Positions 1-64,000 of a stretch of 64,000 nt of DNA are shown here, piece after piece. The stretch is taken from IMG/VR virus record IMGVR_UViG_3300024331_000007, positions 192,001-256,000 of that record. The stretch is one strand, 5' to 3'. The notes under the pieces were generated by a model. That model worked only from the letters and a program-made list of their open reading frames with translations, was not told where the DNA came from and ran no database searches. Source of the stretch: a virus (lineage: Duplodnaviria; Caudoviricetes). The stretch's first letter is position 1. Every line of letters starts with the position of its first letter. The position numbers and the translations under genes were made by a program.

Positions 1-556
1 TTCGAATCTTTCCTTTTGCTTTTTTGTTTACGCTTTTCAGACCCGAGCCAGATGTAATAATCTCACTGCTCTTGTCAAAAAGCTCCATGAACTTGACTGC
101 ACCGGGAGTTTCGACTCCAATTCCGTTGATGAATGATCCTCTGGGCCTAAGAACGGAGAAATTGTTACCCCATCCCCCTTCACTCTTCAATGTCAATGTC
201 TGGGCCTTAAGAATATCAAGGATTCCAACCATACTATCTGCATCAAATGTTGGGGATGGACTCACAAAACAATTAATTAGGCTTGTTCCTTTAAATTCTG
301 TTCCTGCATTTGCAAGGATTCTCCCACCGGGAACCACCTTGAAGTCGGTCATCATATCATAAAAGTTTTCCGCCCATTGCTGCCTGAGAGAAGGAATTTC
401 AACGCTTGCCATAGCGCATGCTACGCGCCAAAATGATTCATTAATGTCTGTGTCTTTGTGATCTTTGTAGGTTGTTCCCCAAACTTCCTCGCTGAACGAG
501 TCTTGAAAAAGGGTAGAAAATTCTGGACGGGTATTATATGATACTAATGCGCTCAA
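1..556 (-). CDS. nrdJ: Ribonucleotide reductase large subunit, N-terminal part (class II/B12-dependent type likely); truncated by window edge
   Basis: Manual translation from TTG at 556 (SD GAGGT 8 nt upstream), open to position 2: ...FKVVPGGRILANAG...SLINCFV...EGGWGNNFSVLRPRGSFINGIGVETPGAVKFMELFDKSSEIITSGSG...KGKIR. These are RNR motifs. Absent from ORF track; class assignment is from memory of motifs. Confidence 0.8.
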   Translation of the reverse strand, partial: MSALVSYNTRPEFSTLFQDSFSEEVWGTTYKDHKDTDINESFWRVACAMASVEIPSLRQQWAENFYDMMTDFKVVPGGRILANAGTEFKGTSLINCFVSPSPTFDADSMVGILDILKAQTLTLKSEGGWGNNFSVLRPRGSFINGIGVETPGAVKFMELFDKSSEIITSGSGLKSVNKKAKGKIR

Positions 557-666
557 GTTGTTATACCTCTAATATAGTGTAAGTCCCAAACGAATGTTCA
601 GGTTAGGTGTTTGTATTTAGGTTTTTGCCTTCGTTTTTGCTCTGTAAGTCTCAATTTCAAATGCAG

Positions 667-693
667 AAAAAGCCCAATAAAATTGGGCTTTTT
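667..693. terminator. Intrinsic terminator (bidirectional)
   Basis: AAAAAGCCCAAT-aaa-ATTGGGCTTTTT hairpin downstream of 736..1041. Confidence 0.7.
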
Positions 694-735
694 TCATAGA
701 TTCTCTATACGATTTCTGCCTAATCTTTACACTGA

Positions 736-1041
736 TTATAGCACGGAATCTCGCTTTAGCTTGAATAAAAAATGTTCTCCTGTGGTGGCTTCTTCTACTT
801 CATCATCTCTACGAATTGTTGTGTTTTGTCCGAGTCCTATATCAATAAACAATCTTCTCCAAGTACATCCCTTAGAATACGACGCATCTATGTCCGTTAT
901 TTCTCCGATTACATAATCATCTACAATGGTCAATCTACATTCCAAATCTGGACAATTTTTGAACACTGTAATATCAGGAATGTCAGTTCGTGGATTATCC
1001 CTAACCCGCACAGCATCCCCCTTTTGTAAAATTTTTGCCAT
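736..1041 (-). CDS. Small SH3/KOW-like protein (family C)
   Basis: N-terminal LQKGDAVRV; C-terminal EHFLFKLK resembles the shared FLxKLE tail. Confidence 0.5.
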   Translation of the reverse strand: MAKILQKGDAVRVRDNPRTDIPDITVFKNCPDLECRLTIVDDYVIGEITDIDASYSKGCTWRRLFIDIGLGQNTTIRRDDEVEEATTGEHFLFKLKRDSVL

Positions 1042-1074
1042 AACTTACTCCAAATTCTCACATCATGTATAAAT

Positions 1075-1653
1075 ATGATGGGAGAACTTATGAAAAACAA
1101 AAAGTATGCCGAATACAAACTTTCTGGTTTGTGTGTTCGATGTGGGGCCATTCCTGAGAACGGGAAAACAAGATGCGAAACGTGCAATGCTGAACATCTA
1201 AACTATACTAAACGATCACGAGCGAAAGCCGCCAAAAATGGAAAATGTTTGTATTGTTTGGTTGCCTCCCGACACCAAAATTTTACTATGTGTAAAGACT
1301 GCCTACTCAAGCATAACACAAAAGGAAAGGAAAACTATCAAAAAATGCGGTCGGCTTGCATAGAAGCATATGGAAAACATTGTGTTTGTTGTGGTCTAAA
1401 CAATCCGAAATATCTTCAACTCGATCATATCAATAACGATGGCGAAGCCCATCGTAAAGAAGTATTTCGAGGTAACAGAAAAGGATCAATGTATGCGTGG
1501 GCATACCACAATAATTTTCCTGACATACTACAATTGTTGTGCGGAAATTGTCATCAAGCTAAAACATCTTGTGGAGGTTGTTCAGCATCAGATCATCCAA
1601 AATGGGACGGTCACACAACTTTATTGTATGCCAGTTTTGTTCTCATCCAATGA
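1075..1653 (+). CDS. HNH endonuclease with multiple CxxC zinc-finger modules (antisense insertion)
   Basis: LQLDHINNDG...LQLLCGNCH; repeated CxxC; TATAAATA at 1068-1075; probable start at 1090 after GGGAG. Confidence 0.8.
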   Translation: MMGELMKNKKYAEYKLSGLCVRCGAIPENGKTRCETCNAEHLNYTKRSRAKAAKNGKCLYCLVASRHQNFTMCKDCLLKHNTKGKENYQKMRSACIEAYGKHCVCCGLNNPKYLQLDHINNDGEAHRKEVFRGNRKGSMYAWAYHNNFPDILQLLCGNCHQAKTSCGGCSASDHPKWDGHTTLLYASFVLIQ

Positions 1654-2630
1654 CCGTGCGTTTGAACATGTTTCTTTCTTACATATTTCCCAACAACCGT
1701 TCTAAATTCCCGAAACTGAAAAGTTGACGCTGGTCTAATTACATATCCTTCTTGTTTAGTAGTGTCAATCGAGGATAAGATTTTTTCTTGTAAATCGTCA
1801 GTCCATATTCCGCGATAAATTACTGGCACAGTTTCGAGGTCAAGTAATTTTGCATACATTACCGTGTCATCCCAACTTAGACAAGTCATTCCATCCCAAA
1901 TACTAAAAACTTGACAGAAGGCTTTCAAATTCTCATAGTATATCGAGTGTACCGCTGTCAAATTTTCACAGCATATCCTGAATGTTTTCGGGATGTTATG
2001 AGCGATTTGGGCGTGAAGTGCCTTTATTTGGTTTCGGCTTGGATGCGGCTCGTAATCAATACTTCTCGCATGCAAATCGTTCCAATAGAAAGATGTATTC
2101 TCACCGTCCATCTTTTCAGTTACCACGACTTCGTGATTCCAGCTTGCCACAACCTCGGCAGGCAACCGCCTGTCGTCCTTTGTAGCACCGGGACTCCACG
2201 GAAGATGGTATGTTCGAGGATACTTAACCTTTTCGGTGAAAAGATGGAGCACAGGTTCCAAAACTTTCTGAACACTGAGGTCTTCGAACAATTCTCCACG
2301 AACACGCTGCTCATTCGGCAAAATAGGATTTCCCCATTTGTCGTATCTTTGATCGCCATAAAGATGTTCAGGAAGAATGACGGTTTTGATTTTTGCAGCT
2401 TCTCGCAATACTTCAGTGCTGAGCATAGTGCTCTCTGCGTCAAGATGGCAAATTCCACAAACTGTCACACCATTATCAAGATAGTATCCGCCATCATGAA
2501 ACAATCTACGTTCCATAATGTGATGGGCATCTTGTCCCGGTTTTTTGCAGTAGACACACAGAGAGTTATCGCGCTGGAATACACCAGTACGGAATTGGTC
2601 GCGTGTTAGAAGTTTCGGTTCCATAATCAA
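1611..2630 (-). CDS. RNA ligase (Rnl2-like ATP-dependent nucleotidyltransferase) with N-terminal HNH domain
   Basis: N-terminal CVYC...DAHHI...NGVTVCGICH; ligase motifs TEKMDGEN, EGYVIR, KYVRKKHVQTHGHW. Confidence 0.85.
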   Translation of the reverse strand: MIMEPKLLTRDQFRTGVFQRDNSLCVYCKKPGQDAHHIMERRLFHDGGYYLDNGVTVCGICHLDAESTMLSTEVLREAAKIKTVILPEHLYGDQRYDKWGNPILPNEQRVRGELFEDLSVQKVLEPVLHLFTEKVKYPRTYHLPWSPGATKDDRRLPAEVVASWNHEVVVTEKMDGENTSFYWNDLHARSIDYEPHPSRNQIKALHAQIAHNIPKTFRICCENLTAVHSIYYENLKAFCQVFSIWDGMTCLSWDDTVMYAKLLDLETVPVIYRGIWTDDLQEKILSSIDTTKQEGYVIRPASTFQFREFRTVVGKYVRKKHVQTHGHWMRTKLAYNKVV

Positions 2631-2643
2631 CTCTCACGTAATT

Positions 2644-2672
2644 ATCGTACTGTAAAGGATTATGGTTGTCAA
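2644..2672 (-). promoter_or_regulatory. sigma70-type promoter for the RNA ligase gene
   Basis: TTGACA-17 nt-TACGAT on minus strand. Confidence 0.65.
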
Positions 2673-2812
2673 CCAAAATCTTCAATACGATTACCAAATA
2701 TTAAAAATAAACAGCGCAAGAAGAAGCCAATTACCCTCGCTCATATCTTTTGGCTTGTGCTCAAAGCAGCCAACCAACCACAAGCCAAGCAGTATAACTA
2801 TAGCTGTGTGCA

Positions 2813-3106
2813 TTATTTGCCATCCTTTGAACTGGAGCTAGACGAACTTTTAAACAGAAAGGATGTAAGAACCATAATTCCCCATGCCTGTTTCCAAGAA
2901 ATAAGATGGACTCCAACTACAGCGGGAACTAGGCACCCATTCCACAGTTTCATTACAGGCCAAGCAGATACGAATCCAATTATAACGAACAGCAATGCAA
3001 ATCCAGCCACTGTCAAAATTACTCGGAATCCAGATTCCATTGTATCTCCAATCTTCGCTTTCAAAAACTTCCCAACTATACTTCCAATCTTGTCTTCGAT
3101 ATTCAT
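2813..3106 (-). CDS. Small membrane protein
   Basis: Hydrophobic segments VILTVAGFALLFVIIGFVSAWPV and AWGIMVLTSFLF. Confidence 0.6.
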   Translation of the reverse strand: MNIEDKIGSIVGKFLKAKIGDTMESGFRVILTVAGFALLFVIIGFVSAWPVMKLWNGCLVPAVVGVHLISWKQAWGIMVLTSFLFKSSSSSSSKDGK

Positions 3107-3711
3107 CGATGCCTCAATTCAGGCCACAAATGTGGTGTGCCAACAACAAGCAATCGCGTAAATCTGTTTATATCTCTGCTTGAAATAAAAGTTTCAGGAT
3201 CGATGTACATTCCGACAACTTCATGACTTTTATTCATCAGAGGATAACCCAATGTTGGACTTCCTAAAATCGCACCATGATAAGTAAACTCTTGATTCCC
3301 TCCATCGGCGATTTTCAATGGAACGATTTCCAACATATTTTCATCAGCAGCAGGCAGTAATTCTAAACAAGCAAGATTCAAACCGAGAGGATAATACCCA
3401 TGCGTCCTTAAAGTTGCCGAATGTATTTTTCCACCTATTGTAACCTCGATTGTTTTGTTCCCGCTTGGATGGCTTTGTTCCGATTCAATTATTTCGACGG
3501 CAGAGAAGGGAACGATAAAATCACAAGTAGACGTTGTAAATCCTGCGGAACGGCTTAGCACATATGAGGTTTCCTTTTTATCATAGTGATAATGCACCGT
3601 TACAGTCATGGTTCCTACTTCATAGTACCATGATGGATGAGACTCCTGAACAGGTTGGGCGAAAGATGAAATTGCGGAAACAGCTAGAAAACCAATAACT
3701 CCAATTTTCAT
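3103..3711 (-). CDS. Exported protein, possible catalytically dead trypsin-like fold
   Basis: Signal peptide; LNLACLEL and GSPTLGYPLMNKSHEVVGM align by eye with trypsin DLALL and GNSGGPLxNxxGEVVGI motifs, without the triad residues. Confidence 0.4.
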   Translation of the reverse strand: MKIGVIGFLAVSAISSFAQPVQESHPSWYYEVGTMTVTVHYHYDKKETSYVLSRSAGFTTSTCDFIVPFSAVEIIESEQSHPSGNKTIEVTIGGKIHSATLRTHGYYPLGLNLACLELLPAADENMLEIVPLKIADGGNQEFTYHGAILGSPTLGYPLMNKSHEVVGMYIDPETFISSRDINRFTRLLVVGTPHLWPELRHR

Positions 3712-3932
3712 TATGACACCTTTCTTTTTTCGTATTCCTCAGCAATGTACCAACGTCTCGTCAATCCAGTTTGTTCCGCGTCTTTGTTCAGATAATCAAT
3801 TTGAGCACGAGAACAAATAGCCTTCATTCCGTTGAACGGGCTTCCGTCAACATCTTCACAAATCACGTCAACTAAACTGTGTCTGTTCGCATTCATAGAT
3901 AAATGATACCTCCATCCAATCACTCCACACAA
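3711..3932 (-). CDS. Hypothetical protein
   Basis: ORF coupled to neighbours by stop/start overlap. Confidence 0.45.
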   Translation of the reverse strand: MCGVIGWRYHLSMNANRHSLVDVICEDVDGSPFNGMKAICSRAQIDYLNKDAEQTGLTRRWYIAEEYEKRKVS

Positions 3933-4308
3933 TTCTTTCAGATGGCTTTTTAAACTCTCGAACGTAATATTTCTTTTCCCACAACTTTCCTCGTTTGTTG
4001 TTGCATTTAAAACAGCTACCCACTAAATTTCTCCAATGATTTGTTCCACCAACTGAAATTGAAATTATGTGATCAACGGTAAACTGTTTCACATCTCCGC
4101 CACTACCTTCTAAAACACAGTCACATTTACACCACCAGCATTTTCCATGTTGTGCTTCCCACAAACGCAAACGGTGCGATCTATACTTATTTTTTCGGCG
4201 CACGGTTGTATACGGAGCATCTGTGACGTAACTTTGCATTAAATCCAAATCATAACCCAGAATAATTTTTCCAAATTGTTCAAGAGCATGCTCATAGAAG
4301 TCTATCAT
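3868..4308 (-). CDS. HNH endonuclease
   Basis: QHGKCWWC...TVDHIISISVGGTNHWRNLVGSCFKCNNKRG; ATG at 4308 overlaps ligase TGA (ATGA). Confidence 0.85.
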   Translation of the reverse strand: MIDFYEHALEQFGKIILGYDLDLMQSYVTDAPYTTVRRKNKYRSHRLRLWEAQHGKCWWCKCDCVLEGSGGDVKQFTVDHIISISVGGTNHWRNLVGSCFKCNNKRGKLWEKKYYVREFKKPSERIVWSDWMEVSFIYECEQTQFS

Positions 4309-6320
4309 AGCCCCAACGTCTTTCTCACCCATGCGTCGTCAACAATCTTGATGCCCTTCTTTTGTGCCTTCGCCAACTTGGAACCGGGCTTATCGCCAAC
4401 GATCACAAGGTTGCAATTGGATCGCACATCGTCAACAATCTCCGCGCCGAGTGCTTCCAACTTTACGCCAACTTCCTTGCGAGTTCCCATGCTGAGTTCG
4501 CCAGTCATGCAAATCACGATTCCAGCAAGCGGAGCACCAGCAGCAACAGTCTTTGCCACGAGAGCAGCAGGACGGACGCCAGCCTTGTACAGCCGTTCGC
4601 AGAGCAGAACGCTATCCTTGTTCTTCGCCCATGCGATAACGCCAACAGTCTTAACTTTTCCAAGTTTCTCCAGATTCAACTTTGGCAAAGTCAGAAGCAA
4701 GGCAGGAAGATTTTTCATGTCTTCCGTTCCAAGATTCAACGCCTTCGCAATATCCTCACCTAGCGAGTGTCCGATGTTCGGAATGTTAAGACTTGCAATC
4801 CAACGATCCCAATTCGCAGTCTTTGCTTTTTGAATCGACTTTGCCATCTTTGCAACATTCTTTGCAGACGTAAAGCCAATACCCTTGATGCGATTTGAAA
4901 ACTGCGTTTCAGTGTCACCAGCCAAGGCAAACATAACATTGTTGGAAAATTCAACCAACTCAGCAATATTGGTTGCTTTTTTGAGTGAAACAAGTTCTTC
5001 GGCCATTGACTCGCCCAAATTGTCAATCTCAAGTGTTTCGCGATTGCCAATATACTTGAACTGCTTAGCAGCCTTGCCACCGCAGAAATTGTTCGGGCAG
5101 AATCGCTGAATGATTTCCTCAGTCGTATCAAACGCCAGCTTCGTTTTGCAAGATGGGCAAGTTGTCGGGAAAACGATCTTCTGAGTTCCCGGCTTCGTCA
5201 CACCAACAATGTACGGGATAACGTCGCCAGAACGAAGAATTTTCACAGTGCAACCAATTGACAATCCAAGTGCTTCCATGTACGTTTCGTTGCAAAGTGT
5301 AGCACGAGCAACCATTGCGCCGCCTAGATTCACAGGCTTGAGCAACGCCACAGGTGTAATCTTGCCAGTGCGTCCCAATCCATATTCGATTCCAAGCAAT
5401 TTGGTTTCGGACGCGAGATTTTGTGGCTTGAAACAATTTTGGTATCGAGTAAATTTTGTTGCAACACCCAATAAATTACGAACTTTATGACTATCTGCCT
5501 TTATTACGACGCCATCAGCGATTATATCAGAATTTTCAATATTCTTAAGTGTGCGATGCAGTTCTGATAAAATTTGATTTTTCTGTACCTTCATGCCTTC
5601 GGGATGAGGAAATCCAAAATTAAAAGCTAACTTCATACGATCATATGCACTATCGGACAATAAATTATCTTCGGTTGGACAGTACATATCCCAAGGAAAA
5701 AATTCCAATTTACGAGATTTTACAATGGACAGGTCTTGCTGTTTGAGTGTTCCGCTTACTAGGTTTCTCGTGTTTGCATAATTCTTTCCACCAAGAGAGT
5801 TAATTCTTGCCAATTCAGAATTACGTATGACAACTTCTCCGCGAATCCGCAGATCGTGAATTTTTGTAATTATGTGTTGAGGGATTGCCTTGCAAACTTT
5901 AATTTGTGCTGACATATCTTCGCCAGAATTTCCATCACCGCGCGATACAGCGCGAGTTAACACGCCGTCGATATAAGTTAGTTCAGCACTGCACCCGTCA
6001 AATTTTGGTTCAATCAAAACCCAAGTTCCATAATTTTTTGCGGCATCCTCAAACGTCTCTTCAGTATAATAGTTCTCAATCGATAACATAGGTCTTGCGT
6101 GAGGAACACGCAACAAAGAATTGGCATCGACTCCAACCTGTGATAAAGTCGTGGCAATATTTGCATATTGAGGATTCATTACAATAAGCGCCGATAACTG
6201 AGCTTCTAATGCATCATACTGAGCATCTGTTATCATCGGACTACCACTATAATAGGCAGTCTGAGCATTCAAAAGTTCTTGGTTTATTTTCGAAATCGAG
6301 GTCTTAATCGTTTGACTCAT
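4305..6320 (-). CDS. ligA: NAD-dependent DNA ligase with C-terminal BRCT domain
   Basis: ITDAQYDAL, HARPMLSI, adenylation motif EPKFDG, RGDGNSGED, RGEV, DGVVIK, GRTGKITPVA, C4 zinc finger, BRCT (ICMTGEL...GDKPGSKLAKAQKKGI). Confidence 0.97.
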   Translation of the reverse strand: MSQTIKTSISKINQELLNAQTAYYSGSPMITDAQYDALEAQLSALIVMNPQYANIATTLSQVGVDANSLLRVPHARPMLSIENYYTEETFEDAAKNYGTWVLIEPKFDGCSAELTYIDGVLTRAVSRGDGNSGEDMSAQIKVCKAIPQHIITKIHDLRIRGEVVIRNSELARINSLGGKNYANTRNLVSGTLKQQDLSIVKSRKLEFFPWDMYCPTEDNLLSDSAYDRMKLAFNFGFPHPEGMKVQKNQILSELHRTLKNIENSDIIADGVVIKADSHKVRNLLGVATKFTRYQNCFKPQNLASETKLLGIEYGLGRTGKITPVALLKPVNLGGAMVARATLCNETYMEALGLSIGCTVKILRSGDVIPYIVGVTKPGTQKIVFPTTCPSCKTKLAFDTTEEIIQRFCPNNFCGGKAAKQFKYIGNRETLEIDNLGESMAEELVSLKKATNIAELVEFSNNVMFALAGDTETQFSNRIKGIGFTSAKNVAKMAKSIQKAKTANWDRWIASLNIPNIGHSLGEDIAKALNLGTEDMKNLPALLLTLPKLNLEKLGKVKTVGVIAWAKNKDSVLLCERLYKAGVRPAALVAKTVAAGAPLAGIVICMTGELSMGTRKEVGVKLEALGAEIVDDVRSNCNLVIVGDKPGSKLAKAQKKGIKIVDDAWVRKTLGL

Positions 6321-6326
6321 ATACAT

Positions 6327-6355
6327 ATTATACCAAACATATTCTTAGAAGTCAA
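6327..6355 (-). promoter_or_regulatory. sigma70-type promoter, leaderless geometry (ligA)
   Basis: TTGACT-17-TATAAT, then 6 nt to ATG at 6320, no SD. Confidence 0.75.
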
Positions 6356-6370
6356 GGCAAATTAAGTCCT

Positions 6371-7321
6371 TTATTTTGAGTCAGATATGATGGCCATTTT
6401 CAATATTTTCTTGATTTCTTTCTCTTTCCAATGCGGAATATACAAAATTTCCCAATTATTCTCTTGACAATATAACTTTTTTATTTCGTCTCGTTTCTTG
6501 TAGGTTTCAAAAATTTCATTCGTCTCTTTTTCAGATAATTTACCACTCCAATCAATCGGTCGATAATGCTGTTCTCCTTGAAATTCGATTAACAAGTTTA
6601 CAGTATCATTGTTCATGATTGCAAAATCGAATACAAGCGGATTTTTATATCTGCAATCTTCAAATCTGTATTGTCTAATATATTGTATCGAATTATTTTG
6701 AAGCCATTTCTCAATAATTCGTTCGCCCTTAGATGCAGAACAAACAGGACATCCAGTTTTCATATGAAGATGATTCATAGGAGATTGTAAAAATTCGCCA
6801 TGCGTAGGACAAATAATTATTACCTTTGTTCTACAATTTTTGTATTTTGTTTTACTGTAATCATAATAGGTTCCATGTATCTTTTTAGATTCTCCAATAA
6901 ATTTTTCAGTTGACCACGGCTGTTTATTTGAACAACAATAAGGTTTTATTCCATTCAATAAAGTGTTTACTCTTTGCTCAAAATATCCATGCTTAGGGCA
7001 TTTCAAAATAACTTTGGTTTTTGAACCCACCCAAACAAATTTATCAAATCCGTAGGTATCTCCGAACTTTTCTTTTATTTGTTTGACAACAAGTTCACTA
7101 TCAAATTTCTTAACTCGGCCTTCGCAATTCGGGCAGCAATTTTTATTCGGGGATAGATGATGACAAATCCATTGAAAAAATTTTGTCCCGCATCTCTTAC
7201 AGATAAGCGTAATTTTAGATTTACTACTTGTATAAACAAAATCCGAATAGTCGAATCTATCGCCGTGAATTGCTTGTGATCGTTCTATGATAACTTCTCG
7301 TGTTAATTTCTTATTTGCCAT
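6371..7321 (-). CDS. Homing-endonuclease-like protein: repeated HGxxYDYS/CxxHG zinc modules plus C-terminal PD-(D/E)XK (Vsr/DUF2726-like) nuclease
   Basis: HGDRFDYSDFVY, IICPTHGEF, GCPVC, FDFAI...LIEFQGEQHY; TATAAATA 5 nt before ATG 7321. Confidence 0.8.
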   Translation of the reverse strand: MANKKLTREVIIERSQAIHGDRFDYSDFVYTSSKSKITLICKRCGTKFFQWICHHLSPNKNCCPNCEGRVKKFDSELVVKQIKEKFGDTYGFDKFVWVGSKTKVILKCPKHGYFEQRVNTLLNGIKPYCCSNKQPWSTEKFIGESKKIHGTYYDYSKTKYKNCRTKVIIICPTHGEFLQSPMNHLHMKTGCPVCSASKGERIIEKWLQNNSIQYIRQYRFEDCRYKNPLVFDFAIMNNDTVNLLIEFQGEQHYRPIDWSGKLSEKETNEIFETYKKRDEIKKLYCQENNWEILYIPHWKEKEIKKILKMAIISDSK

Positions 7322-7368
7322 ATATCTATTTATACAAAATATCAACATTGTTTGTTAAAATGGCATTA

Positions 7369-7393
7369 AAATAGCCCATCAGATGGGCTATTT
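7369..7393 (-). terminator. Intrinsic terminator hairpin
   Basis: AAATAGCCCAT-cag-ATGGGCTATTT. Confidence 0.7.
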
Positions 7394-7408
7394 GCTCAGT
7401 ATCTTAAA

Positions 7409-7630
7409 TTATTTTAAAGGATATTTGGCCTCAAATTCATCTTTCAACGCAACTTGTTTTGCTGCACATTGCCATGCCTCTTTACGAGTATCATGAGTGT
7501 GTGAGATACCGTGATAGCATCTATCAGAAACAGCGGGAATTACAATCAAAAAACCAGCCACACCGGGATCGCCGTCAGGCTTACAGGTTGCCTTTGGATA
7601 ACGAGCCAAAACTTTTTGTCTGTTAGTCAT
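7409..7630 (-). CDS. Dispersed family A protein (YPxA...EAW)
   Basis: MTNRQKVLARYPKA...TRKEAWQCAAKQV; lacks the MLxKLE tail. Confidence 0.7.
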   Translation of the reverse strand: MTNRQKVLARYPKATCKPDGDPGVAGFLIVIPAVSDRCYHGISHTHDTRKEAWQCAAKQVALKDEFEAKYPLK

Positions 7631-7633
7631 AAA

Positions 7634-7682
7634 CCCTTTCAAATCAATGGTTAACGAGATGCAGCAATGCGAATCGAATTCA
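7634..7682 (-). repeat. 49 bp direct repeat copy 1 (copy 2 at 8105-8153), containing a mini-ORF end and the next gene's RBS
   Basis: 44/49 identical; encodes NSIRIAASR* vs NPIRVAASR*, followed by CCATTGATTTGAAAGGG. Confidence 0.85.
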
Positions 7683-7711
7683 ACACAGATAACCCCTTCA
7701 TTTGGAAAGAG

Positions 7712-8098
7712 TTATCTGCCAATTTTGCTCCATTCTTGAGCAAATCTTTTGATTTTTGCTTGTTCTTCGTGCAATGTTCGGATACGAATTTCTTTCAATC
7801 GGGAAGCATTCGGGATGCTGTAATGCGAATTTTCGCGCAATGATGGAAACTGAGTGTCTACCTGTGCAATAAACTCGTCTATCTTCTTTAGAAAGAATGA
7901 CTTTGCATACAGCGCAAGATATTGCGGGATGCTATTCAGCCCCAATTTTTCGCGATGCTGAAACCATTCCACATGATCGTTCAGCGTGATCCGCTCTAAC
8001 TCATAGACAAACAAGACAATAGCGAGTAAATCCGCCGCGCTCTTTTTCGGGTTCTTTTGTGCAATTTCACGAAAATACTCTGACGGCAATTGTCTCAT
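7712..8098 (-). CDS. Hypothetical protein between the 49 bp repeats
   Basis: ATG 8098 after GAAAGGG. Confidence 0.6.
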   Translation of the reverse strand: MRQLPSEYFREIAQKNPKKSAADLLAIVLFVYELERITLNDHVEWFQHREKLGLNSIPQYLALYAKSFFLKKIDEFIAQVDTQFPSLRENSHYSIPNASRLKEIRIRTLHEEQAKIKRFAQEWSKIGR

Positions 8099-8104
8099 TG
8101 CAAG

Positions 8105-8153
8105 CCCTTTCAAATCAATGGTTAACGCGAAGCCGCAACGCGAATCGGATTCA
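8105..8153 (-). repeat. 49 bp direct repeat copy 2
   Basis: See 7634-7682. Confidence 0.85.
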
Positions 8154-8472
8154 TTCTCTGTACGAAACGAGTGAAAAGACCAGTGTAATTCGTGAAAAGG
8201 TCTTGCAGCGCGTCAAAATAGACGCCAGCCTCAGTCGCTACAACTTCATTTTTGTAACCGTTCGCCGTTCTACGGGCATTGACAAACTCAACTGTGTAAA
8301 GATCGTCGGGAGTCAGAGTGATTTTAACCAGCGTGATTTTGTTTTCGGCGTTCGGAACGCGAAACGAAAGAGAGTTGGTATCGCTAACAAAGGTATTTGC
8401 ACCAGTCATCATGCGAAAACGACCACCACCAAGTTGCTCATAAATCGTCTGCGAAACCGTCATATCAGCCAT
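8122..8472 (-). CDS. Conserved phage early hypothetical protein (QLGGxxFxMMTGA type)
   Basis: IYEQLGGGRFRMMTGA...ITLTPDDLYTVEF; promoter and SD directly upstream. Confidence 0.6.
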   Translation of the reverse strand: MADMTVSQTIYEQLGGGRFRMMTGANTFVSDTNSLSFRVPNAENKITLVKITLTPDDLYTVEFVNARRTANGYKNEVVATEAGVYFDALQDLFTNYTGLFTRFVQRMNPIRVAASR

Positions 8473-8478
8473 TTGTCA

Positions 8479-8532
8479 TTCCTCTCGACTACCTATATAG
8501 AATAACAAAGTTTGGTCAGAATGTCAACCAAA
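8479..8532 (-). promoter_or_regulatory. Early sigma70 promoter + RBS module, copy 1
   Basis: TTGACA-17-TATTCT...AGGTAGTCGAGAGGAA; 49/54 identical to 9068-9121. Confidence 0.8.
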
Positions 8533-8566
8533 AAGTTGAATTATTTCGCTGTTTGTTTTCAGCGAC

Positions 8567-8830
8567 TTAACTACCAGTCGTCAAATGGTATACGTTTGGA
8601 TCAGTTGCGTCCTGTGTAAGTTGCTCAATATAAATGTGATGCACGTCGCCGCTCTTGCGAATCAGGGTATCAGCAGCAACATACAATTGGAGCCAAGTGG
8701 GATTCTCTGGGAGAGAAATGAACTGACTGCCATTATCGCCCCAATGCTCAGAGTAGGTCAGCGTAAGTCCTTTGCCATGAATACCTACGGCATCTGGCGT
8801 AAATCCAGCTTCCTCATACATCGACCACAC
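8567..8830 (-). CDS. Hypothetical protein
   Basis: LPENPTWLQLYVAADTLIRKSGDVHHIYIE; ORF track. Confidence 0.55.
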   Translation of the reverse strand: MWSMYEEAGFTPDAVGIHGKGLTLTYSEHWGDNGSQFISLPENPTWLQLYVAADTLIRKSGDVHHIYIEQLTQDATDPNVYHLTTGS

Positions 8831-8893
8831 TGATTTTGCGCCAAACGCTTCGCCAATATGACCCCAAAATCAATATTCCGAGTAATGTCCATC

Positions 8894-9064
8894 TTATTGA
8901 TTCTCCAGACTTTCGTGCGTCTCGACGGTCACGATTTCAGTTAATGGAAGAGTTGACGAACTGGCAAAGGTAATCTGCATACGCTGGCAACCTTCATAAG
9001 AGCCAGTATACAACCGCTGAGCACTCAAATCGTTGACAAATCTCAGAACAAATTCGCCAGTCAT
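8894..9064 (-). CDS. Hypothetical protein
   Basis: ATG 9064 directly after promoter/RBS repeat copy 2. Confidence 0.55.
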   Translation of the reverse strand: MTGEFVLRFVNDLSAQRLYTGSYEGCQRMQITFASSSTLPLTEIVTVETHESLENQ

Positions 9065-9067
9065 GTT

Positions 9068-9121
9068 TTCCTCTCGACTACCTATACAGAATAACAAACT
9101 TTGGGCAGCTTGTCAACCAAA
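9068..9121 (-). promoter_or_regulatory. Early sigma70 promoter + RBS module, copy 2
   Basis: TTGACA (9111-9116)-17-TATTCT (9088-9093) plus GAGAGGAA. Confidence 0.8.
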
Positions 9122-9132
9122 TATTTAACTTT

Positions 9133-9329
9133 TTAAAGGCTTTGATATGTAGCGTTTAGGGCCATTGAATTGCATTTTCCAGCCAAACAATCTTCCGTTA
9201 CCCTAAATGCTTCCGACAGTTGGTACGTTCCTATATGATTGTCGGGTGGAAAATAGGCAGTCTTATCATCGTGTGATTGGATTTCCAACCATGCAAGATA
9301 AGGAAAAACTGTTTTTGTTCGTCAGTCAT
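9133..9329 (-). pseudogene. Frameshifted family B paralog
   Basis: MTDEQKQFFLILHGWKSNH continues, after removing an extra AC in CACAC (~9271), as DDKTAYFPPDNHIGTYQLSEAFRV... Confidence 0.7.
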
Positions 9330-9494
9330 TCAGTCCGACTTTCTTAGCAATTTTTCGGATGAGTCGCAAACATTTGATATTGATTCCTAAACAAATCACA
9401 GCAATGATTGAGATGCCGATATGAAATTGCGGTGCATAGAACAGCCAGTTGATCGTAGATGGTTTCATGATGCTCTCCTATTGAACGAAACTAT

Positions 9495-10904
9495 TTACTC
9501 TGGCAAAGCATCTTTTTCTCGCTGTCTAGCGTATGCATAGCCCAACGACATTGCTATGGTTCCATCTGGACCGTGCCATTCAAACATACCATCGCATTCC
9601 AAAACTTCTACCCATCCATTGAGCATCAGGTAAAATTCCATCTCTTCAACGGATGAAACAAAATCAAGATTCATCGACATTTTTCTGCCACTCAAATGCA
9701 TGATCTATATTTCGCGTCATAGAGTATTTTTTGAGAATTGGAGAATCTTTTGGCGGGAACCACCACTCAGTAGGATTTCCTGCTGACTGCCGTTCGTGCG
9801 TCCAGCCTAACAGTATCAAGTAAACTTCTTTTTCCTTTTTAGTCACGGCCACAATATTCACCCCTCTCGTTTTTCTTCTGACATCTGTATGCCGCAGTCA
9901 ATCCGAAAATTCCTGAACTGGTTTGGTATGGACAAACATAATACGAACCTCCGAAAGTTTCGCTGCGTTCGTAAACCCATCCACACATTAGCAAATAGAC
10001 GTGCTGCTCCTGATCTTCCTTAGAAAGATTGTCCATCACGGAACCTCGCTAATTTATATGCATCACGCAACAGCAAAAAACCGGGACCGCCGTCTTCATA
10101 CCAAAATTCAAGATGATATGTGGCTTTCGGTTCGTCTTCCTCTAGTCGTTTGAACCCATGCAACATCACATATAATCTTTTTTCATCATCCGTTACAATA
10201 TGCTCATCCATTTTGACGCCGCTCCATTTCCAATGCAACTTCCCGCGTCCAACGGAAACTGGACGGATAATTAGGTTTAGTGTATAAAATTGGAGCGTGA
10301 TCTTTTCGCGGCAACGGAATCCAGCCACAAAACAATAGATAGACGTGTTCTTCTCTTGCTCTGCGTCTCATCGTCCGTCCTATTCGTAGAAAATTCTGAG
10401 GATCAAAAATGCATAGTCTGTATCAACAACCGCATTGCGCGGTGTTTTCCAACGATTTTCCGAAAGGCGTTTCCATCCTGCAAACATGAGATACATTTCT
10501 TTTTCATTTTGGGGAATGTCAGGCATATTATCGCAGACTCCGTTTCTGTGCTCTGTATGCTTTATCAAGAGACAAGGTGTAGCGATACCGTTTGTTGAAT
10601 GGGCTGCCCTCTGGTGGATAATACATAGTATGAGAACTTCCCGGCCAGTAAGAATTTTTAATTGGCAAAACCCGCCAGCCATTCAAAACTAAAAACATTT
10701 CCTTCGCATCATCAGAAAGTTTCACTTCTCTCCAGCTTTTTGCATAGCGAATGCATGTTCGTCGGTCAAGTAATACGAACAAATAGAATATGCGAGAGAA
10801 CCGTTCGGTGGAATCCACACAACAGGAGGACATTCTCTCGGATCATTTTCAATGGTCCATCCATGAAATAACAAATACACAGATTTTTCCTGATCTTCCA
10901 GCAT
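9495..10904 (-). repeat. Tandem array of 7 small paralogous genes (family B: E/K-x-x-YLxLxGW...(Y/F)xPP...A(Y/F)xxQK)
   Basis: EMEFYLMLNGW (9495), KEVYLILLGW (9664), EQHVYLLMCGW (9839), KRLYVMLHGF (10020), KEMYLMFAGW (10380), KEMFLVLNGW (10528), EKSVYLLFHGW (10722). Confidence 0.85.
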
Positions 10905-10915
10905 GAAAACCTTTC

Positions 10916-11167
10916 TTAGAAGTAATAATGTCCGTCAGTTTGAACCTCAATCATCGCATCATTCCAGCGATGACGCAGAGAGGCAAGAATACGTTCCCAT
11001 GTTGCAATCGCCTCTTCATTGTATCGGCCCGTCTCGCCAGAATGCAATGCAATGAGAACCTTATTCGCCTTCTCAATGCTATTCGCAATGGTTTCGACGC
11101 TGACAATGCGACTCGAATCCTTCGGATTCATAGCTGGCTTTTCTTTGATCTTCGGTAAGAATCTCAT
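10916..11167 (-). CDS. Hypothetical protein, leaderless sigma70 promoter
   Basis: TTGACA (11197-11202)-17-TATACT (11174-11179)-6 nt-ATG 11167. Confidence 0.6.
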   Translation of the reverse strand: MRFLPKIKEKPAMNPKDSSRIVSVETIANSIEKANKVLIALHSGETGRYNEEAIATWERILASLRHRWNDAMIEVQTDGHYYF

Positions 11168-11222
11168 GAACACAGTATACCAAACTTTCCCTTTATTGTC
11201 AACTAGAATAAGTCCTTTGTTT

Positions 11223-11762
11223 TCAACACAAACAAGACTTAGCCCATTCTCCAATCTTTGCCAATTCTTCCAAGGAAGCATTATTTTTGATTGTGTTAGC
11301 TTTTTTAGAGATGATGTGTATGTTTCCCTTTTCGTATCCCAAAGAATTATTAATTCTATCAATTGATGGTGAATTTGGATTATTGGTTCTATCTCCACGA
11401 AACAGAGGAATCCCAAGCAGAGGACAAATCTGTGGAATGATGATATCAGATGGCTCAAGATTAAAAACCATATTATGATCCTTAGCTCTTTTCTTTGCTC
11501 CCTGAAGTAGCATTTTTATATGATTTTTATCCTTATTCCGAGCGTATCTCTGAGCACTCTGTTTTTTAATTCGTTCTTCATTTTTCTTGTAACGATCTTT
11601 ACTACGTTTCAAAAACGCTTCTTTATTTTTCAAGTATCTTTCGGCGTTTTGTTTCTTGATTTTATCTTTGTTTTTAATGGCATATTCTTTATTCTTCTTA
11701 TCAATCTTTTCCTTGTTTCGAGCATAGTATGATGCATCATATTCCGTTCGTTTACATGTCAT
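11223..11762 (-). CDS. HNH-family homing endonuclease with Lys-rich helical N-terminus
   Basis: PQICPLLGIPL...SPSIDRINNSLGYEKGNIHIISKKANTIKN; TAAATA and GGAGG upstream. Confidence 0.8.
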   Translation of the reverse strand: MTCKRTEYDASYYARNKEKIDKKNKEYAIKNKDKIKKQNAERYLKNKEAFLKRSKDRYKKNEERIKKQSAQRYARNKDKNHIKMLLQGAKKRAKDHNMVFNLEPSDIIIPQICPLLGIPLFRGDRTNNPNSPSIDRINNSLGYEKGNIHIISKKANTIKNNASLEELAKIGEWAKSCLC

Positions 11763-11766
11763 AAAT

Positions 11767-12765
11767 TTACCTCCATGTATATTTATCGTATACGGAAATA
11801 TGAAAGCATTTCTGTAAAAATTCTTCCTCAACATCAATATTTCCTATCAACCCATCAAATGTCAAATAGTTCCGCATCCATGCTAACTCTTCTTTTGAAA
11901 AGTTATGCTTGTTAATATCAACTGCAATTCCAGTAAGATGTGGACTTGCGGCATCACCTGAGATTGCGGCTGCATTGCGATTGATTCGAAGTAAATGCCT
12001 TTGTACCTTGATGGTTCGAACTGCCGAATCAACTACGAGAGGCTTTTCAAACTCTCGATAATACGCATCCGAAACATCAATCAAAAATGCAGCTACCCAC
12101 GGACGACAATAGCGCCTATTCTTCGGCAACCTCTTATCAACAGCAAGATGTTGTGACGTTGGAATAGGAACGAGAGCTTGTGTTGCAACAAGATAATCCA
12201 ATTCCTTGTCATCTTTAATTTGTTCTAATCCTTCTTGCTCTGCCATTTTATTTTGATGCAGGAGAACTTCATGTGAACCATATAATGGGATGCTTCGTAT
12301 AGCTGATATACTACCATCAATACTTGTGTAGAATCGCTGGTGTCCGATCACACAGTATAATTTGTATCGCTTCGACTTGAATGGTTTGTTGTTGAAATAC
12401 AACACATCCGAGGGCAATGAAAGTTCGTCGGACCCATCCAACACCTTAGCAGCAACAATTGAAAAGTATTCCTGACGTTTCTTTGGAATTGCTTTTCGTC
12501 CTGTTGCATTGAAACCGAATTGCCAGTGTTTACCTGAATGCTGCTTTGTCACTGAACATGGTGAATCGGCAATACCAGCGCGAATACGATTCATGATTAC
12601 TGTTGCCACAGCATACTGACCTTTAAGTGATTCCCCTCCAGCTTCTCGATATATTGTTTCAGCAAGACAAGCAACATCCTTGTTTGAAAATTGTTGGGCT
12701 TGGCATTTATATGATGACAACATCATAATCATACATATCATTAATATCTGATACATTTTTTTCAT
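11767..12765 (-). CDS. Exported cell-wall hydrolase: SleB/Hydrolase_2 domain + DUF5715 (M15-like peptidase) domain
   Basis: Signal peptide; CLAETIYREAGGESLKGQYAVATVIMNR...IGHQRFY; SAVRT..VQRHL.R.N.NAA...SPHLTGIAVDI...CFHISV. Confidence 0.8.
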   Translation of the reverse strand: MKKMYQILMICMIMMLSSYKCQAQQFSNKDVACLAETIYREAGGESLKGQYAVATVIMNRIRAGIADSPCSVTKQHSGKHWQFGFNATGRKAIPKKRQEYFSIVAAKVLDGSDELSLPSDVLYFNNKPFKSKRYKLYCVIGHQRFYTSIDGSISAIRSIPLYGSHEVLLHQNKMAEQEGLEQIKDDKELDYLVATQALVPIPTSQHLAVDKRLPKNRRYCRPWVAAFLIDVSDAYYREFEKPLVVDSAVRTIKVQRHLLRINRNAAAISGDAASPHLTGIAVDINKHNFSKEELAWMRNYLTFDGLIGNIDVEEEFLQKCFHISVYDKYTWR

Positions 12766-13460
12766 AAATGTTTTCCTTTGCAATTTTCGTTATGCCATCT
12801 ATTGACAGTTGCAATATCTACTATGCGATGACAATATTTGCATTCAACTTTTGGTCTTGGAGATAGTGATTTACCAATTCTTGATTTTGAATGTTGTAAT
12901 CTAGTTTCCTGTGCTACTTTCCTTCCTGTGGCATAATCTCGTTGTTTTTGTTTTGTATCTTCGGAATGCTGGATTCCTTTGTTCCAAGGAATTTTTCCAA
13001 ACATCGGATTTAGCTTTCCTTTCAAACCTACACCACCCATTTTTGCTTTAGCTATTTTTCTCTTTTGTCTTTCTGCCATCGGCACACCTTTATTAACAAC
13101 AGTACGACCTTTATGATACTCACTGATAGCCTTTGAAAATTCTTTTTTCAGATATGCATAAACCCGTGACGTGACCTTTATGGATTTTTGTTTACTGTTT
13201 CCATTCGCTAAGCGATGCCATGCAAAAATCATTTTATGTCTTGCTTGACCAACAGTAAATTTAGTTAACAGCCAGTGACAAATAAAATGTTCTCTCGCCG
13301 TCAAACTACATAAATTTTTCTTTTCGTTGCTTCCTCCCAAACATCGTGGCAGTATATGATGCCTTTCATAGTATTCTCCTGTTACCCTTATGCGCAATTG
13401 TGCTCGATAAATTAAACTATCGTACCAGCGAGAATATTTGTTAGTTAGCATCAGTGTCAT
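12762..13460 (-). CDS. HNH homing endonuclease with NUMOD3-like repeats
   Basis: YYERHHILPRCLGGSNEKKNLCSLTAREHFICHWLL; PWNKGIQHSEDTKQK; TAAATA 6 nt before ATG. Confidence 0.85.
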   Translation of the reverse strand: MTLMLTNKYSRWYDSLIYRAQLRIRVTGEYYERHHILPRCLGGSNEKKNLCSLTAREHFICHWLLTKFTVGQARHKMIFAWHRLANGNSKQKSIKVTSRVYAYLKKEFSKAISEYHKGRTVVNKGVPMAERQKRKIAKAKMGGVGLKGKLNPMFGKIPWNKGIQHSEDTKQKQRDYATGRKVAQETRLQHSKSRIGKSLSPRPKVECKYCHRIVDIATVNRWHNENCKGKHL

Positions 13461-13528
13461 ATCTACTATTTATCATCAAAAGAATCAACAACATACAAAA
13501 AATTCATTGATGATTTGTCTAAAAGCGA

Positions 13529-13551
13529 AATCCCCGCAACGTGCGGGGATT
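13529..13551 (-). terminator. Intrinsic terminator
   Basis: AATCCCCGCA-acg-TGCGGGGATT, followed on minus strand by TCGCTTTT. Confidence 0.75.
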
Positions 13552-13570
13552 AGCGCGGTTAAACTACGTT

Positions 13571-14116
13571 TTACTTTGTCTTCGTTTCTGGCTCCGCCAC
13601 TGCCCATTCGCTAATCGAATGCAACTTCCAAGGGCTAACAATTACGCGAGGTTCAACGTACATTGGCTGAAATCCCTGCTTTTTGCTTGGGTCAGAACAT
13701 AGAACCCATGTGCCTTCAGCAGTCGGGGGCATGTAAAGACCGTTCGGCTCAGCCTGTGGCAAGTTGTAATACACACCCTGATACGGATGAATTGCCTTTT
13801 CAGGATTGCTGTACTGTACTCCGTATGGCAATCCATAACCAATGGAATTGCAGACATGATGCAAATTTCCGTTCATATCAATCACATACGAGTAAGTCAA
13901 AAGTTTCTGATCGCGAAGTTCATACAAATACTTCACGTTCTTCAACTCTGTAAAGTTCGGAGTGTTTGGTAGTCCAGTTTCAGCAACGGCTTCCTGTTGA
14001 GACTGCTCCTGCTTGGCCTGAATCTTCTGGTCAGCAGTCGGCTGAGTGTCGTCGCATCCAGCAACGAACAACGCAGCACCAATGAGGGCGATTGCACCGA
14101 TATAGCGACGATTCAT
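13571..14116 (-). CDS. Lipoprotein
   Basis: Lipobox ALFVAG-C after a positively charged, hydrophobic signal. Confidence 0.75.
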   Translation of the reverse strand: MNRRYIGAIALIGAALFVAGCDDTQPTADQKIQAKQEQSQQEAVAETGLPNTPNFTELKNVKYLYELRDQKLLTYSYVIDMNGNLHHVCNSIGYGLPYGVQYSNPEKAIHPYQGVYYNLPQAEPNGLYMPPTAEGTWVLCSDPSKKQGFQPMYVEPRVIVSPWKLHSISEWAVAEPETKTK

Positions 14117-14496
14117 TACTCACTCCTTAGTTGATTGATGAAAACCTGTTCATCCTCAGGCAACAGAGAATTGTTAATCTCAGACGCTTCATGCAAAATC
14201 TGCGTCTTGATTGCATCCTTCTCGTCTGCGTCTTTAGACCGTTGATAAGCAGCACGAAGGTCTGAAATACGATTTGACTTTCCAAGCACAAAGCTGGGTG
14301 TGTTCACAAACACCTTTCGCTCTGCCGCCGCCTGCTTAGGTGCCCAAAAACTGTAAATGGCAAGGTCGCCGCCAGTGGCAAGAAAACCAAAACCATACAG
14401 GACAACCATCAGCACCAAAATTCCAAAAACGGCTCGTGGAAGAGTCCAAAAACCCTCCCGCTCAAATTCTCTGAAACCATCACGATAATCACTCAT
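14116..14496 (-). CDS. Membrane-anchored protein coupled to the lipoprotein gene
   Basis: TM segment AVFGILVLMVVLYGFGFLA. Confidence 0.65.
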   Translation of the reverse strand: MSDYRDGFREFEREGFWTLPRAVFGILVLMVVLYGFGFLATGGDLAIYSFWAPKQAAAERKVFVNTPSFVLGKSNRISDLRAAYQRSKDADEKDAIKTQILHEASEINNSLLPEDEQVFINQLRSE

Positions 14497-14913
14497 ATTG
14501 TTTCCTTTCCATCTTCTTTCTTTTTAACTTGTGCGCCATCATCCTGCGCAAAACCCATTCCCAACAAAACAGCATCAACTGCTACGAAAAATAACAGTAC
14601 CGAGGCAACACCATACCGGTGATCATGTGCAAGATATCCACCCAAATAAGAGATACCTATTCCAAGAAATGCCAAAAACAAAAATAAATAAAGTCTCCAA
14701 CGCATATTACTCTTCCTCTGGTTTGAAAATCTCAAACGATTCAATAATTATCGAAAGGACAAGCACAAATGGAGATAAGATGATTGCGGTTATCAACATC
14801 CATGAATATGCTCTGTCACCATCGCGATGCTTTCGCTTTTCCAAAAAGCCTTTCAGCGCAATATCAAGACTCAGAACAAACCATAGCGTGAAAAACAACT
14901 GTTCGTATATCAT
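14493..14913 (-). CDS. Two small 2-TM membrane proteins (14493-14744, 14707-14913)
   Basis: Hydrophobic pairs in ORF track translations. Confidence 0.55.
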
Positions 14914-15067
14914 TTGTTTGTCTCTTCTTTCTTTAGTTCTTCAGTCAGCCATTTTTCCGCAAAACTTTTTGGCACTGGGGAAGACTCTTGTTTGTCTCCA
15001 TTGTAGAGACACCAAACTTCAACATTACCCACTTTTGTGTGAAGACGAATGTGCCATCCTTGATGGC

Positions 15068-15577
15068 TCATGCTCCACCGCCGTCAATCAGCATTTGTGT
15101 ATGCCGCTGCCGTGCCAACTCTTGATCGCGCTTATATATGACTTCACGCAAGAAATTCAATGCTCTGTTGTATCGTTTCAGAATGTCTCTGCCTTCTGGC
15201 GGAAGTGCTGCAATCCTCTCAGGTTGCATATTGTCTTGCAAGTCAGCAAGTTTCACTTCAAGTCCAATTTGATTTTTGGATGCACGTTCAATCAAAGACA
15301 TATAGGTTTCTTTGACGGGATGTACTCGCCGTGACACGGAATCAACCGCATCGGCAACAACTTGACCCCATTTTTCGGCAATGAAAGATAGAGGAACGTC
15401 ACAATCTTCAACAACATCATGAAGAATGGCTGCGATGAAATAATCTTCGCCTAAATCTAACACTGAAAGAGCAACCCGCAAAACATGACCAAAATAAGGC
15501 CGACCGCCCTTATCAACCTGTCCTGAATGTTTCTCCAGCGCGAAGTCAATTGCAGATTGCATACGTGCGCTAATCAT
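15068..15577 (-). CDS. Stand-alone RelA/SpoT-type HD domain protein (small alarmone hydrolase-like)
   Basis: HSGQVDKGGRPYFGHVLRVA...AAILHDVVED...VKLADLQDN. Confidence 0.85.
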   Translation of the reverse strand: MISARMQSAIDFALEKHSGQVDKGGRPYFGHVLRVALSVLDLGEDYFIAAILHDVVEDCDVPLSFIAEKWGQVVADAVDSVSRRVHPVKETYMSLIERASKNQIGLEVKLADLQDNMQPERIAALPPEGRDILKRYNRALNFLREVIYKRDQELARQRHTQMLIDGGGA

Positions 15578-15583
15578 GTTTAA

Positions 15584-15612
15584 AGATTACAGGAAAAGCA
15601 CCCGTTTGTCAA
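15584..15612 (-). promoter_or_regulatory. sigma70-type promoter, leaderless geometry
   Basis: TTGACA-17-TAATCT-6 nt-ATG 15577. Confidence 0.7.
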
Positions 15613-15655
15613 TGAAAGTAAAATCAAAGTTTGGTATTTTGTTGGAAGTCCTACA

Positions 15656-17644
15656 TTATGTACGGATTAACCCGCCGCCGATTGTGGAGCGTCCTGTTGG
15701 TGGAGTGACCAAACTAACAGGATTTGTGGCTAGAGATTGATTAACCAAACTGTTCGCTTGCAAAACTTGTGCGTTCTGTGCTTCTGCGACTGTTGCATTC
15801 AATGCTTGTCCTGTGAGCGTGGAAATATCAATGCAGTTCATAACGTTGTTCAAACCCGTGACTTCATCGGCATTTGGTATTTGACTTGCAATAGATGCCA
15901 TTGACGCAAGAGACGATGGGAAACTTGTCAATGAAGAGAGGCCGCTTGGAGCACCGGGAATTTTCATAAACATGGCATTTTGTGGTGGATTGTCAATCAT
16001 AACAGTTTGACTTGCACCATAATATTTGTGAATGATTGAAAGAACAAGTCCTGTCAATCCTCCAACCTTCGGAAAATTTGAAACAAGATTGGATGCGATT
16101 GCTGTTGGATTGATCGGTGCGAAGTTTCCATTGGCAGCGGATAGCACAATACTGTTGTTGTGTGTTTCTGCAATTCCATTGTACGATGTGAACAAAGATG
16201 TATCAGTTAATGTCGGGGCGATGTTTGCAAGATTCTGAGCATTTTGATTGATGAGCGCAGAACCACCAACAGCTAAGCTGTTGATGTCGGCGTATGTTGA
16301 ACCATCGCTCAACGTTACGGGAAACACATTATCAGTCAGGGCAGCTTTTATATTACCAGTGTCAGAACTAATGTTTGCGTAGTGTGTTGTTGTCGTGAGT
16401 GGTTGCAATCCAAGACTTGTACTTGACAATGCCTGATTGAAGTTTGTTGATCCCAGAACATCATCAACTGTGGGATTACCGTTTGTTCCTGATCCCGGTC
16501 CAAAAGATGTTTGCAGATTTGCAAATTGATCCTGAGAGATTGGTGAAGTCAATGCCATCAACTCTGGTGAATTTGTCAGTGGCGTAATTTGTGCCATCGT
16601 TGTTCCCAACGCTGTCATGGACGGAAGGTTTGTAAGACCGGGAACGTTCGTTACAAGGCCGCGAATCAAATGGTATGCATCCAACGTGGCGCTGCCAAGA
16701 GCTAAGGCATTAGAAATAATTGCAGTGACAGTAGGACCAAGCATGAGCGGAATGTTTAGCGCATCTGTCCACTGATAGATTGCTGGTGCTGCATTTGATC
16801 CCACTCCAAAGAATGACACAACAGCATCCAAGTCTCCAGTCTGAGTCAATGCATCGTTTGCTGCCTGACCAATCACAGCATCGAGCGGATTCAATTCAGT
16901 AATGAGGAAGGTATCATCGGCTGACATTCCAACTGGATTTGCGATAACGTAATCAAACAACTCACTACCGATTACTACTGTGTTTACAGTCGTGGGATCA
17001 ACAATTGTCTTTCCAAAAAAGTTTAGATGCAGGTTTCCAATTGTATCGTTTCCAGAATCCAGAATCTCTTTGAAGCAACCAGCATTGCTGAATCCACTGA
17101 AAGGATCGCTTGGAATCATGAGAGTTCCAAGTTCTGAAATTGCATTTGCAACTGAGATAAACTGAACTGGATCATTGCCGCCAATTGACGAGAACCCACC
17201 GCTTGCGCTCAGCGCAGGACTTCCAGACCATTGTGTAGCTGCCGCCGTTCCTAGAACAGCTTGCGTGGTTGCGGCATAGCTTTGGGCCTGTCCTAGAACT
17301 TGCAGATATACGTTTGCTGTGGGACTTCCACCAAACCACGCTACGGTACGTGCTGGAGCTATTTCAAATAAAGGTCCAGTTCCAAGGTTGGAAGCGAAAT
17401 CGTTTGGGATTTGTCCGAATACGTGAGGGAAAGAGTTCGCACCGATACTCTTCAACAGATTGGCGTTCGTTGGTGTGAGGCCAAATGGAAGGGTATTTGC
17501 GGTGGAATAGATGTTGCTGAAATTTGTTACAGGAGCGTAGCTGCTGTAGGCAGTTAGATTGACTGCGATATTTGGCGGAGCAATGCCCTCGCCGTTTTGT
17601 AGGCCAGTTGAGGCCAGTATTTGAAATCCTGTTAATCCGTTCAT
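15656..17644 (-). CDS. Putative virion structural protein (Ala/Ser/Thr/Asn/Gly-rich)
   Basis: 662 aa low-charge composition; TAAATA 5 nt before ATG. Confidence 0.55.
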   Translation of the reverse strand: MNGLTGFQILASTGLQNGEGIAPPNIAVNLTAYSSYAPVTNFSNIYSTANTLPFGLTPTNANLLKSIGANSFPHVFGQIPNDFASNLGTGPLFEIAPARTVAWFGGSPTANVYLQVLGQAQSYAATTQAVLGTAAATQWSGSPALSASGGFSSIGGNDPVQFISVANAISELGTLMIPSDPFSGFSNAGCFKEILDSGNDTIGNLHLNFFGKTIVDPTTVNTVVIGSELFDYVIANPVGMSADDTFLITELNPLDAVIGQAANDALTQTGDLDAVVSFFGVGSNAAPAIYQWTDALNIPLMLGPTVTAIISNALALGSATLDAYHLIRGLVTNVPGLTNLPSMTALGTTMAQITPLTNSPELMALTSPISQDQFANLQTSFGPGSGTNGNPTVDDVLGSTNFNQALSSTSLGLQPLTTTTHYANISSDTGNIKAALTDNVFPVTLSDGSTYADINSLAVGGSALINQNAQNLANIAPTLTDTSLFTSYNGIAETHNNSIVLSAANGNFAPINPTAIASNLVSNFPKVGGLTGLVLSIIHKYYGASQTVMIDNPPQNAMFMKIPGAPSGLSSLTSFPSSLASMASIASQIPNADEVTGLNNVMNCIDISTLTGQALNATVAEAQNAQVLQANSLVNQSLATNPVSLVTPPTGRSTIGGGLIRT

Positions 17645-17683
17645 ACTAATATTTAGGCTCTCAAATAATGGCCTTTTGGCGTG

Positions 17684-17980
17684 TTATCCAAGCAAAATAC
17701 TGGACTTTGGTACGACCAATTTGCTTGTTGATTGGACATATGAGTCACGAAACTCTGAACGAATTTCTGTTGTGGATACCGCGATGCTTGCCTTTGATAG
17801 AGTGATTGGTCTATCTTCTGCTGCTGAGAATAGAAGTGGCGCTAAGCGAAGCTGTCCACCCGGTACAAGCATGATTGAACGTGCGTTATGCAATTCAAAT
17901 TCGTTTCCCTTGTCTACTACACTGGCAATGAGTTCTTCGCCAGATGTAAGTTTTATTGCCATGATTACTTGTTCTTCCAT
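17684..17980 (-). CDS. Sm-like fold phage protein
   Basis: IKLTSGEELIA...ELHNAR...LAPLL pattern typical of T4-like phage Sm-like proteins. Confidence 0.5.
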   Translation of the reverse strand: MEEQVIMAIKLTSGEELIASVVDKGNEFELHNARSIMLVPGGQLRLAPLLFSAAEDRPITLSKASIAVSTTEIRSEFRDSYVQSTSKLVVPKSSILLG

Positions 17981-17981
17981 A

Positions 17982-18614
17982 TTATTTCCTTTTATTCTTC
18001 ATCGTATTTGAAATTTTTATCTTTGTTTCTTCTGATCTTTTCTTGCCACTCCAAAAGCCTTTATTTCCTTTTCTACTCAAAGACATTTTCTTTTTTGTTT
18101 CTTCTGAAAAGATTCTACCCTTCAGAGATTTTGACAAGTTTTTCTTATGCTCATTTGAGCGAGGCTTATGTTTGACCCTAAATTTACTTTTTCTTTCTTC
18201 ACTGTATGGTCCAAGTTTTTTACCTTTACACCACGGACTTTTACCTTTCATCGCTTCCGAAAGATGTTTTTTTCTCTCCTCACTATGAGGACCAAACTTT
18301 TTCCCACGAATAGTTCCTGCCAATCCATTTTCTATTTCTAGGTTAGCCCATTCATCAGAATCAACAATGTTATTCATTTCTGAGAATCTGGTTGCAAAAA
18401 ATACTAAGCTATCTCGTTCAGTAAAAAGATGAACCCAAAGAGTCTCTATATCATTTCCATGAATTTTGAGATGCCTCAACCAATATTTTCCTGATCCACG
18501 ATACTTGTATGGATCATTTTTGGTTGTTCTCCCAAAATATTTTAGTCCTGTTTTATTGTGTCGTTTTACATACAGCCATGTTACGGCAACATAATCATCA
18601 TTCAAGATAAGCAT
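17982..18614 (-). CDS. GIY-YIG (Seg-like) homing endonuclease with NUMOD3 repeats
   Basis: WLYVKRHNKTGLKYFGRTT..DPYKYRGSG; HSEERKKHLSEAMKG, SEETKKKMS repeats. Confidence 0.85.
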   Translation of the reverse strand: MLILNDDYVAVTWLYVKRHNKTGLKYFGRTTKNDPYKYRGSGKYWLRHLKIHGNDIETLWVHLFTERDSLVFFATRFSEMNNIVDSDEWANLEIENGLAGTIRGKKFGPHSEERKKHLSEAMKGKSPWCKGKKLGPYSEERKSKFRVKHKPRSNEHKKNLSKSLKGRIFSEETKKKMSLSRKGNKGFWSGKKRSEETKIKISNTMKNKRK

Positions 18615-18630
18615 AAATCCTCAACCGTAT

Positions 18631-19056
18631 TTATGCATCAACTCCTAATTTGGATAAAATATCTTCTCTTTTGACAATACTGGATACTGTATAATCAGTC
18701 AATGGATAGTCGTCCAGTACAATAGCTGCCTTCTCGCCCTGAATAATGTCTTCTATGATTGCAAGTTTAATGTCATGCTCTTTGCCGTGTTCACTAAGCA
18801 GCAACGTATAAAAAGTCCCGAGTGCTTGTGAGTTCACGCAAAATGTTGTCTGACCAAACAAGTCCCAAGGTGTAGGCCACTGGTCAACCTTCGCAATATC
18901 AAAATGCGGTTTGTTGATGCGTGGACCCGAATCCCAATTCGTTTTGATTGTCTCAACAGCTTGTTCAAACGGAAGGGTATCAATGTACTTGCGAAATTTT
19001 CGTATGCTAATAATTCTTGATTCTGGTGTTCCAAGCCAAGCAATCTTGTCAGCCAT
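18631..19056 (-). CDS. Conserved jumbo-phage hypothetical protein
   Basis: ORF track; WPTPWDL motif. Confidence 0.55.
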   Translation of the reverse strand: MADKIAWLGTPESRIISIRKFRKYIDTLPFEQAVETIKTNWDSGPRINKPHFDIAKVDQWPTPWDLFGQTTFCVNSQALGTFYTLLLSEHGKEHDIKLAIIEDIIQGEKAAIVLDDYPLTDYTVSSIVKREDILSKLGVDA

Positions 19057-19057
19057 A

Positions 19058-19747
19058 TTATCCCTCTAGTTTTTTAGCGTAGAACTTGTACAGACGATCC
19101 CACCACAAATCCGAATACTTATCAAATGTATCAGGGGTTATTTCAAACTGTTGATACTGCAAGTCTGGGCTGCACATCATAATAACACCGCGCTTAATGT
19201 CAGTGCCATACAACGCATTGTGCGCCCAAGCATACGCGGCCAACTGTAAGAAGTAGTCCTCAATCCATTCTTTCTTTTTTGGTCTATTGGTTTGCTTGAA
19301 GTCGATGATGGCAATCTCACCCTTGTATAATGCAACGCAATCTGTAGCTCCAGCATAAAGTTCTGGATGAAACAAACTAACTTCAGAACCATAAAATTCA
19401 GTTACATGCTTCAGTCCATTGTTGACAACATGTGTTGCCATTTTATGACTTTCAACTGAAAACGGGTTTGTACCAGAATCACTTACTTCATCATGCAGCA
19501 TGTAATGTTCTAGGAAGGTATGCATTCTGGTGCCGCGATTAGCTGCTTCTTTAGTAATCGATGCTGCTCTTTCGTGACCAACACGCTTGCGCCAAGATTC
19601 CAACGCAACTTTCTTTTCTTCTGATTTAGTTCTATCAAGGATAGTCGTAACGCTGGGGAGTTTCGAACCATCAGGACAGGAATACAGACGCATTCCGTTT
19701 TCTGATTTTCGAGATAGTTTTTGATATGGAAATTTTGATACTAGCAT
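19058..19747 (-). CDS. PD-(D/E)XK exonuclease (Cas4/MGME1-like phage exonuclease)
   Basis: LPSVTTILD, RGTRMH..LE, YAGATDCV...IIDFKQT, YFLQLAAYA; TTGTAT-17-TATACT-6 nt-ATG. Confidence 0.9.
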   Translation of the reverse strand: MLVSKFPYQKLSRKSENGMRLYSCPDGSKLPSVTTILDRTKSEEKKVALESWRKRVGHERAASITKEAANRGTRMHTFLEHYMLHDEVSDSGTNPFSVESHKMATHVVNNGLKHVTEFYGSEVSLFHPELYAGATDCVALYKGEIAIIDFKQTNRPKKKEWIEDYFLQLAAYAWAHNALYGTDIKRGVIMMCSPDLQYQQFEITPDTFDKYSDLWWDRLYKFYAKKLEG

Positions 19748-19785
19748 TTGTTTAGTATACTACTGCGTTACTTTGAATACAACAA

Positions 19786-20455
19786 TTAATCTGGTCGAGA
19801 TGCTGCTCTCTTTGCCATTTGCGTGACGATGCTTTGTTGTGGTCGGCCTTCTTCCTCTTCTTGTGGTTGAGGCGTTGGCTGTCCTTCTTCTGGTGCTTGT
19901 TCTTCACCTTCAGGCATTGCAAAGTCTTCAGGGTTGTATTCCTCATCACCGCCTTCAGCCTGACCTTCCTCTGGTTCTGGTTCCATAGGAATATCCATTG
20001 CTGGTGCGGCGGCTTCTTCATCACCTAAATTAAGCTCAATCTGGTTTTGGTTTATTGACTTAATGGATGGTGCAATAGATGGGTCTTGCGTGAGGTCCAC
20101 TAGTTGCTGATAAGACAGGCGCAATCCACTGCCGCGCAGAAGATCAATGACCTTGGAAACAGAGATAACAGGTTCCAGTCCCTTTTCTTCAGCCTTGTGC
20201 TTCAGGAATACTAAAAGAGTTAATAGTGTATTTTTGATTGCAGGATTAGTGTGTGGATTCGGCATCGGTGATTCCTTGTTTTATTTCTGCTTGTGCGAGA
20301 ACATCATCGGCCATCCACGATAGAGAACAGTAGATCATAAAATGTACTGTCTCTAGCGTGTCTTTGTCTAGCCTACCAAATATCTTTTGCAGATCACTTA
20401 CCAGCAAAAGCGTATTTTCTTCTAGCTTTTCTTTGGTACGTTGAGTCTGGTCCAT
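19786..20455 (-). CDS. Two hypothetical proteins (19786-20265 with acidic low-complexity tail; 20246-20455)
   Basis: ORF track. Confidence 0.55.
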
Positions 20456-20468
20456 TTATGGCCCTCAG

Positions 20469-21374
20469 TTACTTTTTCTTGTCAGACTTGCGTTCCTTGT
20501 TCCTGCATGGTTTACAAATTCCCATATTTTGGCTCATATGTCCAACCAAGCCGTCTCCACATTTCTTACATTCCGTTCTTTTTCCCTCAGTAACCTTCTT
20601 GCCTTCCTTCTTTTCTGCCTTTTCTTCGGCCTTGATTAGAAATTCTGGCTTCTTACCAGTCTTCTTTGCTTCGGCAACGGGCTTCATCATCTTCTTGCTT
20701 GACTTAGCTACGTTCTCTGCTTTAGCATCGTTCTGCATCTTGACTGCCTTTGCTTCTTCCTTGATGGCAATTGTTGCAACACGGCGAAGTTCTTCAGCTA
20801 AACGCTTTGCGCGAAGAGGAAACTTCTTTTCGTTTGTAGCCTTCAATGCTTGGCTCAAAGCAACAATCTTTGCTTCTGAAAGAGCCTTGTTGAACTTGCG
20901 CGATTCTGCTGCTGGCAAACGTGGGGCGCGACCAAGCGGAGATGGAACTGGCTCGTCGCCTTCTGATTCTGGCTCAAAGTCTGTTGCTTCATCACCAAGA
21001 ACATCTTCGCCTTCATCTGGAAGACCAAGTTCAGTCTTTGGACCTTGTTCGGCCTGTGCATCACCTGTAAGAACTAGAACGGCCTGTTCAAGTGCTGTCT
21101 TCTTTTCAGAGGCAGCAGACAATAGTTCAGAAAATACACCGCTTGCTGCTTGCTGATAAGCTGAAGCCTGTTCGCCACCAATGCTGCCACGAATCTTGTC
21201 AACAAGTTTTGGCAACTCTTCGTTGTTCATCTTGCTGAGTTCTTCAACCATATCCTGAAGACGATCAACTTGATCCTTTGCAGCCAATGCTGCTTCGGCA
21301 TTTTCAATCTCGCCTTCGCGCAACATCTGACGAGCGTACTTCTTAATTGGGTTTTCGGTCAGTTTCTTTTTCAT
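20469..21374 (-). CDS. Coiled-coil protein, putative prohead core/scaffold
   Basis: Charged helical composition, L-x-E motifs, TAAATA and SD upstream. Confidence 0.45.
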   Translation of the reverse strand: MKKKLTENPIKKYARQMLREGEIENAEAALAAKDQVDRLQDMVEELSKMNNEELPKLVDKIRGSIGGEQASAYQQAASGVFSELLSAASEKKTALEQAVLVLTGDAQAEQGPKTELGLPDEGEDVLGDEATDFEPESEGDEPVPSPLGRAPRLPAAESRKFNKALSEAKIVALSQALKATNEKKFPLRAKRLAEELRRVATIAIKEEAKAVKMQNDAKAENVAKSSKKMMKPVAEAKKTGKKPEFLIKAEEKAEKKEGKKVTEGKRTECKKCGDGLVGHMSQNMGICKPCRNKERKSDKKK

Positions 21375-21409
21375 AGTCGTCGGTTCCTACCTTGAATCTA
21401 TTTAGCCTT

Positions 21410-22384
21410 TTACTTGCGAATAAGTGCCTGAGCACCCTTCAGTAATCCTTCGAAATTACCATTTAGCTCTGGAGTCTTTGCAACCACTTGTTTTACGGCA
21501 TCTATTGCGTTTTTACGCTGATAGCCGAGGTTCTGAAGCGCCGATACAACATCTGACATCGTCTGCGTTGATGTTAACTGAGCAACAACTGGTTTTATTC
21601 CAGCAGGCTTTGTTTTTGCTACCTTTGCGCCATTATAAATGTTCATAAAATACCCAACAAGTTCTGTTCTAGTCTTTGGATCAGTAACATTTTTGAATGG
21701 GTTTCCTTTGATTTGTGGTAGAGCAGCTTCAACATCCTTTGCAGTAACCAACTTTCCAGCCAAACCATTACGGTATATTTTGTTCATATACTCTGAAATG
21801 CCACGACGAGAATTTGGATCTTTGTACTCGCTGAAATGTTCCTGCATTTGTTTGCCCAAAAACTTATTTACTGAAGCTGGGTTCTTAGGATCGATCATCT
21901 CAAGTTCTTTCTCAAGGTCTGTAATCTTGATCTGTCCGTGTTCGGACGACAATGACTGTCCCTTTAAACCACCAACAAACGCTCCTATTGCCGATCCAGC
22001 AACATGCGGAACAAACTTCTTAGCTGTGTCAACACCATGTCCAATTCCCTTTTTAATACCGCCATGATACATGGCAGCTTTTGCTTCGGGAGCAACAGGC
22101 TTTTGCTGACGAGGATTCTTTTCAAGCAGCGTTTTCTTTTCACGGAGATATTCTGTGAGATACTTCGCTGTGGCAAGCATGCTTAAGTAAATTGCATTTC
22201 TTTCGCCCAGAAAGTATTGATCTGTGTTTCTAAAATCAGAAATTTGGGAGCAGATGTCCTCAAGAATGAATTTAGCTTTGGCTTCCGTGAGTTCTTCCTT
22301 TGACAGTTCAAAGTCAAATGTTTCACGAAGAACCTTACCAATCATCTGTGTTGAAACAGGATTACCCAATTCACCAATAAACAT
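21410..22384 (-). CDS. Putative virion-associated protein with C-terminal RuvA domain III-like module
   Basis: C-terminal DVVSALQNLGYQRKNAIDAVKQV...FEGLLKGAQAL matches the RuvA_C pattern (A..AL..LGY...EA..AV). Confidence 0.6.
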   Translation of the reverse strand: MFIGELGNPVSTQMIGKVLRETFDFELSKEELTEAKAKFILEDICSQISDFRNTDQYFLGERNAIYLSMLATAKYLTEYLREKKTLLEKNPRQQKPVAPEAKAAMYHGGIKKGIGHGVDTAKKFVPHVAGSAIGAFVGGLKGQSLSSEHGQIKITDLEKELEMIDPKNPASVNKFLGKQMQEHFSEYKDPNSRRGISEYMNKIYRNGLAGKLVTAKDVEAALPQIKGNPFKNVTDPKTRTELVGYFMNIYNGAKVAKTKPAGIKPVVAQLTSTQTMSDVVSALQNLGYQRKNAIDAVKQVVAKTPELNGNFEGLLKGAQALIRK

Positions 22385-22392
22385 ATATCCCC

Positions 22393-22680
22393 TTATTGAC
22401 CCGGTGCCTTCGACAACAAGGCAGGAACCAAAATTCGTAGGAACAACAGGCCCAAAGCACTAAACAAAGTAACGATAATCGCAGTACCCCACTTAATTAG
22501 CTGGTTATTACGATCTTCCTTCATATCATCTACTAGCTGCTTCAGTTCCTTGTGAGCTAATACAAGTTCTTCAATCTTCTTTTCAATGGCTTCGACAGCT
22601 TCATTGCTTGTTTGATCGCGCAACGCTTGGAGTTCAACGTGCATCTCCAGATTCTTTTTCTCCAGTTCAATTGGCATCAT
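22393..22680 (-). CDS. Coiled-coil protein with C-terminal TM anchor (XhlA/holin-like)
   Basis: EKKNLEMHVEL...coiled coil...WGTAIIVTLFSALGLLFLRIL. Confidence 0.5.
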   Translation of the reverse strand: MMPIELEKKNLEMHVELQALRDQTSNEAVEAIEKKIEELVLAHKELKQLVDDMKEDRNNQLIKWGTAIIVTLFSALGLLFLRILVPALLSKAPGQ

Positions 22681-22768
22681 GTACTCCCTAGCCCACGTAA
22701 TAACTTCACTGGTATTTATTGAAACATGGTAAAAAGGTAGGTACCCAATGTTCATAAATCACAAGTGA

Positions 22769-23191
22769 TTACGATAGTTTTGTGAGTACAATGTTTAAAT
22801 ATTCTCCAACTGTGGAGAAACAAGAATGCTCATATACGATTGATTCGTCAAGTCCAGTAACTACGGGTATTCTATCGAAATCATTGCGTATTAACCAAAG
22901 ATCAACATCAGACTCATATCTACAAGTGAATTTCCAAATATTCACGTCATCAATAGGTCCATACGCCCACCCAAACCCATAAGCAGCGGGTCGTTGGTGT
23001 GTAAGTTTTACAGGCGCAGAAATATCCAGTGGTTGAAAGCGCAAACCCAACAGTTGTGTCACTGTATCCCAATTTCTTTGCTCATTGCGTCGGAAGTCCC
23101 ATTCTTTCTGAGATAGTGATGAACCCTGTGGCTTTGAATTTCTGTGGATATTAGTCTTTGTAATGTCCAGTAAGGAGCAAATTTCGATCAT
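22769..23191 (-). CDS. Conserved late hypothetical protein
   Basis: TATAAATA-5 nt-ATG. Confidence 0.6.
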   Translation of the reverse strand: MIEICSLLDITKTNIHRNSKPQGSSLSQKEWDFRRNEQRNWDTVTQLLGLRFQPLDISAPVKLTHQRPAAYGFGWAYGPIDDVNIWKFTCRYESDVDLWLIRNDFDRIPVVTGLDESIVYEHSCFSTVGEYLNIVLTKLS

Positions 23192-23302
23192 ACCCCTATT
23201 TATAGATGATTTTCGCGGTTATGAGTTATTTTTTGCGAGTTCGTATAAATAGATTCATGGGGAGCAAAACTCCCAAATTCATTAGCAGTAACGGAGAGTA
23301 TC

Positions 23303-23779
23303 ATGGCACAGATTTATAAGGTAAATCCAGCAATTGACGGCAATTCAGTTAGCGTATTCGGTAAGAATCCTGACTATGTTGAACTCAATTTCGGAACCAC
23401 AAACGGCAACATCCTCAGCGCATGGAACCTAGGTCCTAACGGTGCGTGGCCTGTAATTATCCAGACAGTTGAACAGGTTGCATCCATCGAAGTTCTTGGT
23501 GCAATTCAGGCAAACTGCGTACTTCTTTCACAGAACGGCGGAAACGCAAACGTTGGTGTTCGTATGTTGACCACAGGTGTTAACGCAGCAAACGCAGTCG
23601 CATTGCAGAGCGCAATTCAGGCTCTTGGAACAATCAGCACTGGCAACGGTTCTGCGAGCGCACCTTATTCCAATGTCAATGCTGCCGCTATCACTGTTGC
23701 AGCAATTTCAATTGGAGCACCTCAGCCCGGTCCACTTGGAGGCCAAAATTCGGGCTTTCCAGCAGGTGTCAGTTTCTAA
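23303..23779 (+). CDS. Putative abundant virion (head decoration-like) protein
   Basis: TATAAATA at 23245, GGGAG/CTCCC leader hairpin, GGAG SD, biased codons, own terminator. Confidence 0.55.
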   Translation: MAQIYKVNPAIDGNSVSVFGKNPDYVELNFGTTNGNILSAWNLGPNGAWPVIIQTVEQVASIEVLGAIQANCVLLSQNGGNANVGVRMLTTGVNAANAVALQSAIQALGTISTGNGSASAPYSNVNAAAITVAAISIGAPQPGPLGGQNSGFPAGVSF

Positions 23780-23795
23780 GAAAGTTCTAACTAAC

Positions 23796-23827
23796 AAAAG
23801 GACAAGCATTAAATTGCTTGTCCTTTT
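23796..23827. terminator. Intrinsic terminator
   Basis: AAAAGGACAAGCA-ttaaat-TGCTTGTCCTTTT. Confidence 0.85.
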
Positions 23828-23847
23828 TATTTGTGTTATAATATTTT

Positions 23848-24597
23848 ATGCCTAAAAAGTTATCTCAAGAAGAGTTTATTGCCCGTCTTCATGCAACCCG
23901 AGGAGATAGGTATGACTATTCTAAAGTAAAATATAAAGGAAGCAAGAAACCAATAACTATTTTATGTGCTACACATGGTCAATTTGAACAGTTAGCAACA
24001 AGTCATCTCAACGATAAACAAAACTGTCCAAATTGTTCTATTCGCGCCACCAGTAATACTACCGATTTCATAAGAAAAGCCAAACAAATACATCCACTTC
24101 AAAAATACAACTACGATAAAACACACTATCTCAATGCTAGAACACCTGTAATTATTACTTGTGTTATACATGGAGATTTCCAACAAAAACCAAACGACCA
24201 TCTATCAGGTTATGGATGTTCAAAATGTAATATCTCAAAAGCAGAGACATATATAACAAATATCCTAATAAACAAAAATTTAACCTTTACGCCGCAATAC
24301 AAAATATCTTCATGTAAAAACATACACCCATTGCCATTTGATTTTGCTATTCTGGAAAATAACGTAGTTTTAGGCTTGATAGAGTTCAATGGCAGACAGC
24401 ACTATGAACCGATATGGGGTAAGAATAATCTTAAAAAGACTCAAATCAATGACAAAATCAAAAAGGAATACTGTCGTCAAAACAATATTCCTTTTCTTGT
24501 AATCCCATATACTAAAGAAAAATTTATTACAGAGAATGTTAATAAATTTCTAAAAACTATCGTCGAATGCCGTAAAAATACAAATCATGACTACTAA
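23848..24597 (+). CDS. Homing-endonuclease-like protein (zinc-module repeats + PD-(D/E)XK), paralog of 6371-7321
   Basis: RYDYSKVKY, ILCATHGQF, FDFAI...LIEFNGRQHY. Confidence 0.8.
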   Translation: MPKKLSQEEFIARLHATRGDRYDYSKVKYKGSKKPITILCATHGQFEQLATSHLNDKQNCPNCSIRATSNTTDFIRKAKQIHPLQKYNYDKTHYLNARTPVIITCVIHGDFQQKPNDHLSGYGCSKCNISKAETYITNILINKNLTFTPQYKISSCKNIHPLPFDFAILENNVVLGLIEFNGRQHYEPIWGKNNLKKTQINDKIKKEYCRQNNIPFLVIPYTKEKFITENVNKFLKTIVECRKNTNHDY

Positions 24598-25093
24598 TCT
24601 CATGTATGAATTGGAAATCAACAAAGAATCCATTCAAATCAATGTTGCTTCTAAAATCTTCATCGATAAGATTCTTATAGTAGTTCCATCCAAGACCAAT
24701 TGTTAACGGGGAATCGGCGGGGGAAGTCCTCGCCGTGCCATGCTCTGCGCGGCCAGCAGTTGCACATGTCATAACAACTAAACCCAACGGCTTTGTCATA
24801 CGAATCATGTTGTGGAATGTTTCAACCCACTTTGGGTTATGCTCAAAGCATTCACATGAAATAGTCACATCGAACGTTGCATCAGGCGCATTATAATCCT
24901 CGCCTTTACAAACCAGATCAACATCTCGTCCCGGTCCCACATCAATTCCAAGATATTCACATCCTGTGAAGAATGGTCGAACTGTACCGTTAATGTTTAG
25001 GCTTCCAATTTCTAAAACTTTTTTTCCTGTGAAGTATTCAGGATGTTGATTTTTTAATCCTGCGACAAAGTCGAGTTGCTGTCGGTGTGACAT
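24557..25093 (-). CDS. Class I SAM-dependent methyltransferase
   Basis: KVLEIGS, YLGIDVGPGRDVD, FDVTISCECFEH. Confidence 0.85.
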   Translation of the reverse strand: MSHRQQLDFVAGLKNQHPEYFTGKKVLEIGSLNINGTVRPFFTGCEYLGIDVGPGRDVDLVCKGEDYNAPDATFDVTISCECFEHNPKWVETFHNMIRMTKPLGLVVMTCATAGRAEHGTARTSPADSPLTIGLGWNYYKNLIDEDFRSNIDLNGFFVDFQFIHEISSHDLYFYGIRR

Positions 25094-25482
25094 TGTTTCT
25101 CCCTTTTAATTGCTTGCCAGCATGTAATGATTCTATCACCATCTGAGCCTGTTATTGGCAAAAGATTGGCTCCAGCATTAACAAAATTCATGATGGCAAA
25201 GAAATGCCAGAATGTATTTGTATTCCAGAGAACCGAACCAATAATGAGATTCATTAGAGGTCCCGCTGCACTGATCCAAATATTTAAATGAGGTGGGCCT
25301 GCTTCTCGGACAGTATATGCTCCCTTCCATGCGAAGCCAAGTCCATGAACTGGAACTCGACAAAGCAGAGAAACAAGTATGTGTCCAAGTTCATGTAGCA
25401 GAAGCACTACGATTACTAATGAAAAATATGCCGAAATGAGTAGCACTGATAATATCACATGCAACATTCGTTCCCACTCCAT
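25054..25482 (-). CDS. Minimal M50 (site-2 protease family) intramembrane metalloprotease
   Basis: HELGH in TM1, AGPLMN, NLLPITGSDG. Confidence 0.85.
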   Translation of the reverse strand: MEWERMLHVILSVLLISAYFSLVIVVLLLHELGHILVSLLCRVPVHGLGFAWKGAYTVREAGPPHLNIWISAAGPLMNLIIGSVLWNTNTFWHFFAIMNFVNAGANLLPITGSDGDRIITCWQAIKREKQCHTDSNSTLSQD

Positions 25483-25550
25483 TCTCTACAGTACGGCAAA
25501 CGAAAGTAATACAGGTAGTATATCGTATCGGATTGCCAAATGTAAATCTA

Positions 25551-26468
25551 TTAATTTGGTATTATCACAACCAAAATATTTGATGGTCCGCTCTCAACTC
25601 CGCTGGAATCAACCGCCGTTACATAATATTGATATGTTTGGGCAGACAAAACTGTGGTATCTGTGTAATTTAATTGCGCAGATGTTCCGATAATTGAGTA
25701 TGGCCCATTCAACGAGCGATAAACGTTAAAGCTTGCAATTGGATCATCAGGACTAATTTCATTCCATGACAAATTTACTTCATGAAATCCAGTGCCAGAA
25801 AGAGAAATAGTTGCAACGGGATTAACAGAGGAATTGCTGGTGATCGTTATTGTCCCTGAAATTACACCTGTTGAAATCGGCGAGAATGTAATATTTAATG
25901 GAACGGATGTATTCGGCAGCAAAACAAAGGTAGGTCCCATTGTATCAAAAGAAAATTCTGTGGAACCCGATAACACAACTGAGGAAACTGTAACAGGGCC
26001 TGTTCCCGTGGAAGACAGAGTGACAGTTTGAGTTGCAGATGAGCCATCGACCACTGATCCAAATTGTACATTTGATGATTGCAGTGTCAGGATAGGTGTT
26101 AAGACTACCGCGGGTGTCAAAGTTATTTTCACTGTTTTTGAAACTCTATTTAAACTTGCCGTCAGAGTAACAGTTGTGGCTGTTGATACTGCATTTACTG
26201 TTGCCGTAAATGAGGAGGATACTGAACCCTTCGGGATTAACAATGAAGAAGGAACAGTGATTGATGAAGAACTACTCGCCAATGACACAGTTTGACCAGT
26301 GCTTGAGGAAGATAACGACACTGTGCATACATCCGTTCCAGACGCCGAAAACGAGGTATTCACACATGAAAGTGCAGCGAGTGAAGGTGCTGGAGCAGGC
26401 TTTTTAGCGCAGGCTTGCAAAGGAAATAAACAGGCCACAATCAAAAAATACACAGCTAATCTTTTCAA
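25551..26468 (-). CDS. Surface (lipo)protein with Ig-like, choice-of-anchor D and Fn3 domains
   Basis: Signal ...LQAC; VQFGSV...TQTVTLSSTGTGPVTV...ITFSP...GTITITSNS; C-terminal VNLSWN...FNVYRS...YTDTTV...YYVTAVDSSGVES..SN. Confidence 0.75.
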   Translation of the reverse strand: MKRLAVYFLIVACLFPLQACAKKPAPAPSLAALSCVNTSFSASGTDVCTVSLSSSSTGQTVSLASSSSSITVPSSLLIPKGSVSSSFTATVNAVSTATTVTLTASLNRVSKTVKITLTPAVVLTPILTLQSSNVQFGSVVDGSSATQTVTLSSTGTGPVTVSSVVLSGSTEFSFDTMGPTFVLLPNTSVPLNITFSPISTGVISGTITITSNSSVNPVATISLSGTGFHEVNLSWNEISPDDPIASFNVYRSLNGPYSIIGTSAQLNYTDTTVLSAQTYQYYVTAVDSSGVESGPSNILVVIIPN

Positions 26469-26500
26469 GGTTGTCTCCCATTACGTTGGAGTGTTACCTA

Positions 26501-26968
26501 TTATTTATAGAAAATAGCTGTGTTTGTTTTCATCGGTAAAATTAGAAAGGCCATGTTTAAAGATGGATCATAGGCTTTAGCGGTGAGATGTATACTTACC
26601 GTTGGGGTTGTTAGCGAATCCGTCTCAATAAAAATATCAGCCGTGGCATCTCCAGCGGCATGAGGGTCAAATGCTAGCCCAATATTCGTTGTTTGGTTTG
26701 GCTTCAGTACAATAGGAGCCATAGGAACAGCAATACTTAAATCCGAATCTTCACTGACAATTTTGAACGATTTAATAACAACGGGCTGCAATCCAGTAGA
26801 AGTAAGCACAATCTTTGTTTCTGCCTTTTGAGCCATTGAAATAGGATGGAACACCACATTCTGATAGTCAGATATCAAGCATTTTTCTTGTTTGGGCACG
26901 GGTTCTTTGGCAAAGGATATTGATAAAATCAACGAGAACAATAAGAGGAGCGTTGTATATTTAAGCAA
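26501..26968 (-). CDS. Exported single choice-of-anchor D (ASH/Ig-like) domain protein
   Basis: Signal peptide; LTSTG..PVVI..F.I...LKPNQTT.I.L.F.P...G...A.I.I.TD. Confidence 0.6.
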   Translation of the reverse strand: MLKYTTLLLLFSLILSISFAKEPVPKQEKCLISDYQNVVFHPISMAQKAETKIVLTSTGLQPVVIKSFKIVSEDSDLSIAVPMAPIVLKPNQTTNIGLAFDPHAAGDATADIFIETDSLTTPTVSIHLTAKAYDPSLNMAFLILPMKTNTAIFYK

Positions 26969-26985
26969 TGTTATATCCCCAGTGA

Positions 26986-27770
26986 TTATAACTCACCTGA
27001 CTCCAATATGTGTAAAACTACATAGGACTCAAGTTCTTCTTGCGATGAAAACTCATATTTCCGCACATACCAGAAGTACCCCGGACTTTTGGGTGCGTAG
27101 CAAATTTCTTCGTAAATCCATTCGTGGTCTTCGTTTTTGATTATTCGACTTTCTGTGACGCAACCGGGTAATACAGTTTTGAGATTTTCCACGTTATCGA
27201 AGAAAATTCGCATAACGTATTTATAAGGTAACAATAAATGTCATCTAATATCTAAGGTCGGTTCTCCAGATTCCAACATGAAAAGAAACAGAAAATTAGA
27301 TCGTTCCTGTGAATTGTTAGGTATTTTGATTAAATTACAAGTTCGGCTTACAGCATACTTACTCGCGACATATGTTATACCGGGTTCACCCTCTTCAAAA
27401 CCTTTAATTGACCCAACATGATAAATGTATTTGTTTCCATTCCACCACGGATACAGAACCCAGTCACCGACATTCAGAATATTTTCGTTTTTATCATATC
27501 TATTGTAGTGATCCATTATGCACGTTCCAATGTCTTCAGAAACACATATTGTTCTTGTTCAGAGGGGTCATCCGATAGTTTTTCGATTGTTTTTGAATAT
27601 AGGTGATATTCGCAATGAAGGTATTCAATAGTGGCACATCGCTCACCGAATTGATCAACGTCCAGTGCCATTATCTGGCAAATTTTATAGCCGCGAAGGA
27701 ATGGAACAGACTTTGGGGTGTAAAGAACCCAGTCTCCAATCTTCAGGTTGTTGCCTAAACGATCCGTCAT
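26986..27770 (-). CDS. Three small proteins with LxxLE tail (26986-27234; SH3-like 27241-27516 and 27516-27770)
   Basis: YDKNENILNVGDWVLY, DRLGNNLKIGDWVLY; tails VVLHILES, LFLFMLES, VFLKTLER. Confidence 0.7.
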
Positions 27771-27801
27771 CGTCTACTTTTCCTTGTGTATTTCCAGAAG
27801 G

Positions 27802-28089
27802 TCATTGTGAATACTCCAATTGCAGCAGCATTACTTTTTGATTCCGTTCGGTTTCATTGGCGGGTAGTTTAGTAACAGCATATCCCCAGAATCCAGCAGT
27901 AGACCATTGAGCTAACCCTCACGCTATCGCTTTAGGAGAAAATGTCTTAAATGTAATCCATGCTTCAGTTTCAACTCCGACAACTTTGAACGATTCAATA
28001 ACGCCAACGCCAGTACCAAACCACGCATCTTCGTAGAAAACAAAGTCTCCAATGGCTAAGGAATTGCCGTATTTGTCAACATGGTTCAT
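27802..28089 (-). pseudogene. Family C paralog interrupted by one in-frame TGA
   Basis: MNHVDKYGNSLAIGDFVFY...KAIA*(27919-27921)GLAQW...KLPANETERNQKVMLLQLEYSQ*. Confidence 0.75.
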
Positions 28090-28487
28090 ATGATTACTTG
28101 GGTTCGTTTAGATAGAGGTTGACCGTACAGGCGAACACCCTTTGCACGTACAAGGTCTGCCGCTGACTGAGGATTGCTCTGGAACATCGACTCAAGTTCT
28201 ATTTTTCCGATGCCGCCTGCACACGTCAACTTAAAAATCTCATAGTTGCGCTGTGCATTGGCCTGTGCTCTAATCTTGAGCATATGAAGAAGTTGAGCAA
28301 CTTCTTTACTGTAATCGTTCTCACGATCCTCAAGAATGGCAAGCATCTCTGCGCCGTCATTCAGTTTTGTAATGTCAATTGGAATAATGCACTCTAAGCC
28401 TTCCATACAAAACATAACGATGAAGGTTTGTTCAGGCATTGATTCTTCATCTGTATATTCTTGTTCGATACCGTCTTCAATTCTCAT
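28086..28487 (-). CDS. Conserved jumbo-phage hypothetical protein
   Basis: FIVMFCMEGLECII...RAQANAQRNYEIF; TTGACT-17-TAAAAT-6 nt-ATG. Confidence 0.6.
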   Translation of the reverse strand: MRIEDGIEQEYTDEESMPEQTFIVMFCMEGLECIIPIDITKLNDGAEMLAILEDRENDYSKEVAQLLHMLKIRAQANAQRNYEIFKLTCAGGIGKIELESMFQSNPQSAADLVRAKGVRLYGQPLSKRTQVII

Positions 28488-28600
28488 GGGGTGATTTTAT
28501 CACTAAACCTTACGGAAGTCAATGTCAATGTATGTCGTTGATTCTAAAGGAATGTTTACCGAAACTGTCATATTTACAGTCGCTGTAAATTTACTAAACA

Positions 28601-29389
28601 TTATTTGCTGGATTCAACCATGTATCGATCCATCAATGTTTGGAGTAAAGCCAGCACATCACATTTATTCTGATATTTGCGCAGATATGCATAAAGAGGT
28701 CTGCCGTATGTCAAATCGTCGCCGTGTCCTTCCCCATCTACCAGTTCACGTCGCAATGTAATTAGATGCCCATCCTTCAATCGCAATCTTTGCTGAATGC
28801 GGAAGAACAATGCACGAACGAATGCTGGTGTGTTTCCACCCAACACCAAACCTCTCAGGTAACGCTTAATCTCGTTCACTGGAAGTTCAATATTCGTCTG
28901 ACCAAGCAGTTCCTTTGCATTGCGCAACGTTGTAATGACATTGGCAAGGTCCGTGCTGCTCAGGAAGATGTGGTCAAACTTTGGAAACTTCAATGTCTTG
29001 ATGCAGTAACGCTTTGTCTCTTCGTGCTGCGATACAAGCTGTATGGACAGCATCATTGCAAAGAAGATTTCGCCCAACTCTTTTGTGCTGTATTTCTCCA
29101 CCATCTCTTCGTTACGAAACGCTCGACTTTCTGTTATAAATGACAGTAAATTACCTTCGTTGACCTGTTCAGATTCATTATCAAGTTGATGCCAAAATGG
29201 TGCTAAAACAGATTCCATTGCATTATGAGTAAGTTCTTGCAATTCAGTTGCATCTTGCTCTGATAAATTCAATTCCTTTGGAAATGTTATAGTAACTGAT
29301 AATTCTTTCTCATTTACCGAAAAATGATATTGAGCATCGGGTGTCAAACACCGTCTTCCTTCAAATGTCAGTGGTAGTTTTTTAGCCAT
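28601..29389 (-). CDS. Hypothetical protein
   Basis: ORF track; ITESRAFR motif. Confidence 0.55.
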   Translation of the reverse strand: MAKKLPLTFEGRRCLTPDAQYHFSVNEKELSVTITFPKELNLSEQDATELQELTHNAMESVLAPFWHQLDNESEQVNEGNLLSFITESRAFRNEEMVEKYSTKELGEIFFAMMLSIQLVSQHEETKRYCIKTLKFPKFDHIFLSSTDLANVITTLRNAKELLGQTNIELPVNEIKRYLRGLVLGGNTPAFVRALFFRIQQRLRLKDGHLITLRRELVDGEGHGDDLTYGRPLYAYLRKYQNKCDVLALLQTLMDRYMVESSK

Positions 29390-29391
29390 TG

Positions 29392-30330
29392 TTATTGTCC
29401 TCGTGAAGTCAAAAATTGAATAACTTTTTCTTCCATACAGTCTTGTTCTGTGTATGGAATAATAAGCAAGGGAATATTATTCATTTTGCAAAATTTTTTC
29501 TTTTTTGAATCGGAAGACTGAATACTTTTGAACATCTGATTCATTGTTCTATTTTTACTACCAAAAGTTTGAGGAACATAATGCTGTATACCGTGATATT
29601 CAATCAAACCCAATAGATTGCTATTACTAAATATTGCAAAATCAAATGGCAACGGCTTTTTCTTTTTACATTCTGCCAATCTGTATTGATGTTCAAATTC
29701 TACCTTGTGCTTCTTTAGAATCGTAACCATCTTCTTTTCGCCCACCGAAAAAGAACATCTGGGGCAACCCTTGCCATATAAATGATTGTTTGGTTTCTGC
29801 GTGAACTCTCCATGCAATTTGCAAATGATCGATACATTCATCTTATTTCTGATATATTTTGTGTTACTGTAATCGTAAAGATTTCCATGAACCAAATTGG
29901 CTTTTTCAATAAATACTGGGGTGTCCATTGTTGCCGTTCCACCACATTTATCACATCCTTTACCATTCAAATGTTCATTAGGGGTTTGGAAGAAGTGACC
30001 ATGTTGTTTACATAGAATAATAACCTTTGTGCTGGAATTTTCATACTGTACTTTTGAGTAATCAAATGTATTGTTGTGAGACAAGATAGCTTTTCTAATA
30101 AAGTCTTCAGTAGTAGATTTTTGGGCGATGCTTCGTGATTCTACTGCGCATTTATGGCAACCACTTTTGGTTAGATGATTGCTGGGTGTTTGTTCATAAT
30201 ATCCATGTAACTTACAACCAATAACGACTTTCGTATGCATTGCAACATAATTGACACAATCATACAAAAACACGTCGCCATGTTGTCGTTGCGCTTTCAC
30301 AATGAATTCGTTATTTGTCAATCTCTTCAT
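29392..30330 (-). CDS. Homing-endonuclease-like protein (zinc-module repeats + PD-(D/E)XK), paralog of 6371-7321
   Basis: Three YDYS/CKxHG modules; FDFAI...LIEYHGIQHY. Confidence 0.8.
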   Translation of the reverse strand: MKRLTNNEFIVKAQRQHGDVFLYDCVNYVAMHTKVVIGCKLHGYYEQTPSNHLTKSGCHKCAVESRSIAQKSTTEDFIRKAILSHNNTFDYSKVQYENSSTKVIILCKQHGHFFQTPNEHLNGKGCDKCGGTATMDTPVFIEKANLVHGNLYDYSNTKYIRNKMNVSIICKLHGEFTQKPNNHLYGKGCPRCSFSVGEKKMVTILKKHKVEFEHQYRLAECKKKKPLPFDFAIFSNSNLLGLIEYHGIQHYVPQTFGSKNRTMNQMFKSIQSSDSKKKKFCKMNNIPLLIIPYTEQDCMEEKVIQFLTSRGQ

Positions 30331-30346
30331 ATACTCTTATTATACA

Positions 30347-30607
30347 CTACTTTCCACTCGCCTTTCCTGCCATTGCACCTATTTGGGGACATACGCCTTT
30401 GATGTGGTTCAAATTGCAGCGTTCGCAGGGTCTATAGTCATAACGTTTACGGCAGGTAGCACATATAGGATCGGCAACCGAAGCGTAGGTTCCACACTGT
30501 TCCAGACCTTCCATTCTGCCACATTCTGCACAGCCAACTTCTTCACGATGGGCGCGAGGGATTCTGTATCCTTCTTTGTCGATGGCGTCAAATTCGAATA
30601 ATCTCAT
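30347..30607 (-). CDS. Small zinc-finger protein
   Basis: CAEC, CATC, CERC, HIKGVC. Confidence 0.55.
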   Translation of the reverse strand: MRLFEFDAIDKEGYRIPRAHREEVGCAECGRMEGLEQCGTYASVADPICATCRKRYDYRPCERCNLNHIKGVCPQIGAMAGKASGK

Positions 30608-30618
30608 AATTTCCTTTA

Positions 30619-30852
30619 TTACGCTTCAAGTAATCGAAGAAATGCGTATGACTCCATTTCTTTTTCGTCTTCAAATTCCCAAACTCTGATCAAATAATAA
30701 GATGAACCTGCAATATTAGCTGGGTATCTTTCGGATAGCTTCCATTTTTTAACAGATTCATCAAACAGAGATTCATCAAACAGAGATTCATATTTGAACT
30801 GACTGTTTGATGTAAAAATAAAATGCTTTGAATTGTCCAGCAGACATTTCAT
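30619..30852 (-). CDS. Small protein with LxxLE tail; paralog of 26986-27234
   Basis: VWEFEDEKEMESYAFLRLLEA vs KYEFSSQEELESYVVLHILES. Confidence 0.6.
   Translation of the reverse strand: MKCLLDNSKHFIFTSNSQFKYESLFDESLFDESVKKWKLSERYPANIAGSSYYLIRVWEFEDEKEMESYAFLRLLEA
30754..30791. repeat. 15 bp in-frame tandem repeat (2.5 copies)
   Basis: AGATTCATCAAACAG x2.5; gives ESLFDESLFDES. Confidence 0.85.
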
Positions 30853-30952
30853 ACTTTCTCCAGCCTAACAGGTATTTATCCACACCAGCAATCATGCGGG
30901 ATACATTGACTTTAACCATAAATATCTGTGGCACTTCTCAGGAGATTACCGA

Positions 30953-31702
30953 ATGAGCAGAACTAAGAAGAACCGTCCTCTACAGGAGTCTTTAACTACT
31001 CCTATTCCTCAAGAAACAGCCCACTTTTCAACTAAATCTGGTATTAAAAAGTCAGTGCGCATTATCCCTCGTAGCATACACCAAGAAGAGTATTTGGATT
31101 ACTTGATGGATAATGACAAAATTATTGTGATAGCCTCTGGTCCCGCTGGATGCGGGAAAACACAGCTTGCTATGCTTGCTGGTATTAAAGCCCTAAGCGA
31201 AAAGAAAGTCAACAATCTTATCCTATGTCGTCCCAGTGTAGGAGTTGATGACGAGGACTTAGGCTTTCTACCGGGAGACATCAATGACAAGATGGCTCCT
31301 TGGACTAGACCTTTATTTGATGTTCTTTATGAATATTACAGCGCAAAAGATATACAGAATATGCTGGAAAATAAGGTGATTGAAATGGCCCCCCTCATGC
31401 ACATGCGAGGAAGAAACTTGAAGAACTGTTTTGTAGTGGCTGATGAATTTCAGAACACAACTGTTTCTCAATGCAAAACCCTATTCACAAGAATCTGCGA
31501 TGGAACTAAGATTGTTATTACAGGAGATAACGACCAATCAGATCGCAAGTCAAATGAAAACGGTCTATTGTTCTTTAAGAATGCCATTCAAAATTATGGA
31601 GGGAGTCAATACATTAGTTCAGTTGAATTTGATTCTAAAGACATTGAACGACACGCAGTAGTAAAGGATGTTCTGGAGATTTTCAGAGCTTCTGGAAAAT
31701 AA
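30953..31702 (+). CDS. phoH: PhoH family ATPase
   Basis: SGPAGCGKT, LGFLPGDI, MRGR, DEFQN, ITGDNDQSD, DIERHAVV. Confidence 0.95.
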   Translation: MSRTKKNRPLQESLTTPIPQETAHFSTKSGIKKSVRIIPRSIHQEEYLDYLMDNDKIIVIASGPAGCGKTQLAMLAGIKALSEKKVNNLILCRPSVGVDDEDLGFLPGDINDKMAPWTRPLFDVLYEYYSAKDIQNMLENKVIEMAPLMHMRGRNLKNCFVVADEFQNTTVSQCKTLFTRICDGTKIVITGDNDQSDRKSNENGLLFFKNAIQNYGGSQYISSVEFDSKDIERHAVVKDVLEIFRASGK

Positions 31703-31726
31703 ACATTACACATCCTTCGTAATAAC

Positions 31727-32548
31727 CTATGCAGTATGTGCAACATTATTTGGTTTTTTAAAATACCAACCTTCAGGAGGAAACGGAATATCCTTTCGAA
31801 TCCTCCTGAACTTCCCCTCGATATTATAGATTGGCTTGCTTTCTTCTCGTAAGGCGGAGGCTCTAACCAACGAAGATGAGGCCAGCAAAGGATCACACTC
31901 TTCATAAACCAATCGTTCAAAATCGAAATACAAAATTTTCTTCTCCTTAATTTTCCTCATCTGTATTCGTTCCGCAACCGTCCATCGTGGTTTACCTTTT
32001 TGCTTTCCAGAAATAGCTTTGCTTGTTTTTAATCGAGACGCTGTGCTCCTTATTTTATACTTCCTACCAACAGTGGTGGAAATCAGTTCTCCAGATTTCA
32101 CACGAGGATCAGTAGTCATGCATCTTACTGTACTGCCAAATTTATCCTTATAGACTGCATATCCTTTATTTTTCTCACTCATCAGAGTGTATGCTTCTTT
32201 CCTAAGCCTAGCGAATGTTCTACTGGATTTAAGAACAATATTTCCTCGACTGCTATTTTGATTTTGCATAGCGGCAAATGCAATAGTCTGCGAACCTCCA
32301 TACGCCTTCCATAACAACCAATGAGCTATAAAATGCTGTCTGTAGGTAAGATTTATCCTGTTCCAAGGGTTTTCTCGAAAACTTTTGTATTGTGGAAATA
32401 GGTCTGTGGCCTTTGGACAAATATGGTGAGATTCCGTTTCCAACAGATAATGATTATCTTTCCAAGACTCAATACACCTCAAATAACGATTCAGGTAGTG
32501 TTCGTTGTGAGGTTTAAGTTTTAAAAGTTTCTCAATTAGGATTTCCAT
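31727..32548 (-). CDS. HNH homing endonuclease
   Basis: ESHHICPK...NRINLTYRQHFIAHWLLWK; ATAAATAGTTGTATG start context. Confidence 0.8.
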   Translation of the reverse strand: MEILIEKLLKLKPHNEHYLNRYLRCIESWKDNHYLLETESHHICPKATDLFPQYKSFRENPWNRINLTYRQHFIAHWLLWKAYGGSQTIAFAAMQNQNSSRGNIVLKSSRTFARLRKEAYTLMSEKNKGYAVYKDKFGSTVRCMTTDPRVKSGELISTTVGRKYKIRSTASRLKTSKAISGKQKGKPRWTVAERIQMRKIKEKKILYFDFERLVYEECDPLLASSSLVRASALREESKPIYNIEGKFRRIRKDIPFPPEGWYFKKPNNVAHTA

Positions 32549-32583
32549 ACAACTATTTATGATAACACCTCAGAACTGTTCAG

Positions 32584-33094
32584 TTAACCAAGTTCGATAA
32601 TAGGTCGGTAAAACATCAACTCTTTAACAGTCGCTATGAAACCAAGGATTCCGCAGAGCGCAACGATAACCCAGTGCTCTGCGATTCCAAACGACATGGT
32701 TGATAGGCACATCGAGCACTGAAACAATGCCTTCAGCATCACGAACTTTTCTGGGTTTATCTTTTCCATATTATTACTAGCGTCAGTATAAGTATTGAAA
32801 TCATGTTTATGAAGTATAACCAAAACCAATGGAGCGAGCCAAACAAAAATTGAGCGATAAATGTTAACACAACGATAGTTGCATTTCTTCGGATTTCAAC
32901 GTTTTCTGTTTTTAGCATACTGCGTCTTTCTTGATAAGCATGAAAAAATATGTAAGATAGGAAATGAAACCCACGGCGAATACAGCATACCAATGAAGTC
33001 CAGCACTGACACCAATCGTCAGTGTGGTTAATAGTACCGTACTCATATTAACTGTCAGCTTCATATTTGTTGTACACGCCTTCTTCCCAAACAT
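32584..33094 (-). CDS. Three small membrane proteins (32584, 32757, 32912)
   Basis: Short ORFs with 2 hydrophobic segments each. Confidence 0.45.
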
Positions 33095-33383
33095 ATCTTT
33101 TGAGAGCGGCCCTCAATGCTTCTTTTTTTGTGTCGCCAGTCCCTAACTGGCTATCTGAATAGTAACCAGCATTGACCACATAATAATCATCGTGAGGTCC
33201 TGATGTTTCATAGCAGATAAAGTCAGGTGTTACTTTCCTCAGAGTTATTTCAACCTCTTCGTCACTCATCCTATCAATAATCAAATGAGATTCCAGATTG
33301 ATATCATACTGTTTTTCTTTTAGATTTTCGATTTTCTTACCGTTGGCTTTGAGAGTTTTGATAACGCTGAATATTGTTTTCAT
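33048..33383 (-). CDS. Hypothetical protein
   Basis: Contains LGTGDTKKEALRAA, reminiscent of the family A GxTxEEAW turn-helix. Confidence 0.5.
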   Translation of the reverse strand: MKTIFSVIKTLKANGKKIENLKEKQYDINLESHLIIDRMSDEEVEITLRKVTPDFICYETSGPHDDYYVVNAGYYSDSQLGTGDTKKEALRAALKRYVWEEGVYNKYEADS

Positions 33384-34115
33384 TTGCTCTCCAATTTATG
33401 AAGGAATGCCTCGCTGTCCGATAATCTTGACAGAGTTGATGAATGTTGAATAAAAGCTCCACCATTCCATCGCATTACTAAAAATGTGCAGGGATACGCA
33501 TACATTCTGACAATCTCTCCATAACAAATTGATTTGATTCCAGATTGATTATATTGAATAAATGAAACTGGATCGCCGGGTTTAAAAGTATCAATCACTA
33601 GCTCACCAACTTTAAAAGAAATTCATCTTCTTGGGTAGCGGCTTTCATAAATCTAGAAGATCGCATATAAATCTGAGTAGTATCATTATATCCCACAATC
33701 ATATAGTGATGCAGTCCAATCTTCTTACCGTAGTATCCCTTCACATAACCAAAAAGGTCAGAATCACCGAATGTATCATATTCAGTAAACCTGACCAGTT
33801 GACCTATCGTAAATTTTGTCATTGTTCCAGTGTATGCAGGAAGGCATCCAATTCAGTTATTCGGCTCATGCTGTCGCCATACCAAACATCCCTTGTGCCA
33901 TTCAGAGACTGCACAATGTACATGTTTGGATAGCCCGGATAAGGACCAACAATCTCTGCATATTCAATCCACTCGCCGTCTTCCTGATAAGGCTCAAAAC
34001 GCATGCGAGAAACATACTCTCCCTGTTTATATTGGTATGTTTCTGGTTCGAGTTTTGGCACTTCCTTTTTTGGGAATGTCTTTCGAAGGAAGTCTTTAAA
34101 TGTTTGAAGTTCCAT
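33380..34115 (-). CDS. Three tandem SH3-like family C proteins (33380-33598, 33598-33822, 33819-34115)
   Basis: FKPGDPV, FTIGQLV, YKQGEYV starts; tails EAFLHKLESK, DEFLLKLVS, DAFLHTLEQ. Confidence 0.7.
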
Positions 34116-34121
34116 GCAGAA

Positions 34122-34670
34122 TCATTTTCGCTTTCCTGCCTTTCGAGCAGGGACTTTAGGATTAGCCTTCTTTACATCCCGTGCTGTTCCTTTTTTGGTT
34201 TCGGAGATGATCAATTCAATCGGCTGAAAATCAATATTGTAAAACACTAGGCTATAGTGTATCACAGATTTCTTCCTGCGCAAACTCATAATGCCCATAA
34301 TTTCGTCGCGCAGATATTCCAGTGCTATGCCATCGGAAGAAAATTCCTCAGCATTAAATTTCTCAACAAAGTCTGCCTTGTCTGCTTCGCTTGGGACTGC
34401 GTCAGAGTTTGGATGGCTGTGCAATGTTCCGAAATATTTCAGAGTAGTTCCAGCCTCTATTTCTTCTTCGGGCTGTCCATATTGCAACGTCATTACTCGT
34501 GCACCAGAAATAGATGTTTCAACTTCTATAGTATCAAAAGCATAGATATGCAGTTCATTCTTAACCATCTTGCCCAAGACGGCTACGATGATTTCATAAG
34601 GCATGGCCTTAACAGCCCTGCGCTTAAACGAGTCAATTAATGACTTGTGAACGACGATACGTTGCATCAT
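34122..34670 (-). CDS. JAB/MPN+ (JAMM) metalloprotease domain protein
   Basis: PYEI...GTLHSHPNSDAVPSEADK = E...HxH-x7-SxxD. Confidence 0.8.
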   Translation of the reverse strand: MMQRIVVHKSLIDSFKRRAVKAMPYEIIVAVLGKMVKNELHIYAFDTIEVETSISGARVMTLQYGQPEEEIEAGTTLKYFGTLHSHPNSDAVPSEADKADFVEKFNAEEFSSDGIALEYLRDEIMGIMSLRRKKSVIHYSLVFYNIDFQPIELIISETKKGTARDVKKANPKVPARKAGKRK

Positions 34671-34672
34671 CG

Positions 34673-34990
34673 TTACGCCTCTACATGTTCAACTGCTTTC
34701 AGCAGAGCATCGATCTGTGCTGGATATTGGGCATGAAAATATTCCAGTAGCGTATCGTAATTGTCTCCTGTAACTACTTCTCCATTAATCTGAAAGGATC
34801 GGCATTTAACAACCGACTTGTTCTTCACGTCCAGAATGAGATTGCATTTCTTAATATCGCTGTTTCGAATATTCTTTACCAGAGATACTACTTCATCAGC
34901 AATAAAGTTTTCGGCATGTTGTGAATGATTAGGCTTTGAGGTATTTTTTGGGTTTAGGGGTCTGATTACATAACAACAAGTTATATACAT
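34673..34990 (-). CDS. Conserved hypothetical protein
   Basis: MYITCCYVIRP...CNLILDVKNKSVVKCR. Confidence 0.55.
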   Translation of the reverse strand: MYITCCYVIRPLNPKNTSKPNHSQHAENFIADEVVSLVKNIRNSDIKKCNLILDVKNKSVVKCRSFQINGEVVTGDNYDTLLEYFHAQYPAQIDALLKAVEHVEA

Positions 34991-35020
34991 TATTTTCTCC
35001 GAGAAAGGCAAAACTTTAGA

Positions 35021-35086
35021 TAAATACTGTTGGTCGCGGATAGCAGTCCCACCAACCCTATCGCTTTTGAGGAGCGCCAGCACATG
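35021..35086 (+). ncRNA. Structured 5' leader motif, copy 1
   Basis: TAAATA-ct-GTTGGT-CGC-GGAT-agca-GTCC-C-ACCAAC-cctat-CGCT-tttgagg-AGCG-ccagcac-ATG. Confidence 0.7.
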
Positions 35087-35827
35087 TCTATTTACCCTGA
35101 TAAACTTTCAGAACTTTTACCATCTTCAAAATATCTTCGCGCATATACCAAAATTTGCAAACTGGCTCAGGACCGAGCAAATACCCGTAAACAGGCAAAA
35201 TTACAATTTGGTTATGTGGAAGGTCATCATATTCTACCAAAATCTTTCAAATGTGGCGGCGAAAAAGATAAATCAAACTATGTGTATCTAACGGCTCGCG
35301 AGCATTTTATTTGCCACAAACTATTAGTTTTTGCAACAAAATCTACTAGATTTTATTATTCCGCATCTGCCGCCCTTGCTGGTTTTATGCAATCTTCTTC
35401 ATTTCACCAACGACCTATTCTAACTTCTCACAACTATCAATTTGTTAGGAAATGCATATCACTATCTAAAAAAGAAAAACAAACTGGAAGAAAGGTATCA
35501 GACGCTACTAAAATTAAGATGAGTTTGGCTCAATTAAAACGACACAGACTAAATCCACGAACAAAAGAGCAATGCGAAAATATATCAAAAGGGCGAACAG
35601 GTATCAAAGTATCCAAAGAAGGTTGCTTGGCAATATCTTTAGGCAAAATGGGGGCTATTCCTTGGAACAAAGGGACTAAAATGGATGATACAACCAAAAT
35701 GAAAATTAGCAAAAATCGAACAGGTATAAAACCCAAAAAGATCAAATGTCTACATTGTGATGTGATAGCCGCCCCAAATATGTTAGCGAGATTTCACAAC
35801 GATAGATGTAAATTAAGAAATTTGTGA
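35084..35827 (+). CDS. HNH homing endonuclease with NUMOD3-like repeats (antisense insertion)
   Basis: YVEGHHILPKSF..GGEKDKSNYVYLTAREHFICHKLL. Confidence 0.85.
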   Translation: MSIYPDKLSELLPSSKYLRAYTKICKLAQDRANTRKQAKLQFGYVEGHHILPKSFKCGGEKDKSNYVYLTAREHFICHKLLVFATKSTRFYYSASAALAGFMQSSSFHQRPILTSHNYQFVRKCISLSKKEKQTGRKVSDATKIKMSLAQLKRHRLNPRTKEQCENISKGRTGIKVSKEGCLAISLGKMGAIPWNKGTKMDDTTKMKISKNRTGIKPKKIKCLHCDVIAAPNMLARFHNDRCKLRNL

Positions 35828-36742
35828 AAGCTCTACCAGCGTGGCAGCAACCAGAATCTCTGGATCAGCGGCCATTGGAATCTGTACCATTCCTTTTCTA
35901 ATGATTAGAATTGCTGCGTCTTTCTGTTCGTTTGTAGTTCCCCAAAAATCCAGATTATTATAACAGAAGACATAAAACTCTTCCAATTCTTCCGCTCGAA
36001 TCTGGCTGCATATCAGCGCCCTCGCTTCTCTTACCTTTCCATTCTTAAATAACTCAACAGCGTCGATCTTGTAATCTCGCGTAGCGTTACTTAATTTGTC
36101 AGGTTTGGTGAGTTTTCCTTCAATGCAGTTCTGCTGACAAGTATTTATGCACTTACGTAGATCAGGCCAGCAGCCTCTGACGTAATCATCCAGTGTTTCC
36201 AACTCAAAATCTATATTCTCCGCAACCAAAATTTCAGCCATTCGTACTGTATATTCATCAATCGGAAGTTTATTTATTTGGATACTCTGGGTACGACTGT
36301 GTATAGGCGGAATGATCTTGTGTGGATTATTGCAGGTAAACATAAAGCGGCTTATCTGAGAATACTGCTCAATCACACCTTTCAGAGTATTTTGGGCATC
36401 CACTGTCAAACCATCAGCCTCATCCAACAGAATAATGCGTTGCTTTCCCCACGGAGTCAGGGCGGCAAAATTATCGATTTTATCGCGAATAATATCAATG
36501 CCGCGTTCGCGGCTGGCGTTTATATAGAGATAATCATATGGATCGATGCCAACTTCATTGACCAAAACTTCAGCCAAGGTAGTCTTACCTGTACCGGGTC
36601 CACCTGAAAAGAGAATATGTGGTATATCCTTAGTTGCAATCCACTTCTGAATTGTACCTTTTTGGTTCTCGTCTGTGAAGACATAGCCTTCCAGTGTTTT
36701 TGGTCTGTAGCGTTCCGTCCATAATGAGTTAGTTATTGCCAT
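35813..36742 (-). CDS. Sliding-clamp loader subunit (T4 gp44/RFC small subunit family)
   Basis: WTERYRPKTL, SGGPGTGKTT, INASRERGID, LLDEADGL, SRFMFTCN, PDLRKCIN. Confidence 0.95.
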   Translation of the reverse strand: MAITNSLWTERYRPKTLEGYVFTDENQKGTIQKWIATKDIPHILFSGGPGTGKTTLAEVLVNEVGIDPYDYLYINASRERGIDIIRDKIDNFAALTPWGKQRIILLDEADGLTVDAQNTLKGVIEQYSQISRFMFTCNNPHKIIPPIHSRTQSIQINKLPIDEYTVRMAEILVAENIDFELETLDDYVRGCWPDLRKCINTCQQNCIEGKLTKPDKLSNATRDYKIDAVELFKNGKVREARALICSQIRAEELEEFYVFCYNNLDFWGTTNEQKDAAILIIRKGMVQIPMAADPEILVAATLVELSQIS

Positions 36743-37548
36743 ATATTTTCCTTACCATCCAGCACCAGTATAACATCGTAGCCTTGCGCTCTACAAGCAG
36801 CTAATTTGGCCTTGTTTTTGTTCTCTAACAATTCATCTTCTCCATTCTTATTCCAAGTCCAAGACGACTTTACTTCATATATTGTGTTTCCGATTTGAAA
36901 ATCACTAATGTATAGGCGACGGCTATTATCGGTAGGGTCAACATACCAAATGCTTGGACCTCTCTTTACATTTTGTAGAAGCCAATCAAATCCAAATTTT
37001 TCTTCTAATTGGAATAGAAAGGAACATTCGTGGGTTCCTTGATAGGTTAGCGGGGAATCCTTATAATTCAAAATGGGACATTGGGTGCTGTTTTTCCAAG
37101 GACTATCCATCCAATGCTCTTTCATAATCTGAGCTAATTTTTCATAGTGTCCGTTTTTGATTCTAGTCTGCGTTCCCTTGATTTGAGAAGATTTGGTAAT
37201 ACCCAATCGAATACGAGTTTTCAAAGACTTTGAGGTTCTGTCGTCATGATTCAATAATGAAAATTCCTTTCGTTTTCCAGCACAAGAATTGAAATGAGGG
37301 GAGCAGCACTTTTTGCCATTCTTGAACAAATATTTTGCGATAGAATTACAACCAAACTCGCATAACTCCTCTGTTTCAATTGCGGTAGAGTATGGATTCT
37401 TATGTTTATGTGTTGCGATCTTTTTAGCTGGACATTTTAGGAAATGTGATGAGCAGCATTTGCTGCCCGATATAGAAAGGTAGTTAGCAGTTCTTGAACA
37501 GCCATAATCGCATAAATCAGTGGTGGAAATTTTCTGAAAGGTTTTCAT
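36733..37548 (-). CDS. PD-(D/E)XK (TnsA-like) endonuclease with two Cys-rich N-terminal repeats
   Basis: LCDYGC...KCCSSHFLKC / LCEFGC...KCCSPHFNSC; YISDFQI...IYEVKS. Confidence 0.75.
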   Translation of the reverse strand: MKTFQKISTTDLCDYGCSRTANYLSISGSKCCSSHFLKCPAKKIATHKHKNPYSTAIETEELCEFGCNSIAKYLFKNGKKCCSPHFNSCAGKRKEFSLLNHDDRTSKSLKTRIRLGITKSSQIKGTQTRIKNGHYEKLAQIMKEHWMDSPWKNSTQCPILNYKDSPLTYQGTHECSFLFQLEEKFGFDWLLQNVKRGPSIWYVDPTDNSRRLYISDFQIGNTIYEVKSSWTWNKNGEDELLENKNKAKLAACRAQGYDVILVLDGKENIWQ

Positions 37549-37592
37549 ACAACTATTTATGCATTGAGAAGTATTTTCTGTGCATAGTGTAT

Positions 37593-38149
37593 TTATTTTA
37601 TACCCATTTCCAGCGCCTTCAATAACGCATCTTGCTCAGTAGTCTCAATGATTTCCCTAATCTTTGCCCAGAATTGATCCTCAGCACCATCCATCAGAGG
37701 GTAAACATTCCATCCATTGTTGGGAGGATACATAACACCGTTTATATAATCTACAGGTTTATCTCCCCACATAACTAGTATTCCGTTTTCAACTTTACCG
37801 TATATCGGATTTTCGGAAACCTTTTGTAAACCCCATTCTTTGTTAGTCATTAGATATTGCCGTTATCTCCAAAGTCATATGATTTGTCAGCCAGCATGGT
37901 GGTCCAAACATTACGCATTTTGTCTTCGGTTTCTTTCCACGATCCATTCAGCATAAACTCATGCGCCCACTGCTGTGTGTACTCGCAATACGGACAGCGA
38001 AGGCCATCGGGTGTGAGAACCAAAAGGCCTTCACCATCCAGATGATCTTTATCAGTTCGGCGTCCACTGCCGCACGTAAACGGATGGAACATACCTGAAT
38101 GCTGAAAGTCGTTGAATGATTTTATTTGGTCATCTGTGAATTTTGGCAT
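37593..38149 (-). CDS. Two hypothetical proteins (37593-37850 with tail DALLKALEM; 37850-38149 with HPFTC...CPYC)
   Basis: ORF track, coupled starts. Confidence 0.55.
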
Positions 38150-38352
38150 TAGTTCTCCAGTAAGCGCATCATTTCTGCATTGACAGTTATTCTGGCATGT
38201 TGCCAAGCCTGAGCCTCGGTTTCCCAAGCTCCACTCAGGATAATAATACGACCTCGCGAATATCGCGCCGTAATATATTTGCCAATGGCCGCATCTAAAA
38301 CTGCGTCTGCATTGGGATAGGCGGCAAGGACGATTTCTTTGTCAACGATCAT
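38149..38352 (-). CDS. Dispersed family A protein
   Basis: VDKEIVLAAYPNA...WETEAQAWQHARITVNAEMMRLLEN. Confidence 0.85.
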   Translation of the reverse strand: MIVDKEIVLAAYPNADAVLDAAIGKYITARYSRGRIIILSGAWETEAQAWQHARITVNAEMMRLLEN

Positions 38353-38412
38353 GACTCAGTATACGCCTTTTCTTTACTGGAGTAAATTGATTATTTGGTT
38401 AGAGGAAGCCAA

Positions 38413-38859
38413 TTATTTCAGACAATCTTGGTCACAGGAGGTGGAGTTTGGGTACACTGTTTCGGGTTTCTCTTTTTTCTCTTCGGCTTGATCTTTGTGA
38501 AGTCGCCACATTTGCCAGTACATATCAATTGCGTCCTCTATTGCTTGATGCGTATCAATTTGGCTATTGTCCTGAAGGGATATACCATATTCCCAGTTAT
38601 TATCTGAGACGCTTCCTGTTTCAATCTCCCAAACTGTTTTGTTTCGGATAGCACTATTACCTTTTCCGTCATAACGAGTACATTTGATTGTGACATTCTC
38701 GCAACCACCTGCATAATCACAGATGTGTTGAAGATTAGAATGTTTTGGCAGGAGTTGAGTTGCAGTATTTGGATGGATTTTATTTATTGTTGCACACCCA
38801 ACAAGAAGGCCCACACCAGAAATAAGTATCAGGACTGGGTTAATTCGAAATATGTTCAT
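38413..38859 (-). CDS. Lipoprotein
   Basis: Lipobox LLVG-C. Confidence 0.65.
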   Translation of the reverse strand: MNIFRINPVLILISGVGLLVGCATINKIHPNTATQLLPKHSNLQHICDYAGGCENVTIKCTRYDGKGNSAIRNKTVWEIETGSVSDNNWEYGISLQDNSQIDTHQAIEDAIDMYWQMWRLHKDQAEEKKEKPETVYPNSTSCDQDCLK

Positions 38860-39059
38860 TATTCCTCCAACTTTTTAAGCATGCTATTATTAATTCGTTC
38901 TTTGGCGCCTTCCTATGCTCGTTCTGGCGTTTGATATACAAAGCTCAAATCCTTGAACTCAGGCCATTTGTCTCCCATTGAAATATAATGGCCCCAACTT
39001 TCTGATCTGAGCTTGGCCGTTGGATAGATTGAAAGAACAAATTCCTTATCGGTCATCAT
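38859..39059 (-). pseudogene. Dispersed family A paralog with in-frame TAG at the invariant Trp
   Basis: MMTDKEFVLSIYPTA...TPERA*(38913-38915)EGAKERINNSMLKKLEE*. Confidence 0.85.
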
Positions 39060-39212
39060 CAACCAGAATAATAATTCCAGTTATGTTTTGGGCGGCAAGC
39101 ATTAGATTTCCAATTGCCTCAGCTTTATTCTTGCCTGTCTCATAGACTGTTTCATCATCTGCCGACCAAGCCTTCCATTTACCAGCTTTGATGTACTTAA
39201 CAAGAATGTCCA

Positions 39213-39593
39213 TTACTTTGCTCCGATTGGGCCAACCATTGCGCCCATCTCAGGGTTTGGATTCTCTTTACAATACAGAAGAATAGCCTTTGGATCAATA
39301 CGACGAACAACTGTTTCATTGCGTGGAATGTTTGGATCAATCTCAGAAAGATCGATGCCTCGACTCCAGCGACCATGCTCCACCAAAATCCAGTATCCCG
39401 GCCTCAAATCTGTTGTATTTTCGGGACCAACAGCATAAACTTTGGCCCATCGAGGATGAATACCGCGGTCTGTTTTATCATCATCCATCAGGATAATACC
39501 TGAAGTTGTCTTCTGTTCACCGAAGTACATGTCAAAGGCCAAAACGTCTTTGTGCAGCGGCAGAATAATTGGATCAATAATTTCTGTTGTCAT
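39213..39593 (-). CDS. GroES-like co-chaperonin
   Basis: ILPLHKDVL...EQKTTSGIIL...AKVYAVGP...LRPGYWILVE. Confidence 0.75.
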   Translation of the reverse strand: MTTEIIDPIILPLHKDVLAFDMYFGEQKTTSGIILMDDDKTDRGIHPRWAKVYAVGPENTTDLRPGYWILVEHGRWSRGIDLSEIDPNIPRNETVVRRIDPKAILLYCKENPNPEMGAMVGPIGAK

Positions 39594-40074
39594 AGTTTCC
39601 TTAGTTTGGGCAGTAAAATTCAACATAGTTTACTGCATCCTGAAATTTATTATACATTCTATTCTTGTCCTTCCCGTTTTCCCAATCAATTACATGAGCA
39701 GTATATGTCTACCCATTTTGTGAACGAGTTACATCACCACAACCAAATCCGTTATAATCCTGCCACAAAACATAATCTTCACTCAACCAGACTTTATGAG
39801 TTGCGGCAGCTTTGTTAGCTGTTGATTCAGGTACATTTATTGTGCGCACACATCCAACCAAACCAATCAATAACAAATATGGTATAAATTTCATATGTAT
39901 TTCTTATCCTTTACCTTGGTTCGGCAATGTCAAAATCCAACATGGATGCTGAGCACACGAAACCACCGTTCTTATGTCGCCAAGGAAGCCCATAATCTTT
40001 AACAATTAGTTTATTGCAGTTCTTACATCTGGGCATATTCGCCCAACGAACCATATTGCAGACCAAAGAAACCA

Positions 40075-41158
40075 TTACCATTCCTCATTCAAAGGTTCTG
40101 CACGATATATTAAACCATCAGAATTTTCAAAGCAATATAAGCGCCCAGTATTCTTATGCTTCCAAAGGCAATCGTCCAGAACTATAGTCTCGCCACAATT
40201 AAAGCATTTTGTTTGGGACCGTATATATCGAACCATTCTGCAAACCAAAGAAACCATTACCAATCGCACCTTCGATGATCGTCCCACCCGCCCTTTTCGA
40301 CTTTGCAGTCACATACATTATAATACAAATCGCATGCCGCGCAATACCTCTTTATAACATGCTTTTTGCATTTTGGGCATTTCCAATCCTGTGTGCCAGT
40401 AATACCAGCTTTGTCGATTGCGCCTTCTTTATAGATTTTCATTAGACCTTCTTTCGGCGTCTTGTTACCGTCATTAGATTTAATGGCTTTTTGGTTGAAT
40501 CCCAAACTCTAACCATTTCTTCCATTTGATCTTTATACTTGACCAAAAGATCACTCTGACTCAGGTTGTAGAGCCAATTACTCATCTTCTGTCCTGCAAT
40601 ATAAACAATTTCCGCTTCTTTTTTGGTCATATTATGCCTTCTTCCTACTCCTGCAAAATCTGTATCGTTGTTCTTTTGGTTCAACCCAAGAACCGTCTTT
40701 ATGCCTTTCCCTATTGTCATCAACATGGGAATAAAAGTGGCGTCCTGTCCTTGGGTCCCAACCTTCTCCCCAAATATTCTTGCCACATACGCATTTCATT
40801 ATGCCTTCTTCCTGTGATTCTTTTCAAACTCCTTAATTTCCTTTTCTGCCTCCTCAACCTTCTCTACGATGCTTGGCTCTGGCGCTACAACCGGGCTAGG
40901 CGCGTCCGCTGTTTCTGGAACAGGTGGAACTACGTTAATTGGCAAAAATTGTGATTCTTTTGGATGAACAGCGGGAATTGTACCCTTGATTCTGGGCTTA
41001 ATGTTATTGACCTTAATGGACTTCGTCGCTGCTTTAGGTGTTGGTTTTTCTTTTCCAAGACCTGTAACAATTCGAACAGCATTTGGTTGGCTCTTTTTGA
41101 GAGCGTCCATATCAATTTTTAGACCTCTGGATGTGACTACTACATGCTTCTTTGCCAT
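40075..41158 (-). CDS. Cluster of small hypothetical proteins (40075, 40257, 40442, 40799)
   Basis: ORF track; two are Cys-rich; exact starts uncertain. Confidence 0.4.
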
Positions 41159-41330
41159 AATTATTACCTCGTGTGCTTATTTATTTGTGGGTTTTAGTGG
41201 TTTCGCTTTCTTTTTGGCAACTCGTTCCTCAAGTTCTTCCATCTCTTCCAGCATGCAATTGCTGCAATTGTGATAACCAGAAAGGCAGGAGTAACAGATA
41301 CAACCACAGTTCTTGAATATTTTCGGCATA

Positions 41331-42089
41331 TTATCCTTCCAATATCGCCAGCATTGCTTCTTCGGCGTCCATCTCTCTAACTAATTTTTCGGGAATGGCC
41401 CACAATGGCATTGCTGACGATTTATCTATTATGGGGAGATGTGTGACCCAAAAAATCGCGGGATTCGTGTCTCGTGTGTACTTCATTATCTTACCTGCGC
41501 GGACACCAGAATCCAGACTGGCAAACGTTTCTCCACAGAAAACATCATCTTTTGGATTGAACCAAACAAAGTCACCGAGGTACATTAAACATCCTCCAGC
41601 ATTGCCAACATTGCTTCTTCATCGCTCATCTTCCTCAGTAAATTGTTTGGTATTGCCCAAAGAGGAACTGAATCTTTACTTGATGCAAAACATACTGATG
41701 ACACCCAACATAGTTTGTCAGCTAACTTAAAAATCTGTCCCGCCTTAAATTCGGTTTCATGAAGGTTATTATTGGTGCCACTCCCGCACCCGCACCAAGC
41801 ATCGTCGCATTGTCTGAACCAAACAAAATCTCCAGTATTCATATCAGGCTTCCAGTATTGCCAGCATAGCTTCTGCGTCTTCAAGCGGTTTAACCATACT
41901 TTTTGGAATAGCCCAAAGAGGATAAGGAGAAGTTGAATGTACGGGGAGTGGCGTCACCCAAAATACATCACAATGTTTGTGTCTATTCTCATCAATAATC
42001 TTTCCAATGGTCCCCTTTCCACTTGAATAGAACGGAGGGCAGAATACATCGTTGTTCGGATCAAAAGTAACGTAGTCGCCAATCTTCAT
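41331..42089 (-). CDS. Three tandem closely related SH3-like family C proteins (41331-41585, 41585-~41842, 41844-42089)
   Basis: GDFVWF/GDYVTF...AGKI...(F/C)WV...PLWAIP..LxxM.DEEAML(A)(I/M)LE. Confidence 0.8.
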
Positions 42090-42092
42090 ACA

Positions 42093-42620
42093 TTATCCCC
42101 GTAGAAATTCAGTAATATCCAGATTATATTTCAAACTGTCCACACGATGTATGCCCATCAGGTACAAACAATAGGAGCAACATGATGATCCTCTGCCCAC
42201 TCCCCAAACAATATCGTTCTGATCGGCGGTCTCCCTGAGATACTTCAGATATCGCAGCAAATTCATCAGATTATACTTCTCGTATAGCTCCAGTTCTTCC
42301 TGAACTCTAGTACGTTCAATGTCTGTTTTACATAGGGAAAGTAAAAACTCATCCATATTCATGTTACTGTACTGGTCAGGCATCAGCCACATCTTCTGTA
42401 ATTCCCTGTGATATTCCTCCAACGAAAAATCGTAGGATCGATTATCCCAAAGACTTATTTCTGGCATGGTCCTTTCCAATGAAAGAAACTCGCGTCCTTT
42501 TATATATGACTGCCCATCCGTAATGTGCAACCCTGTAATATCGAAATTTGGGTTTATCCGCAGATAATCGATTACTTCCTGCTGTGTGTAACCCACTGTT
42601 CCATATTCATCTACGACCAT
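42093..42620 (-). CDS. dnaE: Stand-alone fragment of DNA polymerase III alpha (C-family) subunit
   Basis: RVQEELELY...YL..LRETA....IVWGVGRGSSCCSYCLYLMGIHRVDSLKYNLDITEFLR matches DnaE GRGS..GS.V.Y.LGIT.VDP..Y.L.FERFL. Confidence 0.8.
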   Translation of the reverse strand: MVVDEYGTVGYTQQEVIDYLRINPNFDITGLHITDGQSYIKGREFLSLERTMPEISLWDNRSYDFSLEEYHRELQKMWLMPDQYSNMNMDEFLLSLCKTDIERTRVQEELELYEKYNLMNLLRYLKYLRETADQNDIVWGVGRGSSCCSYCLYLMGIHRVDSLKYNLDITEFLRG

Positions 42621-42665
42621 GTGAATCCCTTTCTTTATGTTCTATTGATTCTTCCAGCTTCCACT

Positions 42666-43604
42666 TTAGGAGGGTTTTTCATACATTTCCATCCAAGAAA
42701 TTGATTCTCGAACCAATTTTTTGGCGTCATTCAAGGCAGCTTTATTTGAGGTTAGAGTTTCCTTATCATATGAATAGTCTTCATTTGGATCAGACGCAGC
42801 AACAACGTAATATGGTTCTGGATGAACACAACCAAAATCTTGAAATCCTTTCCACAAAGAGCGGGCTACTTCTTTTCCATATCTATAATCAGAGTCAGAT
42901 GGGTTGTCTGTATCTTTACTGGATATGAAATATGCACAAACCCTTCCATGAAGCCTAGCAGCGTACTCAATATTACCACCTCGGCTAATTTCTATACACT
43001 TTGATCGCCATTCCTGATCCTTTGGCCTCCATTCCCCTTTATCAACCAAAAAACCTCCGTCAAGGCTAATAAGCCTATCGCAAAAAAGTTTTAATCTGGA
43101 ACTCATTGCTGATTGCATTACCGGTGTACTAAAAAGCATAACATCAGACTTCAAACATAGAGGATAATATTCCTGCATTGGGTCAAGAGGAAAGCAATTA
43201 CATGGGAACCCACATAATGCGCTGGCAGTCGATACACACCCTTCACATAGATGAACTTCTCTGTCTCTCAAATTTATTTCGACGATGTTTACGGTTTTGT
43301 CATTTCTGAAATCTTCCAATCCGTATTGCAGGAGCATTTGGGAGTTGCTTCTTTCTTTTGAACTGGCGGTTTCATAATTACTTCTGGAACTACCGTGTAC
43401 AACCAAAACTTCAAGATTGCGGTCTTTTCCATTATGATACTCAATAGCCTTTTTCACCGTTTCGACATTTTTATCATGTGCTTTGGACGCATGGTTTGAA
43501 AGTATAGGTATATTGTACCAGTCGATGTGACGAATCTTTTTAATATCCTCCACTGACATACCCTTAGTTAATTTTTCGATTGGAGTTCCTTTATCTTCTG
43601 GCAT
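42666..43604 (-). CDS. Flavodoxin-fold NAD(P)H-dependent FMN reductase / iron-sulfur flavoprotein-like protein
   Basis: LVVHGSSR, EINLRD..VHLCEGCVST....CGFPCNC...DPMQE, DVMLFSTPV, SSRLKLFCDRL. Confidence 0.8.
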   Translation of the reverse strand: MPEDKGTPIEKLTKGMSVEDIKKIRHIDWYNIPILSNHASKAHDKNVETVKKAIEYHNGKDRNLEVLVVHGSSRSNYETASSKERSNSQMLLQYGLEDFRNDKTVNIVEINLRDREVHLCEGCVSTASALCGFPCNCFPLDPMQEYYPLCLKSDVMLFSTPVMQSAMSSRLKLFCDRLISLDGGFLVDKGEWRPKDQEWRSKCIEISRGGNIEYAARLHGRVCAYFISSKDTDNPSDSDYRYGKEVARSLWKGFQDFGCVHPEPYYVVAASDPNEDYSYDKETLTSNKAALNDAKKLVRESISWMEMYEKPS

Positions 43605-43809
43605 ATAGTTCACCCAAATCCTCAGATGCAGTATTTAAGACAGTATGATAACCCAAAGGAAGTTTATCCCCATCTAACACCAGCGCACCTTTAAAAACAA
43701 ACCCAGTGTTATTGTAGTTGTATTTTTTACCAACTTGATTAAGCACAACCGAGAACCCCTTAACTGGCTTCTGGTCACTATATTTTGGAAGTATGTCAGT
43801 TATTTTCAT
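43591..43809 (-). CDS. Late hypothetical protein
   Basis: ATAAATA-5 nt-ATG. Confidence 0.55.
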   Translation of the reverse strand: MKITDILPKYSDQKPVKGFSVVLNQVGKKYNYNNTGFVFKGALVLDGDKLPLGYHTVLNTASEDLGELYARR

Positions 43810-43852
43810 GGGTATATTTATGCTTTAATAACCGTGCCGTACTCGTCAACTA

Positions 43853-44843
43853 TCATTTTCGTTTATCCATATTCCATTTATAGCTCACAACAACTCCACT
43901 GAAAAACATTCCGACTATAATACAGAACCAACCTGTTACACGAGCCGCCAGAATGGTTTCATTCGCAACAAGTATTATACCCCAATCCAACATAAAGGTG
44001 GAAGCAAGAAGAAGACCTGCAATGGGTAAAATAATGGAATGTTCTTTTGGTTTCCTCATCGGGTGTTCCTTTGAATATCTGCGATTATCAGAGTAAAAAG
44101 AAGACTGACAGCAAGCATTACTGAACCCAAGATACGCAACATAATAAACTTGTCGTTAACCAGTAGCATTATGGCCCCATCCAGTAGAAAACTGGAGAGG
44201 ACTAATGCACACAGACCAAGGTTATTCATAAGATTTTCCTTTTCGTCTCTATTGTGGCGTACATGAATATCAAACCAAAGAACAAAATTCCACATCCAAC
44301 AATTTGTTCGGCGCTATTATACTCGTAAGTACAGAATATCCATAAGCTGATATTACTCAGGATCGTAGCCAGAGCCATGTAGAATATGACGAAACAATAT
44401 TTAGATGGTTCTTTGGTTGGTTCTCTCATGAGCCTACAGAATCCCTTCTTCGAAATCGAATAACAAACCATGACAACCAACCGGATACGTACAATATTAC
44501 CAAATCACAAATTTTGGTTGTAATATCTGGCGCAGTACAAAAGAAACCATAGATAGACAAATACATCAACAACGTGGATACAACCATCATCACGGCGCTG
44601 AAACGTCTTTCGGGCGAAGTAGATGATTCATGCACCATTGATTTTTATTTCCTGTCTAACGACCAGTCCAGTGAGTATCACACTGCAAATGAGCATGGTA
44701 ATATCCAGACCCATTGTAACCTTGTCAGGCTTTGGGATTAATCCACGAACACCAACAAATGTCCAGCAGGCCGCACCCAAAAGGAGAATATTTCTGAATA
44801 TTCTTGCGTGATGGTCGTAGTAATTTACTTTGGAAGAAGCCAT
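43853..44843 (-). CDS. Cluster of five small 2-TM membrane proteins
   Basis: 43853, 44056, 44226, 44426, 44628; first two are paralogs (STFMLDWGIILVANE vs SSFLLDGAIMLLVND). Confidence 0.6.
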
Positions 44844-45205
44844 GTCTTAATCGAGAAGACAGCATTTCTCGCTGATTCCTCGTCGCATCCTTTCCACGTC
44901 AGGGTATTAGAGAACCCGTCCATATCACCACCATTAAGAACTTCAATCAGGGCGCGTTTAATTTCAACACCCTTGAATATGATGGCGACTCCGCCTTCGG
45001 CTGAGGCCAAAATTCTATCAGGAGGACAGCGCAAATCCAGAAGATATTTCAGGATTAAAGCTGCTTGATGAATTGAATTGTCAGTGGGTTTGGGTGCGCC
45101 ATATGAATCCCAGCCATCTTCAAGTGCTCTTAGTTTGTCGAATACAAATTCTTCCATTTTAATTCCTTCTCTTCCGCCAGAACTCTGCGATGATTTGTGG
45201 CGCAA
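44825..45205 (-). CDS. Hypothetical protein (LxxGWDSYGA family)
   Basis: LRALEDGWDSYGAPKP. Confidence 0.55.
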   Translation of the reverse strand: MRHKSSQSSGGREGIKMEEFVFDKLRALEDGWDSYGAPKPTDNSIHQAALILKYLLDLRCPPDRILASAEGGVAIIFKGVEIKRALIEVLNGGDMDGFSNTLTWKGCDEESARNAVFSIKTWLLPK

Positions 45206-45468
45206 TCAAAACACGTACTATCCCAAATATTATCTTCTTCGCCGTACCTGTTAGAGTGAGCACCGCAGGCTGATTCCCCCAGAGACGAAGATACTCGTTC
45301 AATTCAGTTTCGTTCATTGTTTTTTCCGAAAGGATCATTTGTGGTTCTTTGCCAGTCCTGCCAAGCATTAACTTCAGCGGAAATCCGAGCGAATATTAAT
45401 TCCAGTTCTTCGGAGGGAGTCAATTCTTTCCTGACTTTCTTCTTTCGAGGCATAACCAAATCCTTTTA

Positions 45469-46095
45469 TTATTCGTCGTTGCCACCGTCCAGCACTACGA
45501 CATCGGGGCTATCCATATTATCGTCCATTTCAAGCTCAAATACAACATCTAATTCTTTATCAGTTTTTGGTTCCCATTCAAGGTTAATATCCGCCCAAGA
45601 ACTTGCGAATTTCAAACGCTTTGGATCGTCCGTTGTCGAGGGATCAGGACGCATCCACCACGGAACCTCAATCTTTTCAGAATCATAGTCAAAGTTTTCG
45701 AAGTCTTCGACGGTATATTGTAAATCTGGTGAGATATCGCTGCCAATCTTTATTTTATCAATCTCAAATTTTCCTTCGGAGATGGCATGAAGTTTATGGA
45801 AGAGTATTAAAGCCACAATTTGGTCAAATGGTTCTTCAGGAAATAAAATGACGCGGCTTTCTTTAGCCAAAGATGCTATTTTCTTTATGTTTGGGTTTTT
45901 GTCGTGTATGAACACACTATTATTGAGCACTTCCTTGATGAAGATCAGGATGCGCTGGATGGCTACATTTTGATGAACGGAGTTTTCAGTTAACGTGAGA
46001 AAGTCAATCTTGAGTTTGTAAGAGTTCGGAAAAATTCTGGTCCCATCGACCACCACAGCGGAAAAACCAACAGAATGTGACAATTTTACGTTCAT
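45469..46095 (-). CDS. Conserved jumbo-phage hypothetical protein
   Basis: GGAGG SD; ORF track. Confidence 0.55.
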   Translation of the reverse strand: MNVKLSHSVGFSAVVVDGTRIFPNSYKLKIDFLTLTENSVHQNVAIQRILIFIKEVLNNSVFIHDKNPNIKKIASLAKESRVILFPEEPFDQIVALILFHKLHAISEGKFEIDKIKIGSDISPDLQYTVEDFENFDYDSEKIEVPWWMRPDPSTTDDPKRLKFASSWADINLEWEPKTDKELDVVFELEMDDNMDSPDVVVLDGGNDE

Positions 46096-46113
46096 CCGAC
46101 CTCCAAACGAAGA

Positions 46114-46184
46114 TAAATATCTATACAGTTCGCGAACCTCGTGAGTTCCAACTGCTCTAATGCCTTGGAGGGCAATCAGCTATG
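46114..46184 (+). ncRNA. Structured 5' leader motif, copy 2
   Basis: TAAATA-tctata-CAGTT-CGC-GAAC-ctcgtga-GTTC-C-AACTG-ctctaa-TGCC-ttggag-GGCA-atcagct-ATG. Confidence 0.8.
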
Positions 46185-46925
46185 CGTATTTATGATACAG
46201 CCTCATTCATCGAAAAGGCCAGAATCGTACATGATTCGAGTTACGATTATTCCAAAGTAAAATATTTGAAATCATCACAGAAGGTAAAGATCATTTGCCC
46301 GAAGCATGGTGTCTTTATGCAAACCCCCAACAATCATTTGGCAGGTCAGGGTTGCATGCAATGTGGTTTTGTGACTCGTTCGTCTGTTCATTTTTCTAAT
46401 ACTGAATCATTTATAGAATCTGCCAAGATTCCGCATAATAAGAAATACAAATATGACCAAACAATTTATCTTCATAGTGAAAAACCAGTTGTAATTTTAT
46501 GCCCAAAACACGGAGAATTTTCGCAAAAACCTTTTAAGCATTTGCAAGGACAAGGTTGTCCTAAATGCCGAAATAGCAAAGGTCAAGATGCTATAGAACG
46601 ATTTTTGTTGGATTCTAATGTCAAGTATAAGACAGAAGTAAGATTTGATGATTGTAAAAATAAACGATCCTTACCATTCGATTTCGCAATTTATAAAGGA
46701 AATGCATTGATTGGTTTGATAGAATTTCAAGGCCAACAACATTTTCTAGCAGCGCCTCATTTTGGTGGCGTAAAGCAACTCGTTTACATACAGAAAAATG
46801 ACCAGATCAAGAGAGATTATTGTATATCCAAAGATATTCCACTACTGGAGATAAAATTTACCAATCTTAGAACTATCAAAAAGATACTTTCAAATTTTCT
46901 AATTAGATGCCAATATCAATATTGA
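46182..46925 (+). CDS. Homing-endonuclease-like protein (zinc-module repeats + PD-(D/E)XK), antisense insertion
   Basis: YDYSKVKY, IICPKHGVF, FDFAI...LIEFQGQQHF. Confidence 0.8.
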   Translation: MRIYDTASFIEKARIVHDSSYDYSKVKYLKSSQKVKIICPKHGVFMQTPNNHLAGQGCMQCGFVTRSSVHFSNTESFIESAKIPHNKKYKYDQTIYLHSEKPVVILCPKHGEFSQKPFKHLQGQGCPKCRNSKGQDAIERFLLDSNVKYKTEVRFDDCKNKRSLPFDFAIYKGNALIGLIEFQGQQHFLAAPHFGGVKQLVYIQKNDQIKRDYCISKDIPLLEIKFTNLRTIKKILSNFLIRCQYQY

Positions 46926-47145
46926 TTATCTCATCCATTGAGGTTCCGTTTTTCTTCAAATGGGCTTCAAATTTTTCGGCGTTACGGCGACTCTGTTCTT
47001 CATAAAGACCCATTAAAATAGGCTGAGCTTGACGAGCAAGGTTTACATTGTTTGAAAACACAATTCTCGTTAGCCTCTGTATTTTTGTATCCAGTTCTTC
47101 GTCCGTTAATTCCAGTACCGATTTCTCGATTCTCTGTTCGGCCAT
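46903..47145 (-). CDS. Conserved hypothetical protein
   Basis: LTDEELDTKIQRL...QL; SD GAGGA. Confidence 0.55.
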   Translation of the reverse strand: MAEQRIEKSVLELTDEELDTKIQRLTRIVFSNNVNLARQAQPILMGLYEEQSRRNAEKFEAHLKKNGTSMDEIINIDIGI

Positions 47146-47337
47146 ACATTCCTCTATTGCCCTTGTGGGTTCCAGTCTGTAGGTAGGTTAGTTAGACTCC
47201 ACCATTTATGTCCCAGTAATCCATATTCTTATGGTTCGTCATATCCATATTCAGTGCCACAGGACGGGCAAATCTCGTAGGTTAGTCTTGTTGGGTCTTC
47301 TCTGATATAAGGATATTCACATACTGAACATTATTCC

Positions 47338-47625
47338 TCAACTAATCATGTGCATCATTGCAAACGTAACAGCCATATTGCTATTTCCATCACATTTCCT
47401 AATTGTCCACTGACTACCATGTCGTTCCGCGCTGAAGTTAGGCCATTTAAGTGAAACAACAATTCTCTCTAGCTCTCCCAAATAAGTTGCGATATATGGA
47501 TACGGATAAGAAGATGTTGAAACTCCGGGGCGACCAGTCGATCCACTGAAACAAATTCCAGCCGCGTGGAAATTATCAAAATCTTCTTCGGTCATATCCG
47601 CGACTATAAGACTAGTTGTATTCAT
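47338..47625 (-). CDS. Hypothetical protein
   Basis: ORF track. Confidence 0.45.
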   Translation of the reverse strand: MNTTSLIVADMTEEDFDNFHAAGICFSGSTGRPGVSTSSYPYPYIATYLGELERIVVSLKWPNFSAERHGSQWTIRKCDGNSNMAVTFAMMHMIS

Positions 47626-47839
47626 TCCTGTTCTTCCAAGATGTACTCAGCATTATGAGATTACTAAATCTAAAAAACGATTTCTGGGCAATCTTACTGG
47701 TTCAACCTCGTTTTCCATTTTTATTGATAATTCCAGTACTTTCCTCTCAAAGTTTCTATCTCTTTTTAGTTCCAATGGATGTTTTACTTTGGGTATTCGT
47801 GTTCGTCGGGTTTTGCGAATTACATTCATATTTTATTCT

Positions 47840-48442
47840 TTAATTAATACCTGAAATAAACCAGTTAGTACCGTCTGCACTGCCAAACTTTAATAGCTTT
47901 GGTTGTGTTGTGGTAAGAACAACGCTATTGTTAGCATAGAAGAAATTGGCCACGGCGTTTCCACCATAGATAGAAGAACCAGTAGTAAGATTTGAGAAGT
48001 TCAGAGTCTGCGGTGCCGAAGCTGCCTTGGCAATGATAATCATTTCTGAATAACCTAAACCGGGGAAGTTTGAGAAAGCAATGGATTGTATAACTGGCGA
48101 TCCCGCTGTGATGTTAATGTTCGCAACAGCAGTATTGGCAAAACTCAGTGTTGGTACTGAGTTGGCTGCGGAAGCTACCACGCTGGATGTTACCAAACCA
48201 TAATCAAACAATGAAAGGTTGGAGTTCTGCATTCCGCCAAAGTTATTAATGGAAGAATTTGCTCCGTACAATAGAGGCGCGGCCACGATGACCTTATTAA
48301 GTACATCGTTCATTTCCGAAACGTATTGCGAGAATGCATTCTGGATAGCCAGAAAGTTAGTGCGGAAACCCTGAGATGGTTGGTTAACGCCCGGTACGGG
48401 GAATTGAGCATTAATCGAGTTTGGTTTTACTTGGCTGGGCAT
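47840..48442 (-). CDS. Putative virion structural (baseplate/tail-associated) protein
   Basis: N-terminal INAQFPVPGVNQPSQGFRTNFLAIQNAF; late promoter upstream; next to baseplate gene. Confidence 0.6.
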   Translation of the reverse strand: MPSQVKPNSINAQFPVPGVNQPSQGFRTNFLAIQNAFSQYVSEMNDVLNKVIVAAPLLYGANSSINNFGGMQNSNLSLFDYGLVTSSVVASAANSVPTLSFANTAVANINITAGSPVIQSIAFSNFPGLGYSEMIIIAKAASAPQTLNFSNLTTGSSIYGGNAVANFFYANNSVVLTTTQPKLLKFGSADGTNWFISGIN

Positions 48443-48475
48443 TGGTGACTCCGTGAAACAGATACTGTATTTAGG

Positions 48476-51400
48476 TTAAACTCCCACGACAGGTGGGTTT
48501 ATAAACGAACTGTTTGGAAACTTGATATAGATAGCTCCATCGTCATCATTTAAAAATACATCGGATGTATCAAAGAACGTACCAATATCTGTGAAGTTGG
48601 TTGTTCCTTCAGTAATGATAACAATGCAATTCTCAGTCGTCAAATCGAAACTGGATTCTGTAGTTAAATCATCGTCGGGAACACCCTGATCAAACTGAGT
48701 TAATTCAGATGACCACCATCCTGCAACAATGACCACATTGACATTTGCAAAGGCATTTCCAGTTGGCAATAAGCCCAGATTAGCAAGAGGAGTATTATTT
48801 CCGTCATAAAGAATAAATGGACTGCCAGTGATGTTCTGGATGTATAGTTCATTGTCTGCTCCTATTCCTGCTTGTATACCCTGTATGTCATAGCTATTGA
48901 TGATGGCGGCAACGTTAGATATATCGGCAATATTTGATGGCAAATTAACAACTATATTTCCAGTGTATGAATAAGTTCTGGGCGTGAGGTCTGGAGCGAA
49001 GGCAATAGGAGCGGCTGGATTAATCGTGAAGCTGCTATTGGCAGTCAAATTCAAGCTATAGGCATAACCCGCAGATGTTGTCTCAGAGATACCATTGGCA
49101 TTATTGACCAAAAATGAAACAGGCGTCGATGATACTACTGGGAATTTTCCATTGTTATTGGCATTGGTCATACCCTGAATAACCATCTGTGTTCCAGCAG
49201 GAACTGCATTTCCTGTGTTCGTTTCAATTACAGCATAATTTGCGTTACTGCCAGAAACAGTCACAGCAGAAATCTGGGCTGTAATATTCTTCGCAACTAA
49301 TGTTACGCGGGGACGCGGGTCCCAATTCTGGCTGTATCCCGCATTCCAAACCAATCTATCTGTAATTGCGTCGATAGTCTCCACAGCAGGACCAATAGTG
49401 TTATAGTATTGCTGTAGATAGAACATGATTCTCTTCCCTGTTCCCGGTTTGCAATACAACAGAGGAATTGCAGGCACAAAACCCAGAATTTGTCCATCTG
49501 GTTGAATGTCCCGCATCCAAGAAGGCAGGAAGTTATAGTCGAAACCATTTAAATGGGTATTCAACTGGTGAATCATGTTCGGTAATGTTGCAGGGAAGGC
49601 GTTTTTTGGACCCGCTGGAGTATTATAACTAACGGGACCAGAAAAAGTCTGATAACTTGTATTTGTGAACTCGTCCAAAGGTTCAATATAGATAACCTCG
49701 TATCCTTCCGAGGAAGATCGCGCCCACTTCAGACCATTAAATAGATATTTCTTATTATGGAAGTATCTTTCAATTGCTTCCTGAATGGTATCTGGGATTT
49801 CTGGGCTGATTCCATAGGCCAATAGCATTCTAACATGCTGAGCAATACCAAAATAGAAGTCATCCTGACGGAAGATATCATCATTGGACACGATAGACTC
49901 ATCATTCAATGGAGTGAACAGAGTATTCATATCTGTATCGCCCAAAAGAAATTCCAGACTTAAATTAGTTGGTGGTGCGGCAGTAATACTGTTTGGTATA
50001 GTTGTTTTCAGGTTTAATGTGAAGTCTCTCGTTACCTGAATGAGCGTCTGGAAGTTCTCAGTGACAACATTGGCACCACTAAGATCAGTTTCAGTGAAAT
50101 CGATGGGGCGATTCTGTCCAATTGACGCTGTAACTGTAAAATCAAAGGTGCGATCAAAGATTGTTTGATTCTGGTCAACAATTGTTGTCTGATCCATAGA
50201 AAAATATTGACTGGATGGCAGACCAACAATAAGTCCATTGGACAATAGCTGGCAACCAGCAGGAATCGTACCTCCTGTTAGCTCATACTTAATAGGATTG
50301 GTCGGTGTAATTCTGCTGCGACCCAGAATTGTAACCTTTGGAATGGCCTGATAGTTATGACCAGTCGTATCCACGATAACATTGGATAATGTACCGTTGA
50401 AAATACGCGCTTCCGCTGTGGCTGTTACAGACTCACCCGCAGGTTCGAATCCTACTGTTGCTGTATCATAGAATCCACCTCTGGTTAGGATATTAACTTG
50501 ATCCACTCCGAAGTCCAAACCGAATATAGCATTAAGAGCATTGGCATTTCCAGTGGAATTAGTCCAGATAACAGTTAGTCCATCAGGTAATTTAGTATAT
50601 TCCTGCACAATTGTTGGGTCGATTGTAACCTCAGTAATTGTTCCTGACGCACTTACGTTAGACACAATGATATTGGCACTGTTCGCACTAATTCCACCGG
50701 GAACTGTGAAGATAGAACCGTTCGCAAAAGCGTTACCACCATTAATAATCTCAACACCAACCAATTTTAATGTGCAATTAGCTGTTGCTGTTTGGATAGA
50801 AGGAGCAGTGAAAGGCTCAATGATTGAGGCATGAACGTCCAGACTGCTTGGAACGCCAGCAAAGAGGTTTCCAAGGTTATTCTGGCTATCCCAGACAATG
50901 CTATTGTCTGCTGGATTCTCAACAGTCAGTGTGCAAAAGGCTGTTGTTTGTAAATGACTATTCGTAAAGACGTTTGCACTCTTATAGGCAATGACTTGGA
51001 ACTCGTATGGAGTAGGCAAAGTCAGATCGCGGTTAATATAACCAGACAACCACCCTGTAATTGGATTGATCGTGACATTGCCCGGTATAGCATCTCCATT
51101 AATAAGGAGATAATTCAGTGTATTATCTTCGAAGTCTTCAGTGCGAAACTGGTAAAGGATCGAGTCACCGTCCACAACACCCAAATTGATGTTGGCAAAG
51201 TCCGAAGAACAAACATTCAGACCGAAAGTAGCATCCAAAAAGATTGGATCATGATACACAGGACCAGAAACATTTGCGTTGGCATTATTAAACAGGTCTT
51301 GGCGCTGAATTGTCAGACTGAAATCCGCAGTATTTTGTGCATCGTACTGGACTGTGAAGTCGTATGTCCGAGAATTGGCGCTGTGAGGCAGGTTTGGCTT

Positions 51401-51931
51401 GCCAGCCTCTTTGTTTGGATAGATGAAACCAGAATCGTACAGGACAACAGGGCTTACATAGCCTGTAATGTCGCCTGTCTCTGGGTTCAAAACAAGTTGG
51501 TCTGGAAGACTACCAGAAACGATAGTCATATTCGTCGGCCAGTTTGGTGTGGCAGTTAGTGGGGCAACTGTGGAATACAAATATTGACCATCTGGAAAAA
51601 TGCCCAGATCGGAATTAGGAAACAAATATGAAGGTTCTTGATCTAATACATTAAAAGAGAAGGCTCTATCCGAAATATTTCCTACATCAGTAGATGCTCT
51701 TATTGTAAAGGTAGACAAACCAGTTATTGCATCAACAGAAGTAGACCCCCAAATTGATGGAAAAGGTAGACTTGGTTGATTAAAGGGGCCAGTGATTGTT
51801 AAGCCAATAGGAAGATTTCCTGCTATAATAGAAAAAGAGTTAGCTCCAGAACATGAAATAGCTACATTGCAAGGTTCACCTTTTGCAATGTTTCCTAATG
51901 ATCCAGCGGGGGTTGTCCAGACGATAGCCAT
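48476..51931 (-). CDS. Baseplate wedge-like large structural protein
   Basis: MAIVWTTPAGSLG, repeated putative Ig (G.LP.GL.L...G.I.G) modules, FDxTTF-like tail; TAAATA-5 nt-ATG 51931. Confidence 0.7.
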   Translation of the reverse strand: MAIVWTTPAGSLGNIAKGEPCNVAISCSGANSFSIIAGNLPIGLTITGPFNQPSLPFPSIWGSTSVDAITGLSTFTIRASTDVGNISDRAFSFNVLDQEPSYLFPNSDLGIFPDGQYLYSTVAPLTATPNWPTNMTIVSGSLPDQLVLNPETGDITGYVSPVVLYDSGFIYPNKEAGKPNLPHSANSRTYDFTVQYDAQNTADFSLTIQRQDLFNNANANVSGPVYHDPIFLDATFGLNVCSSDFANINLGVVDGDSILYQFRTEDFEDNTLNYLLINGDAIPGNVTINPITGWLSGYINRDLTLPTPYEFQVIAYKSANVFTNSHLQTTAFCTLTVENPADNSIVWDSQNNLGNLFAGVPSSLDVHASIIEPFTAPSIQTATANCTLKLVGVEIINGGNAFANGSIFTVPGGISANSANIIVSNVSASGTITEVTIDPTIVQEYTKLPDGLTVIWTNSTGNANALNAIFGLDFGVDQVNILTRGGFYDTATVGFEPAGESVTATAEARIFNGTLSNVIVDTTGHNYQAIPKVTILGRSRITPTNPIKYELTGGTIPAGCQLLSNGLIVGLPSSQYFSMDQTTIVDQNQTIFDRTFDFTVTASIGQNRPIDFTETDLSGANVVTENFQTLIQVTRDFTLNLKTTIPNSITAAPPTNLSLEFLLGDTDMNTLFTPLNDESIVSNDDIFRQDDFYFGIAQHVRMLLAYGISPEIPDTIQEAIERYFHNKKYLFNGLKWARSSSEGYEVIYIEPLDEFTNTSYQTFSGPVSYNTPAGPKNAFPATLPNMIHQLNTHLNGFDYNFLPSWMRDIQPDGQILGFVPAIPLLYCKPGTGKRIMFYLQQYYNTIGPAVETIDAITDRLVWNAGYSQNWDPRPRVTLVAKNITAQISAVTVSGSNANYAVIETNTGNAVPAGTQMVIQGMTNANNNGKFPVVSSTPVSFLVNNANGISETTSAGYAYSLNLTANSSFTINPAAPIAFAPDLTPRTYSYTGNIVVNLPSNIADISNVAAIINSYDIQGIQAGIGADNELYIQNITGSPFILYDGNNTPLANLGLLPTGNAFANVNVVIVAGWWSSELTQFDQGVPDDDLTTESSFDLTTENCIVIITEGTTNFTDIGTFFDTSDVFLNDDDGAIYIKFPNSSFINPPVVGV

Positions 51932-51936
51932 ATCAA

Positions 51937-51942
51937 TATTTA
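51937..51942 (-). promoter_or_regulatory. T4-like late promoter TAAATA (exemplar of at least 15 copies)
   Basis: Also at 7327, 13467, 17650, 18628, 21399, 23197, 32554, 37554, 43815 (minus) and 1070, 23247, 35021, 46114, 51954, 62633 (plus); precedes structural and endonuclease genes. Confidence 0.75.
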
Positions 51943-51953
51943 GCAATCGCTGA

Positions 51954-52022
51954 TAAATACAAATGCCAACCGCGAGTCTGAACACTCCGTTGGCTCTAAT
52001 GTCAGAGAGGACATCAGCTATG
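51954..52022 (+). ncRNA. Structured 5' leader motif, copy 3
   Basis: TAAATA-caaat-GCCAAC-CGC-GAGT-ctgaac-ACTC-C-GTTGGC-tcta-ATGTC-agagag-GACAT-cagct-ATG. Confidence 0.8.
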
Positions 52023-52670
52023 AATATTTATATCGCTCCCTTTTCTCAACTACTGATATTCTATGTGTATTCCTATTTGAGAGAAGACGGAACTCCATAC
52101 TATATAGGTAAGGGCATTCGCGATAGGGCATTTAATCCACGACATCGCCTAAAACCAAAAGACCATACCCGTATCCAAATAATTTCTGAAAATATGAATG
52201 AAGCTGATGCATTTCAATTAGAAATGTTACTTATTTATTTTTATGGTAGGTCTGACTTGAATAATGGTATACTCCATAATCTCACGAATGGCGGTGATGG
52301 GTTGTTTGGTCATGTACAAACCGACGAAACTAAAAAGAAAAGATTGCCGTCTCTAATAGGAAATAAGAGGGCCTTAGGTAATCATCACAGTGAAGAAACA
52401 AAGAGAAAGCAACGAGTATCAAAAATAGGTGTCAAAAATCCATTCTTTAATAAAACTCATACTAAAGAGGTTATAAAGAAAATTTCACTAGCTAATAAAG
52501 GTAAAATTGTTTCTAAAGAAACTCGCCTAAGGATGTCGGAAGCACAAAAGAAAGTTCCTAGAAAAGGAACAGTTTCGCCAAACAAGGGAAAAACTATGAC
52601 CTCTGCTCAAAAATTGAAAATCAGTTTGGCTAAGAAAGGAACAATCCCTTGGAATAAGGCAAGACGCTGA
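52020..52670 (+). CDS. GIY-YIG homing endonuclease with NUMOD3 repeats (antisense insertion)
   Basis: FYVYSYLREDGTPYYIGKG...LHNLTNGGDG; HSEETKRK, HTKEVIKK. Confidence 0.85.
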   Translation: MNIYIAPFSQLLIFYVYSYLREDGTPYYIGKGIRDRAFNPRHRLKPKDHTRIQIISENMNEADAFQLEMLLIYFYGRSDLNNGILHNLTNGGDGLFGHVQTDETKKKRLPSLIGNKRALGNHHSEETKRKQRVSKIGVKNPFFNKTHTKEVIKKISLANKGKIVSKETRLRMSEAQKKVPRKGTVSPNKGKTMTSAQKLKISLAKKGTIPWNKARR

Positions 52671-52674
52671 AGCC

Positions 52675-53432
52675 TTAGTTAATCGTGGTTGTCTCGTCCT
52701 GATAAACAATTGTGACTTTGTTTTGTTGGTATAGTTCCTTCAGGGCTATCGCTATTGTTTCGGCTCTGGATTTCAGGGTGAACGTCTCAAGAGGATACAG
52801 AGGATACTGAATTATTTCGACAATGAAGCCGGGTTCCTCTCCCTTGTTGGGCACACCAGCAGCACTTACATTTCTGTAGATGAACTTAGTTGGAGTTATA
52901 GTAACGCAGAAGCCAATGGAATTACAAAAATCATGCAGAAAATTTTCAGCTTCCTCAATGGGGATGATTGCTTCGCTATAACCAACTCTTTGCCCAACAA
53001 ATATCTGGGCGGTAAAAGTCTTTTCTTTGACGGCTGTTCTGATTGCAGTTGTGTCGTTGATTGCGCTGTGAGTTGGTGAAATATAGGTTGTCTTACTCAT
53101 ATACATAACTCCGTTTTCAATGATGCCAGTTTCAATCTAATGTCGTTAATGAGAGTCTTTCTGGCGCGTTCCTGTTCCAATGTTACAGTGGAAAATTCAG
53201 TGCAATGCAGCAACCAATAATATTGTTCCTCGACTTCTTCGATCATTCGAAGACGCATTCTGGTATAATCAGCCGCATCCTCCCACATCTGTCTATGGTC
53301 AGTATTCCATATATGTTTGGCACCCAGATCAACTGTCCAAATATCTGACTTATAGGAATCACCATCATCGAATCCTGTTTTTGGTTCTTTCCAATACAGT
53401 CGCACAAATCCTTCGCTATAAGATTGGGCCAT
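52675..53432 (-). CDS. Two hypothetical proteins (52675-53100; 53097-53432)
   Basis: ORF track; CVTITPTKFIY...GEEPG...IQYP motif in the first. Confidence 0.55.
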
Positions 53433-55246
53433 TAGTCGTAGTACTCCCCTTCCGTCCAGCGAACAGTATGAGTTACTTTCTCAGTGTGCTGACCGGGGTG
53501 GTGCATCCATCGATTGCAGGTCCCAATAACATGATGAGTTGATCCTTTGGCGAGTCTGGTATTGTTGCAATAGATATGACCAATCGCACATAAAATGTAT
53601 CGAAATAGTTTCATTAGTTCTCCAACATGTACATCATTTGATGTTCAACATAATGCCAAGCATATTCCCATGCGCCTTCTTCTGTGTACTTACTGGTGGA
53701 AATAATACTGCCATTGCGATCAATCACAATATCGTAACTATATCGAACAACATCTGTGAAGATGCCATTATCCATCCTGTAATAATAAGTTTTTCTATTG
53801 TGCTTTAAACAATAAGCCTCGGGATATATTTCAAGGACCTTTTCCTTAAAATCTATGACTCCAGAATCTTCATTGTTTGGTATTCTATCCACGTCCATGC
53901 ATCTCTCCAAGATTCTTCCTCACTGTTTCCAACCCCGATAGTATGATGACCTGATCCCGTAACATAGTGCCATACTACGCTTCTACTATAATATGGAAAC
54001 CCGTCCACAAATGTTGCCGATGGATAAACAGCCAGAACTTTGGCTTTATAGTCTATGACTCCAACTTCTTCAGCATCTCGTTCTGAATGTAATACCATGC
54101 GTTTTGCCATGCACCATACTCCCAATAAGTATTTCGTGCCATCTGAACATCGCCGTTCCAAACATCAAAATATCTGCAACTAGTTATTCCATCGGGCTTG
54201 ACTGCGCGATTCCAGCCATGTTCAATACAGGTTGCCTCTGGATAAACAGCCAGAACTTTGGCTTTGTAATCTATTTCTCCAGCTTCGCCATCATTTGTGC
54301 TGATATTATTGTCCACGCTCTTTCCCACGCCCGTGTTTCGCTATCACAATGAGGACTCAATATATAAAATGTGAATCCTCTTTCCTCGGGTATTTCTGGT
54401 GACGCTCTGGATAGAATCACATAGGTCAATTCCAAGTAGTTCGCAACTCGGACTGGCTTCTTACAAAAGGCCAAAGGATAAATGGACTTGACTAATTCCT
54501 CGTAATTTATTCTCCCAGCTTCTCCAGCATTTCCCTCTGTATGTTCTGCCACGCCACTATCCATGCTGTTCCTCTCGTTCGTGTGCTTCCATGCAGCCAT
54601 TGCCACGTTTCCTGTCCTTCCCAATGAATAGACCATTGCCAAGTCATATCCATATCCCACGGTTCTCGGTGAATCATTCTGGCATTTGGAAATGTGGCTA
54701 GAACATGAGCACGAGCTATATTACCAAAATTACCAATATCTTCAGTGCGATAATGTTCCTGAGTATTCTTCATATGCTATCTCATTGTACATTTATTGTC
54801 GAAGTTTTTCCATCATCATTTCGTTTACTGTATCCCATGCTCTCGACCAAGCTTCCAAAGGACTATCACCAATTCCCATATTGAACCCATTTAGTTGCGG
54901 AGGTTCTTTCTTGTATTTGTGCATCTCCCCAGAATAAATTATGTACATTGGCGGGAAGGTTTTCCAACCATCTCTGACTGTCATATTGGCATTTGGGTAT
55001 GCCGTATGAACCAGCTTCATGAGTTTTCGAATTTTGCGAGTAGTTCTTGCTGAATCGATTTCCACGCTCTTTTCCATGCCTCCCTTTCTGTTTGTGCGTA
55101 CGCTCTGATGAACTGGTTTATGGATTGTTTGCTCCATGTGACCAAATAATATGGCGGTTCGTTTCTATTATTCTCACCAATATTCTTGCCATCATTAAAC
55201 ATGAGGCTGGCATCAGGATAAATCTTCAGCACTTTTTCTTTAACTG

Positions 55247-55471
55247 TCATTTTTCCAGCTTCATCAGCATAATTGCATTGATATATTCCATTGCCATTTC
55301 CCATGCTTCGGAATATGAGCTACGAATGGACACGTCCAGATACTATTCGTATCCATGTTTAGTTTTGTTTCCGCTGCACACAACATACCCTTTATTATCT
55401 CTGGAGTATGCTGTTACGACTCGCGCACTAGGATAGATGTTCGTCACGAAATGTATTGGATTTTCTTTCAT
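55247..55471 (-). pseudogene. Family A unit with in-frame TAG
   Basis: MKENPIHFVTNIYPSA...KHGYE*(55343-55345)YLDVSIRSSYSEAWEMAMEYINAIMLMKLEK*. Confidence 0.8.
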
Positions 55472-57470
55472 CAGTCTGCCAACTTGTCCAGCATTTTCTT
55501 GTCCATAATCTTTCGCCCCAAAGACCACATTTTCCGAGAAGATAAAGGTCCATGAATAAGTGAATAGCCTGATCCATCGCCATCCAGCACAAATACGATA
55601 TATCGTTCGTCTCCTTGAGTTGGGTAGAACTGGGCGTTTGGAAAATATTTCTTCACATATTTTTCATCTTTGGTCATGATTCCAACTTTTGCAGCATTAA
55701 TTCAGCTATGATTTTCTTTGCTTCTCTCCAAACTATTGATTCGTCCTCTTCTATGCGATGCCAAATCCATCCCAAAGTTAAATATGGCTCTCTTTCAGTT
55801 CCAATTGAAATTGCTGCCTGAGCATAATTCCATCGTATGAGTTTAGCCTCGGGATATATTGATAGAACACACTCTTTATCTGTCATGATTCCAGCACCAT
55901 AACCATACATCTTAGAATTGCTGACTTTGCTGATTCCCATGCCTCTTCTTCTGTCGGTAACCCCGAAAAACTGAAATATGAATTTTCGGGATATCCAGTG
56001 TATGCTCTAAACCTGTATAGATCATCCTTTGAATACGGATTTTTCACAATAAAAGCATTTGGATATGAGTTCACAACAAACTCTTTTGCTGTCATGACGC
56101 CAGTTTTCTCATCATTCTTGCATTCAGTATTCTTTTTGCATCGTTCCATTGAACTGACTCCCTTTTACTTGCCTTGATTAAGGCCCATGACCCATAATGT
56201 TTGCCTTCGTACTCAATGATTAAAAAGTCTTCAGTATCAGGCAGCTTTTCAAACCTAGCATTAGGAAAGACAGATAGTACAAACTCTTTGGCTGTCATTC
56301 TTCAAACTTCTGTAGCATCCTTTTCGTTATTTCCTGCCTGACATATCTCCATGCTGCTCTCGTATCCTTATACGTATACCAACCATATGTTACCCATAAA
56401 TAGTTGGGTGGCCGTCGCTCTAGGTATATTGCAATGAGATTACGGTCCACGCACCAGCGAACAAGGTTGGCTTCTGGATACACCGATCTAACAAATTGCT
56501 TATCAGTCATGATGCCAGCTTTCTGATCATCTCAAGTTCAATATTTTCCTTCAATCTTTTCCAAACTTCGCGCGCATCATTTCCAGTCATGACATATAAT
56601 TGAGTATTCGGTTCCAACCGATATGTGGAATAACCAGTGACGTATTCAGAATCAACCCATGCATGAGGGTATAATGATTTTACAAACTGCTTATCAGTCA
56701 TTGTGCAAGTTTCCTCAGCATTTCGACTTCAATACTTCCTCGCAATCCCGTCCACACTTCGTCTTCATTACTGCGTCTGGTAACTGTCCATTCTTCTTTT
56801 TCAAGTTTAAATAGGCAGTATCCAGCAATATAATGGGTCATAACCTCAGCCTGAGGATACATCGATAGAACGAACTCTTTATCGGTCATAATGCCAACTT
56901 TCTCAGGATGCTTTTGTTCAGTATATCTCTGGCAGCTTCCCATGCTGCCTCTTCTGTTTCGTACATCGGTATAGACCAATTTGATGCATACACGCCGACA
57001 ATATAGAATCGGCCCGGTTCTGGAGTTGTATAGGTCGCGCAGAACGCATCTGGATTAAGGCTTTGAACAAATTCTTTAGCCGTTAACTCGCCAGCTTGTC
57101 CAGAATCCGTCCGTTTGTTATTTTCCTTGCTCCGCACCACGCTTCCTCTTCTGTATTGTGAAGAATTGTTCTGCTGTCCATAAAACCCAGATTGAAAACA
57201 TAGTAGTATGTTTTCCAATTATATCTGTCTGGGCATACACATGCCTCAGGATAAATTGCAAGAACGAACTCTTTATCTGTCATTCTTCTAACTTCCTAAT
57301 CATTGCAAAATTAATATCTTCTCTGGCGTACCGCCAAGTCATGTTCTCTGTTGTTTCAGCGCAATATCCTATTGTCTTATAAGGAGAATGACCAATCTCA
57401 ATGCACATACCAGATTTAAATGAAATAAATTTGGCGTTTGGATAAACAGCCAACACGAACTCTTTGTCAG

Positions 57471-57689
57471 TCATTGTTCCAACTTTCTCAGCATATTCCA
57501 CTCAATGATTTCTCGTGCATCTTTCCATGCGTTCTCTGGTGAATTACAAAGTCCACTCAGAGCTTCAAAACTATAGAGTCCCATTCCTCGTACTACCTAA
57601 TATTGTTCTGGCGCGTTACCATAATCCTCACCGACTATTTTAATCGCTGCATTTGGGTGAAACATTCGAACAAATTGTTCAGGTGTCAT
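57471..57689 (-). pseudogene. Family A unit with in-frame TAG (absent from ORF track)
   Basis: MTPEQFVRMFHPNA...PEQY*(57597-57599)VVRG...SPENAWKDAREIIEWNMLRKLEQ*. Confidence 0.85.
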
Positions 57690-58130
57690 ACTATTGAGTC
57701 GTTTCCCTCTAACTTATTCAGCATTCTTTGTCCAACTCTTTCTCGTGCTTCGGCCCATGCCTCATCTGGAGTTTCACAAGTTCCAGCAACCCAATCGTAA
57801 CAAACTTTACCATCAAATCGTATTACAATATAACCAACGTTGTTTTTGTATCGCCAACTCCAGCATGTTGACAATTGAACATCATCATACACGCTCATTA
57901 GGAACTCTTTATCTGTCATGATTCAAATGCCTTTAAGGTTTCCGTCAATATTCGTTCTTTACCATTGCGCCACATTTCTTCTTCAGTATCTCCCGACACA
58001 CAAAACGTAACTATCGATGCATGATGACCTGTTCGAGTGGCCCAAATTTCATAGCCTTTTTTACCCGACCAAAACACCTTTGTACGATATATTCGTGGAT
58101 ACACCGATCTAACAAATATCTCGTCTTCGG

Positions 58131-58381
58131 TCATTGTTCGAGTTTTTCCACCATTCGTCTTTGTGTTGTTAGCCACGCTCGTCTCCACGCTTCTTTAGCA
58201 TTCCACGGCGGAAGCCACCCCAATTTTTTATATTCGGGGGATCATTGGGTTGAGATGATAAATTGTCATACCAAATATAACCTTTAAAAGAATCAGTATT
58301 TCCAACCCACTGAATGACTTCCTTAGTCTGTGTTAGATATGCCTTTGGAAAAACCGACAGAACTTTTTGTCGATAACTCAG
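58131..58381 (-). pseudogene. Family A unit split by a -1 frameshift at an A6 run (pseudogene or programmed frameshift)
   Basis: Frame 0 LSYRQKVLSVFPKA...PPNIKN; -1 frame KKLGWLPPWNAKEAWRRAWLTTQRRMVEKLEQ*; A AAA AAT at 58229-58223. Confidence 0.75.
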
Positions 58382-58613
58382 GCGCTTTCTAACTTGTCCA
58401 CCATGTCTTTTAGTATCTGTTCCCATGCCGCTTTCCATGCCTTCTTTGAATCATAAATTCTGTCACACAATTTTACAGTCTCGTAGTAATTGTTCCAGAA
58501 TCCTTTACATTCAGCCCTGTACTGAACTGATCCGTACCAAAACTCTGCGTTCGGATGAATCTGAAGAACTCGCTGCCTGTGCGTCAGGTGTTTTCGAACA
58601 TTCGTTTTAACCG

Positions 58614-58835
58614 TCATCGCTCTAACATTCTTAGCATTGTTTTTTCGTCATCCAGAATCTCAATCATTTCAGGGTCCATTTCGCAAAAGCAACCACCACG
58701 AATCTCCATATAGACTCGTCCGTCGTGACATTCAAACACCTTACCCAATTCAGATATGTCCTGCCATTTGATAAAAGGTCTGGTATGCCACACCCAATCT
58801 CCAACATTTATGAGTTTGCCATTCTTATCTTTCAT
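58614..58835 (-). CDS. SH3-like family C gene embedded in the family A array
   Basis: MKDKNGKLINVGDWVW...DEKTMLRMLER; ATGA overlaps on both sides. Confidence 0.8.
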   Translation of the reverse strand: MKDKNGKLINVGDWVWHTRPFIKWQDISELGKVFECHDGRVYMEIRGGCFCEMDPEMIEILDDEKTMLRMLER

Positions 58836-61028
58836 GACTCCAGCCTTCTCAACATGAATCTGTCAACAATTCCGACTGCCTTTTGCCATGCGGAAGGTGC
58901 TGTATGAGCACAGGAAGCACACCAATTGTGGCCTTTCTCATCAATCCAAATCTCGTAACGATAATGTCCATCGGTATAAAACCTGAGATGGGCAGATGGA
59001 AAGATTGCCTGAATATGCTGCTTCGGAGTCATTCTGCGAGCTTGTCCAACATCTGTTTTTGAACTGTTCTCCATGCCTGTTCCCAAGCCCTTTCTGGTGT
59101 GTAGTCTTCCGCCAGTGTCACATCCCATGATTGCATTCCCTTTTCTTTTCGAACTTTAACAGACCACACACTCAAACCTGCAAATTTGAATGGGAATAGT
59201 GTTGCAGTTGGATATATTGCTTTAACGCTTTCTTCGGCTGTCATGGTTTAAATCTTCTGCGAGCCATTGCTTTTTCTTCCATCTCTTCATACATGCGCTG
59301 ATCCCACTCTCTTTCTTCCTCGCGCAGTTTTTCGAAGTATTCCTGTTCTAGCCTGTAGTCTTCTTCTCGTTCTCTCCAATACTGATCCATCGGGTCTTCT
59401 GCCAACTTGTCCAACATCTGCTGTTGAATGGCAATCCATGCTTGCTCCCATGCAACATCCTCAATCATATCTGGTGGACAAAACGTAGTGCTGATGGTTG
59501 CCAATTTCTGTTCAAATGGAAAGTCAGTAATCTCAATGAGAAACTGATCTTCCTTTGCATCACGAGCAATACGTTGGCTCTTGTGCGCAATTGCATTTGG
59601 ATATATTGCCAACACATGTTCTTTAGCTGTCATATTCCAGCTTCCTTAACATTTTGGTTTGAACATTTTTCCATGCTGACTCCCATGCATTATCAAGCGT
59701 AGACCCCACACCTATAGTATACATCTTTTTGTGCCAGTGCTTAATGTTAAAATCTGGGTAGTCGGAGCTAATTTCAACCAAATATATACTTAACGGAACC
59801 TTGCGGCCATCTCTTTTGTTTTGCAGGACTTTAATCTCTGCTTCGGGATAGATATTCAGAACATTTTCTTTAGCAGTCATATTTCGAATCTCTGTACCAT
59901 ATCTCTCATTATTCTGAATGCCGCCTGTTTCCAAACCAAAATTTCAAACATTCTTCTTGGAAGTGGATGATCTGTTGGCCTATGAACAGATGCCAGTGTT
60001 TGTTGATCCTCAGAAGTAGCAGGTGCACTGAGTAACAAATACGTTGTTCCTGATTTCCGCCCAACTCCGAATTTGTGTGTGAATGATTCTGGGTAGGAAC
60101 TAAGCACTATTCGTTTGGCCTCTCGTAGTGTCATGCGTTTTCCAGCTTCTCCAACATTTCATGTTGAACATCGCGCCATGCGATTGACCAAGCCAATTCT
60201 TCACTATCAGCCATTGTCATGTAATGCATTATAGGGGCCCCATCATATCTGATCCTGACTCGTCGCACATAATACATTAAACGACCATAAATCTGAATCG
60301 TGTCCGCTTCAGTTGTGCAATGGGCGCTTGGATATACCGCCATTACATTTTCCTTATCTGTCAAATGCGCCCTCCAACTGTAGTAGCATATTATGCTGAA
60401 TTTGTTTCCATGCTCGATTCCATGCAATATTTTCTGTGGCGCAAGTGCGGCCAATAAATCTGTCGTTCCATGATTTACCGCCGCAACATTTCTTATCACG
60501 GCATGGCTCGTTATAAACATACAAATAGAAACCATCATCCTCTCGGATGCAGGCATGTGGATATATTGCTTTGACTTTTTGTTCGGCTGTCTTTCTCATT
60601 GTGCCAACTTTGCCAGCATATCTCGCTGAATTTCAGTCCATGCCGCTCTCCACGCATTCTTTTTACATGCCACAGAAGGTCCAGCGTAGCCATTACTTCC
60701 TTCTGGACAACATTTTGGATTCCTGCAACCAAACGCCAGAACATAATAGTCAACTTGTTCTGATCCAACATCCACTCCTCGAACGTAGGCATGCTTATAA
60801 AGATTGATTACCTGATGTTTTGGTGTCATTGCTCTAACCTTCTAACCATTCCGATTGCAATCTTACCCCATGCATTTTTCCACGCAATTTTTGGCGTAAC
60901 ACCAACCCCAAGCCATGTTTCCGCCAATTCGCTGACACGAATATAAATTACCCAAAACTTTTTCACATGCTCGTATTTCTTCTGCTTTGCCGCTGGATAA
61001 ATCCGCCGCACATTTATCATGTCTTCGT

Positions 61029-61230
61029 TCATGATTCCAACTTCCTTAACATGTCTTCGCTCCAAGTTCCGTGGATGCAAGATACGAATGACCAACCAGC
61101 GCGTCATCAAAATGCTGAACTGTGTATCTGTAACAGGATGCGAATCGTTGTTCCGTGCAAAATGCCTGCGGATAAAACTTCAAAACCTTCTCACGAACGG
61201 AAACGAGTTCTGTTTGATCCTTGGAATAAG
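61029..61230 (-). pseudogene. Family A unit with internal deletion/frameshift
   Basis: VREKVLKFYPQA... lacks the AW helix; EDMLRKLES* survives in another frame ending 61029; 5' boundary approximate. Confidence 0.6.
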
Positions 61231-62194
61231 ACATTCCTGAACTCCTTTCGTAATGGATAACCAAGTCCAATCCATGCTTGTTCCCACAACTGAGCATCGT
61301 ATTTGAAACTGCCATAAAATGTGTGATTATTGAATACTAACCACCTGCTTCCAACCTTAACACCGCGAACTTTCTTCTTTCTTCCACACACAGTTGCCCA
61401 ACCATCTTCAACTTTGGCTGTGGGGAAACACAATTTGACTTTTTCTTCAGTAGTCATGACATTAGCTTTTTCAACATCCGTTTCTGGATTCTTAGCCACG
61501 CCCATTCCCACAGATTTTCCTCAGACACCTTGTAGTAATCCATCTTGAAGATGAGCCATTTCCCGTCAGCAATCTTAATGCCAGAAACTTTATACTTGCG
61601 TTGCTTGAATCCATTAGCAGTTGACCGTTGGTAAACAGCTTCGGGATAAACGTTCTGTACCATCTCTTTGAAGTTCATTTGATTGCCAACTTTCTCAGCA
61701 TTCTTTCTTCAATCTTTTTCCATGTTCTTTCCCACACATATTCTCGGGAGAATCCACTAATGACATCCTGTACGGTATTTTCGTCCGAATACAACCAAAC
61801 CTCATACAAAAACTCATCAATACTTCCATGAGGGACAATCCTAAATTCAGTACGAGGATACAGGTTCATAACCATTTTTTCGTAATCTAGCTCGCCAACT
61901 TCTTCAACATTTCCTGCTGAATCTTTTTCCATGTACGTCTCCAAAGAATGTGCTCAAACTTTCCACCATATGCGTAACATTTATTACCGATCCAAACACC
62001 CTTGGCCATAATTTCTTTGCCGTAGTGCGATCCATCCGTTGACCAATCCCATGTTGATTGTGGTATCCAACCCCATTTCAATACAGCCTCTGGATAAACG
62101 GATTTTACTTTATCTTCTGCCCTTAATGAGGCAAACGTTCCTACACTCTTATTTTGAATGTTTGGGAACGTTATGTTCTTAGTCGATTTGTTTT

Positions 62195-62413
62195 TCATCC
62201 CATGATCTTTCTGAGTATATCTCGTCCTGCAATGCGTAAAAGATTTGTGATCTTGATTTCTGGAGCTTGCCGTTTCGTCTTGTGCAAAAAACAATAGTTG
62301 TTTCCAGATTCAGCCTGTAGCTTGCAACGATGTTTTTCCAAATACTTGTGAACTTCAGCATCGCTCATCAGCGAAATATCTGCGTCTCCGCAATAAATGC
62401 ATCTTTTACTCAT
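62195..62413 (-). CDS. Cys/His protein embedded in array, with DILRKIM tail
   Basis: CIYC...HRC...C; ATGA coupling. Confidence 0.6.
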   Translation of the reverse strand: MSKRCIYCGDADISLMSDAEVHKYLEKHRCKLQAESGNNYCFLHKTKRQAPEIKITNLLRIAGRDILRKIMG

Positions 62414-62632
62414 GACTCAAACTGCCTCATGATCTTGAAGTTTAATTCTTTCTTCAATTTCACCCAAACGCCATCTTCTGTTAAAGACCGTTGTAATTTG
62501 TCGTAATCTCCGAGTCCAAGTGATCCAACATATCGGACACCATCAGAAAATTTCAACGAAACAACTCTCGCATCTGGACACAACTCTTGCACGAATTGTT
62601 GGTCTTCGCTCATTAGAAACGACTTTCTATGC

Positions 62633-62705
62633 TAAATACTTATGCAGTTCGCGAGTCTCGTGAACTCCAACTGCCCTAACGCCATTTCGAGGCAATCAGC
62701 ATATG
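62633..62705 (+). ncRNA. Structured 5' leader motif, copy 4
   Basis: TAAATA-cttat-GCAGTT-CGC-GAGT-ctcgtga-ACTC-C-AACTGC-cctaac-GCC-atttcga-GGC-aatcagcat-ATG. Confidence 0.8.
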
Positions 62706-63317
62706 AATACTTATCCCAATAATAACACATTTTACGTTTACGCATATCTTCGCCAAAATGGAACACCATATTACATAGGTAAAGGAAACGGAGATAGGGC
62801 ATTTCGTAATTATCGTAAACGATGTGTTCGTCCTCCAAAAGATAAATCTCGTGTAGTCATCCTTTTTGAGAACTTATTTGAACCAGCTTCCTTTCAAATA
62901 GAGATGCTATTTATTCGCATGTTTGGTCGTATTGATCTTGGAACTGGGTGCCTTCATAATAGAACCAGCGGCGGTGAAGGCATCAGTGGTTATCGTAGAA
63001 GTCCAGAATCAATCGCTAAACAAATTGAGACTATGAAGCGAAACAACAAGAAACAAAGTAATGCAACCATTCTGAAAAGAATAAACACTAGAAAACTGAA
63101 TGGAACCTTGAATCCTAATACATTAGATTCACTGCATAAAACAAAAATCAAACGAATTGCCAATGGATCGTATAAGCGCACACCAGAAGCTATCGCTAAA
63201 CAGATTGCTACGCAAAAACGAAATGGCACTAATAAAAGGACTCCAGAATCTATCGCCAAAGGATTAGCAACAAAATTAGCCAGAAAATCAATAACGATAG
63301 ACAATCCTACCCATTGA
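62703..63317 (+). CDS. GIY-YIG homing endonuclease with three (K/R)R(S/T)PE(S/A)IAK repeats (antisense insertion)
   Basis: FYVYAYLRQNGTPYYIGKGNGDRAF...LHNRTSGGEG. Confidence 0.85.
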   Translation: MNTYPNNNTFYVYAYLRQNGTPYYIGKGNGDRAFRNYRKRCVRPPKDKSRVVILFENLFEPASFQIEMLFIRMFGRIDLGTGCLHNRTSGGEGISGYRRSPESIAKQIETMKRNNKKQSNATILKRINTRKLNGTLNPNTLDSLHKTKIKRIANGSYKRTPEAIAKQIATQKRNGTNKRTPESIAKGLATKLARKSITIDNPTH

Positions 63318-63503
63318 TAATGAATATGGTGATAATTCCAACAATACTTCGTCTCCCGGTTCAATTCGGATGTTGTTTTTGCGCAACCTTCCACCCAAAT
63401 AAGCTGTGATCTGCTGATTACCCGGAATCTCCACCAACCATGTTGTATTGGGGAGCGTCTTTAAAATCCTACCTCTTAGTTCTACCTGTTCGTCGCGTGG
63501 CAT
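63288..63503 (-). CDS. infA: Translation initiation factor IF-1
   Basis: ELRGRILKTLPNTTWLVEI...TAYLGGRLRKNNIRIEPGDEVLLELSPYSLSMGRIVYRY; AGGAG SD. Confidence 0.92.
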   Translation of the reverse strand: MPRDEQVELRGRILKTLPNTTWLVEIPGNQQITAYLGGRLRKNNIRIEPGDEVLLELSPYSLSMGRIVYRY

Positions 63504-63520
63504 GAATCTCCTTTGATTAA

Positions 63521-63549
63521 ATTATACCGAATTTCTTACTTACTGTCAA
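63521..63549 (-). promoter_or_regulatory. Perfect-consensus sigma70 promoter upstream of infA
   Basis: TTGACA-17 nt-TATAAT. Confidence 0.9.
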
Positions 63550-63745
63550 GCCCTTTAAACTTGTCCAAAATCCTTTTGTTTGTTATACTTAAAGACCATT
63601 CCCATGCTTGTATTTCGTTAGCCCATGAATGTGCAATGATTTTTTCGTCGGCTACAATAAACCAAAAGTTTGGGCATTCTTCAGGAACTCCTCTACAATA
63701 TGCGTTTGGAAACAGTTTTATCATTTGGTCTTTGGCTTCGTTCAC
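63536..63745 (-). CDS. Family A protein
   Basis: GTG start overlapping upstream TGA; MIKLFPNA...EIQAWEWSLSITNKRILDKFK. Confidence 0.75.
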   Translation of the reverse strand: MNEAKDQMIKLFPNAYCRGVPEECPNFWFIVADEKIIAHSWANEIQAWEWSLSITNKRILDKFKGLDSK

Positions 63746-63975
63746 AAGTTCTCCAACTTCCATAACATTGCCTCGCCTTTAGTCATCTTTCTGACATTGT
63801 GGCCTAATTTGTGTCGTGTCTCATTATTTGGTGACCATACAGTCAAGTAAACTTCGTCCATAATCTTAAGAATTTCAACAACCTGTCCTGTGTTATTGAA
63901 GTCTTGCTGACTTTCGAAATCTCTCCAAAAGACAACATCGTCAACGCCGACTTTCTTTCCGTTAATGTCCTTCAA
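63742..63975 (-). CDS. SH3-like family C protein
   Basis: TTG start; KDINGKKVGVDDVVFW...GEAMLWKLENL. Confidence 0.8.
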   Translation of the reverse strand: MKDINGKKVGVDDVVFWRDFESQQDFNNTGQVVEILKIMDEVYLTVWSPNNETRHKLGHNVRKMTKGEAMLWKLENL

Positions 63976-64000
63976 GAATTTTCTAGTCGCCACAGCATTG
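63972..64000 (-). CDS. 3' end of an upstream tagged gene entering from the right edge
   Basis: ...AMLWRLENS* with TGA at 63974-63972. Confidence 0.65.

Follow-up and report, generated by a model that had tools for sequence, protein, structure and literature searches.

A portable C-terminal helix on many small, unrelated proteins of a T4-related jumbo phage

The tail described here is a short amphipathic helix module with caps, of consensus (S/T-x-E-E)-A-[M/F/V]-L-x-K-L-E-[S/N/G]; it is portable across unrelated protein bodies, conserved as amino acids and kept by selection on the protein. We are confident of this description, including the Shine-Dalgarno sequence overlaid on part of the tails; a function in a shared interaction is a tentative proposal, to which we give not quite even weight.

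Distribution of the tail

The window, the whole 64,000-nucleotide stretch analysed, is part of a 359,890-bp contig of a T4-related jumbo phage (uncultured, from soil). The strict tail pattern, [MFLIV][MLIV]xx[LF]E plus 0-4 trailing residues, ends 83 of the 613 called genes, as against about 1.5 expected from its rate inside proteins (4.8e-4 per position), and about 20 more plausible uncalled ORFs also carry the tail; roughly one-sixth of the phage's genes encode a tiny protein with a hydrophobic-L-x-K-L-E end helix. Tail arrays lie at 67-70.5, 125-130, 183-187, 245-261 and 262-268 kb of the genome, and the feature extends beyond positions 26986-64000 of the window. Within those positions the curated list holds about 55 members, in agreement with the 55-60 of the initial annotation; 29 are strict, while the others have A, G or V for E or a few residues beyond the motif. 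The tails cited in that annotation are all present where it placed them, on the minus strand, though the gene ending in VMLLQLEYSQ, whose tail is there, is broken by an in-frame stop. The features are as follows (window positions; (-), minus strand).

26986..27213 (-): third-family small protein, tail YVVLHILES then GEL
27241..27516 (-): SH3-like (GDWV) protein, tail FLFMLES then 8 residues
27516..27770 (-): SH3-like protein, tail YVFLKTLERA
27802..28089 (-): SH3-like gene, frame-2 read-through, in-frame stop at 27919-27921; distal piece ends VMLLQLEYSQ
30619..30852 (-): third-family small protein, tail YAFLRLLEA
33380..33598 (-): SH3-like protein, tail EAFLHKLESK
33598..33822 (-): SH3-like protein, variant tail EFLLKLVS (V for E)
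33819..34115 (-): 98-aa protein, tail DAFLHTLEQ
34673..34990 (-): 105-aa protein, weak variant DALLKAVEHVEA, borderline member
37593..37850 (-): 85-aa protein, another body, DALLKALE then MGIK; stringently uncoupled
38149..38352 (-): isolated family A (dsRBD-like) member, tail EMMRLLEN
41331..41585 (-): SH3-like family C, tail EEAMLAILEG
41585..41842 (-): SH3-like family C, tail EEAMLAMLEDV
41844..42089 (-): SH3-like family C, tail AEAMLAILEA
53614..53898 (-): family A, MMYMLEN
53853..54161 (-): family A ORF, start uncertain, TMKILES
54053..54328 (-): family A, MLKKLES
54271..54564 (-): family A, MMAKLEK
54507..54773 (-): family A, MLEKLGE (G for E)
54793..55020 (-): family A, variant MMEKLRQ
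55017..55304 (-): family A, LLAKFENS
55471..55677 (-): family A, MLDKLAD
55674..55886 (-): family A, MLQKLES; top row in alignment A3
55883..56149 (-): family A, MVMVLES
56092..56298 (-): family A, MMRKLAS
56295..56510 (-): family A, MLQKFEE
56507..56701 (-): family A, MIRKLAS
56698..56943 (-): family A, MLRKLAQ
56886..57218 (-): family A ORF, start uncertain, ILRKLAL
57083..57283 (-): family A, ILDKLAS; AlphaFold2-modelled, pLDDT 90, helix 45-65
57280..57501 (-): family A, MIRKLEE
57471..57584 (-): family A fragment, 37 aa, NMLRKLEQ
57686..57919 (-): family A, MLNKLE then GNDSIV
57916..58176 (-): family A, TLKAFES
58378..58617 (-): family A, MVDKLESA
58614..58835 (-): SH3-like family C within the family A array, TMLRMLER
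58832..59128 (-): family A, FMLRRLES
59029..59244 (-): family A, MLDKLAE
59241..59633 (-): family A body, MLDKLAE internal, then ~50-aa charged extension
59623..59934 (-): family A, MLRKLEYDS
59877..60134 (-): family A, MVQRFEI
60131..60364 (-): family A, MLEKLENA
60354..60599 (-): family A, MLLQLE then GAFDR
60596..60829 (-): family A, MLAKLAQ
60826..61032 (-): family A, MVRRLEQ
61191..61505 (-): family A body, basic end instead of tail (natural tail-less control)
61454..61678 (-): family A ORF, MLKKLMS
61675..61932 (-): family A, MLRKLAIK
61887..62198 (-): family A, MLKKLAS
62195..62413 (-): Cys-rich 72-aa protein, another body, variant ILRKIMG
62410..62613 (-): family A, IMRQFES
63536..63763 (-): family A, degenerate ILDKFKGLDSK
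63742..63993 (-): SH3-like family C, EAMLWKLENL; AlphaFold2-modelled, pLDDT 93, helix 72-81
63972..64000 (-): SH3-like family C gene 3' end, runs off the window, EEAMLWRLENS; includes one of the copies of an exact 33-nt repeat spanning the tail only

The two third-family proteins share a common end, ...EF..E.(L/M)ESY..L..LE.

Relatives with the same tails are found in other metagenomic phages; no GenBank phage matched any family A or family C protein. A family A profile search returned 1427 clusters, with the strict tail in 114 of 142 small top matches. A 353-kb relative has the tail on 26 of 56 database-called genes, and SH3-plus-tail arrays occur in L009, L011, L012, L013, L015, L019, L022, L024 and L034.

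Bodies and predicted folds

The tail is found on at least four unrelated bodies, among them family A, family C, the third family, membrane proteins or anchors, and some proteins of 230-280 aa. Neither family A nor family C belongs by sequence to any Pfam or PHROG family. The AlphaFold2 model for family A has a dsRBD-like a-b-b-b-a fold, with dsRBDs as its top VIA matches (Z 5-6.1), and that for family C shows a barrel of five strands together with a helix, with Tudor/KOW/SH3-like matches at a Foldseek probability of about 1. The likeness is one of predicted topology and structural matches: where dsRBDs have a basic K-K-x-A-K helix start, family A has A-W-x-x-A, and the folds of the bodies are uninformative about the tail. 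The bodies had been called sequence-unrelated, and hhalign bears this out: between families A and C, whose predicted folds differ, the alignment is confined to the final 11 columns.

The tail is an add-on to these folds, which have relatives without it. Most dsRBD matches to the family A model end at residue 58-60 of 66, alignment with DUF7205-type barrels covers residues 1-71 only, and in tandem-fused relatives of the family A domain the W..A...I core helix is retained without K-L-E. The tail also occurs on membrane proteins that lack a globular body; the juxtamembrane and tail part of these is conserved in two other phages, L034, whose copy is 83% identical overall, and the more distant L009, in which the membrane segment has diverged.

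With Glu as position 0, information in about 100 family A sequences is 2.6 bits at E(0), 2.0 at K(-2) and 1.6 at S(+1), and at most 1.2 at all remaining solvent-side positions of the helix; over 170 sequences E(0) reaches 81% and K(-2) 73%. No covariation of E(0)/K(-2) with the N-terminal helix was detected, which argues neither way.

The motif is followed by one residue in 60 tails, two in 34, three to four in 9 and some more in others; about 10% of members have 3-50 residues beyond it, and the proteins end variously in S, NA, N, Q, K, G, R and others. Since such extensions exist, and about 12 family A members have A in place of E, neither the Glu nor a free C-terminus can be essential, which counts against a shared docking role. 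A C-terminal degron of the ClpXP/Lon type, or a protease or capsid-targeting site like the L-x-E of T4 gp21, is suggested by the C-terminal position and the invariant Glu but is very improbable. Recognition of a free C-terminus fits poorly with the variable ends and with extensions that occasionally reach ~50 residues. The likeness to gp21 sites does not hold either: L stands directly next to E, of 103 tails 52 have K at P3 (position -2) and only 11 have L or I there, and a cut after E would take off one or two residues. The T4 capsid-targeting signal is an N-terminal peptide, removed by gp21 cleavage after (L/I)-x-E; it resembles the tail as a short portable peptide with a conserved Glu on unrelated proteins of T4-type phages, but the tail is C-terminal, with L-E adjacent and mostly Lys at P3.

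Protein-level conservation and gene coupling

All six leucine codons are in use at -4, and synonymous-codon identity among tails is 0.40, versus 0.41 expected from genome codon usage. Because overall synonymous identity is at background, the tail must be kept up by protein selection in every family. Tail genes are closely packed, with the next start within 12 nt in 85 of 104 and an ATGA overlap in 46. The competing explanation that the K-L-E codons are conserved only as a purine-rich Shine-Dalgarno for the coupled downstream gene draws on the overall enrichment of GAG and NNG codons at positions 0 and -1, and on 25 coupled genes with GGAG 5 nt ahead of the next start, the genome's usual spacing being 4-8 nt. 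That enrichment is limited to next starts 4-9 nt past the Glu codon (GAG 30 : GAA 7, otherwise 23 : 44; Fisher 5e-6); with a spacing of 3 nt or less, or at uncoupled ends, codons are near background and the amino acids remain. The tail is retained, in ordinary codons (GAA 8 : GAG 2), by ten genes that are stringently uncoupled, the hydrophobic -5 and -4 residues fall outside any Shine-Dalgarno, and 220 coupled genes without the tail obtain theirs by other means. As the sole cause this explanation is refuted, and it is the least probable of those considered; it accounts for codon choice where the next start is suitably spaced, not for the tail. The ribosome-binding site is an overlay, because GGAG is favoured only at that spacing. 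The objection that only 2 nt separate GGAG from the ATG is true for the LES-stop class only; LENA-stop and LEx-TAATG tails have a distance of 5 nt, the genome's optimum.

The close packing, together with a phage IF-1 gene located within an array, would also suit a nascent-peptide effect, by which the last residues, still in the ribosome, tune termination and re-initiation at the overlapping ATGA. We consider this highly improbable given the variable motif-to-stop distance, the tails kept at uncoupled ends and the prediction that the tail is a folded helix.

Alternative readings: a structural cap or assembly of tails with one another

In both AlphaFold2 models (one of family A, one of family C) the tail helix has pLDDT >90 and is placed as an ordered part of its own domain. 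It may therefore be no more than a normal packed component of each fold, an outcome that the initial annotation named as refuting its reading. On this basis the helix could simply stabilise each small domain, with no common partner, and be a genetic legacy: genes born or swapped in overlapping arrays would have inherited the resident gene's last ~10 codons because these also hold the start and the ribosome-binding site of the gene that follows. The predicted helices are ordered with high confidence in both models, their composition is idealised, with N- and C-caps, and GGAG is overlaid where spacing is right. The arrays are hyperplastic (the L009 flanks are ~70% identical to genome 66-76 kb, and inside the array only patches of 32-74 nt match, at tails and junctions), the 33-nt exact repeat is confined to a tail, and synonymous codons are shared more by neighbouring than by distant tails (0.48 versus 0.39). 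A point against a shared function is that part of the likeness could be convergent, since E, A, M, L and K with S/T and N/S/G caps are favoured by any short autonomous helix. Against a cap and legacy stand the background level of synonymous identity overall, the conservation of K(-2), E(0) and the cap far above other exposed helix positions, the tails retained on membrane proteins with no domain to cap, and the related folds that lack a tail; a Glu close to a helix C-terminus, by general helix-dipole rules, gives no stabilisation. We think this account rather unlikely, though worth serious consideration.

K(-2) and E(0), by the inferred geometry, flank the hydrophobic stripe like coiled-coil e/g positions, and self-complementary K-L-E rims might pair different proteins into small helical bundles; mixed oligomers would result, possibly anchored by membrane members, and a tail-bearing membrane protein does lie within the SH3 array in three phages. 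Such co-assembly is improbable, as the hydrophobic face is predicted to be in intramolecular use, the family C helix is only ~10 residues long, and no obvious membrane protein is present among the members of the largest family A array (genome 245-261 kb).

Relation to other systems and a possible role

Like the promoter-early stem-loop (PeSL) regions of T4-type genomes, where cassettes shuffle modularly in hyperplastic regions, the tail arrays are hyperplastic between conserved flanks and consist of small accessory genes gained, lost and swapped whole at repeated boundary elements. PeSLs, however, lie between genes as non-coding promoter/terminator motifs whose conservation is at the DNA level (PMC2839356, PMC4122927), whereas here the genes overlap, leaving no spacer between them, and the boundary element is a coding sequence with conservation at the protein level.

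The tail also recalls, with little information in the likeness, the E. coli FtsZ C-terminal peptide (A-F-L-R-K-Q-A-D) and the MinD membrane-targeting helix (F-L-K-R-L-F), in each of which a hydrophobic pair precedes basic residues about 5 residues from the C-terminus of a short amphipathic helix docking many partners or the membrane; it lacks the D-I-P part of the FtsZ peptide and has a conserved Glu. In poxvirus ankyrin-repeat proteins with a C-terminal PRANC/F-box-like module, a large multigene family of viruses, variable recognition bodies likewise carry one constant C-terminal element, but PRANC is a whole domain, ~40-50 aa long, whose partner is the Skp1/cullin ligase, and the tail, which belongs to a phage, has 8-12 residues on several unrelated folds. 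F-box, SOCS-box and BTB adaptor families follow the same general logic as that proposed for the tail.

Of the portable docking tag first suggested, portability across unrelated bodies stands; no common partner was identified, and PDZ, TPR, tubulin, FtsA and ZipA-like phage receptors were not detectable with Pfam models. In this phage and its uncultured relatives the helix module forms the C-terminus of many small bodies unrelated to one another, and only where spacing is suitable do its L-E codons double as the GGAG of the overlapping gene that follows. We propose that the hydrophobic residues at -5, -4 and -1 pack against whichever body bears the helix, and that the unusually conserved polar rim, made up of K(-2), E(0) and an S/N/G cap, is the one common surface presented. 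Through that rim more than 100 variable mini-domains would most likely plug into one shared partner, which may be a host hub, a phage hub or the mini-domains themselves.

Extent of the tail

Using a simple model of codon usage and ribosome-binding sites, 613 genes have been called in the 359,890-bp virus contig of which the window forms bases 192001-256000; together they cover 88% of the genome. Among the products of the window are an NAD-dependent ligase, a clamp-loader ATPase and a head-morphogenesis protein; megablast finds no nucleotide relative for it among GenBank phages. Eighty-three of the 613 genes end in the strict pattern [MFLIV][MLIV]xx[LF]E plus 0-4 further residues, where about 1.5 such ends would be expected from the rate at which the pattern occurs internally (4.8e-4 per position). 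Taking all ORFs of at least 35 codons, it is carried by 113 of 3260; about 10 of these are low-complexity, while the remainder are real array genes dropped by the caller. Since the caller omits some array genes and over-extends some starts, the counts are approximate, and the analyses of C-termini have been based on stop-defined ORFs.

The tail, a C-terminal helix of the form hydrophobic-L-x-K-L-E (numbered here with E as 0, so that M is -5 and the capping residue +1), is found genome-wide, with arrays at genome 67-70.5, 125-130, 183-187, 245-261 (window 53.6 kb onward) and 262-268 kb. All of the individual tails cited in the initial annotation are present in the window, and its figure of 55-60 members agrees with the roughly 55 counted between window 26986 and 64000, including variants with A, G or V for E or with a few residues beyond the motif. 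The form with Val in place of Glu recurs, as K-L-V-Y-A and K-L-V-S, at L034 5185-5687 in another phage and at window 33598-33822.

Proteins that carry the tail

The carriers had been described as unrelated in sequence, and profile-profile comparison of families A and C, which aligns only their last 11 columns, bears this out. In the roughly 60 copies of family A the consensus is M-T-D-K-E-F-V..Y-P-x-A ... A-W-x-x-A-x-x-x-I-x-x-x-M-L-x-K-L-E-S. The family's AlphaFold2 model (pLDDT 90) consists of a helix, three strands and a 21-residue helix (H3-10, E15-21, E24-30, H45-65), which is the a-b-b-b-a topology of dsRBDs. These were also the top matches in an exhaustive structural search (VIA), at Z 5.0-6.1 and rmsd 2.3-3.2 over 55-62 residues; with Z below 8, the likeness is at the level of a common arrangement only. 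There is no Pfam match to place family A among the dsRBDs by sequence, and helix 2 begins A-W-x-x-A, lacking the basic RNA-binding motif of dsRBDs at that point.

Family C has about 30 copies (consensus M-K-I-G-D-Y-V ... S/T-D-E-E-A-M-L-W/Y-K-L-E-N-A) and is modelled (pLDDT 93) as a small five-strand barrel plus a 10-residue helix. Foldseek relates it to Tudor, KOW, YorP and PetP structures with probability 0.97-1.0 and TM 0.5-0.6, and its profile gives weak matches to eS4 and L24. The likeness of family C to Pfam DUF7205 is structural only, over residues 1-71; no match to DUF7205 was found anywhere in the genome at E up to 1. One SH3-like gene, at window 27802-28089 on the minus strand, has an in-frame stop within it, at 27919-27921. 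Its 56-aa proximal ORF and its distal piece of 38 codons, which bears the tail, read as a single gene, a pseudogene or else a candidate for read-through.

A third tail-bearing family is found at window 26986 and 30619, and another, ending S-E-Y-V-L-F-M-L-E-W-S, at 125-138 kb; the tail is also present on three small membrane proteins and on 234-276-aa proteins of unassigned family. Searches of ten tail proteins against Pfam and PHROGs gave nothing significant, as did those of the larger tail-bearing proteins against Pfam, and profile searches against PDB sequences yielded nothing beyond weak barrel matches and spurious ones (streptavidin, an antibody).

Conservation as protein and as DNA

In the amino acid logo M(-5), L(-4), K(-2), L(-1) and E(0) stand out sharply, while all six leucine codons are in use at -4. 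Synonymous identity, the rate at which two tails with a shared amino acid also share its codon, is 0.40, against 0.41 expected from genome codon usage, so that conservation lies at the amino acid rather than the nucleotide level, as originally proposed; the shared-codon rate is higher, 48%, only among the tails of close neighbours. A purely DNA-level cause, with the tail codons kept merely as Shine-Dalgarno sequence for the next gene, has nevertheless some basis in the codons themselves. In this genome GGAG lies 4-8 nt ahead of starts, and in the 37 cases where the next start falls 4-9 nt past the Glu codon, Glu is encoded by GAG 30 times and by GAA 7 times, and the Leu codon before it has G as its last base in 35. 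With other spacings, or with no next gene, the GAG:GAA ratio is 23:44, near the genome's 1:3 (Fisher 5e-6), so that a GGAG core with codon bias is seen only in the subset with suitable spacing. Nor does the tail vanish when nothing follows: the ten tail genes with no ORF starting within 30 nt of their stop keep the motif, with GAA in 8 and GAG in 2. Nucleotide-level conservation that is lost without a next gene is thus not what is found. Given the spacing-limited bias, the background level of synonymous identity and the retention of the tail in uncoupled genes, the DNA-only explanation is rejected as a cause but stands as an overlay. The earlier remark that the GGAG lies just 2 nt from the next ATG applies to the class ending L-E-S-stop with ATGA, which has no codon bias; it fails for L-E-N-A-stop and L-E-x-TAATG, where the tail does supply the Shine-Dalgarno sequence.

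Is the helix an ordinary part of each fold?

In both families the tail helix is modelled at high confidence and is therefore probably packed on its own domain; judging from these models, it may in part be simply an element of each fold. Several observations indicate that it is more than a core element. Longer metagenomic proteins with the family A body in tandem, in 2-4 copies (P0003, P0058, P0079, P0091, P0102 and P0115, one of the tandem proteins having a C-terminal membrane region), keep the helix-2 core W..A...I...hydrophobic and all lack the K-L-E tail; likewise, the alignment with DUF7205-type SH3-like phage barrels is limited to residues 1-71. Across many phages, about 100 family A sequences give 2.0, 2.6 and 1.6 bits at K(-2), E(0) and S(+1), against 0.4-1.2 bits at the solvent-side positions of helix 2. 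Membrane proteins without a globular body bear the tail; one of them lies inside the SH3 array both here and in two other phages (L009 and L034), with its juxtamembrane-plus-tail segment conserved in both and its membrane segment diverged in the more distant L009. Finally, the helix ends directly after E, followed by S, N or G, which are classic C-cap residues, and this end is kept despite extra residues. A strict requirement is argued against by about 12 family A members with A in place of E, by extensions of 3-50 residues in some 10% of members and by one family A member (61191-61505) from which the tail is wholly lost. No covariation signal was found in family A between E(0) or K(-2) and the N-terminal helix.

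Relatives and plasticity of the arrays

The family A HMMER profile matches 1427 clusters at 50% identity, and the strict tail ends 114 of the 142 small top matches. Two other top matches, P0107 and P0002 (836 and 1813 aa), were set aside as repeat proteins matching part of the profile, P0002 being a DUF3586 repeat protein. A 353-kb relative is syntenic with the window, in the order array, 1155-aa protein, dUTPase, clamp loader, and of its 56 database-called genes 26 bear the tail. With a degenerate DNA pattern encoding A-M-L-W-K-L-E-N, SH3-plus-tail arrays were found on several metagenomic contigs, with 28 tail ORFs within 9 kb on one of them (L011); another degenerate tail pattern had no match in IMG/VR contigs, and tblastn with one family A and one family C protein found no match among GenBank phages. 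Synteny with genome 66-76 kb is seen for the contigs L009 and L034, whose flanks are about 70% identical; their arrays, by contrast, differ in gene content, with matches confined to short stretches at tails and junctions.

Among DNA-level concepts the closest is the PeSL, a shuffling cassette of T4-type phages made of an early promoter and a stem-loop terminator, which is intergenic and conserved as DNA (PMC2839356, PMC4122927). The tails here are neither: array genes overlap by 4 or 1 nt, promoter-like and terminator-like sites between 52 and 64 kb do not exceed the shuffled expectation, and just 7 junction pairs share at least 21 identical bases (22 share at least 17). A 33-nt exact repeat is found at genome 255972 and 256650 (window 63972 onward; 650-874 of locus L001), covering only the R-K-M-S-D-E-E-A-M-L-W part of two SH3-like genes that have otherwise diverged; this points to occasional local gene conversion.

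Neighboring genes and promoters

Features in and beside the arrays (window coordinates)
63288-63503, minus strand: IF-1 homolog, 71 aa (Pfam eIF-1a, E 8e-18), inside the family A array
63549-63521, minus strand: promoter-like site, perfect TTGACA-17-TATAAT, directly before the IF-1 gene
62703-63317, plus strand: 204-aa ORF on the opposite strand in the array; N-terminus GIY-YIG-like by eye
31727-32548, minus strand: homing endonuclease (PHROG)
48476-51985, minus strand: 1169-aa protein adjoining the array

In each of three related contigs (L031 8326-8541, L032 and L033) the IF-1 gene is found at this same position. The 204-aa ORF has no Pfam match at E 0.01 and is probably a homing endonuclease insertion. 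The sole match of the 1169-aa protein is an S8 peptidase of a Sinorhizobium jumbo phage, with 26% identity over 290 aa; its 1155-aa counterpart lies at the same position in the 353-kb relative (L031 12138-15605).

T4 late promoters (TATAAATA) show no association with the arrays, just one preceding a tail gene, and the array has no excess of strong sigma-70-like sites. Twelve near-identical TTGACA-17-TATACT sites lie on the minus strand at genome 141-203 kb, many directly before genes; the set spans window 11174 and the region upstream of the window, and the sites suggest a phage-specific early promoter consensus. Many family A ORFs at window 53.6-62.6 kb seem to begin about 58 nt within the preceding gene (for example 55883-56149, 56698-56979 and 54271-54660), where a conserved Ala-Trp (GCA TGG) gives an ATG in another frame that stays open until the real M-T-D-K start. 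The long family A forms from database gene callers are probably artefacts and not real overlaps.

Possible roles of the tail

Our tentative reading, to which we give slightly less than an even chance, is that the tail is a shared interaction helix for one partner: the carrier body would pack against its hydrophobic triad, leaving the conserved rim of K, E and cap as a common epitope for that single partner. In a broader and distinctly more speculative form, which we consider improbable, more than 100 mini-binders (dsRBD-like, SH3-like, membrane-anchored and others) would plug via the K-L-E-capped helix into one hub, either a phage protein or a host machine such as a factor for division, proteolysis, replication or translation. 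No match to the Pfam models PDZ_2, TPR_16, Tubulin/FtsZ, ZipA_C or FtsA was found in a search for a phage-encoded receptor. As a lead only, the tail resembles the C-terminal peptide of FtsZ and the membrane helix of MinD in having a hydrophobic pair and basic residues about 5 from the end. The main rival, somewhat unlikely in our estimate, is a stabilizing cap inherited with the gene junction and having no partner. Tail-to-tail assembly is a further, less probable alternative; complex prediction for one family A member with one family C member, both given as alignments and run without controls, scored 0.17 against a mark of 0.32 and speaks neither for nor against it.

Other explanations fare less well. 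The initial annotation noted a resemblance of L-x-E to T4 gp21 cleavage sites, which fails on inspection: P2 is L or F in all 103 tails, so that the L adjoins the E, and the Leu or Ile that gp21 needs at P3 is present in just 11 (K in 52, M in 10, R in 9, T in 8). Substrates of gp21 reach the prohead by means of an N-terminal targeting peptide and are processed there; the small proteins begin M-T-D-K-E-F or M-K-I-G-D, with no Alt/IP-like leader. A degron of the ssrA or ClpX C-motif type, with a free C-terminus and the last 2-3 residues fixed and non-polar (such as L-A-A), would suit a terminal motif and fits poorly here, the E being followed by S (24), NA (13), N (8), Q (6), K (5) and many others, with extensions of 3-50 aa. 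Nor is the nascent peptide likely to act in termination and re-initiation, since the motif lies at varying distances from the stop and the tail is kept by uncoupled genes.

At the protein level, the nearest concept is that of the poxvirus PRANC proteins, where a constant C-terminal module is carried by a viral adaptor repertoire. The Skp1-binding PRANC/F-box module is a helical domain about 40-50 residues long, whereas the tail element has 8-12 residues, and to our knowledge bacteria have no Skp1; the likeness is an analogy of logic only. No description of the tail phenomenon was found in the literature searched, and we know of no adaptor repertoire of this kind described for phages.

Even if the tail is only a structural cap, it offers a clean case of dual coding, in which a ribosome-binding site overlays a protein motif only where spacing allows, and shows how hyperplastic arrays are constructed from overlapping mini-genes. 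If it serves as an interaction tag, a single partner would account for the purpose of about one sixth of a jumbo phage's genes and of well over a thousand uncharacterized metagenomic protein clusters, and a 10-residue peptide would be the handle with which to fish that partner out. Should the docking-tag reading be true, a bacterial virus would here have its equivalent of the F-box/PRANC adaptor repertoires found in eukaryotes and in their viruses.

Follow-up and report, generated by a model that had tools for sequence, protein, structure and literature searches.

The window analysed here is a stretch of 64,000 nucleotides, bases 192001-256000 of a 359,890-bp IMG/VR virus record, in which the minus strand carries most genes. 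Four genes encoding homing endonucleases or homing-endonuclease-like proteins lie on the plus strand, all of them antisense to their neighbours as an earlier reading made from the letters alone (hereafter the sequence-only reading) had reported, and each is headed by a conserved control cassette of about 80 bases (Table 1). The class of the two GIY-YIG-type genes is assigned from the sequence motif and PHROG 'homing endonuclease' matches only, and PDB sequence searches with two of the nucleases were uninformative. Two sequencing runs are listed for this DNA, both labelled soil metagenome and neither recorded as RNA; one of them contains the whole stretch. The phage encodes an NAD-dependent DNA ligase, an RNA ligase, PhoH, a clamp loader and a gp55-like late sigma factor; its clamp loader is closest to that of the Pseudomonas jumbo phage PA5oct, at 53% identity, and a search of IMG/VR by way of the clamp loader found no close relatives.

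Table 1. Features of the four cassette copies and their nuclease genes, in window coordinates
Feature	Position	Strand	Basis
TAAATA starts	35021, 46114, 51954, 62633	+	read in sequence
Nuclease ATG starts	35084, 46182, 52020, 62703	+	read in sequence
Cassette copy: ATAAATA 35020-35026, hairpin B 35029-35056, hairpin A 35058-35080, ATG 35084, TATTTA 35089-35094	35020..35095		
Homing endonuclease gene, 247 aa	35084..35827	+	NUMOD3; PHROG 655/12434 HNH
ATAAATA, putative T4-late-type promoter of nuclease gene	46113..46119	+	read in sequence
Hairpin B (P1 + CGC + P1b of the sequence-only reading), ~11 pairs, two single-base bulges	46126..46154	-	covariation
Hairpin A (CTAA linker + P2 + ATCAG of CAGC in that reading)	46157..46179	-	minus-strand RNAalifold
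TATTTAT, codons 2-4 of nuclease gene; candidate convergent antisense promoter	46187..46193	-	
Homing-endonuclease-like gene, 247 aa	46182..46925	+	treble-clef zinc fingers DUF4379/DUF723; PHROG 559/9084
Cassette copy: ATAAATA 51953-51959, hairpin B 51965-51994, hairpin A 51996-52017, ATG 52020, TATTTA 52025-52030	51953..52031		
GIY-YIG-type homing endonuclease gene, 216 aa, five NUMOD3 repeats	52020..52670	+	
Cassette copy: CTAAATA 62632-62638, hairpin B 62644-62674, hairpin A 62676-62699, ATG 62703, TACTTA 62708-62713	62632..62714		
GIY-YIG-type homing endonuclease gene, 204 aa	62703..63317	+	weak GIY-YIG match

Along the gene strand, a cassette consists of ATAAATA or CTAAATA, a bulged helix of 11 pairs (hairpin B), a second hairpin holding the Shine-Dalgarno sequence (hairpin A), the start codon and TATTTA. 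Read 5' to 3' on the minus strand, the same unit becomes (A/G)TAAATA, about 5-7 nt, hairpin A, an AG/GG linker, hairpin B with two bulged G, and a tail. The loop of hairpin A carries the complement of the GGAG/AAGG Shine-Dalgarno sequence. In the copy at 46114, the complement of ATAAATA forms the U-rich tail that follows hairpin B on the minus strand, hairpin B is reproduced by the minus-strand minimum free energy (MFE) fold, hairpin A has the Shine-Dalgarno complement in its loop and a covarying inner stem, and TATTTAT is ATAAATA read on the minus strand. The minus-strand fold of the copy at 51953 has an energy of -23.2 kcal/mol (z -3.1). The copy at 62632 has TACTTA, a variant of TATTTA with one change in the minus-strand hexamer, and a near-identical paralogue at genome position 181630 has TATTTA intact.

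The sequence-only reading had placed a covarying three-stem RNA motif at these four sites. Its positions and general architecture are read in the sequence and agree with RNAalifold, with a covariance model and with shuffles, and its covarying stems held up: RNAalifold on the four window copies returned the same helices, with compensatory changes in 9 of 14 pairs. Several details had to be redrawn. G12 and G14 of the supposedly invariant CGC are covarying base pairs (GC/AU/CG), so that only two bulged C are fixed; the CTAA(Y) 'linker' and the 'CAGC' form the two arms of an extended helix; and the motif does not end at the start codon, as the conserved unit runs on into the open reading frame.

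A covariance model (R1) built from the four window copies found 16 copies in the 360-kb genome, including the four in the window, with E values from 5e-19 to 3e-7, and an ORF of 106-248 aa follows each of them. Five other jumbo-phage records contain 12, 13, 3, 8 and 6 cassette copies. Across IMG/VR, a pattern spanning the cassette occurs in at least 119 stretches and a pattern limited to its 3' third in at least 120, giving at least 239 stretches for the two together. The 73 new viral loci listed for the 3'-only pattern yielded 80 matches to the model, and nearly all of them therefore also carry the helix. By contrast, when the same 3' pattern was run as a control on prokaryote genomes, the helix was present in 1 of 80 loci; this sole true cassette of the prokaryote set lies on a 2.2-kb contig binned as Bacteroidetes, and the remaining loci are mostly chance matches. 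The collection as a whole comprises 189 distinct cassette copies from 169 loci. The expected number of matches of a sub-pattern in shuffles was 0.00, and in the larger alignments, where the sequence-only reading had proposed to look again for covariation, 92-99% of cells are paired and none of 500 shuffles reached the observed score.

The motif matches no described family in the searches made. Rfam 15 gave no match at gathering score in the window, and for three cassette loci searched on either strand it gave nothing at E<=1, riboswitches, ribozymes and HEARO included, a result that bears out the novelty for which an Rfam check had been suggested. Megablast and blastn against 50,697 cultured-phage records returned no match, nor did R1 on the Synechococcus phages S-SRM01 and S-N03, which hold the closest protein relatives of one nuclease, or on PA5oct. 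A hammerhead ribozyme came into consideration through GCUGAU on the minus strand beside a three-way layout; it was rejected, as the GAA/UH core elements are absent and the Rfam ribozyme models are unmatched. Core genes flanking cassettes on other IMG/VR contigs are 25-75% identical to those of this phage, indicating that the cassette-carrying contigs form a deep lineage, and we regard the carriers as a broad group of uncultured T4-related (jumbo) phages.

Proteins encoded downstream of the cassettes fall into 26 N-terminal clusters (HNH_3, HNH, Pfam GIY-YIG, further GIY-YIG-like, zinc-finger types and others). Most of the 17 cluster representatives scanned, all large clusters included, match a nuclease family, and the cargo genes with a family match are nearly all homing endonucleases, so the association with nucleases holds in phage metagenomes. 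Ten identical helix sequences each precede two or more different nuclease N-terminal clusters, and in two pairs of filled and empty sites (L020/L122 and L208/L182) promoter, cassette and gene are present or absent together. The cassette moves together with the nuclease gene, and the idea that it is a portable module serving unrelated nuclease families is borne out.

TAAATA, which is part of neither R1 nor the search patterns, stands upstream in 41 of 41 unbiased copies, mostly as ATAAATA and sometimes as CTAAATA, and its spacing from the helix is usually 5 nt (2-5 nt in 37 of the 41). ATAAATA is under-represented in this genome. Among sites that are not part of a cassette, 34% of those with ATAAATA and 42% of those with CTAAATA have an ORF starting no more than 40 nt downstream, compared with 2-7% for control heptamers, and this enrichment just before ORFs indicates that both heptamers behave as promoters genome-wide. 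T4 late promoters have the form TATAAATA and start transcription about 6 nt downstream. Combining that distance with the 5-nt spacing, we infer that the nuclease mRNA starts at about the first base of the helix.

At the other end, TATTTA lies 0-2 nt past the start codon in 40 of 41 unbiased copies. It is kept in three copies that use a different reading frame (ATG ATA TTT or ATG TAT TTA), so the constraint is on the nucleotides and not on an M-x-I-Y peptide, and this genome's nuclease genes without a cassette do not have it. Read on the other strand, TATTTA is the promoter hexamer TAAATA. GTAAATA (from a TAC codon) is the minus-strand heptamer in half of the copies in this genome; 16% of GTAAATA sites lie near ORF starts, as opposed to 34-42% for ATAAATA and CTAAATA, and it looks like a weaker form of the promoter.

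Behind hairpin B, the minus side averages 6.8 T in 12 nt and the plus side 4.05. The minus-strand tail has the form A-Y-Y-U-W-U-A-U-U-U-A-U, the complement of the nuclease promoter, and it starts with A and often C. Hairpin B with this tail would be a moderate intrinsic terminator at best, and the bulged helix goes unrecognised by a simple terminator scan. Efficient termination would come at a cost where the element sits between translationally coupled genes, as in one empty-site pair.

Which strand folds can be read from the mismatches, because a pair read as A.C on one strand appears as a G.U wobble on its complement. In helix 1, of which 127 distinct versions were compared, the interior non-Watson-Crick pairs on the gene strand comprise 40 A.C and a single G.U; the pair at the second base of 'CGC' is G-C in 94, A-U in 15, A.C in 18 and G.U in none. 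P2 shows the same asymmetry (46 A.C to 4 G.U) in an anchored analysis, used here since the P2 columns are misaligned in the model-fitted alignments, whose U.G counts we ignored. A MAFFT alignment of the minus strand, fitted to no structure, revealed that the 'CTAA linker' pairs with 'CAGC' to form a helix, CUGAU/AUUAG, in which one pair is G.U on the minus strand (A.C on the plus strand) in 41 of 41 copies and an A-U pair covaries with U-A (CTAA/TCAG versus CTAT/ACAG). Overall, 98.8% of cells in this alignment are paired, with compensatory changes in 13 of 16 pairs.

Folding energies agree with the wobble counts. The minus strand of the 64-nt core gives the lower MFE in 184 of 195 rows, by about 5 kcal/mol, and against dinucleotide shuffles the mean z is -2.05 for the minus strand and -0.94 for the plus strand, with the minus strand lower in 165 of 187 copies. 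Any ascertainment bias works against the wobble result, since copies collected with the model should be enriched in G.U relative to A.C. For the four window copies folded one at a time, significance is weak (z +0.3 to -3.1), and the case for the strand rests on comparison across copies, not on single folds. Wobble asymmetry together with composition-controlled stability shows that the fold is selected on the strand opposite the nuclease gene.

The most likely mechanism is accordingly not a switch inside the nuclease mRNA; it is a cis-antisense RNA cassette that restrains the nuclease. The motif would be one side of a portable, double-sided expression cassette that accompanies free-standing homing endonuclease genes as they move. 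On the gene strand, transcription of the nuclease from the T4-late-type promoter ATAAATA/CTAAATA would begin at or near the first base of the large helix; the second occurrence of the hexamer, on the other strand and seen as TATTTA in codons 2-4, would point back at it from about 65 bp away. We see an even chance that TATTTA is a convergent promoter for a cis-antisense RNA of about 70 nt covering the nuclease ribosome-binding site. The predicted RNA would consist, 5' to 3', of hairpin A (with CUGAU/AUUAG at its base and an anti-Shine-Dalgarno sequence in its loop), a 2-nt AG/GG linker, hairpin B (about 11 pairs and two bulged G) and a U-rich tail, and it would be fully complementary to the nuclease 5' UTR. 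Nuclease expression could then be held down by blocking of the ribosome-binding site, by RNase III acting on the duplex and/or by collision of the two promoters.

These steps differ in firmness. Complementarity of a minus-strand RNA to the translation initiation region holds by construction; the start codon itself is probably not covered, judging from the position of the likely start site. An active promoter at TATTTA, the ends of the minus-strand RNA and repression of the nuclease we infer. Together, a minus-strand hexamer, a two-hairpin body of about 70 nt and a U-rich end read as a compact small-RNA gene laid over the nuclease 5' UTR. The minus-strand RNA could also be part of, or a leader for, transcripts of neighbouring genes, and such readings can coexist with antisense control.

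Some features of the copies sit less easily with an antisense RNA. Half of the copies in this genome have the weaker-looking GTAAATA, the copy at 62632 has TACTTA at 62708, and the tail of hairpin B is only moderately terminator-like. At many loci a minus-strand gene begins 10-40 nt past the cassette, and the window copies folded singly are of weak significance.

A service to the flanking phage genes is the alternative that fares best, and we consider it unlikely on balance. The minus-strand structure would here be a terminator or insulator, or would donate a promoter and a stabilising 5' leader to the next minus-strand gene, either of which would lower the cost of inserting into an operon. 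The surroundings of the cassettes offer it several footholds: cassette genes are antisense to both neighbours at 76 of 144 loci and co-oriented with them at 27 (13 of 16 are antisense to both in this genome); a minus-strand ORF with a Shine-Dalgarno sequence begins 10-40 nt beyond the cassette in about 29% of loci; a sigma70-like minus-strand promoter (TTGACA-N17-TATAAT) abuts the U-rich tail in 23 of 78 copies, none of them in this genome; and in one empty-site pair the element was inserted between two overlapping, translationally coupled minus-strand genes. However, conservation of the cassette is just as strong where the genes are co-oriented or the context is mixed, and where it has no minus-strand gene behind it (39 of 175). 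Its features are unchanged whatever the orientation of the neighbours, which argues for a function intrinsic to the element. Moreover, a plain terminator needs no hairpin A with an anti-Shine-Dalgarno loop, and the neighbours vary by locus while the cassette travels with its nuclease gene.

The perfect complementarity of the two hexamers in nearly every copy can also be read on the mRNA. In transcripts reading through from upstream, AUAAAUA would pair with UAUUUAU to close a three-way junction that hides the Shine-Dalgarno sequence and AUG, whereas transcripts from the late promoter would lack the 5' arm and hence be translated, as for T4 e, I-TevI and mobE. This pairing appears in the MFE structure of 107 of 177 units folded alone, and T4 provides the precedent of a late promoter in the 5' arm (PMC3014915). 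We nonetheless judge such silencing improbable. The hexamers are invariant, so that their covariation is unmeasurable, and the positions flanking them do not covary; a large multiloop would have to be closed by 6-7 A-U pairs; little plus-strand read-through is to be expected, since slightly more than half of the genes run antisense to the genes on both sides; and selection of hairpins A and B on the minus strand is left unexplained. Pairing of TAAATA with TATTTA as in T4 could account for TATTTA without a promoter, a point that tells against the antisense RNA.

That the element works as a leader of the nuclease mRNA seems quite improbable to us. Such a leader would combine a stabilising 5' hairpin with one masking the Shine-Dalgarno sequence, or would form a ligand- or protein-responsive switch within the late plus-strand transcript, as the sequence-only reading had proposed. 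The element does lie between promoter and start codon, with the likely transcription start on the first helix base, 92-96% of plus-strand cells still pair, and P2 holds part of the Shine-Dalgarno sequence. But the mismatches of the plus strand are nearly all A.C, the extended helix has one pair that is A.C without exception, and plus-strand folds are barely better than shuffles, so wobble asymmetry and z-scores both point to the other strand. We saw no sign of a ligand pocket or of self-cleavage, and at E<=1 none of the known riboswitch and ribozyme families matched. The single-stranded DNA mobility signal that the sequence-only reading had offered as another option has no specific support. 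A role at the level of DNA, in which a hairpin in single-stranded minus-strand DNA serves recombination, repair priming or cassette mobility, is highly improbable: G.T is the best-tolerated mismatch in DNA hairpins too, so that wobble asymmetry alone cannot separate RNA from DNA, and the cassette is the junction at which nuclease cargo is exchanged, yet no recombinase or HUH enzyme accompanies it, the family-matched cargo consists of double-strand-break nucleases, and a promoter-like hexamer on one side and a U-rich tail on the other delimit the fold precisely, as fits a transcript.

If antisense control is correct, its reach would be considerable. Phage homing endonucleases are known to be controlled by the timing of their promoters, by mRNA hairpins masking the ribosome-binding site and, for I-TevI, by autorepression; antisense-RNA control has so far been known for transposases (IS10 and IS200) and for type I toxins. 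An antisense-RNA gene in the 5' ends of hundreds of nuclease genes (GIY-YIG, HNH and others) would add a third layer of control, and would go some way towards explaining why a single genome can carry 16 or more free-standing nucleases, mostly antisense within gene blocks. A bolder extension, which we hold only tentatively and think unlikely, is that the cassette is a self-restraint module, a new family of structured small RNA arising from convergent late promoters in which the complement of each serves the other transcript, and that it brings about multicopy inhibition or silences in trans the nucleases of a rival phage during co-infection; were action in trans true, RNA-level control would be part of phage-phage competition by homing. 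With about 190 distinct examples and strong covariation, the new structured RNA family is ready for Rfam-style curation, and it illustrates how a motif taken for a 'leader' can be assigned to the opposite strand by its wobble asymmetry. Control of this kind is known from transposons; the family itself, its architecture of phage late promoters and its association with homing endonucleases seem not to have been described before.

The T-even phages offer a comparison in e, soc, 49, I-TevI, I-TevII/III, mobE and segB, with their late promoters and hairpins that sequester the ribosome-binding site (PMC3014915). As in the cassette, a T4-type late promoter immediately precedes a homing endonuclease gene, sequence able to pair with the promoter lies at the translation start, and a hairpin touches the Shine-Dalgarno sequence. 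The T4 hairpin, however, acts on the mRNA strand in read-through transcripts, whereas the cassette helices are selected on the opposite strand and the genes are mostly antisense. PeSL cassettes of T4-like phages, which occur beside assorted ORFs and join a terminator to an early sigma70-type promoter (PMC2839356, PMC4122927), are likewise short, conserved promoter-plus-stem-loop modules, repeated within a genome and marking modular gene exchange. The sigma70-like promoter beside the tail of some cassettes recalls their terminator-promoter layout. Unlike PeSLs, the cassettes have late-type hexamers on both strands and two specific hairpins and are tied to nucleases; we rejected the identification of the cassette as a PeSL, since its own hexamers are late-type and the sigma70-like promoter adjoins only a minority of copies and none in this genome.

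Antisense RNA has a precedent in a T4-like phage. CfrI of cyanophage S-PM2 is an antisense RNA of about 225 nt that, like the one proposed here, overlaps a homing endonuclease gene (summarised in PMC2984593). CfrI spans the endonuclease gene and psbA at a single locus, while the cassette is a portable unit of about 70 nt found 5' of many nuclease genes. RNA-OUT of IS10/Tn10, a 69-nt antisense RNA to RNA-IN (PMC5006887), resembles the cassette as proposed here: its antisense promoter is sited within the 5' end of the gene and points outward, and its product is a stable stem-loop RNA complementary to the region where translation starts. It forms one long hairpin, of which the 5' 35 nt engage the target, where the cassette has two hairpins. 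Multicopy inhibition in IS10 is a possible parallel for a cassette present at 16 copies per genome; cross-talk would be limited, since stem sequences differ between copies.

In IS200, art200 is a cis-encoded small RNA of about 90 nt opposite the tnpA 5' UTR, and a stem-loop in tnpA sequesters the Shine-Dalgarno sequence (PMC4513863). As proposed for the cassette, a selfish element carries a structured small RNA opposite the 5' UTR and first codons of its own enzyme gene, mirror-image stem-loops on the two RNAs could pair loop to loop, and a hairpin in the mRNA masks the Shine-Dalgarno sequence. The cassette differs in having no sequence or Rfam relationship to art200 and in that its cargo is a homing endonuclease, not a transposase. 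It differs further in its late-type hexamers, convergent and about 65 bp apart, and in a sense promoter that doubles as the tail of the predicted antisense RNA.

Additional homing-endonuclease-like genes of this phage carry no cassette (see the table), and the cassette is therefore the mark of only a subset of its nucleases, 16 of roughly 23. Some of the cassette-free genes have a plain ATAAATA promoter and a short leader, and a strong terminator-like hairpin precedes the one that begins at window 23848.

Among the copies in this genome, two near-identical paralogous cassettes head different GIY-YIG genes and are set apart by a T-to-C substitution within TATTTA together with a G/A difference in hairpin A, a pattern which suggests that the cassette alone was recently duplicated or gene-converted. 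Locus L008 is a decaying copy, in which the promoter hexamer sits out of place, ~10 nt from the helix, and CACG lies within the helix; the ORF behind it has only 106 aa and no nuclease match. Elsewhere, ORFs of <100 aa follow about 20 of the 189 cassette copies; some are cut by a contig end, while the complete ones look like remnants.

Coordinates of features in and beyond the window
Feature	Location	Strand
Cassette-free nuclease-like gene	window 1075-1653	+
Cassette-free nuclease-like gene	window 17982-18614	-
Cassette-free nuclease-like gene	window 23848-24597	+
Cassette-free nuclease-like gene	window 29392-30330	-
Cassette-free nuclease-like gene	genome 9630-10214	
Cassette-free nuclease-like gene	genome 95359-96039	
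Cassette-free nuclease-like gene	genome 290135-290743	
Terminator-like hairpin	window ~23799-23831	
Paralogous cassette	window 62632-62714	
Paralogous cassette	genome 181622-181705	
Decaying cassette L008	genome 103339-103403	
RNA ligase ORF, 339 aa	window 1611-2630	-
1169-aa ORF	window 48476-51985	-
ATAAATA-5 nt-ATG	window 23191-23203	-
ATAAATA-5 nt-ATG	window 32548-32560	-
ATAAATA-5 nt-ATG	window 37548-37560	-
ATAAATA-5 nt-ATG	window 43809-43821	-
Cassette L315	CAIYAG010000327.1 (2214 bp)	
Sigma70-like promoter (L049, L029, L034, L046, L047, L058, L060, L069 and others)	upstream of cassette	

Two other ORFs of the window deserve comment. N-terminal residues ~10-68 of the RNA ligase ORF match HNH endonuclease PHROGs and may represent a fusion or an overlapping remnant. 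The 1169-aa ORF has no PHROG match, and because the GTG annotated as its start makes it share positions 51954-51985 with the cassette, its true start probably lies further downstream.

Many genes of this phage have ATAAATA exactly 5 nt upstream of the ATG, without an intervening Shine-Dalgarno; about 10 further such sites in the genome accompany the four in the window. T4 late transcription starts ~6 nt past the promoter motif, and with a T4-like start the late mRNAs of these genes would be leaderless.

Pattern searches of prokaryote genome bins gave 80 matches, of which just one is a true cassette (L315); its contig had been placed in an uncultured Bacteroidetes MAG. This contig is probably mis-binned phage DNA and is at most a weak hint to the host.

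Beside 23 of the 78 IMG/VR copies, and none of the copies in this genome, a near-consensus sigma70-like promoter (TTGACA-N17-TATAAT-like) on the opposite strand abuts the A-rich upstream edge of the cassette and is directed away from the nuclease gene. At one collected locus, L073, a tRNA-like sequence lies behind such a promoter, ~40-115 nt beyond the cassette on the minus strand, suggesting that some cassette-bearing nucleases neighbour phage tRNA genes. The pairing of cassette and sigma70-like promoter forms a terminator-promoter layout that resembles the promoter-early stem-loop (PeSL) cassettes of T4-like phages.

What the first reader, a model, noticed from the sequence alone, without database searches (positions are those of the whole stretch)
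53614..62613. A 38-gene tandem library of ~70 aa proteins with fixed ends and hypervariable centres
Seen: 38 consecutive minus-strand units of about 200-260 nt, almost all joined by 4-nt stop/start overlaps. Each starts MTxK(E/Q)xVxx(V/I)YPxA and ends ExAWxxAxxxIxxxMLxKLE*. The 25-45 aa between these ends cannot be aligned by eye and are rich in Tyr/Trp/Arg. Four more members are dispersed (7409, 38149, 38859, 63536). Inference: a constant scaffold with a variable binding surface, i.e. a repertoire of binders such as inhibitors of host defence proteins or host-range factors. It would expand and reshuffle by recombination between conserved junctions. The GxTxEEAWxxA turn-helix loosely recalls the HicB N-terminal domain (unverified). 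I know of no described system of this size and architecture.
Basis: partly seen in the sequence, partly recalled or inferred. Interest (0 to 1): 0.92.

Follow-up and report, generated by a model that had tools for sequence, protein, structure and literature searches.

The report
Giant mini-protein gene family in phage
An uncultured 360-kb soil phage carries 84 very different copies of one unnamed ~70-residue protein, 38 of them chained in this stretch; they keep one small fold with a fast-changing surface and are probably a built-in set of small binding proteins whose targets are unknown.

Summary
Window 53614-62613 (minus strand) has exactly 38 units of one family, plus two unrelated small genes. 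The whole 359,890-bp phage record has 84 copies, about 5% of the genome. The scan already reported this family from the adjacent window of the same genome (e1-5402105).

The family matches no Pfam, PHROG or PDB sequence. About 2,077 metagenomic protein clusters match its profile. Two very different members fold confidently (pLDDT 83 and 88) into the same alpha-beta-beta-beta-alpha domain. The conserved ends form the core. The centre is near random between paralogs and enriched in Trp and Tyr.

dsRBDs are the nearest fold (Z 5.7 or less), but dsRBD sequence and RNA-binding motifs are absent. HicA/HicB is not supported.

Of 37 junctions, 23 are ATGA overlaps. Seven more keep that geometry without an ATG and appear to start at an ATG or GTG inside the previous unit's Trp codons. 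Two units are frameshifted. Three otherwise intact units carry one in-frame TAG, and the phage encodes two tRNA-CUA.

A related phage has 4 units where this one has 38.

Best reading: a fixed repertoire of early small binders that grows and shrinks by gene birth and death. Function is untested. Large tandem arrays in jumbo phages were noted before (Hua 2017).

The parts
53614..62613 (-). Main array: 38 units of the ~70-aa alpha-beta3-alpha family plus 2 unrelated small genes, in one gap-poor polycistron
   Evidence: HMM census and unit table. Junction table. Three-frame reading of the gaps.
53617..54510 (-). Four consecutive 'I-D-Y/F-K' units with ATA where the ATG should be. The previous unit's stop (TAG or TAA) keeps the -4 geometry. 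The likely real starts are an ATG or GTG 14 or 18 codons upstream, inside the previous unit's NNA/G-TGG (x-Trp) codons, giving out-of-frame overlaps of about 45-57 nt.
   Evidence: All 7 non-ATG units keep an open upstream frame with an ATG or GTG 12-20 codons upstream, against 9 of 35 ATG/GTG units (Fisher p = 0.0004).
56889..57086 (-). Unit with TTA at the conserved start position and in-frame GTG 17 and 18 codons upstream
61678..61890 (-). Unit with CTA at the conserved start position and in-frame ATG 14 codons upstream
54510..54773 (-). Trp-rich unit with a 17-aa N-terminal extension (ATG at 54773). This is the second modelled member.
   Evidence: ORF; pLDDT 88, same topology, and the extension lengthens helix alpha1.
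56095..56298 (-). Typical 68-aa unit. This is the first modelled member: alpha1 3-10, beta1 15-18, beta2 25-30, beta3 37-42, alpha2 47-67.
   Evidence: pLDDT 83, pTM 0.68
55253..55471 (-). Full-length unit with one in-frame TAG (codon 43). The part after the TAG keeps every family motif.
57474..57689 (-). Full-length unit with one in-frame TAG (codon 31). It fills the apparent 'gap' in the array.
38859..39056 (-). Dispersed unit with TAG exactly at the invariant Trp codon
58137..58381 (-). Frameshifted unit. The N-part is in one frame and the intact C-helix ending ...VEKLEQ-stop is in another. It still makes an ATGA junction with the next unit.
61035..61204 (-). Decayed unit with a frameshift plus a deletion of about 7 codons in the C-helix. 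The tail MLRKLES-stop and the ATGA junction are retained.
61194..61457 (-). Unit with a degenerate C-terminal helix
59244..59633 (-). Unit with a highly charged C-terminal extension of about 50 aa (130 aa in all)
58614..58835 (-). Non-family gene inside the array.
   Evidence: no Pfam hit
62195..62413 (-). Non-family 72-aa Cys-rich ORF inside the array, ending ...DILRKIMG
   Evidence: no Pfam hit
63539..63763 (-). Family member upstream of the array (ATG 7 codons before the conserved position). It has a clear syntenic ortholog in the related phage.
   Evidence: SH-aLRT 99
63521..63549 (-). Perfect sigma70-type promoter (TTGACA-17-TATAAT, 12/12) reading into the IF-1 gene and the array
   Evidence: one of two 12/12 sites in the genome
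63288..63503 (-). Phage IF-1 (infA) homolog between the promoter and the array
   Evidence: PF01176, E 8e-18
7412..7630 (-). Dispersed family member without the usual tail
38152..38352 (-). Dispersed family member
48476..51985 (-). 1169-aa protein downstream of the array. It is the synteny anchor, 68% identical in the related lineage, where the array also sits directly upstream of it.

Best explanation
This is the largest block (38 of 84 copies) of an undescribed, phage-specific family of single-domain proteins of about 70 residues.

Fold. Each unit folds as alpha1-beta1-beta2-beta3-alpha2. The conserved ends are the scaffold: helix alpha1 ending in Y-P-x-A, and helix alpha2 with the invariant Trp and the A/I/M-L/L face. 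Together with two inward-facing beta2 positions they form the core. The outer sheet face and the two hairpin loops are free to vary. They are Trp/Tyr-rich and differ in every copy.

Expression. The genes lie in a long leftward, early-type polycistron fed by sigma70-like promoters. Most lack a Shine-Dalgarno site of their own. Ribosomes are most likely passed from unit to unit by termination-reinitiation at ATGA overlaps. Seven units instead appear to start at an ATG or GTG embedded in the previous unit's Trp codons.

Evolution. The family grew by old local tandem duplications and evolves by birth and death. This is shown by frameshifted relics, 38 versus 4 units at the same place in a relative, and few 1:1 orthologs.

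Inferred function. It is a hard-wired repertoire of small protein-binding modules made early in infection. Each has its own target, probably a host protein such as a defence or housekeeping factor, in the manner of small phage inhibitors like T7 Gp1.2 or anti-CRISPRs.

What is shown and what is inferred. Shown: the family, the predicted fold, the junction geometry, the divergence pattern and the turnover. Inferred: early timing, translational coupling, binding and targets.
For: Family and size: 83 HMM hits genome-wide plus one more TAG-interrupted unit. 2,077 clusters match the profile in 1.84 billion proteins, all unnamed.

Fold: two members 23% identical give the same topology at pLDDT 83 and 88.

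Conservation pattern: paralog identity is 35% in the N-helix, 10% in the centre and 32% in the C-helix, with Trp invariant.

Surface: the centre is enriched in Trp 2.4x and Tyr 1.9x. pI spans 4.6-10.1, so there is no uniform charge.

Selection: about 79 of 84 units keep open frames despite near-saturating divergence (median terminal branch 0.94 substitutions per site). Four collinear ortholog pairs, plus two further clear pairs outside that run, keep 35% identity in the centre, against 19% for random pairs and 68% for the flanking protein.

Turnover: a relative has 4 units where this genome has 38. Window units cluster on the tree (18 label changes vs 28.1 expected, 0 of 500 shuffles). Adjacent units form sister pairs.

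Coupling: 23 ATGA junctions in the array. The last codon is NNA in 52 of 83 units. 43 of 57 ATG units lack an SD 4-mer, while about half of the long genes have one, mostly spaced 6-10 nt before the start.

Early operon: a 12/12 sigma70 promoter lies upstream, and no convincing minus-strand terminator lies inside.

Precedent for the fold as a phage inhibitor: T7 Gp1.2 bound to dGTPase scores Z 5.4 over 76 residues, in the same tier as the best dsRBDs.

Modularity: other phages fuse 3-4 such domains in one protein.

The architecture of two divergent arrays recurs in three lineages.
Against: No binding partner, target or phenotype is known. No RNA or proteomic data exist for this uncultured phage, and the host is unknown.

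The fold matches are weak (Z 5.7 or less) and prove no function.

Trp/Tyr enrichment could also serve fold stability.

Eighty-four different targets is a very large number for one phage. No known anti-defence or host-takeover set is built from a single family of this size.

The ortholog comparison is partly circular, because orthologs were recognised by similarity. Only their collinear order is independent.
Confidence: 0.5

Rival explanations
1. Genome filler from tandem duplication (an 'accordion' or capsid-size ratchet). The array arose by repeated duplication and persists largely because head-full packaging tolerates or needs the DNA. Individual copies would have little or no specific function.
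For: Hua et al. proposed tandem duplication as a route of jumbo-phage genome growth (PMC5646251). Copy number differs about ten-fold between lineages at this place. Five of 38 window units are damaged or interrupted. Most units lack clear orthologs.
Against: Copies are at most 44% identical, yet about 79 of 84 keep open frames and all core residues. Neutral DNA would not do this. Syntenic orthologs conserve their centres above the paralog baseline. The family is kept in at least 3 lineages and about 2,077 clusters. Junction geometry and coupling signals are maintained.
Confidence: 0.15
2. Parts of one assembly, or clients of one hub. The units bind each other or dock through the shared C-terminal tail (M-L-x-K-L-E) to a common partner. 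The family would then act collectively as a coat, scaffold, condensate or cargo set rather than as independent binders.
For: The same tail ends 22 small ORFs of unrelated fold in this genome, against 2 of 2,066 at random cuts. Isolated and array-terminal members keep the tail. Coupled translation would give near-equal amounts of every unit. Several of the top structural neighbours are dsRBDs reported in protein-protein complexes or dimers, such as TARBP2 D3, PACT D3, ADAR1 dsRBD3 and Staufen dsRBD5.
Against: Multi-domain fusions in other phages drop the K-L-E-S tail, so it is not needed for the fold. The tail codons overlap the next gene's start region and show synonymous bias (AAG p = 0.0005, Leu NNG p = 0.03). 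Part of the conservation may therefore be at the nucleotide level. A collective structure would not need every surface to differ.
Confidence: 0.12
3. Divergent dsRNA-binding domains. The units would bind double-stranded or structured RNA (host or phage transcripts, rRNA, tRNA).
For: dsRBDs are the top structural neighbours of both models (Z up to 5.7). The C-terminal pattern G-x-G-x-(S/T)-x-x-x-A-x-x-x-A is loosely like the dsRBD's, as I recall that consensus. An IF-1 gene sits next to the array.
Against: The Pfam dsrm model finds nothing in all six frames of the genome while ringing in 10 of 14 control genomes. GPxH occurs in 0 of 83 units and KKxAK-like in 1 of 83. The N-terminus of alpha2 is acidic, not basic. 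pI ranges down to 4.6. Z below 6 is within the range of a common arrangement (notes).
Confidence: 0.07
4. HicA/HicB-type toxin-antitoxin relatives.
For: There are weak structural hits: 2dsy, a Thermus thermophilus protein that I take to be HicB-like from memory (TM 0.57, E 1.6), and a HicA-family model (probability 0.44).
Against: No HicA_toxin or HicB_lk_antitox match exists anywhere in the genome at E up to 1, with controls ringing. No unit hits these families. There is no two-gene toxin-antitoxin layout, since the neighbours are more copies of the same family.
Confidence: 0.02

Closest known systems
Tandem arrays of more than 30 small paralogous genes in jumbo phages G and 121Q (Hua et al. 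2017, mBio, PMC5646251). Earlier notes of this scan describe similar arrays of other families in Asteriusvirus-type coliphages and soil phages.
   Same: A jumbo phage genome; tens of head-to-tail small genes of one family; interpreted as tandem duplication; function unknown.
   Different: The family is unrelated: no hit to those PHROGs, and an alpha/beta fold instead of the helical bundles that earlier notes of this scan report for the coliphage arrays. It is larger, with 84 copies in several arrays and two divergent operons. The copies are far more diverged ('very similar genes' there; at most 44% identity here). Extra features are embedded alternative starts, TAG-interrupted members, and a tail shared with another fold family.
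Double-stranded RNA-binding domain (dsRBD, Pfam PF00035), including dsRBDs that act in protein-protein complexes or dimers (TARBP2 D3, PACT D3, Loquacious D3, ADAR1 dsRBD3)
   Same: The alpha-beta-beta-beta-alpha topology and size. dsRBDs are the best structural neighbours of both models (Z 5.2-5.7, 56-66 residues aligned, rmsd 2.6-3.1 A).
   Different: There is no sequence or profile match. RNA-binding motifs are absent and the charge at the N-terminus of alpha2 is reversed. An invariant Trp and a Y-P-x-A helix cap appear that I do not recall in the dsRBD consensus. The proteins stand alone in arrays.
Small phage-encoded protein inhibitors of host enzymes, such as T7 Gp1.2 (dGTPase inhibitor, PDB 7u65) and anti-CRISPR proteins
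   Same: Small early phage proteins of 60-90 aa with no enzymatic motifs. Gp1.2 aligns over 76 residues at Z 5.4, level with the best dsRBDs. An AcrIF protein also appears at Z 3.6. The proposed mode of action is binding and blocking a host protein.
   Different: There is no sequence relationship. Those inhibitors are single genes or small mixed loci, not one family expanded to 84 copies. No target is known here.
Hyperplastic regions of T4-type phages with PeSL cassettes (Arbiol et al. 2010, PMC2839356)
   Same: Regions rich in small non-essential early genes. Short repeated sequences between genes are proposed as recombination sites for gain, loss and shuffling of genes (abstract). Here the junctions share exact matches of up to 24 nt.
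   Different: PeSLs are intergenic promoter-plus-terminator cassettes that flank unrelated genes. Here there is no intergenic space. The repeated sequence is coding (tail plus start), the genes are paralogs, and no recombination product was observed.

Membership tests
dsRBD (Pfam PF00035 dsrm) | alpha1-beta1-beta2-beta3-alpha2 topology of about 65-70 residues | tested here: met
   AlphaFold2 models of two members
dsRBD (Pfam PF00035 dsrm) | Significant match to the family profile | tested here: not met
   hmmscan of 74 members at E up to 1 gives no dsrm hit among the families listed. The dsrm model over the whole genome in six frames gives 0 matches at E up to 1, with controls ringing in 10 of 14 genomes.
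dsRBD (Pfam PF00035 dsrm) | RNA-contact motifs: GPxH in the beta1-beta2 loop and a basic KKxAK at the N-terminus of alpha2 (established knowledge of the family) | tested here: not met
   GPxH in 0 of 83 units and KKxAK-like in 1 of 83. The equivalent positions are 33-51% Asp/Glu.
dsRBD (Pfam PF00035 dsrm) | Clear structural similarity to solved dsRBDs | tested here: inconclusive
   dsRBDs top both lists, but with Z of 5.7 or less and Foldseek E of 0.2 or more. This is within the range of a common arrangement.
dsRBD (Pfam PF00035 dsrm) | Binds double-stranded RNA | not testable with these tools
   Needs a gel shift or similar assay
HicB antitoxin N-terminal domain / HicAB toxin-antitoxin | Match to HicB-like or HicA profiles | tested here: not met
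   PF15919 and PF07927 give 0 matches in the genome at E up to 1, with controls ringing. No such hit for any unit.
HicB antitoxin N-terminal domain / HicAB toxin-antitoxin | Two-gene toxin-antitoxin arrangement | tested here: not met
   The neighbours of each unit are further copies of the same family
HicB antitoxin N-terminal domain / HicAB toxin-antitoxin | Structural similarity to solved HicB-like proteins | tested here: inconclusive
   2dsy_B at TM 0.57, E 1.6
Jumbo-phage tandem arrays of small paralogs (phage G, 121Q; Hua et al. 2017) | More than 30 head-to-tail genes of one family in a phage genome over 200 kb | tested here: met
   38 units in the window array and 84 in the 359,890-bp record. 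Description read in PMC5646251.
Jumbo-phage tandem arrays of small paralogs (phage G, 121Q; Hua et al. 2017) | Homology to the families that form those arrays | tested here: not met
   The PHROG scan of 74 members gives only two single-member hits (phrog_15397, phrog_1194), neither being the families named in earlier notes. tblastn against 50,697 phage records finds nothing.
Diversity-generating retroelement targets | A reverse transcriptase (with a template repeat) in the genome | tested here: not met
   RVT_1 gives 0 matches in the genome, with controls ringing
T4-type PeSL regulatory cassettes | Intergenic promoter plus stem-loop cassettes between the genes | tested here: not met
   Units overlap by 4 nt with no intergenic space. 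Promoter-like and terminator-like sites are not enriched inside the array: 33 vs 30.8 and 4 vs 8.4 expected.

The most novel reading that the evidence does not exclude
The array is a timed, addressable library with two unusual controls.

1. The C-terminal tail M-L-x-K-L-E-(S/N) ends about 65 mini-proteins of at least two unrelated folds in this phage. It may be a protein-level address tag that docks them to one common hub or compartment, while its codons double as the hand-over site for the next gene's translation.

2. A subset of units is gated by in-frame TAG codons, one of them at the invariant Trp. These would be read only when the phage's own tRNA-CUA is made, so different parts of the repertoire would appear at different times of infection.
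Probability: 0.12. Interest if true: 0.85.

Novelty: new variant of a known kind. Interest (0 to 1): 0.6.

Why it matters
Jumbo phages hold hundreds of small genes of unknown function, and a few are known to carry large tandem arrays that nobody has explained.

This family is the most extreme case I found. It has 84 copies of one confidently predicted small domain whose surface differs in every copy. It recurs in at least three soil-phage lineages and about 2,000 metagenomic clusters.

If the units are binders, this would be a natural, germline-encoded library on a 70-residue scaffold. That would be a route to many new inhibitors of bacterial proteins and a ready-made scaffold for protein engineering.

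The locus also offers clean test cases for three questions: translational hand-over at ATGA overlaps without Shine-Dalgarno sites, start codons embedded in a neighbour's conserved Trp codons, and possible gating of genes by phage suppressor tRNAs.

The main limits are practical. The phage is uncultured, its host is unknown, and no expression data exist.

Tried and rejected
- PDB sequence search. The best hit was 9w3g_G 'Phage protein' (E 0.52) on the C-helix. The source paper shows it is VP1, a three-helix-bundle RNA polymerase inhibitor with a different fold. Rejected as spurious.
- P0001, an 1813-aa top profile hit, is a repeat protein that matches only the short N-motif 17 times. Rejected.
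- The search for related loci failed with the alignment (no conserved stretch) and found nothing with P0003.
- The metagenome scan with the flanking 1169-aa protein gave only the same 68% lineage. G001 and G002 are 99.96% identical. Site-wise dN/dS was therefore not possible.
- GenBank phages: megablast of the array and tblastn of two members found nothing. Sinorhizobium phage Phosso, the only cultured record that matched the flanking protein, has no family member.
- Sequencing runs: no RNA holder is listed. The laid contigs came from the source sample and from a second soil sample with identical low-depth fragments. No structural variants or junction-to-junction joints of the array were seen.
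- Complex prediction, homodimer of a typical unit: no verdict (score 0.01). This is not evidence either way.
- Atlas feature search: no usable hit.
- Suppressor tRNA identity: the tRNA-CUA genes are only about 70% like the phage's Lys and Arg tRNAs. No assignment was possible.
- DGR-type hypermutation: no reverse transcriptase in the genome.
- The tail as a classical Shine-Dalgarno site: 43 of 57 units lack any SD 4-mer upstream. Where GGA is present it lies only about 4 nt from the ATG, while most SD sites of long genes lie 6-10 nt upstream. Only modest synonymous bias was found.
- TAG-interrupted units in relatives: one unit in G002 has TAG near its very end, which is uninformative.

Full report
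**Context**

The window is bases 192001-256000 of a 359,890-bp IMG/VR phage record, estimated about 90% complete, from a soil metagenome. Nearly all genes in the window lie on the minus strand. They include an NAD-dependent DNA ligase, an RNA ligase with an HNH domain, a clamp-loader-like ATPase and a cell-wall hydrolase. The scan already reported the same protein family from the neighbouring window of this genome (e1-5402105). I treated that report as a lead and re-derived everything here.

**Observation**

An HMM iterated on all six-frame ORFs of the genome converged on 83 hits. Reading the apparent gaps in three frames added one more unit. It also showed that several 'truncated' hits are full units with one in-frame stop or a frameshift.

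Between 53614 and 62613 there are exactly 38 units. Two unrelated small genes sit among them (58614-58835 and 62195-62413). A further 42 copies lie outside the window:
- 18 continue the same leftward operon (256.9-261.1 kb);
- 14 form a rightward array (264.6-268.4 kb);
- the rest are scattered.

The array is not an assembly artefact. No two units exceed 44% identity. A second soil sample from a different study holds identical fragments that span unit junctions.

**Family and fold**

No unit matches Pfam, and only two single units weakly match a PHROG. The family profile has no significant PDB sequence hit. A profile search of 1.84 billion representative proteins found 2,077 matches at E up to 0.001. 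All that I looked up were unnamed metagenomic proteins.

AlphaFold2 models were made of a typical unit (pLDDT 83) and of a Trp-rich unit only 23% identical to it (pLDDT 88). Both have the same alpha1-beta1-beta2-beta3-alpha2 topology.

Conservation sits in three places:
- alpha1, with the pattern K..V..(V/I)YP.A;
- alpha2, with an invariant Trp followed by A, I, M-L and L one turn apart;
- two alternate positions of beta2.

The rest of the sheet and the hairpin loops vary in sequence and length. Paralog identity is about 10% in the centre, against 35% and 32% at the ends. The centre is enriched in Trp (2.4x), Tyr (1.9x) and Cys (1.7x). pI runs from 4.6 to 10.1.

**Comparison with known folds**

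Both models retrieve dsRBDs first. The scores are modest: Z up to 5.7 and Foldseek E of 0.2 or more. T7 Gp1.2, a dGTPase inhibitor, scores in the same tier at Z 5.4.

Membership in the dsRBD family fails every sequence test:
- the Pfam dsrm model finds nothing in the whole genome, while controls ring;
- GPxH and KKxAK are absent;
- the N-terminus of alpha2 is acidic.

The HicB idea fails as well. A weak hit to 9w3g proved to be a three-helix RNA polymerase inhibitor and is spurious. There is no reverse transcriptase, so the variability is not DGR-driven.

**Junctions and translation**

Of the 37 junctions in the array, 23 are ATGA overlaps. The last codon of a unit is NNA in 52 of 83 cases, so that NNA-TGA contains the next ATG.

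About half of the long genes of this phage carry a GAGG, AGGA or GGAG site, mostly spaced 6-10 nt before the start. In contrast, 43 of 57 ATG-starting units have no such 4-mer. Initiation therefore probably depends on termination-reinitiation.

Seven units keep the same geometry but have ATA, CTA, CTG or TTA where the ATG should be. All seven have an open upstream frame with an ATG or GTG 12-20 codons upstream. Only 9 of 35 ATG/GTG units do (Fisher p = 0.0004). In at least the two units I read codon by codon, these starts arise from the preceding unit's conserved Trp codons: NNA-TGG read one base earlier gives ATG. The result is an out-of-frame overlap of about 45-57 nt. In the model of the unit at 54510-54773, whose 17-residue extension comes from an ordinary upstream ATG, the extension simply lengthens helix alpha1. 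A metagenomic three-domain fusion has the same 'I-D-Y-K' domain start internally.

**Damaged or gated units**

Two window units are frameshifted relics (58137-58381, and 61035-61204 with a deletion in the C-helix). One has a degenerate C-helix.

Three otherwise intact units each have a single in-frame stop, and all three are TAG. One replaces the invariant Trp. No unit has an in-frame TGA or TAA. The genome encodes two tRNA-CUA and one tRNA-UUA. By chance, three of three being TAG has p of about 0.04-0.055. This is suggestive, not proof.

**Transcription**

A perfect sigma70-type promoter (63549-63521) precedes a phage IF-1 gene and then the array. No convincing minus-strand terminator lies inside the array. 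Further upstream, the leftward operon begins at a divergent promoter region between the two large arrays. No RNA data are available.

**Evolution**

The tree is almost a star, with a median terminal branch of 0.94 substitutions per site. Even so, window units cluster (18 label changes against 28.1 expected, 0 of 500 shuffles), and adjacent units form sister pairs. This points to old local duplications.

A related lineage has a flanking 1169-aa protein 68% identical to this one. It carries 31-32 units in the same synteny, again as two divergent arrays. Only about six units have clear orthologs (39-49% identity). Four of these are collinear. Between the ortholog of the 63.5-kb unit and the 1169-aa gene the relative has 4 units, where this genome has 38.

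In those ortholog pairs the centre keeps 35% identity, against 19% for random pairs. The centres are therefore unit-specific and constrained, yet they evolve faster than the ends and much faster than the flank.

A third lineage has 19 units in two divergent arrays. Other phages encode 3-4 fused domains, and one of these fusions has a membrane anchor.

Junctions share exact matches of up to 24 nt: 61 pairs of 12 nt or more, and none in unit middles. That is enough for recombination, but no such event was seen.

**The shared tail**

The tail M-L-x-(K/M)-L-E-(S/N) also ends 22 small ORFs outside the family. Most belong to the phage's second mini-protein family. At random internal cuts the pattern appears in 2 of 2,066 ORFs.

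Isolated members keep the tail, whereas fusions drop it. Its codons show modest synonymous bias. Whether it is a protein tag, a translation hand-over element or both remains open.

**Verdict**

The best-supported reading (about 0.5) is a fixed repertoire of small early binding proteins on a dsRBD-like scaffold. They would be made by coupled translation, and the family evolves by birth and death.

The rivals are:
- duplication filler (0.15);
- a collective assembly or hub-docking system (0.12);
- RNA binding (0.07);
- HicAB (0.02).

Large tandem arrays in jumbo phages are already in print, and this scan has found several others. This is therefore a new, unusually large and differently folded variant of a known but unexplained kind.

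Noticed in passing
window 63288-63503 (-) and 63521-63549 (-): The phage encodes an IF-1 (infA) homolog (PF01176, E 8e-18). It sits directly behind one of only two perfect TTGACA-17-TATAAT sites in the genome.
   Followed up: partly
genome 24352-24428, 24878-24953, 25202-25279 (outside the window): There are two tRNA genes with anticodon CUA and one with UUA, among 52 tRNA genes plus a tmRNA. Their amino-acid identity could not be assigned by similarity.
   Followed up: partly
window 58614-58835, 63742-63993, 41585-41953; genome 68.0-69.9 kb and 255.7-256.9 kb: A second mini-protein family (SH3-like barrels per earlier notes) ends in nearly the same tail (...EEAML(W/Y)KLEN(A)). In all, 22 non-family ORFs carry the tail.
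   Followed up: partly
window 62195-62413 (-): A 72-aa Cys-rich ORF (CxxC ... HxxxC pattern) sits inside the array with a tail-like end ...DILRKIMG. It has no Pfam match.
   Followed up: no
window 59244-59633 (-): One unit carries a C-terminal extension of about 50 residues that is extremely rich in Glu and Arg.
   Followed up: no
genome 141-204 kb, minus strand (e.g. window 11202): The exact variant TTGACA-17-TATACT recurs at least 10 times on the minus strand. It is probably this phage's preferred early promoter form.
   Followed up: no
window 62703-63317 (+): A plus-strand 204-aa ORF lies antisense between IF-1 and the array. It has a GIY-YIG-like N-terminal motif by eye and lysine-rich repeats. 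Pfam gives no hit. Earlier notes treat such genes as endonucleases with a shared RNA-like leader.
   Followed up: no
L012 10001-11482 (Logan contig, another phage): A 493-aa protein carries three domains of this family followed by several predicted membrane-spanning segments. This is a membrane-anchored form of the family.
   Followed up: no
window 48476-51985 (-): The 1169-aa protein downstream of the array is the conserved synteny anchor. Its only cultured relative is a stretch of a protein annotated 'S8 family peptidase' in Sinorhizobium phage Phosso (26% identity over 290 aa). Pfam finds no domain in it.
   Followed up: partly
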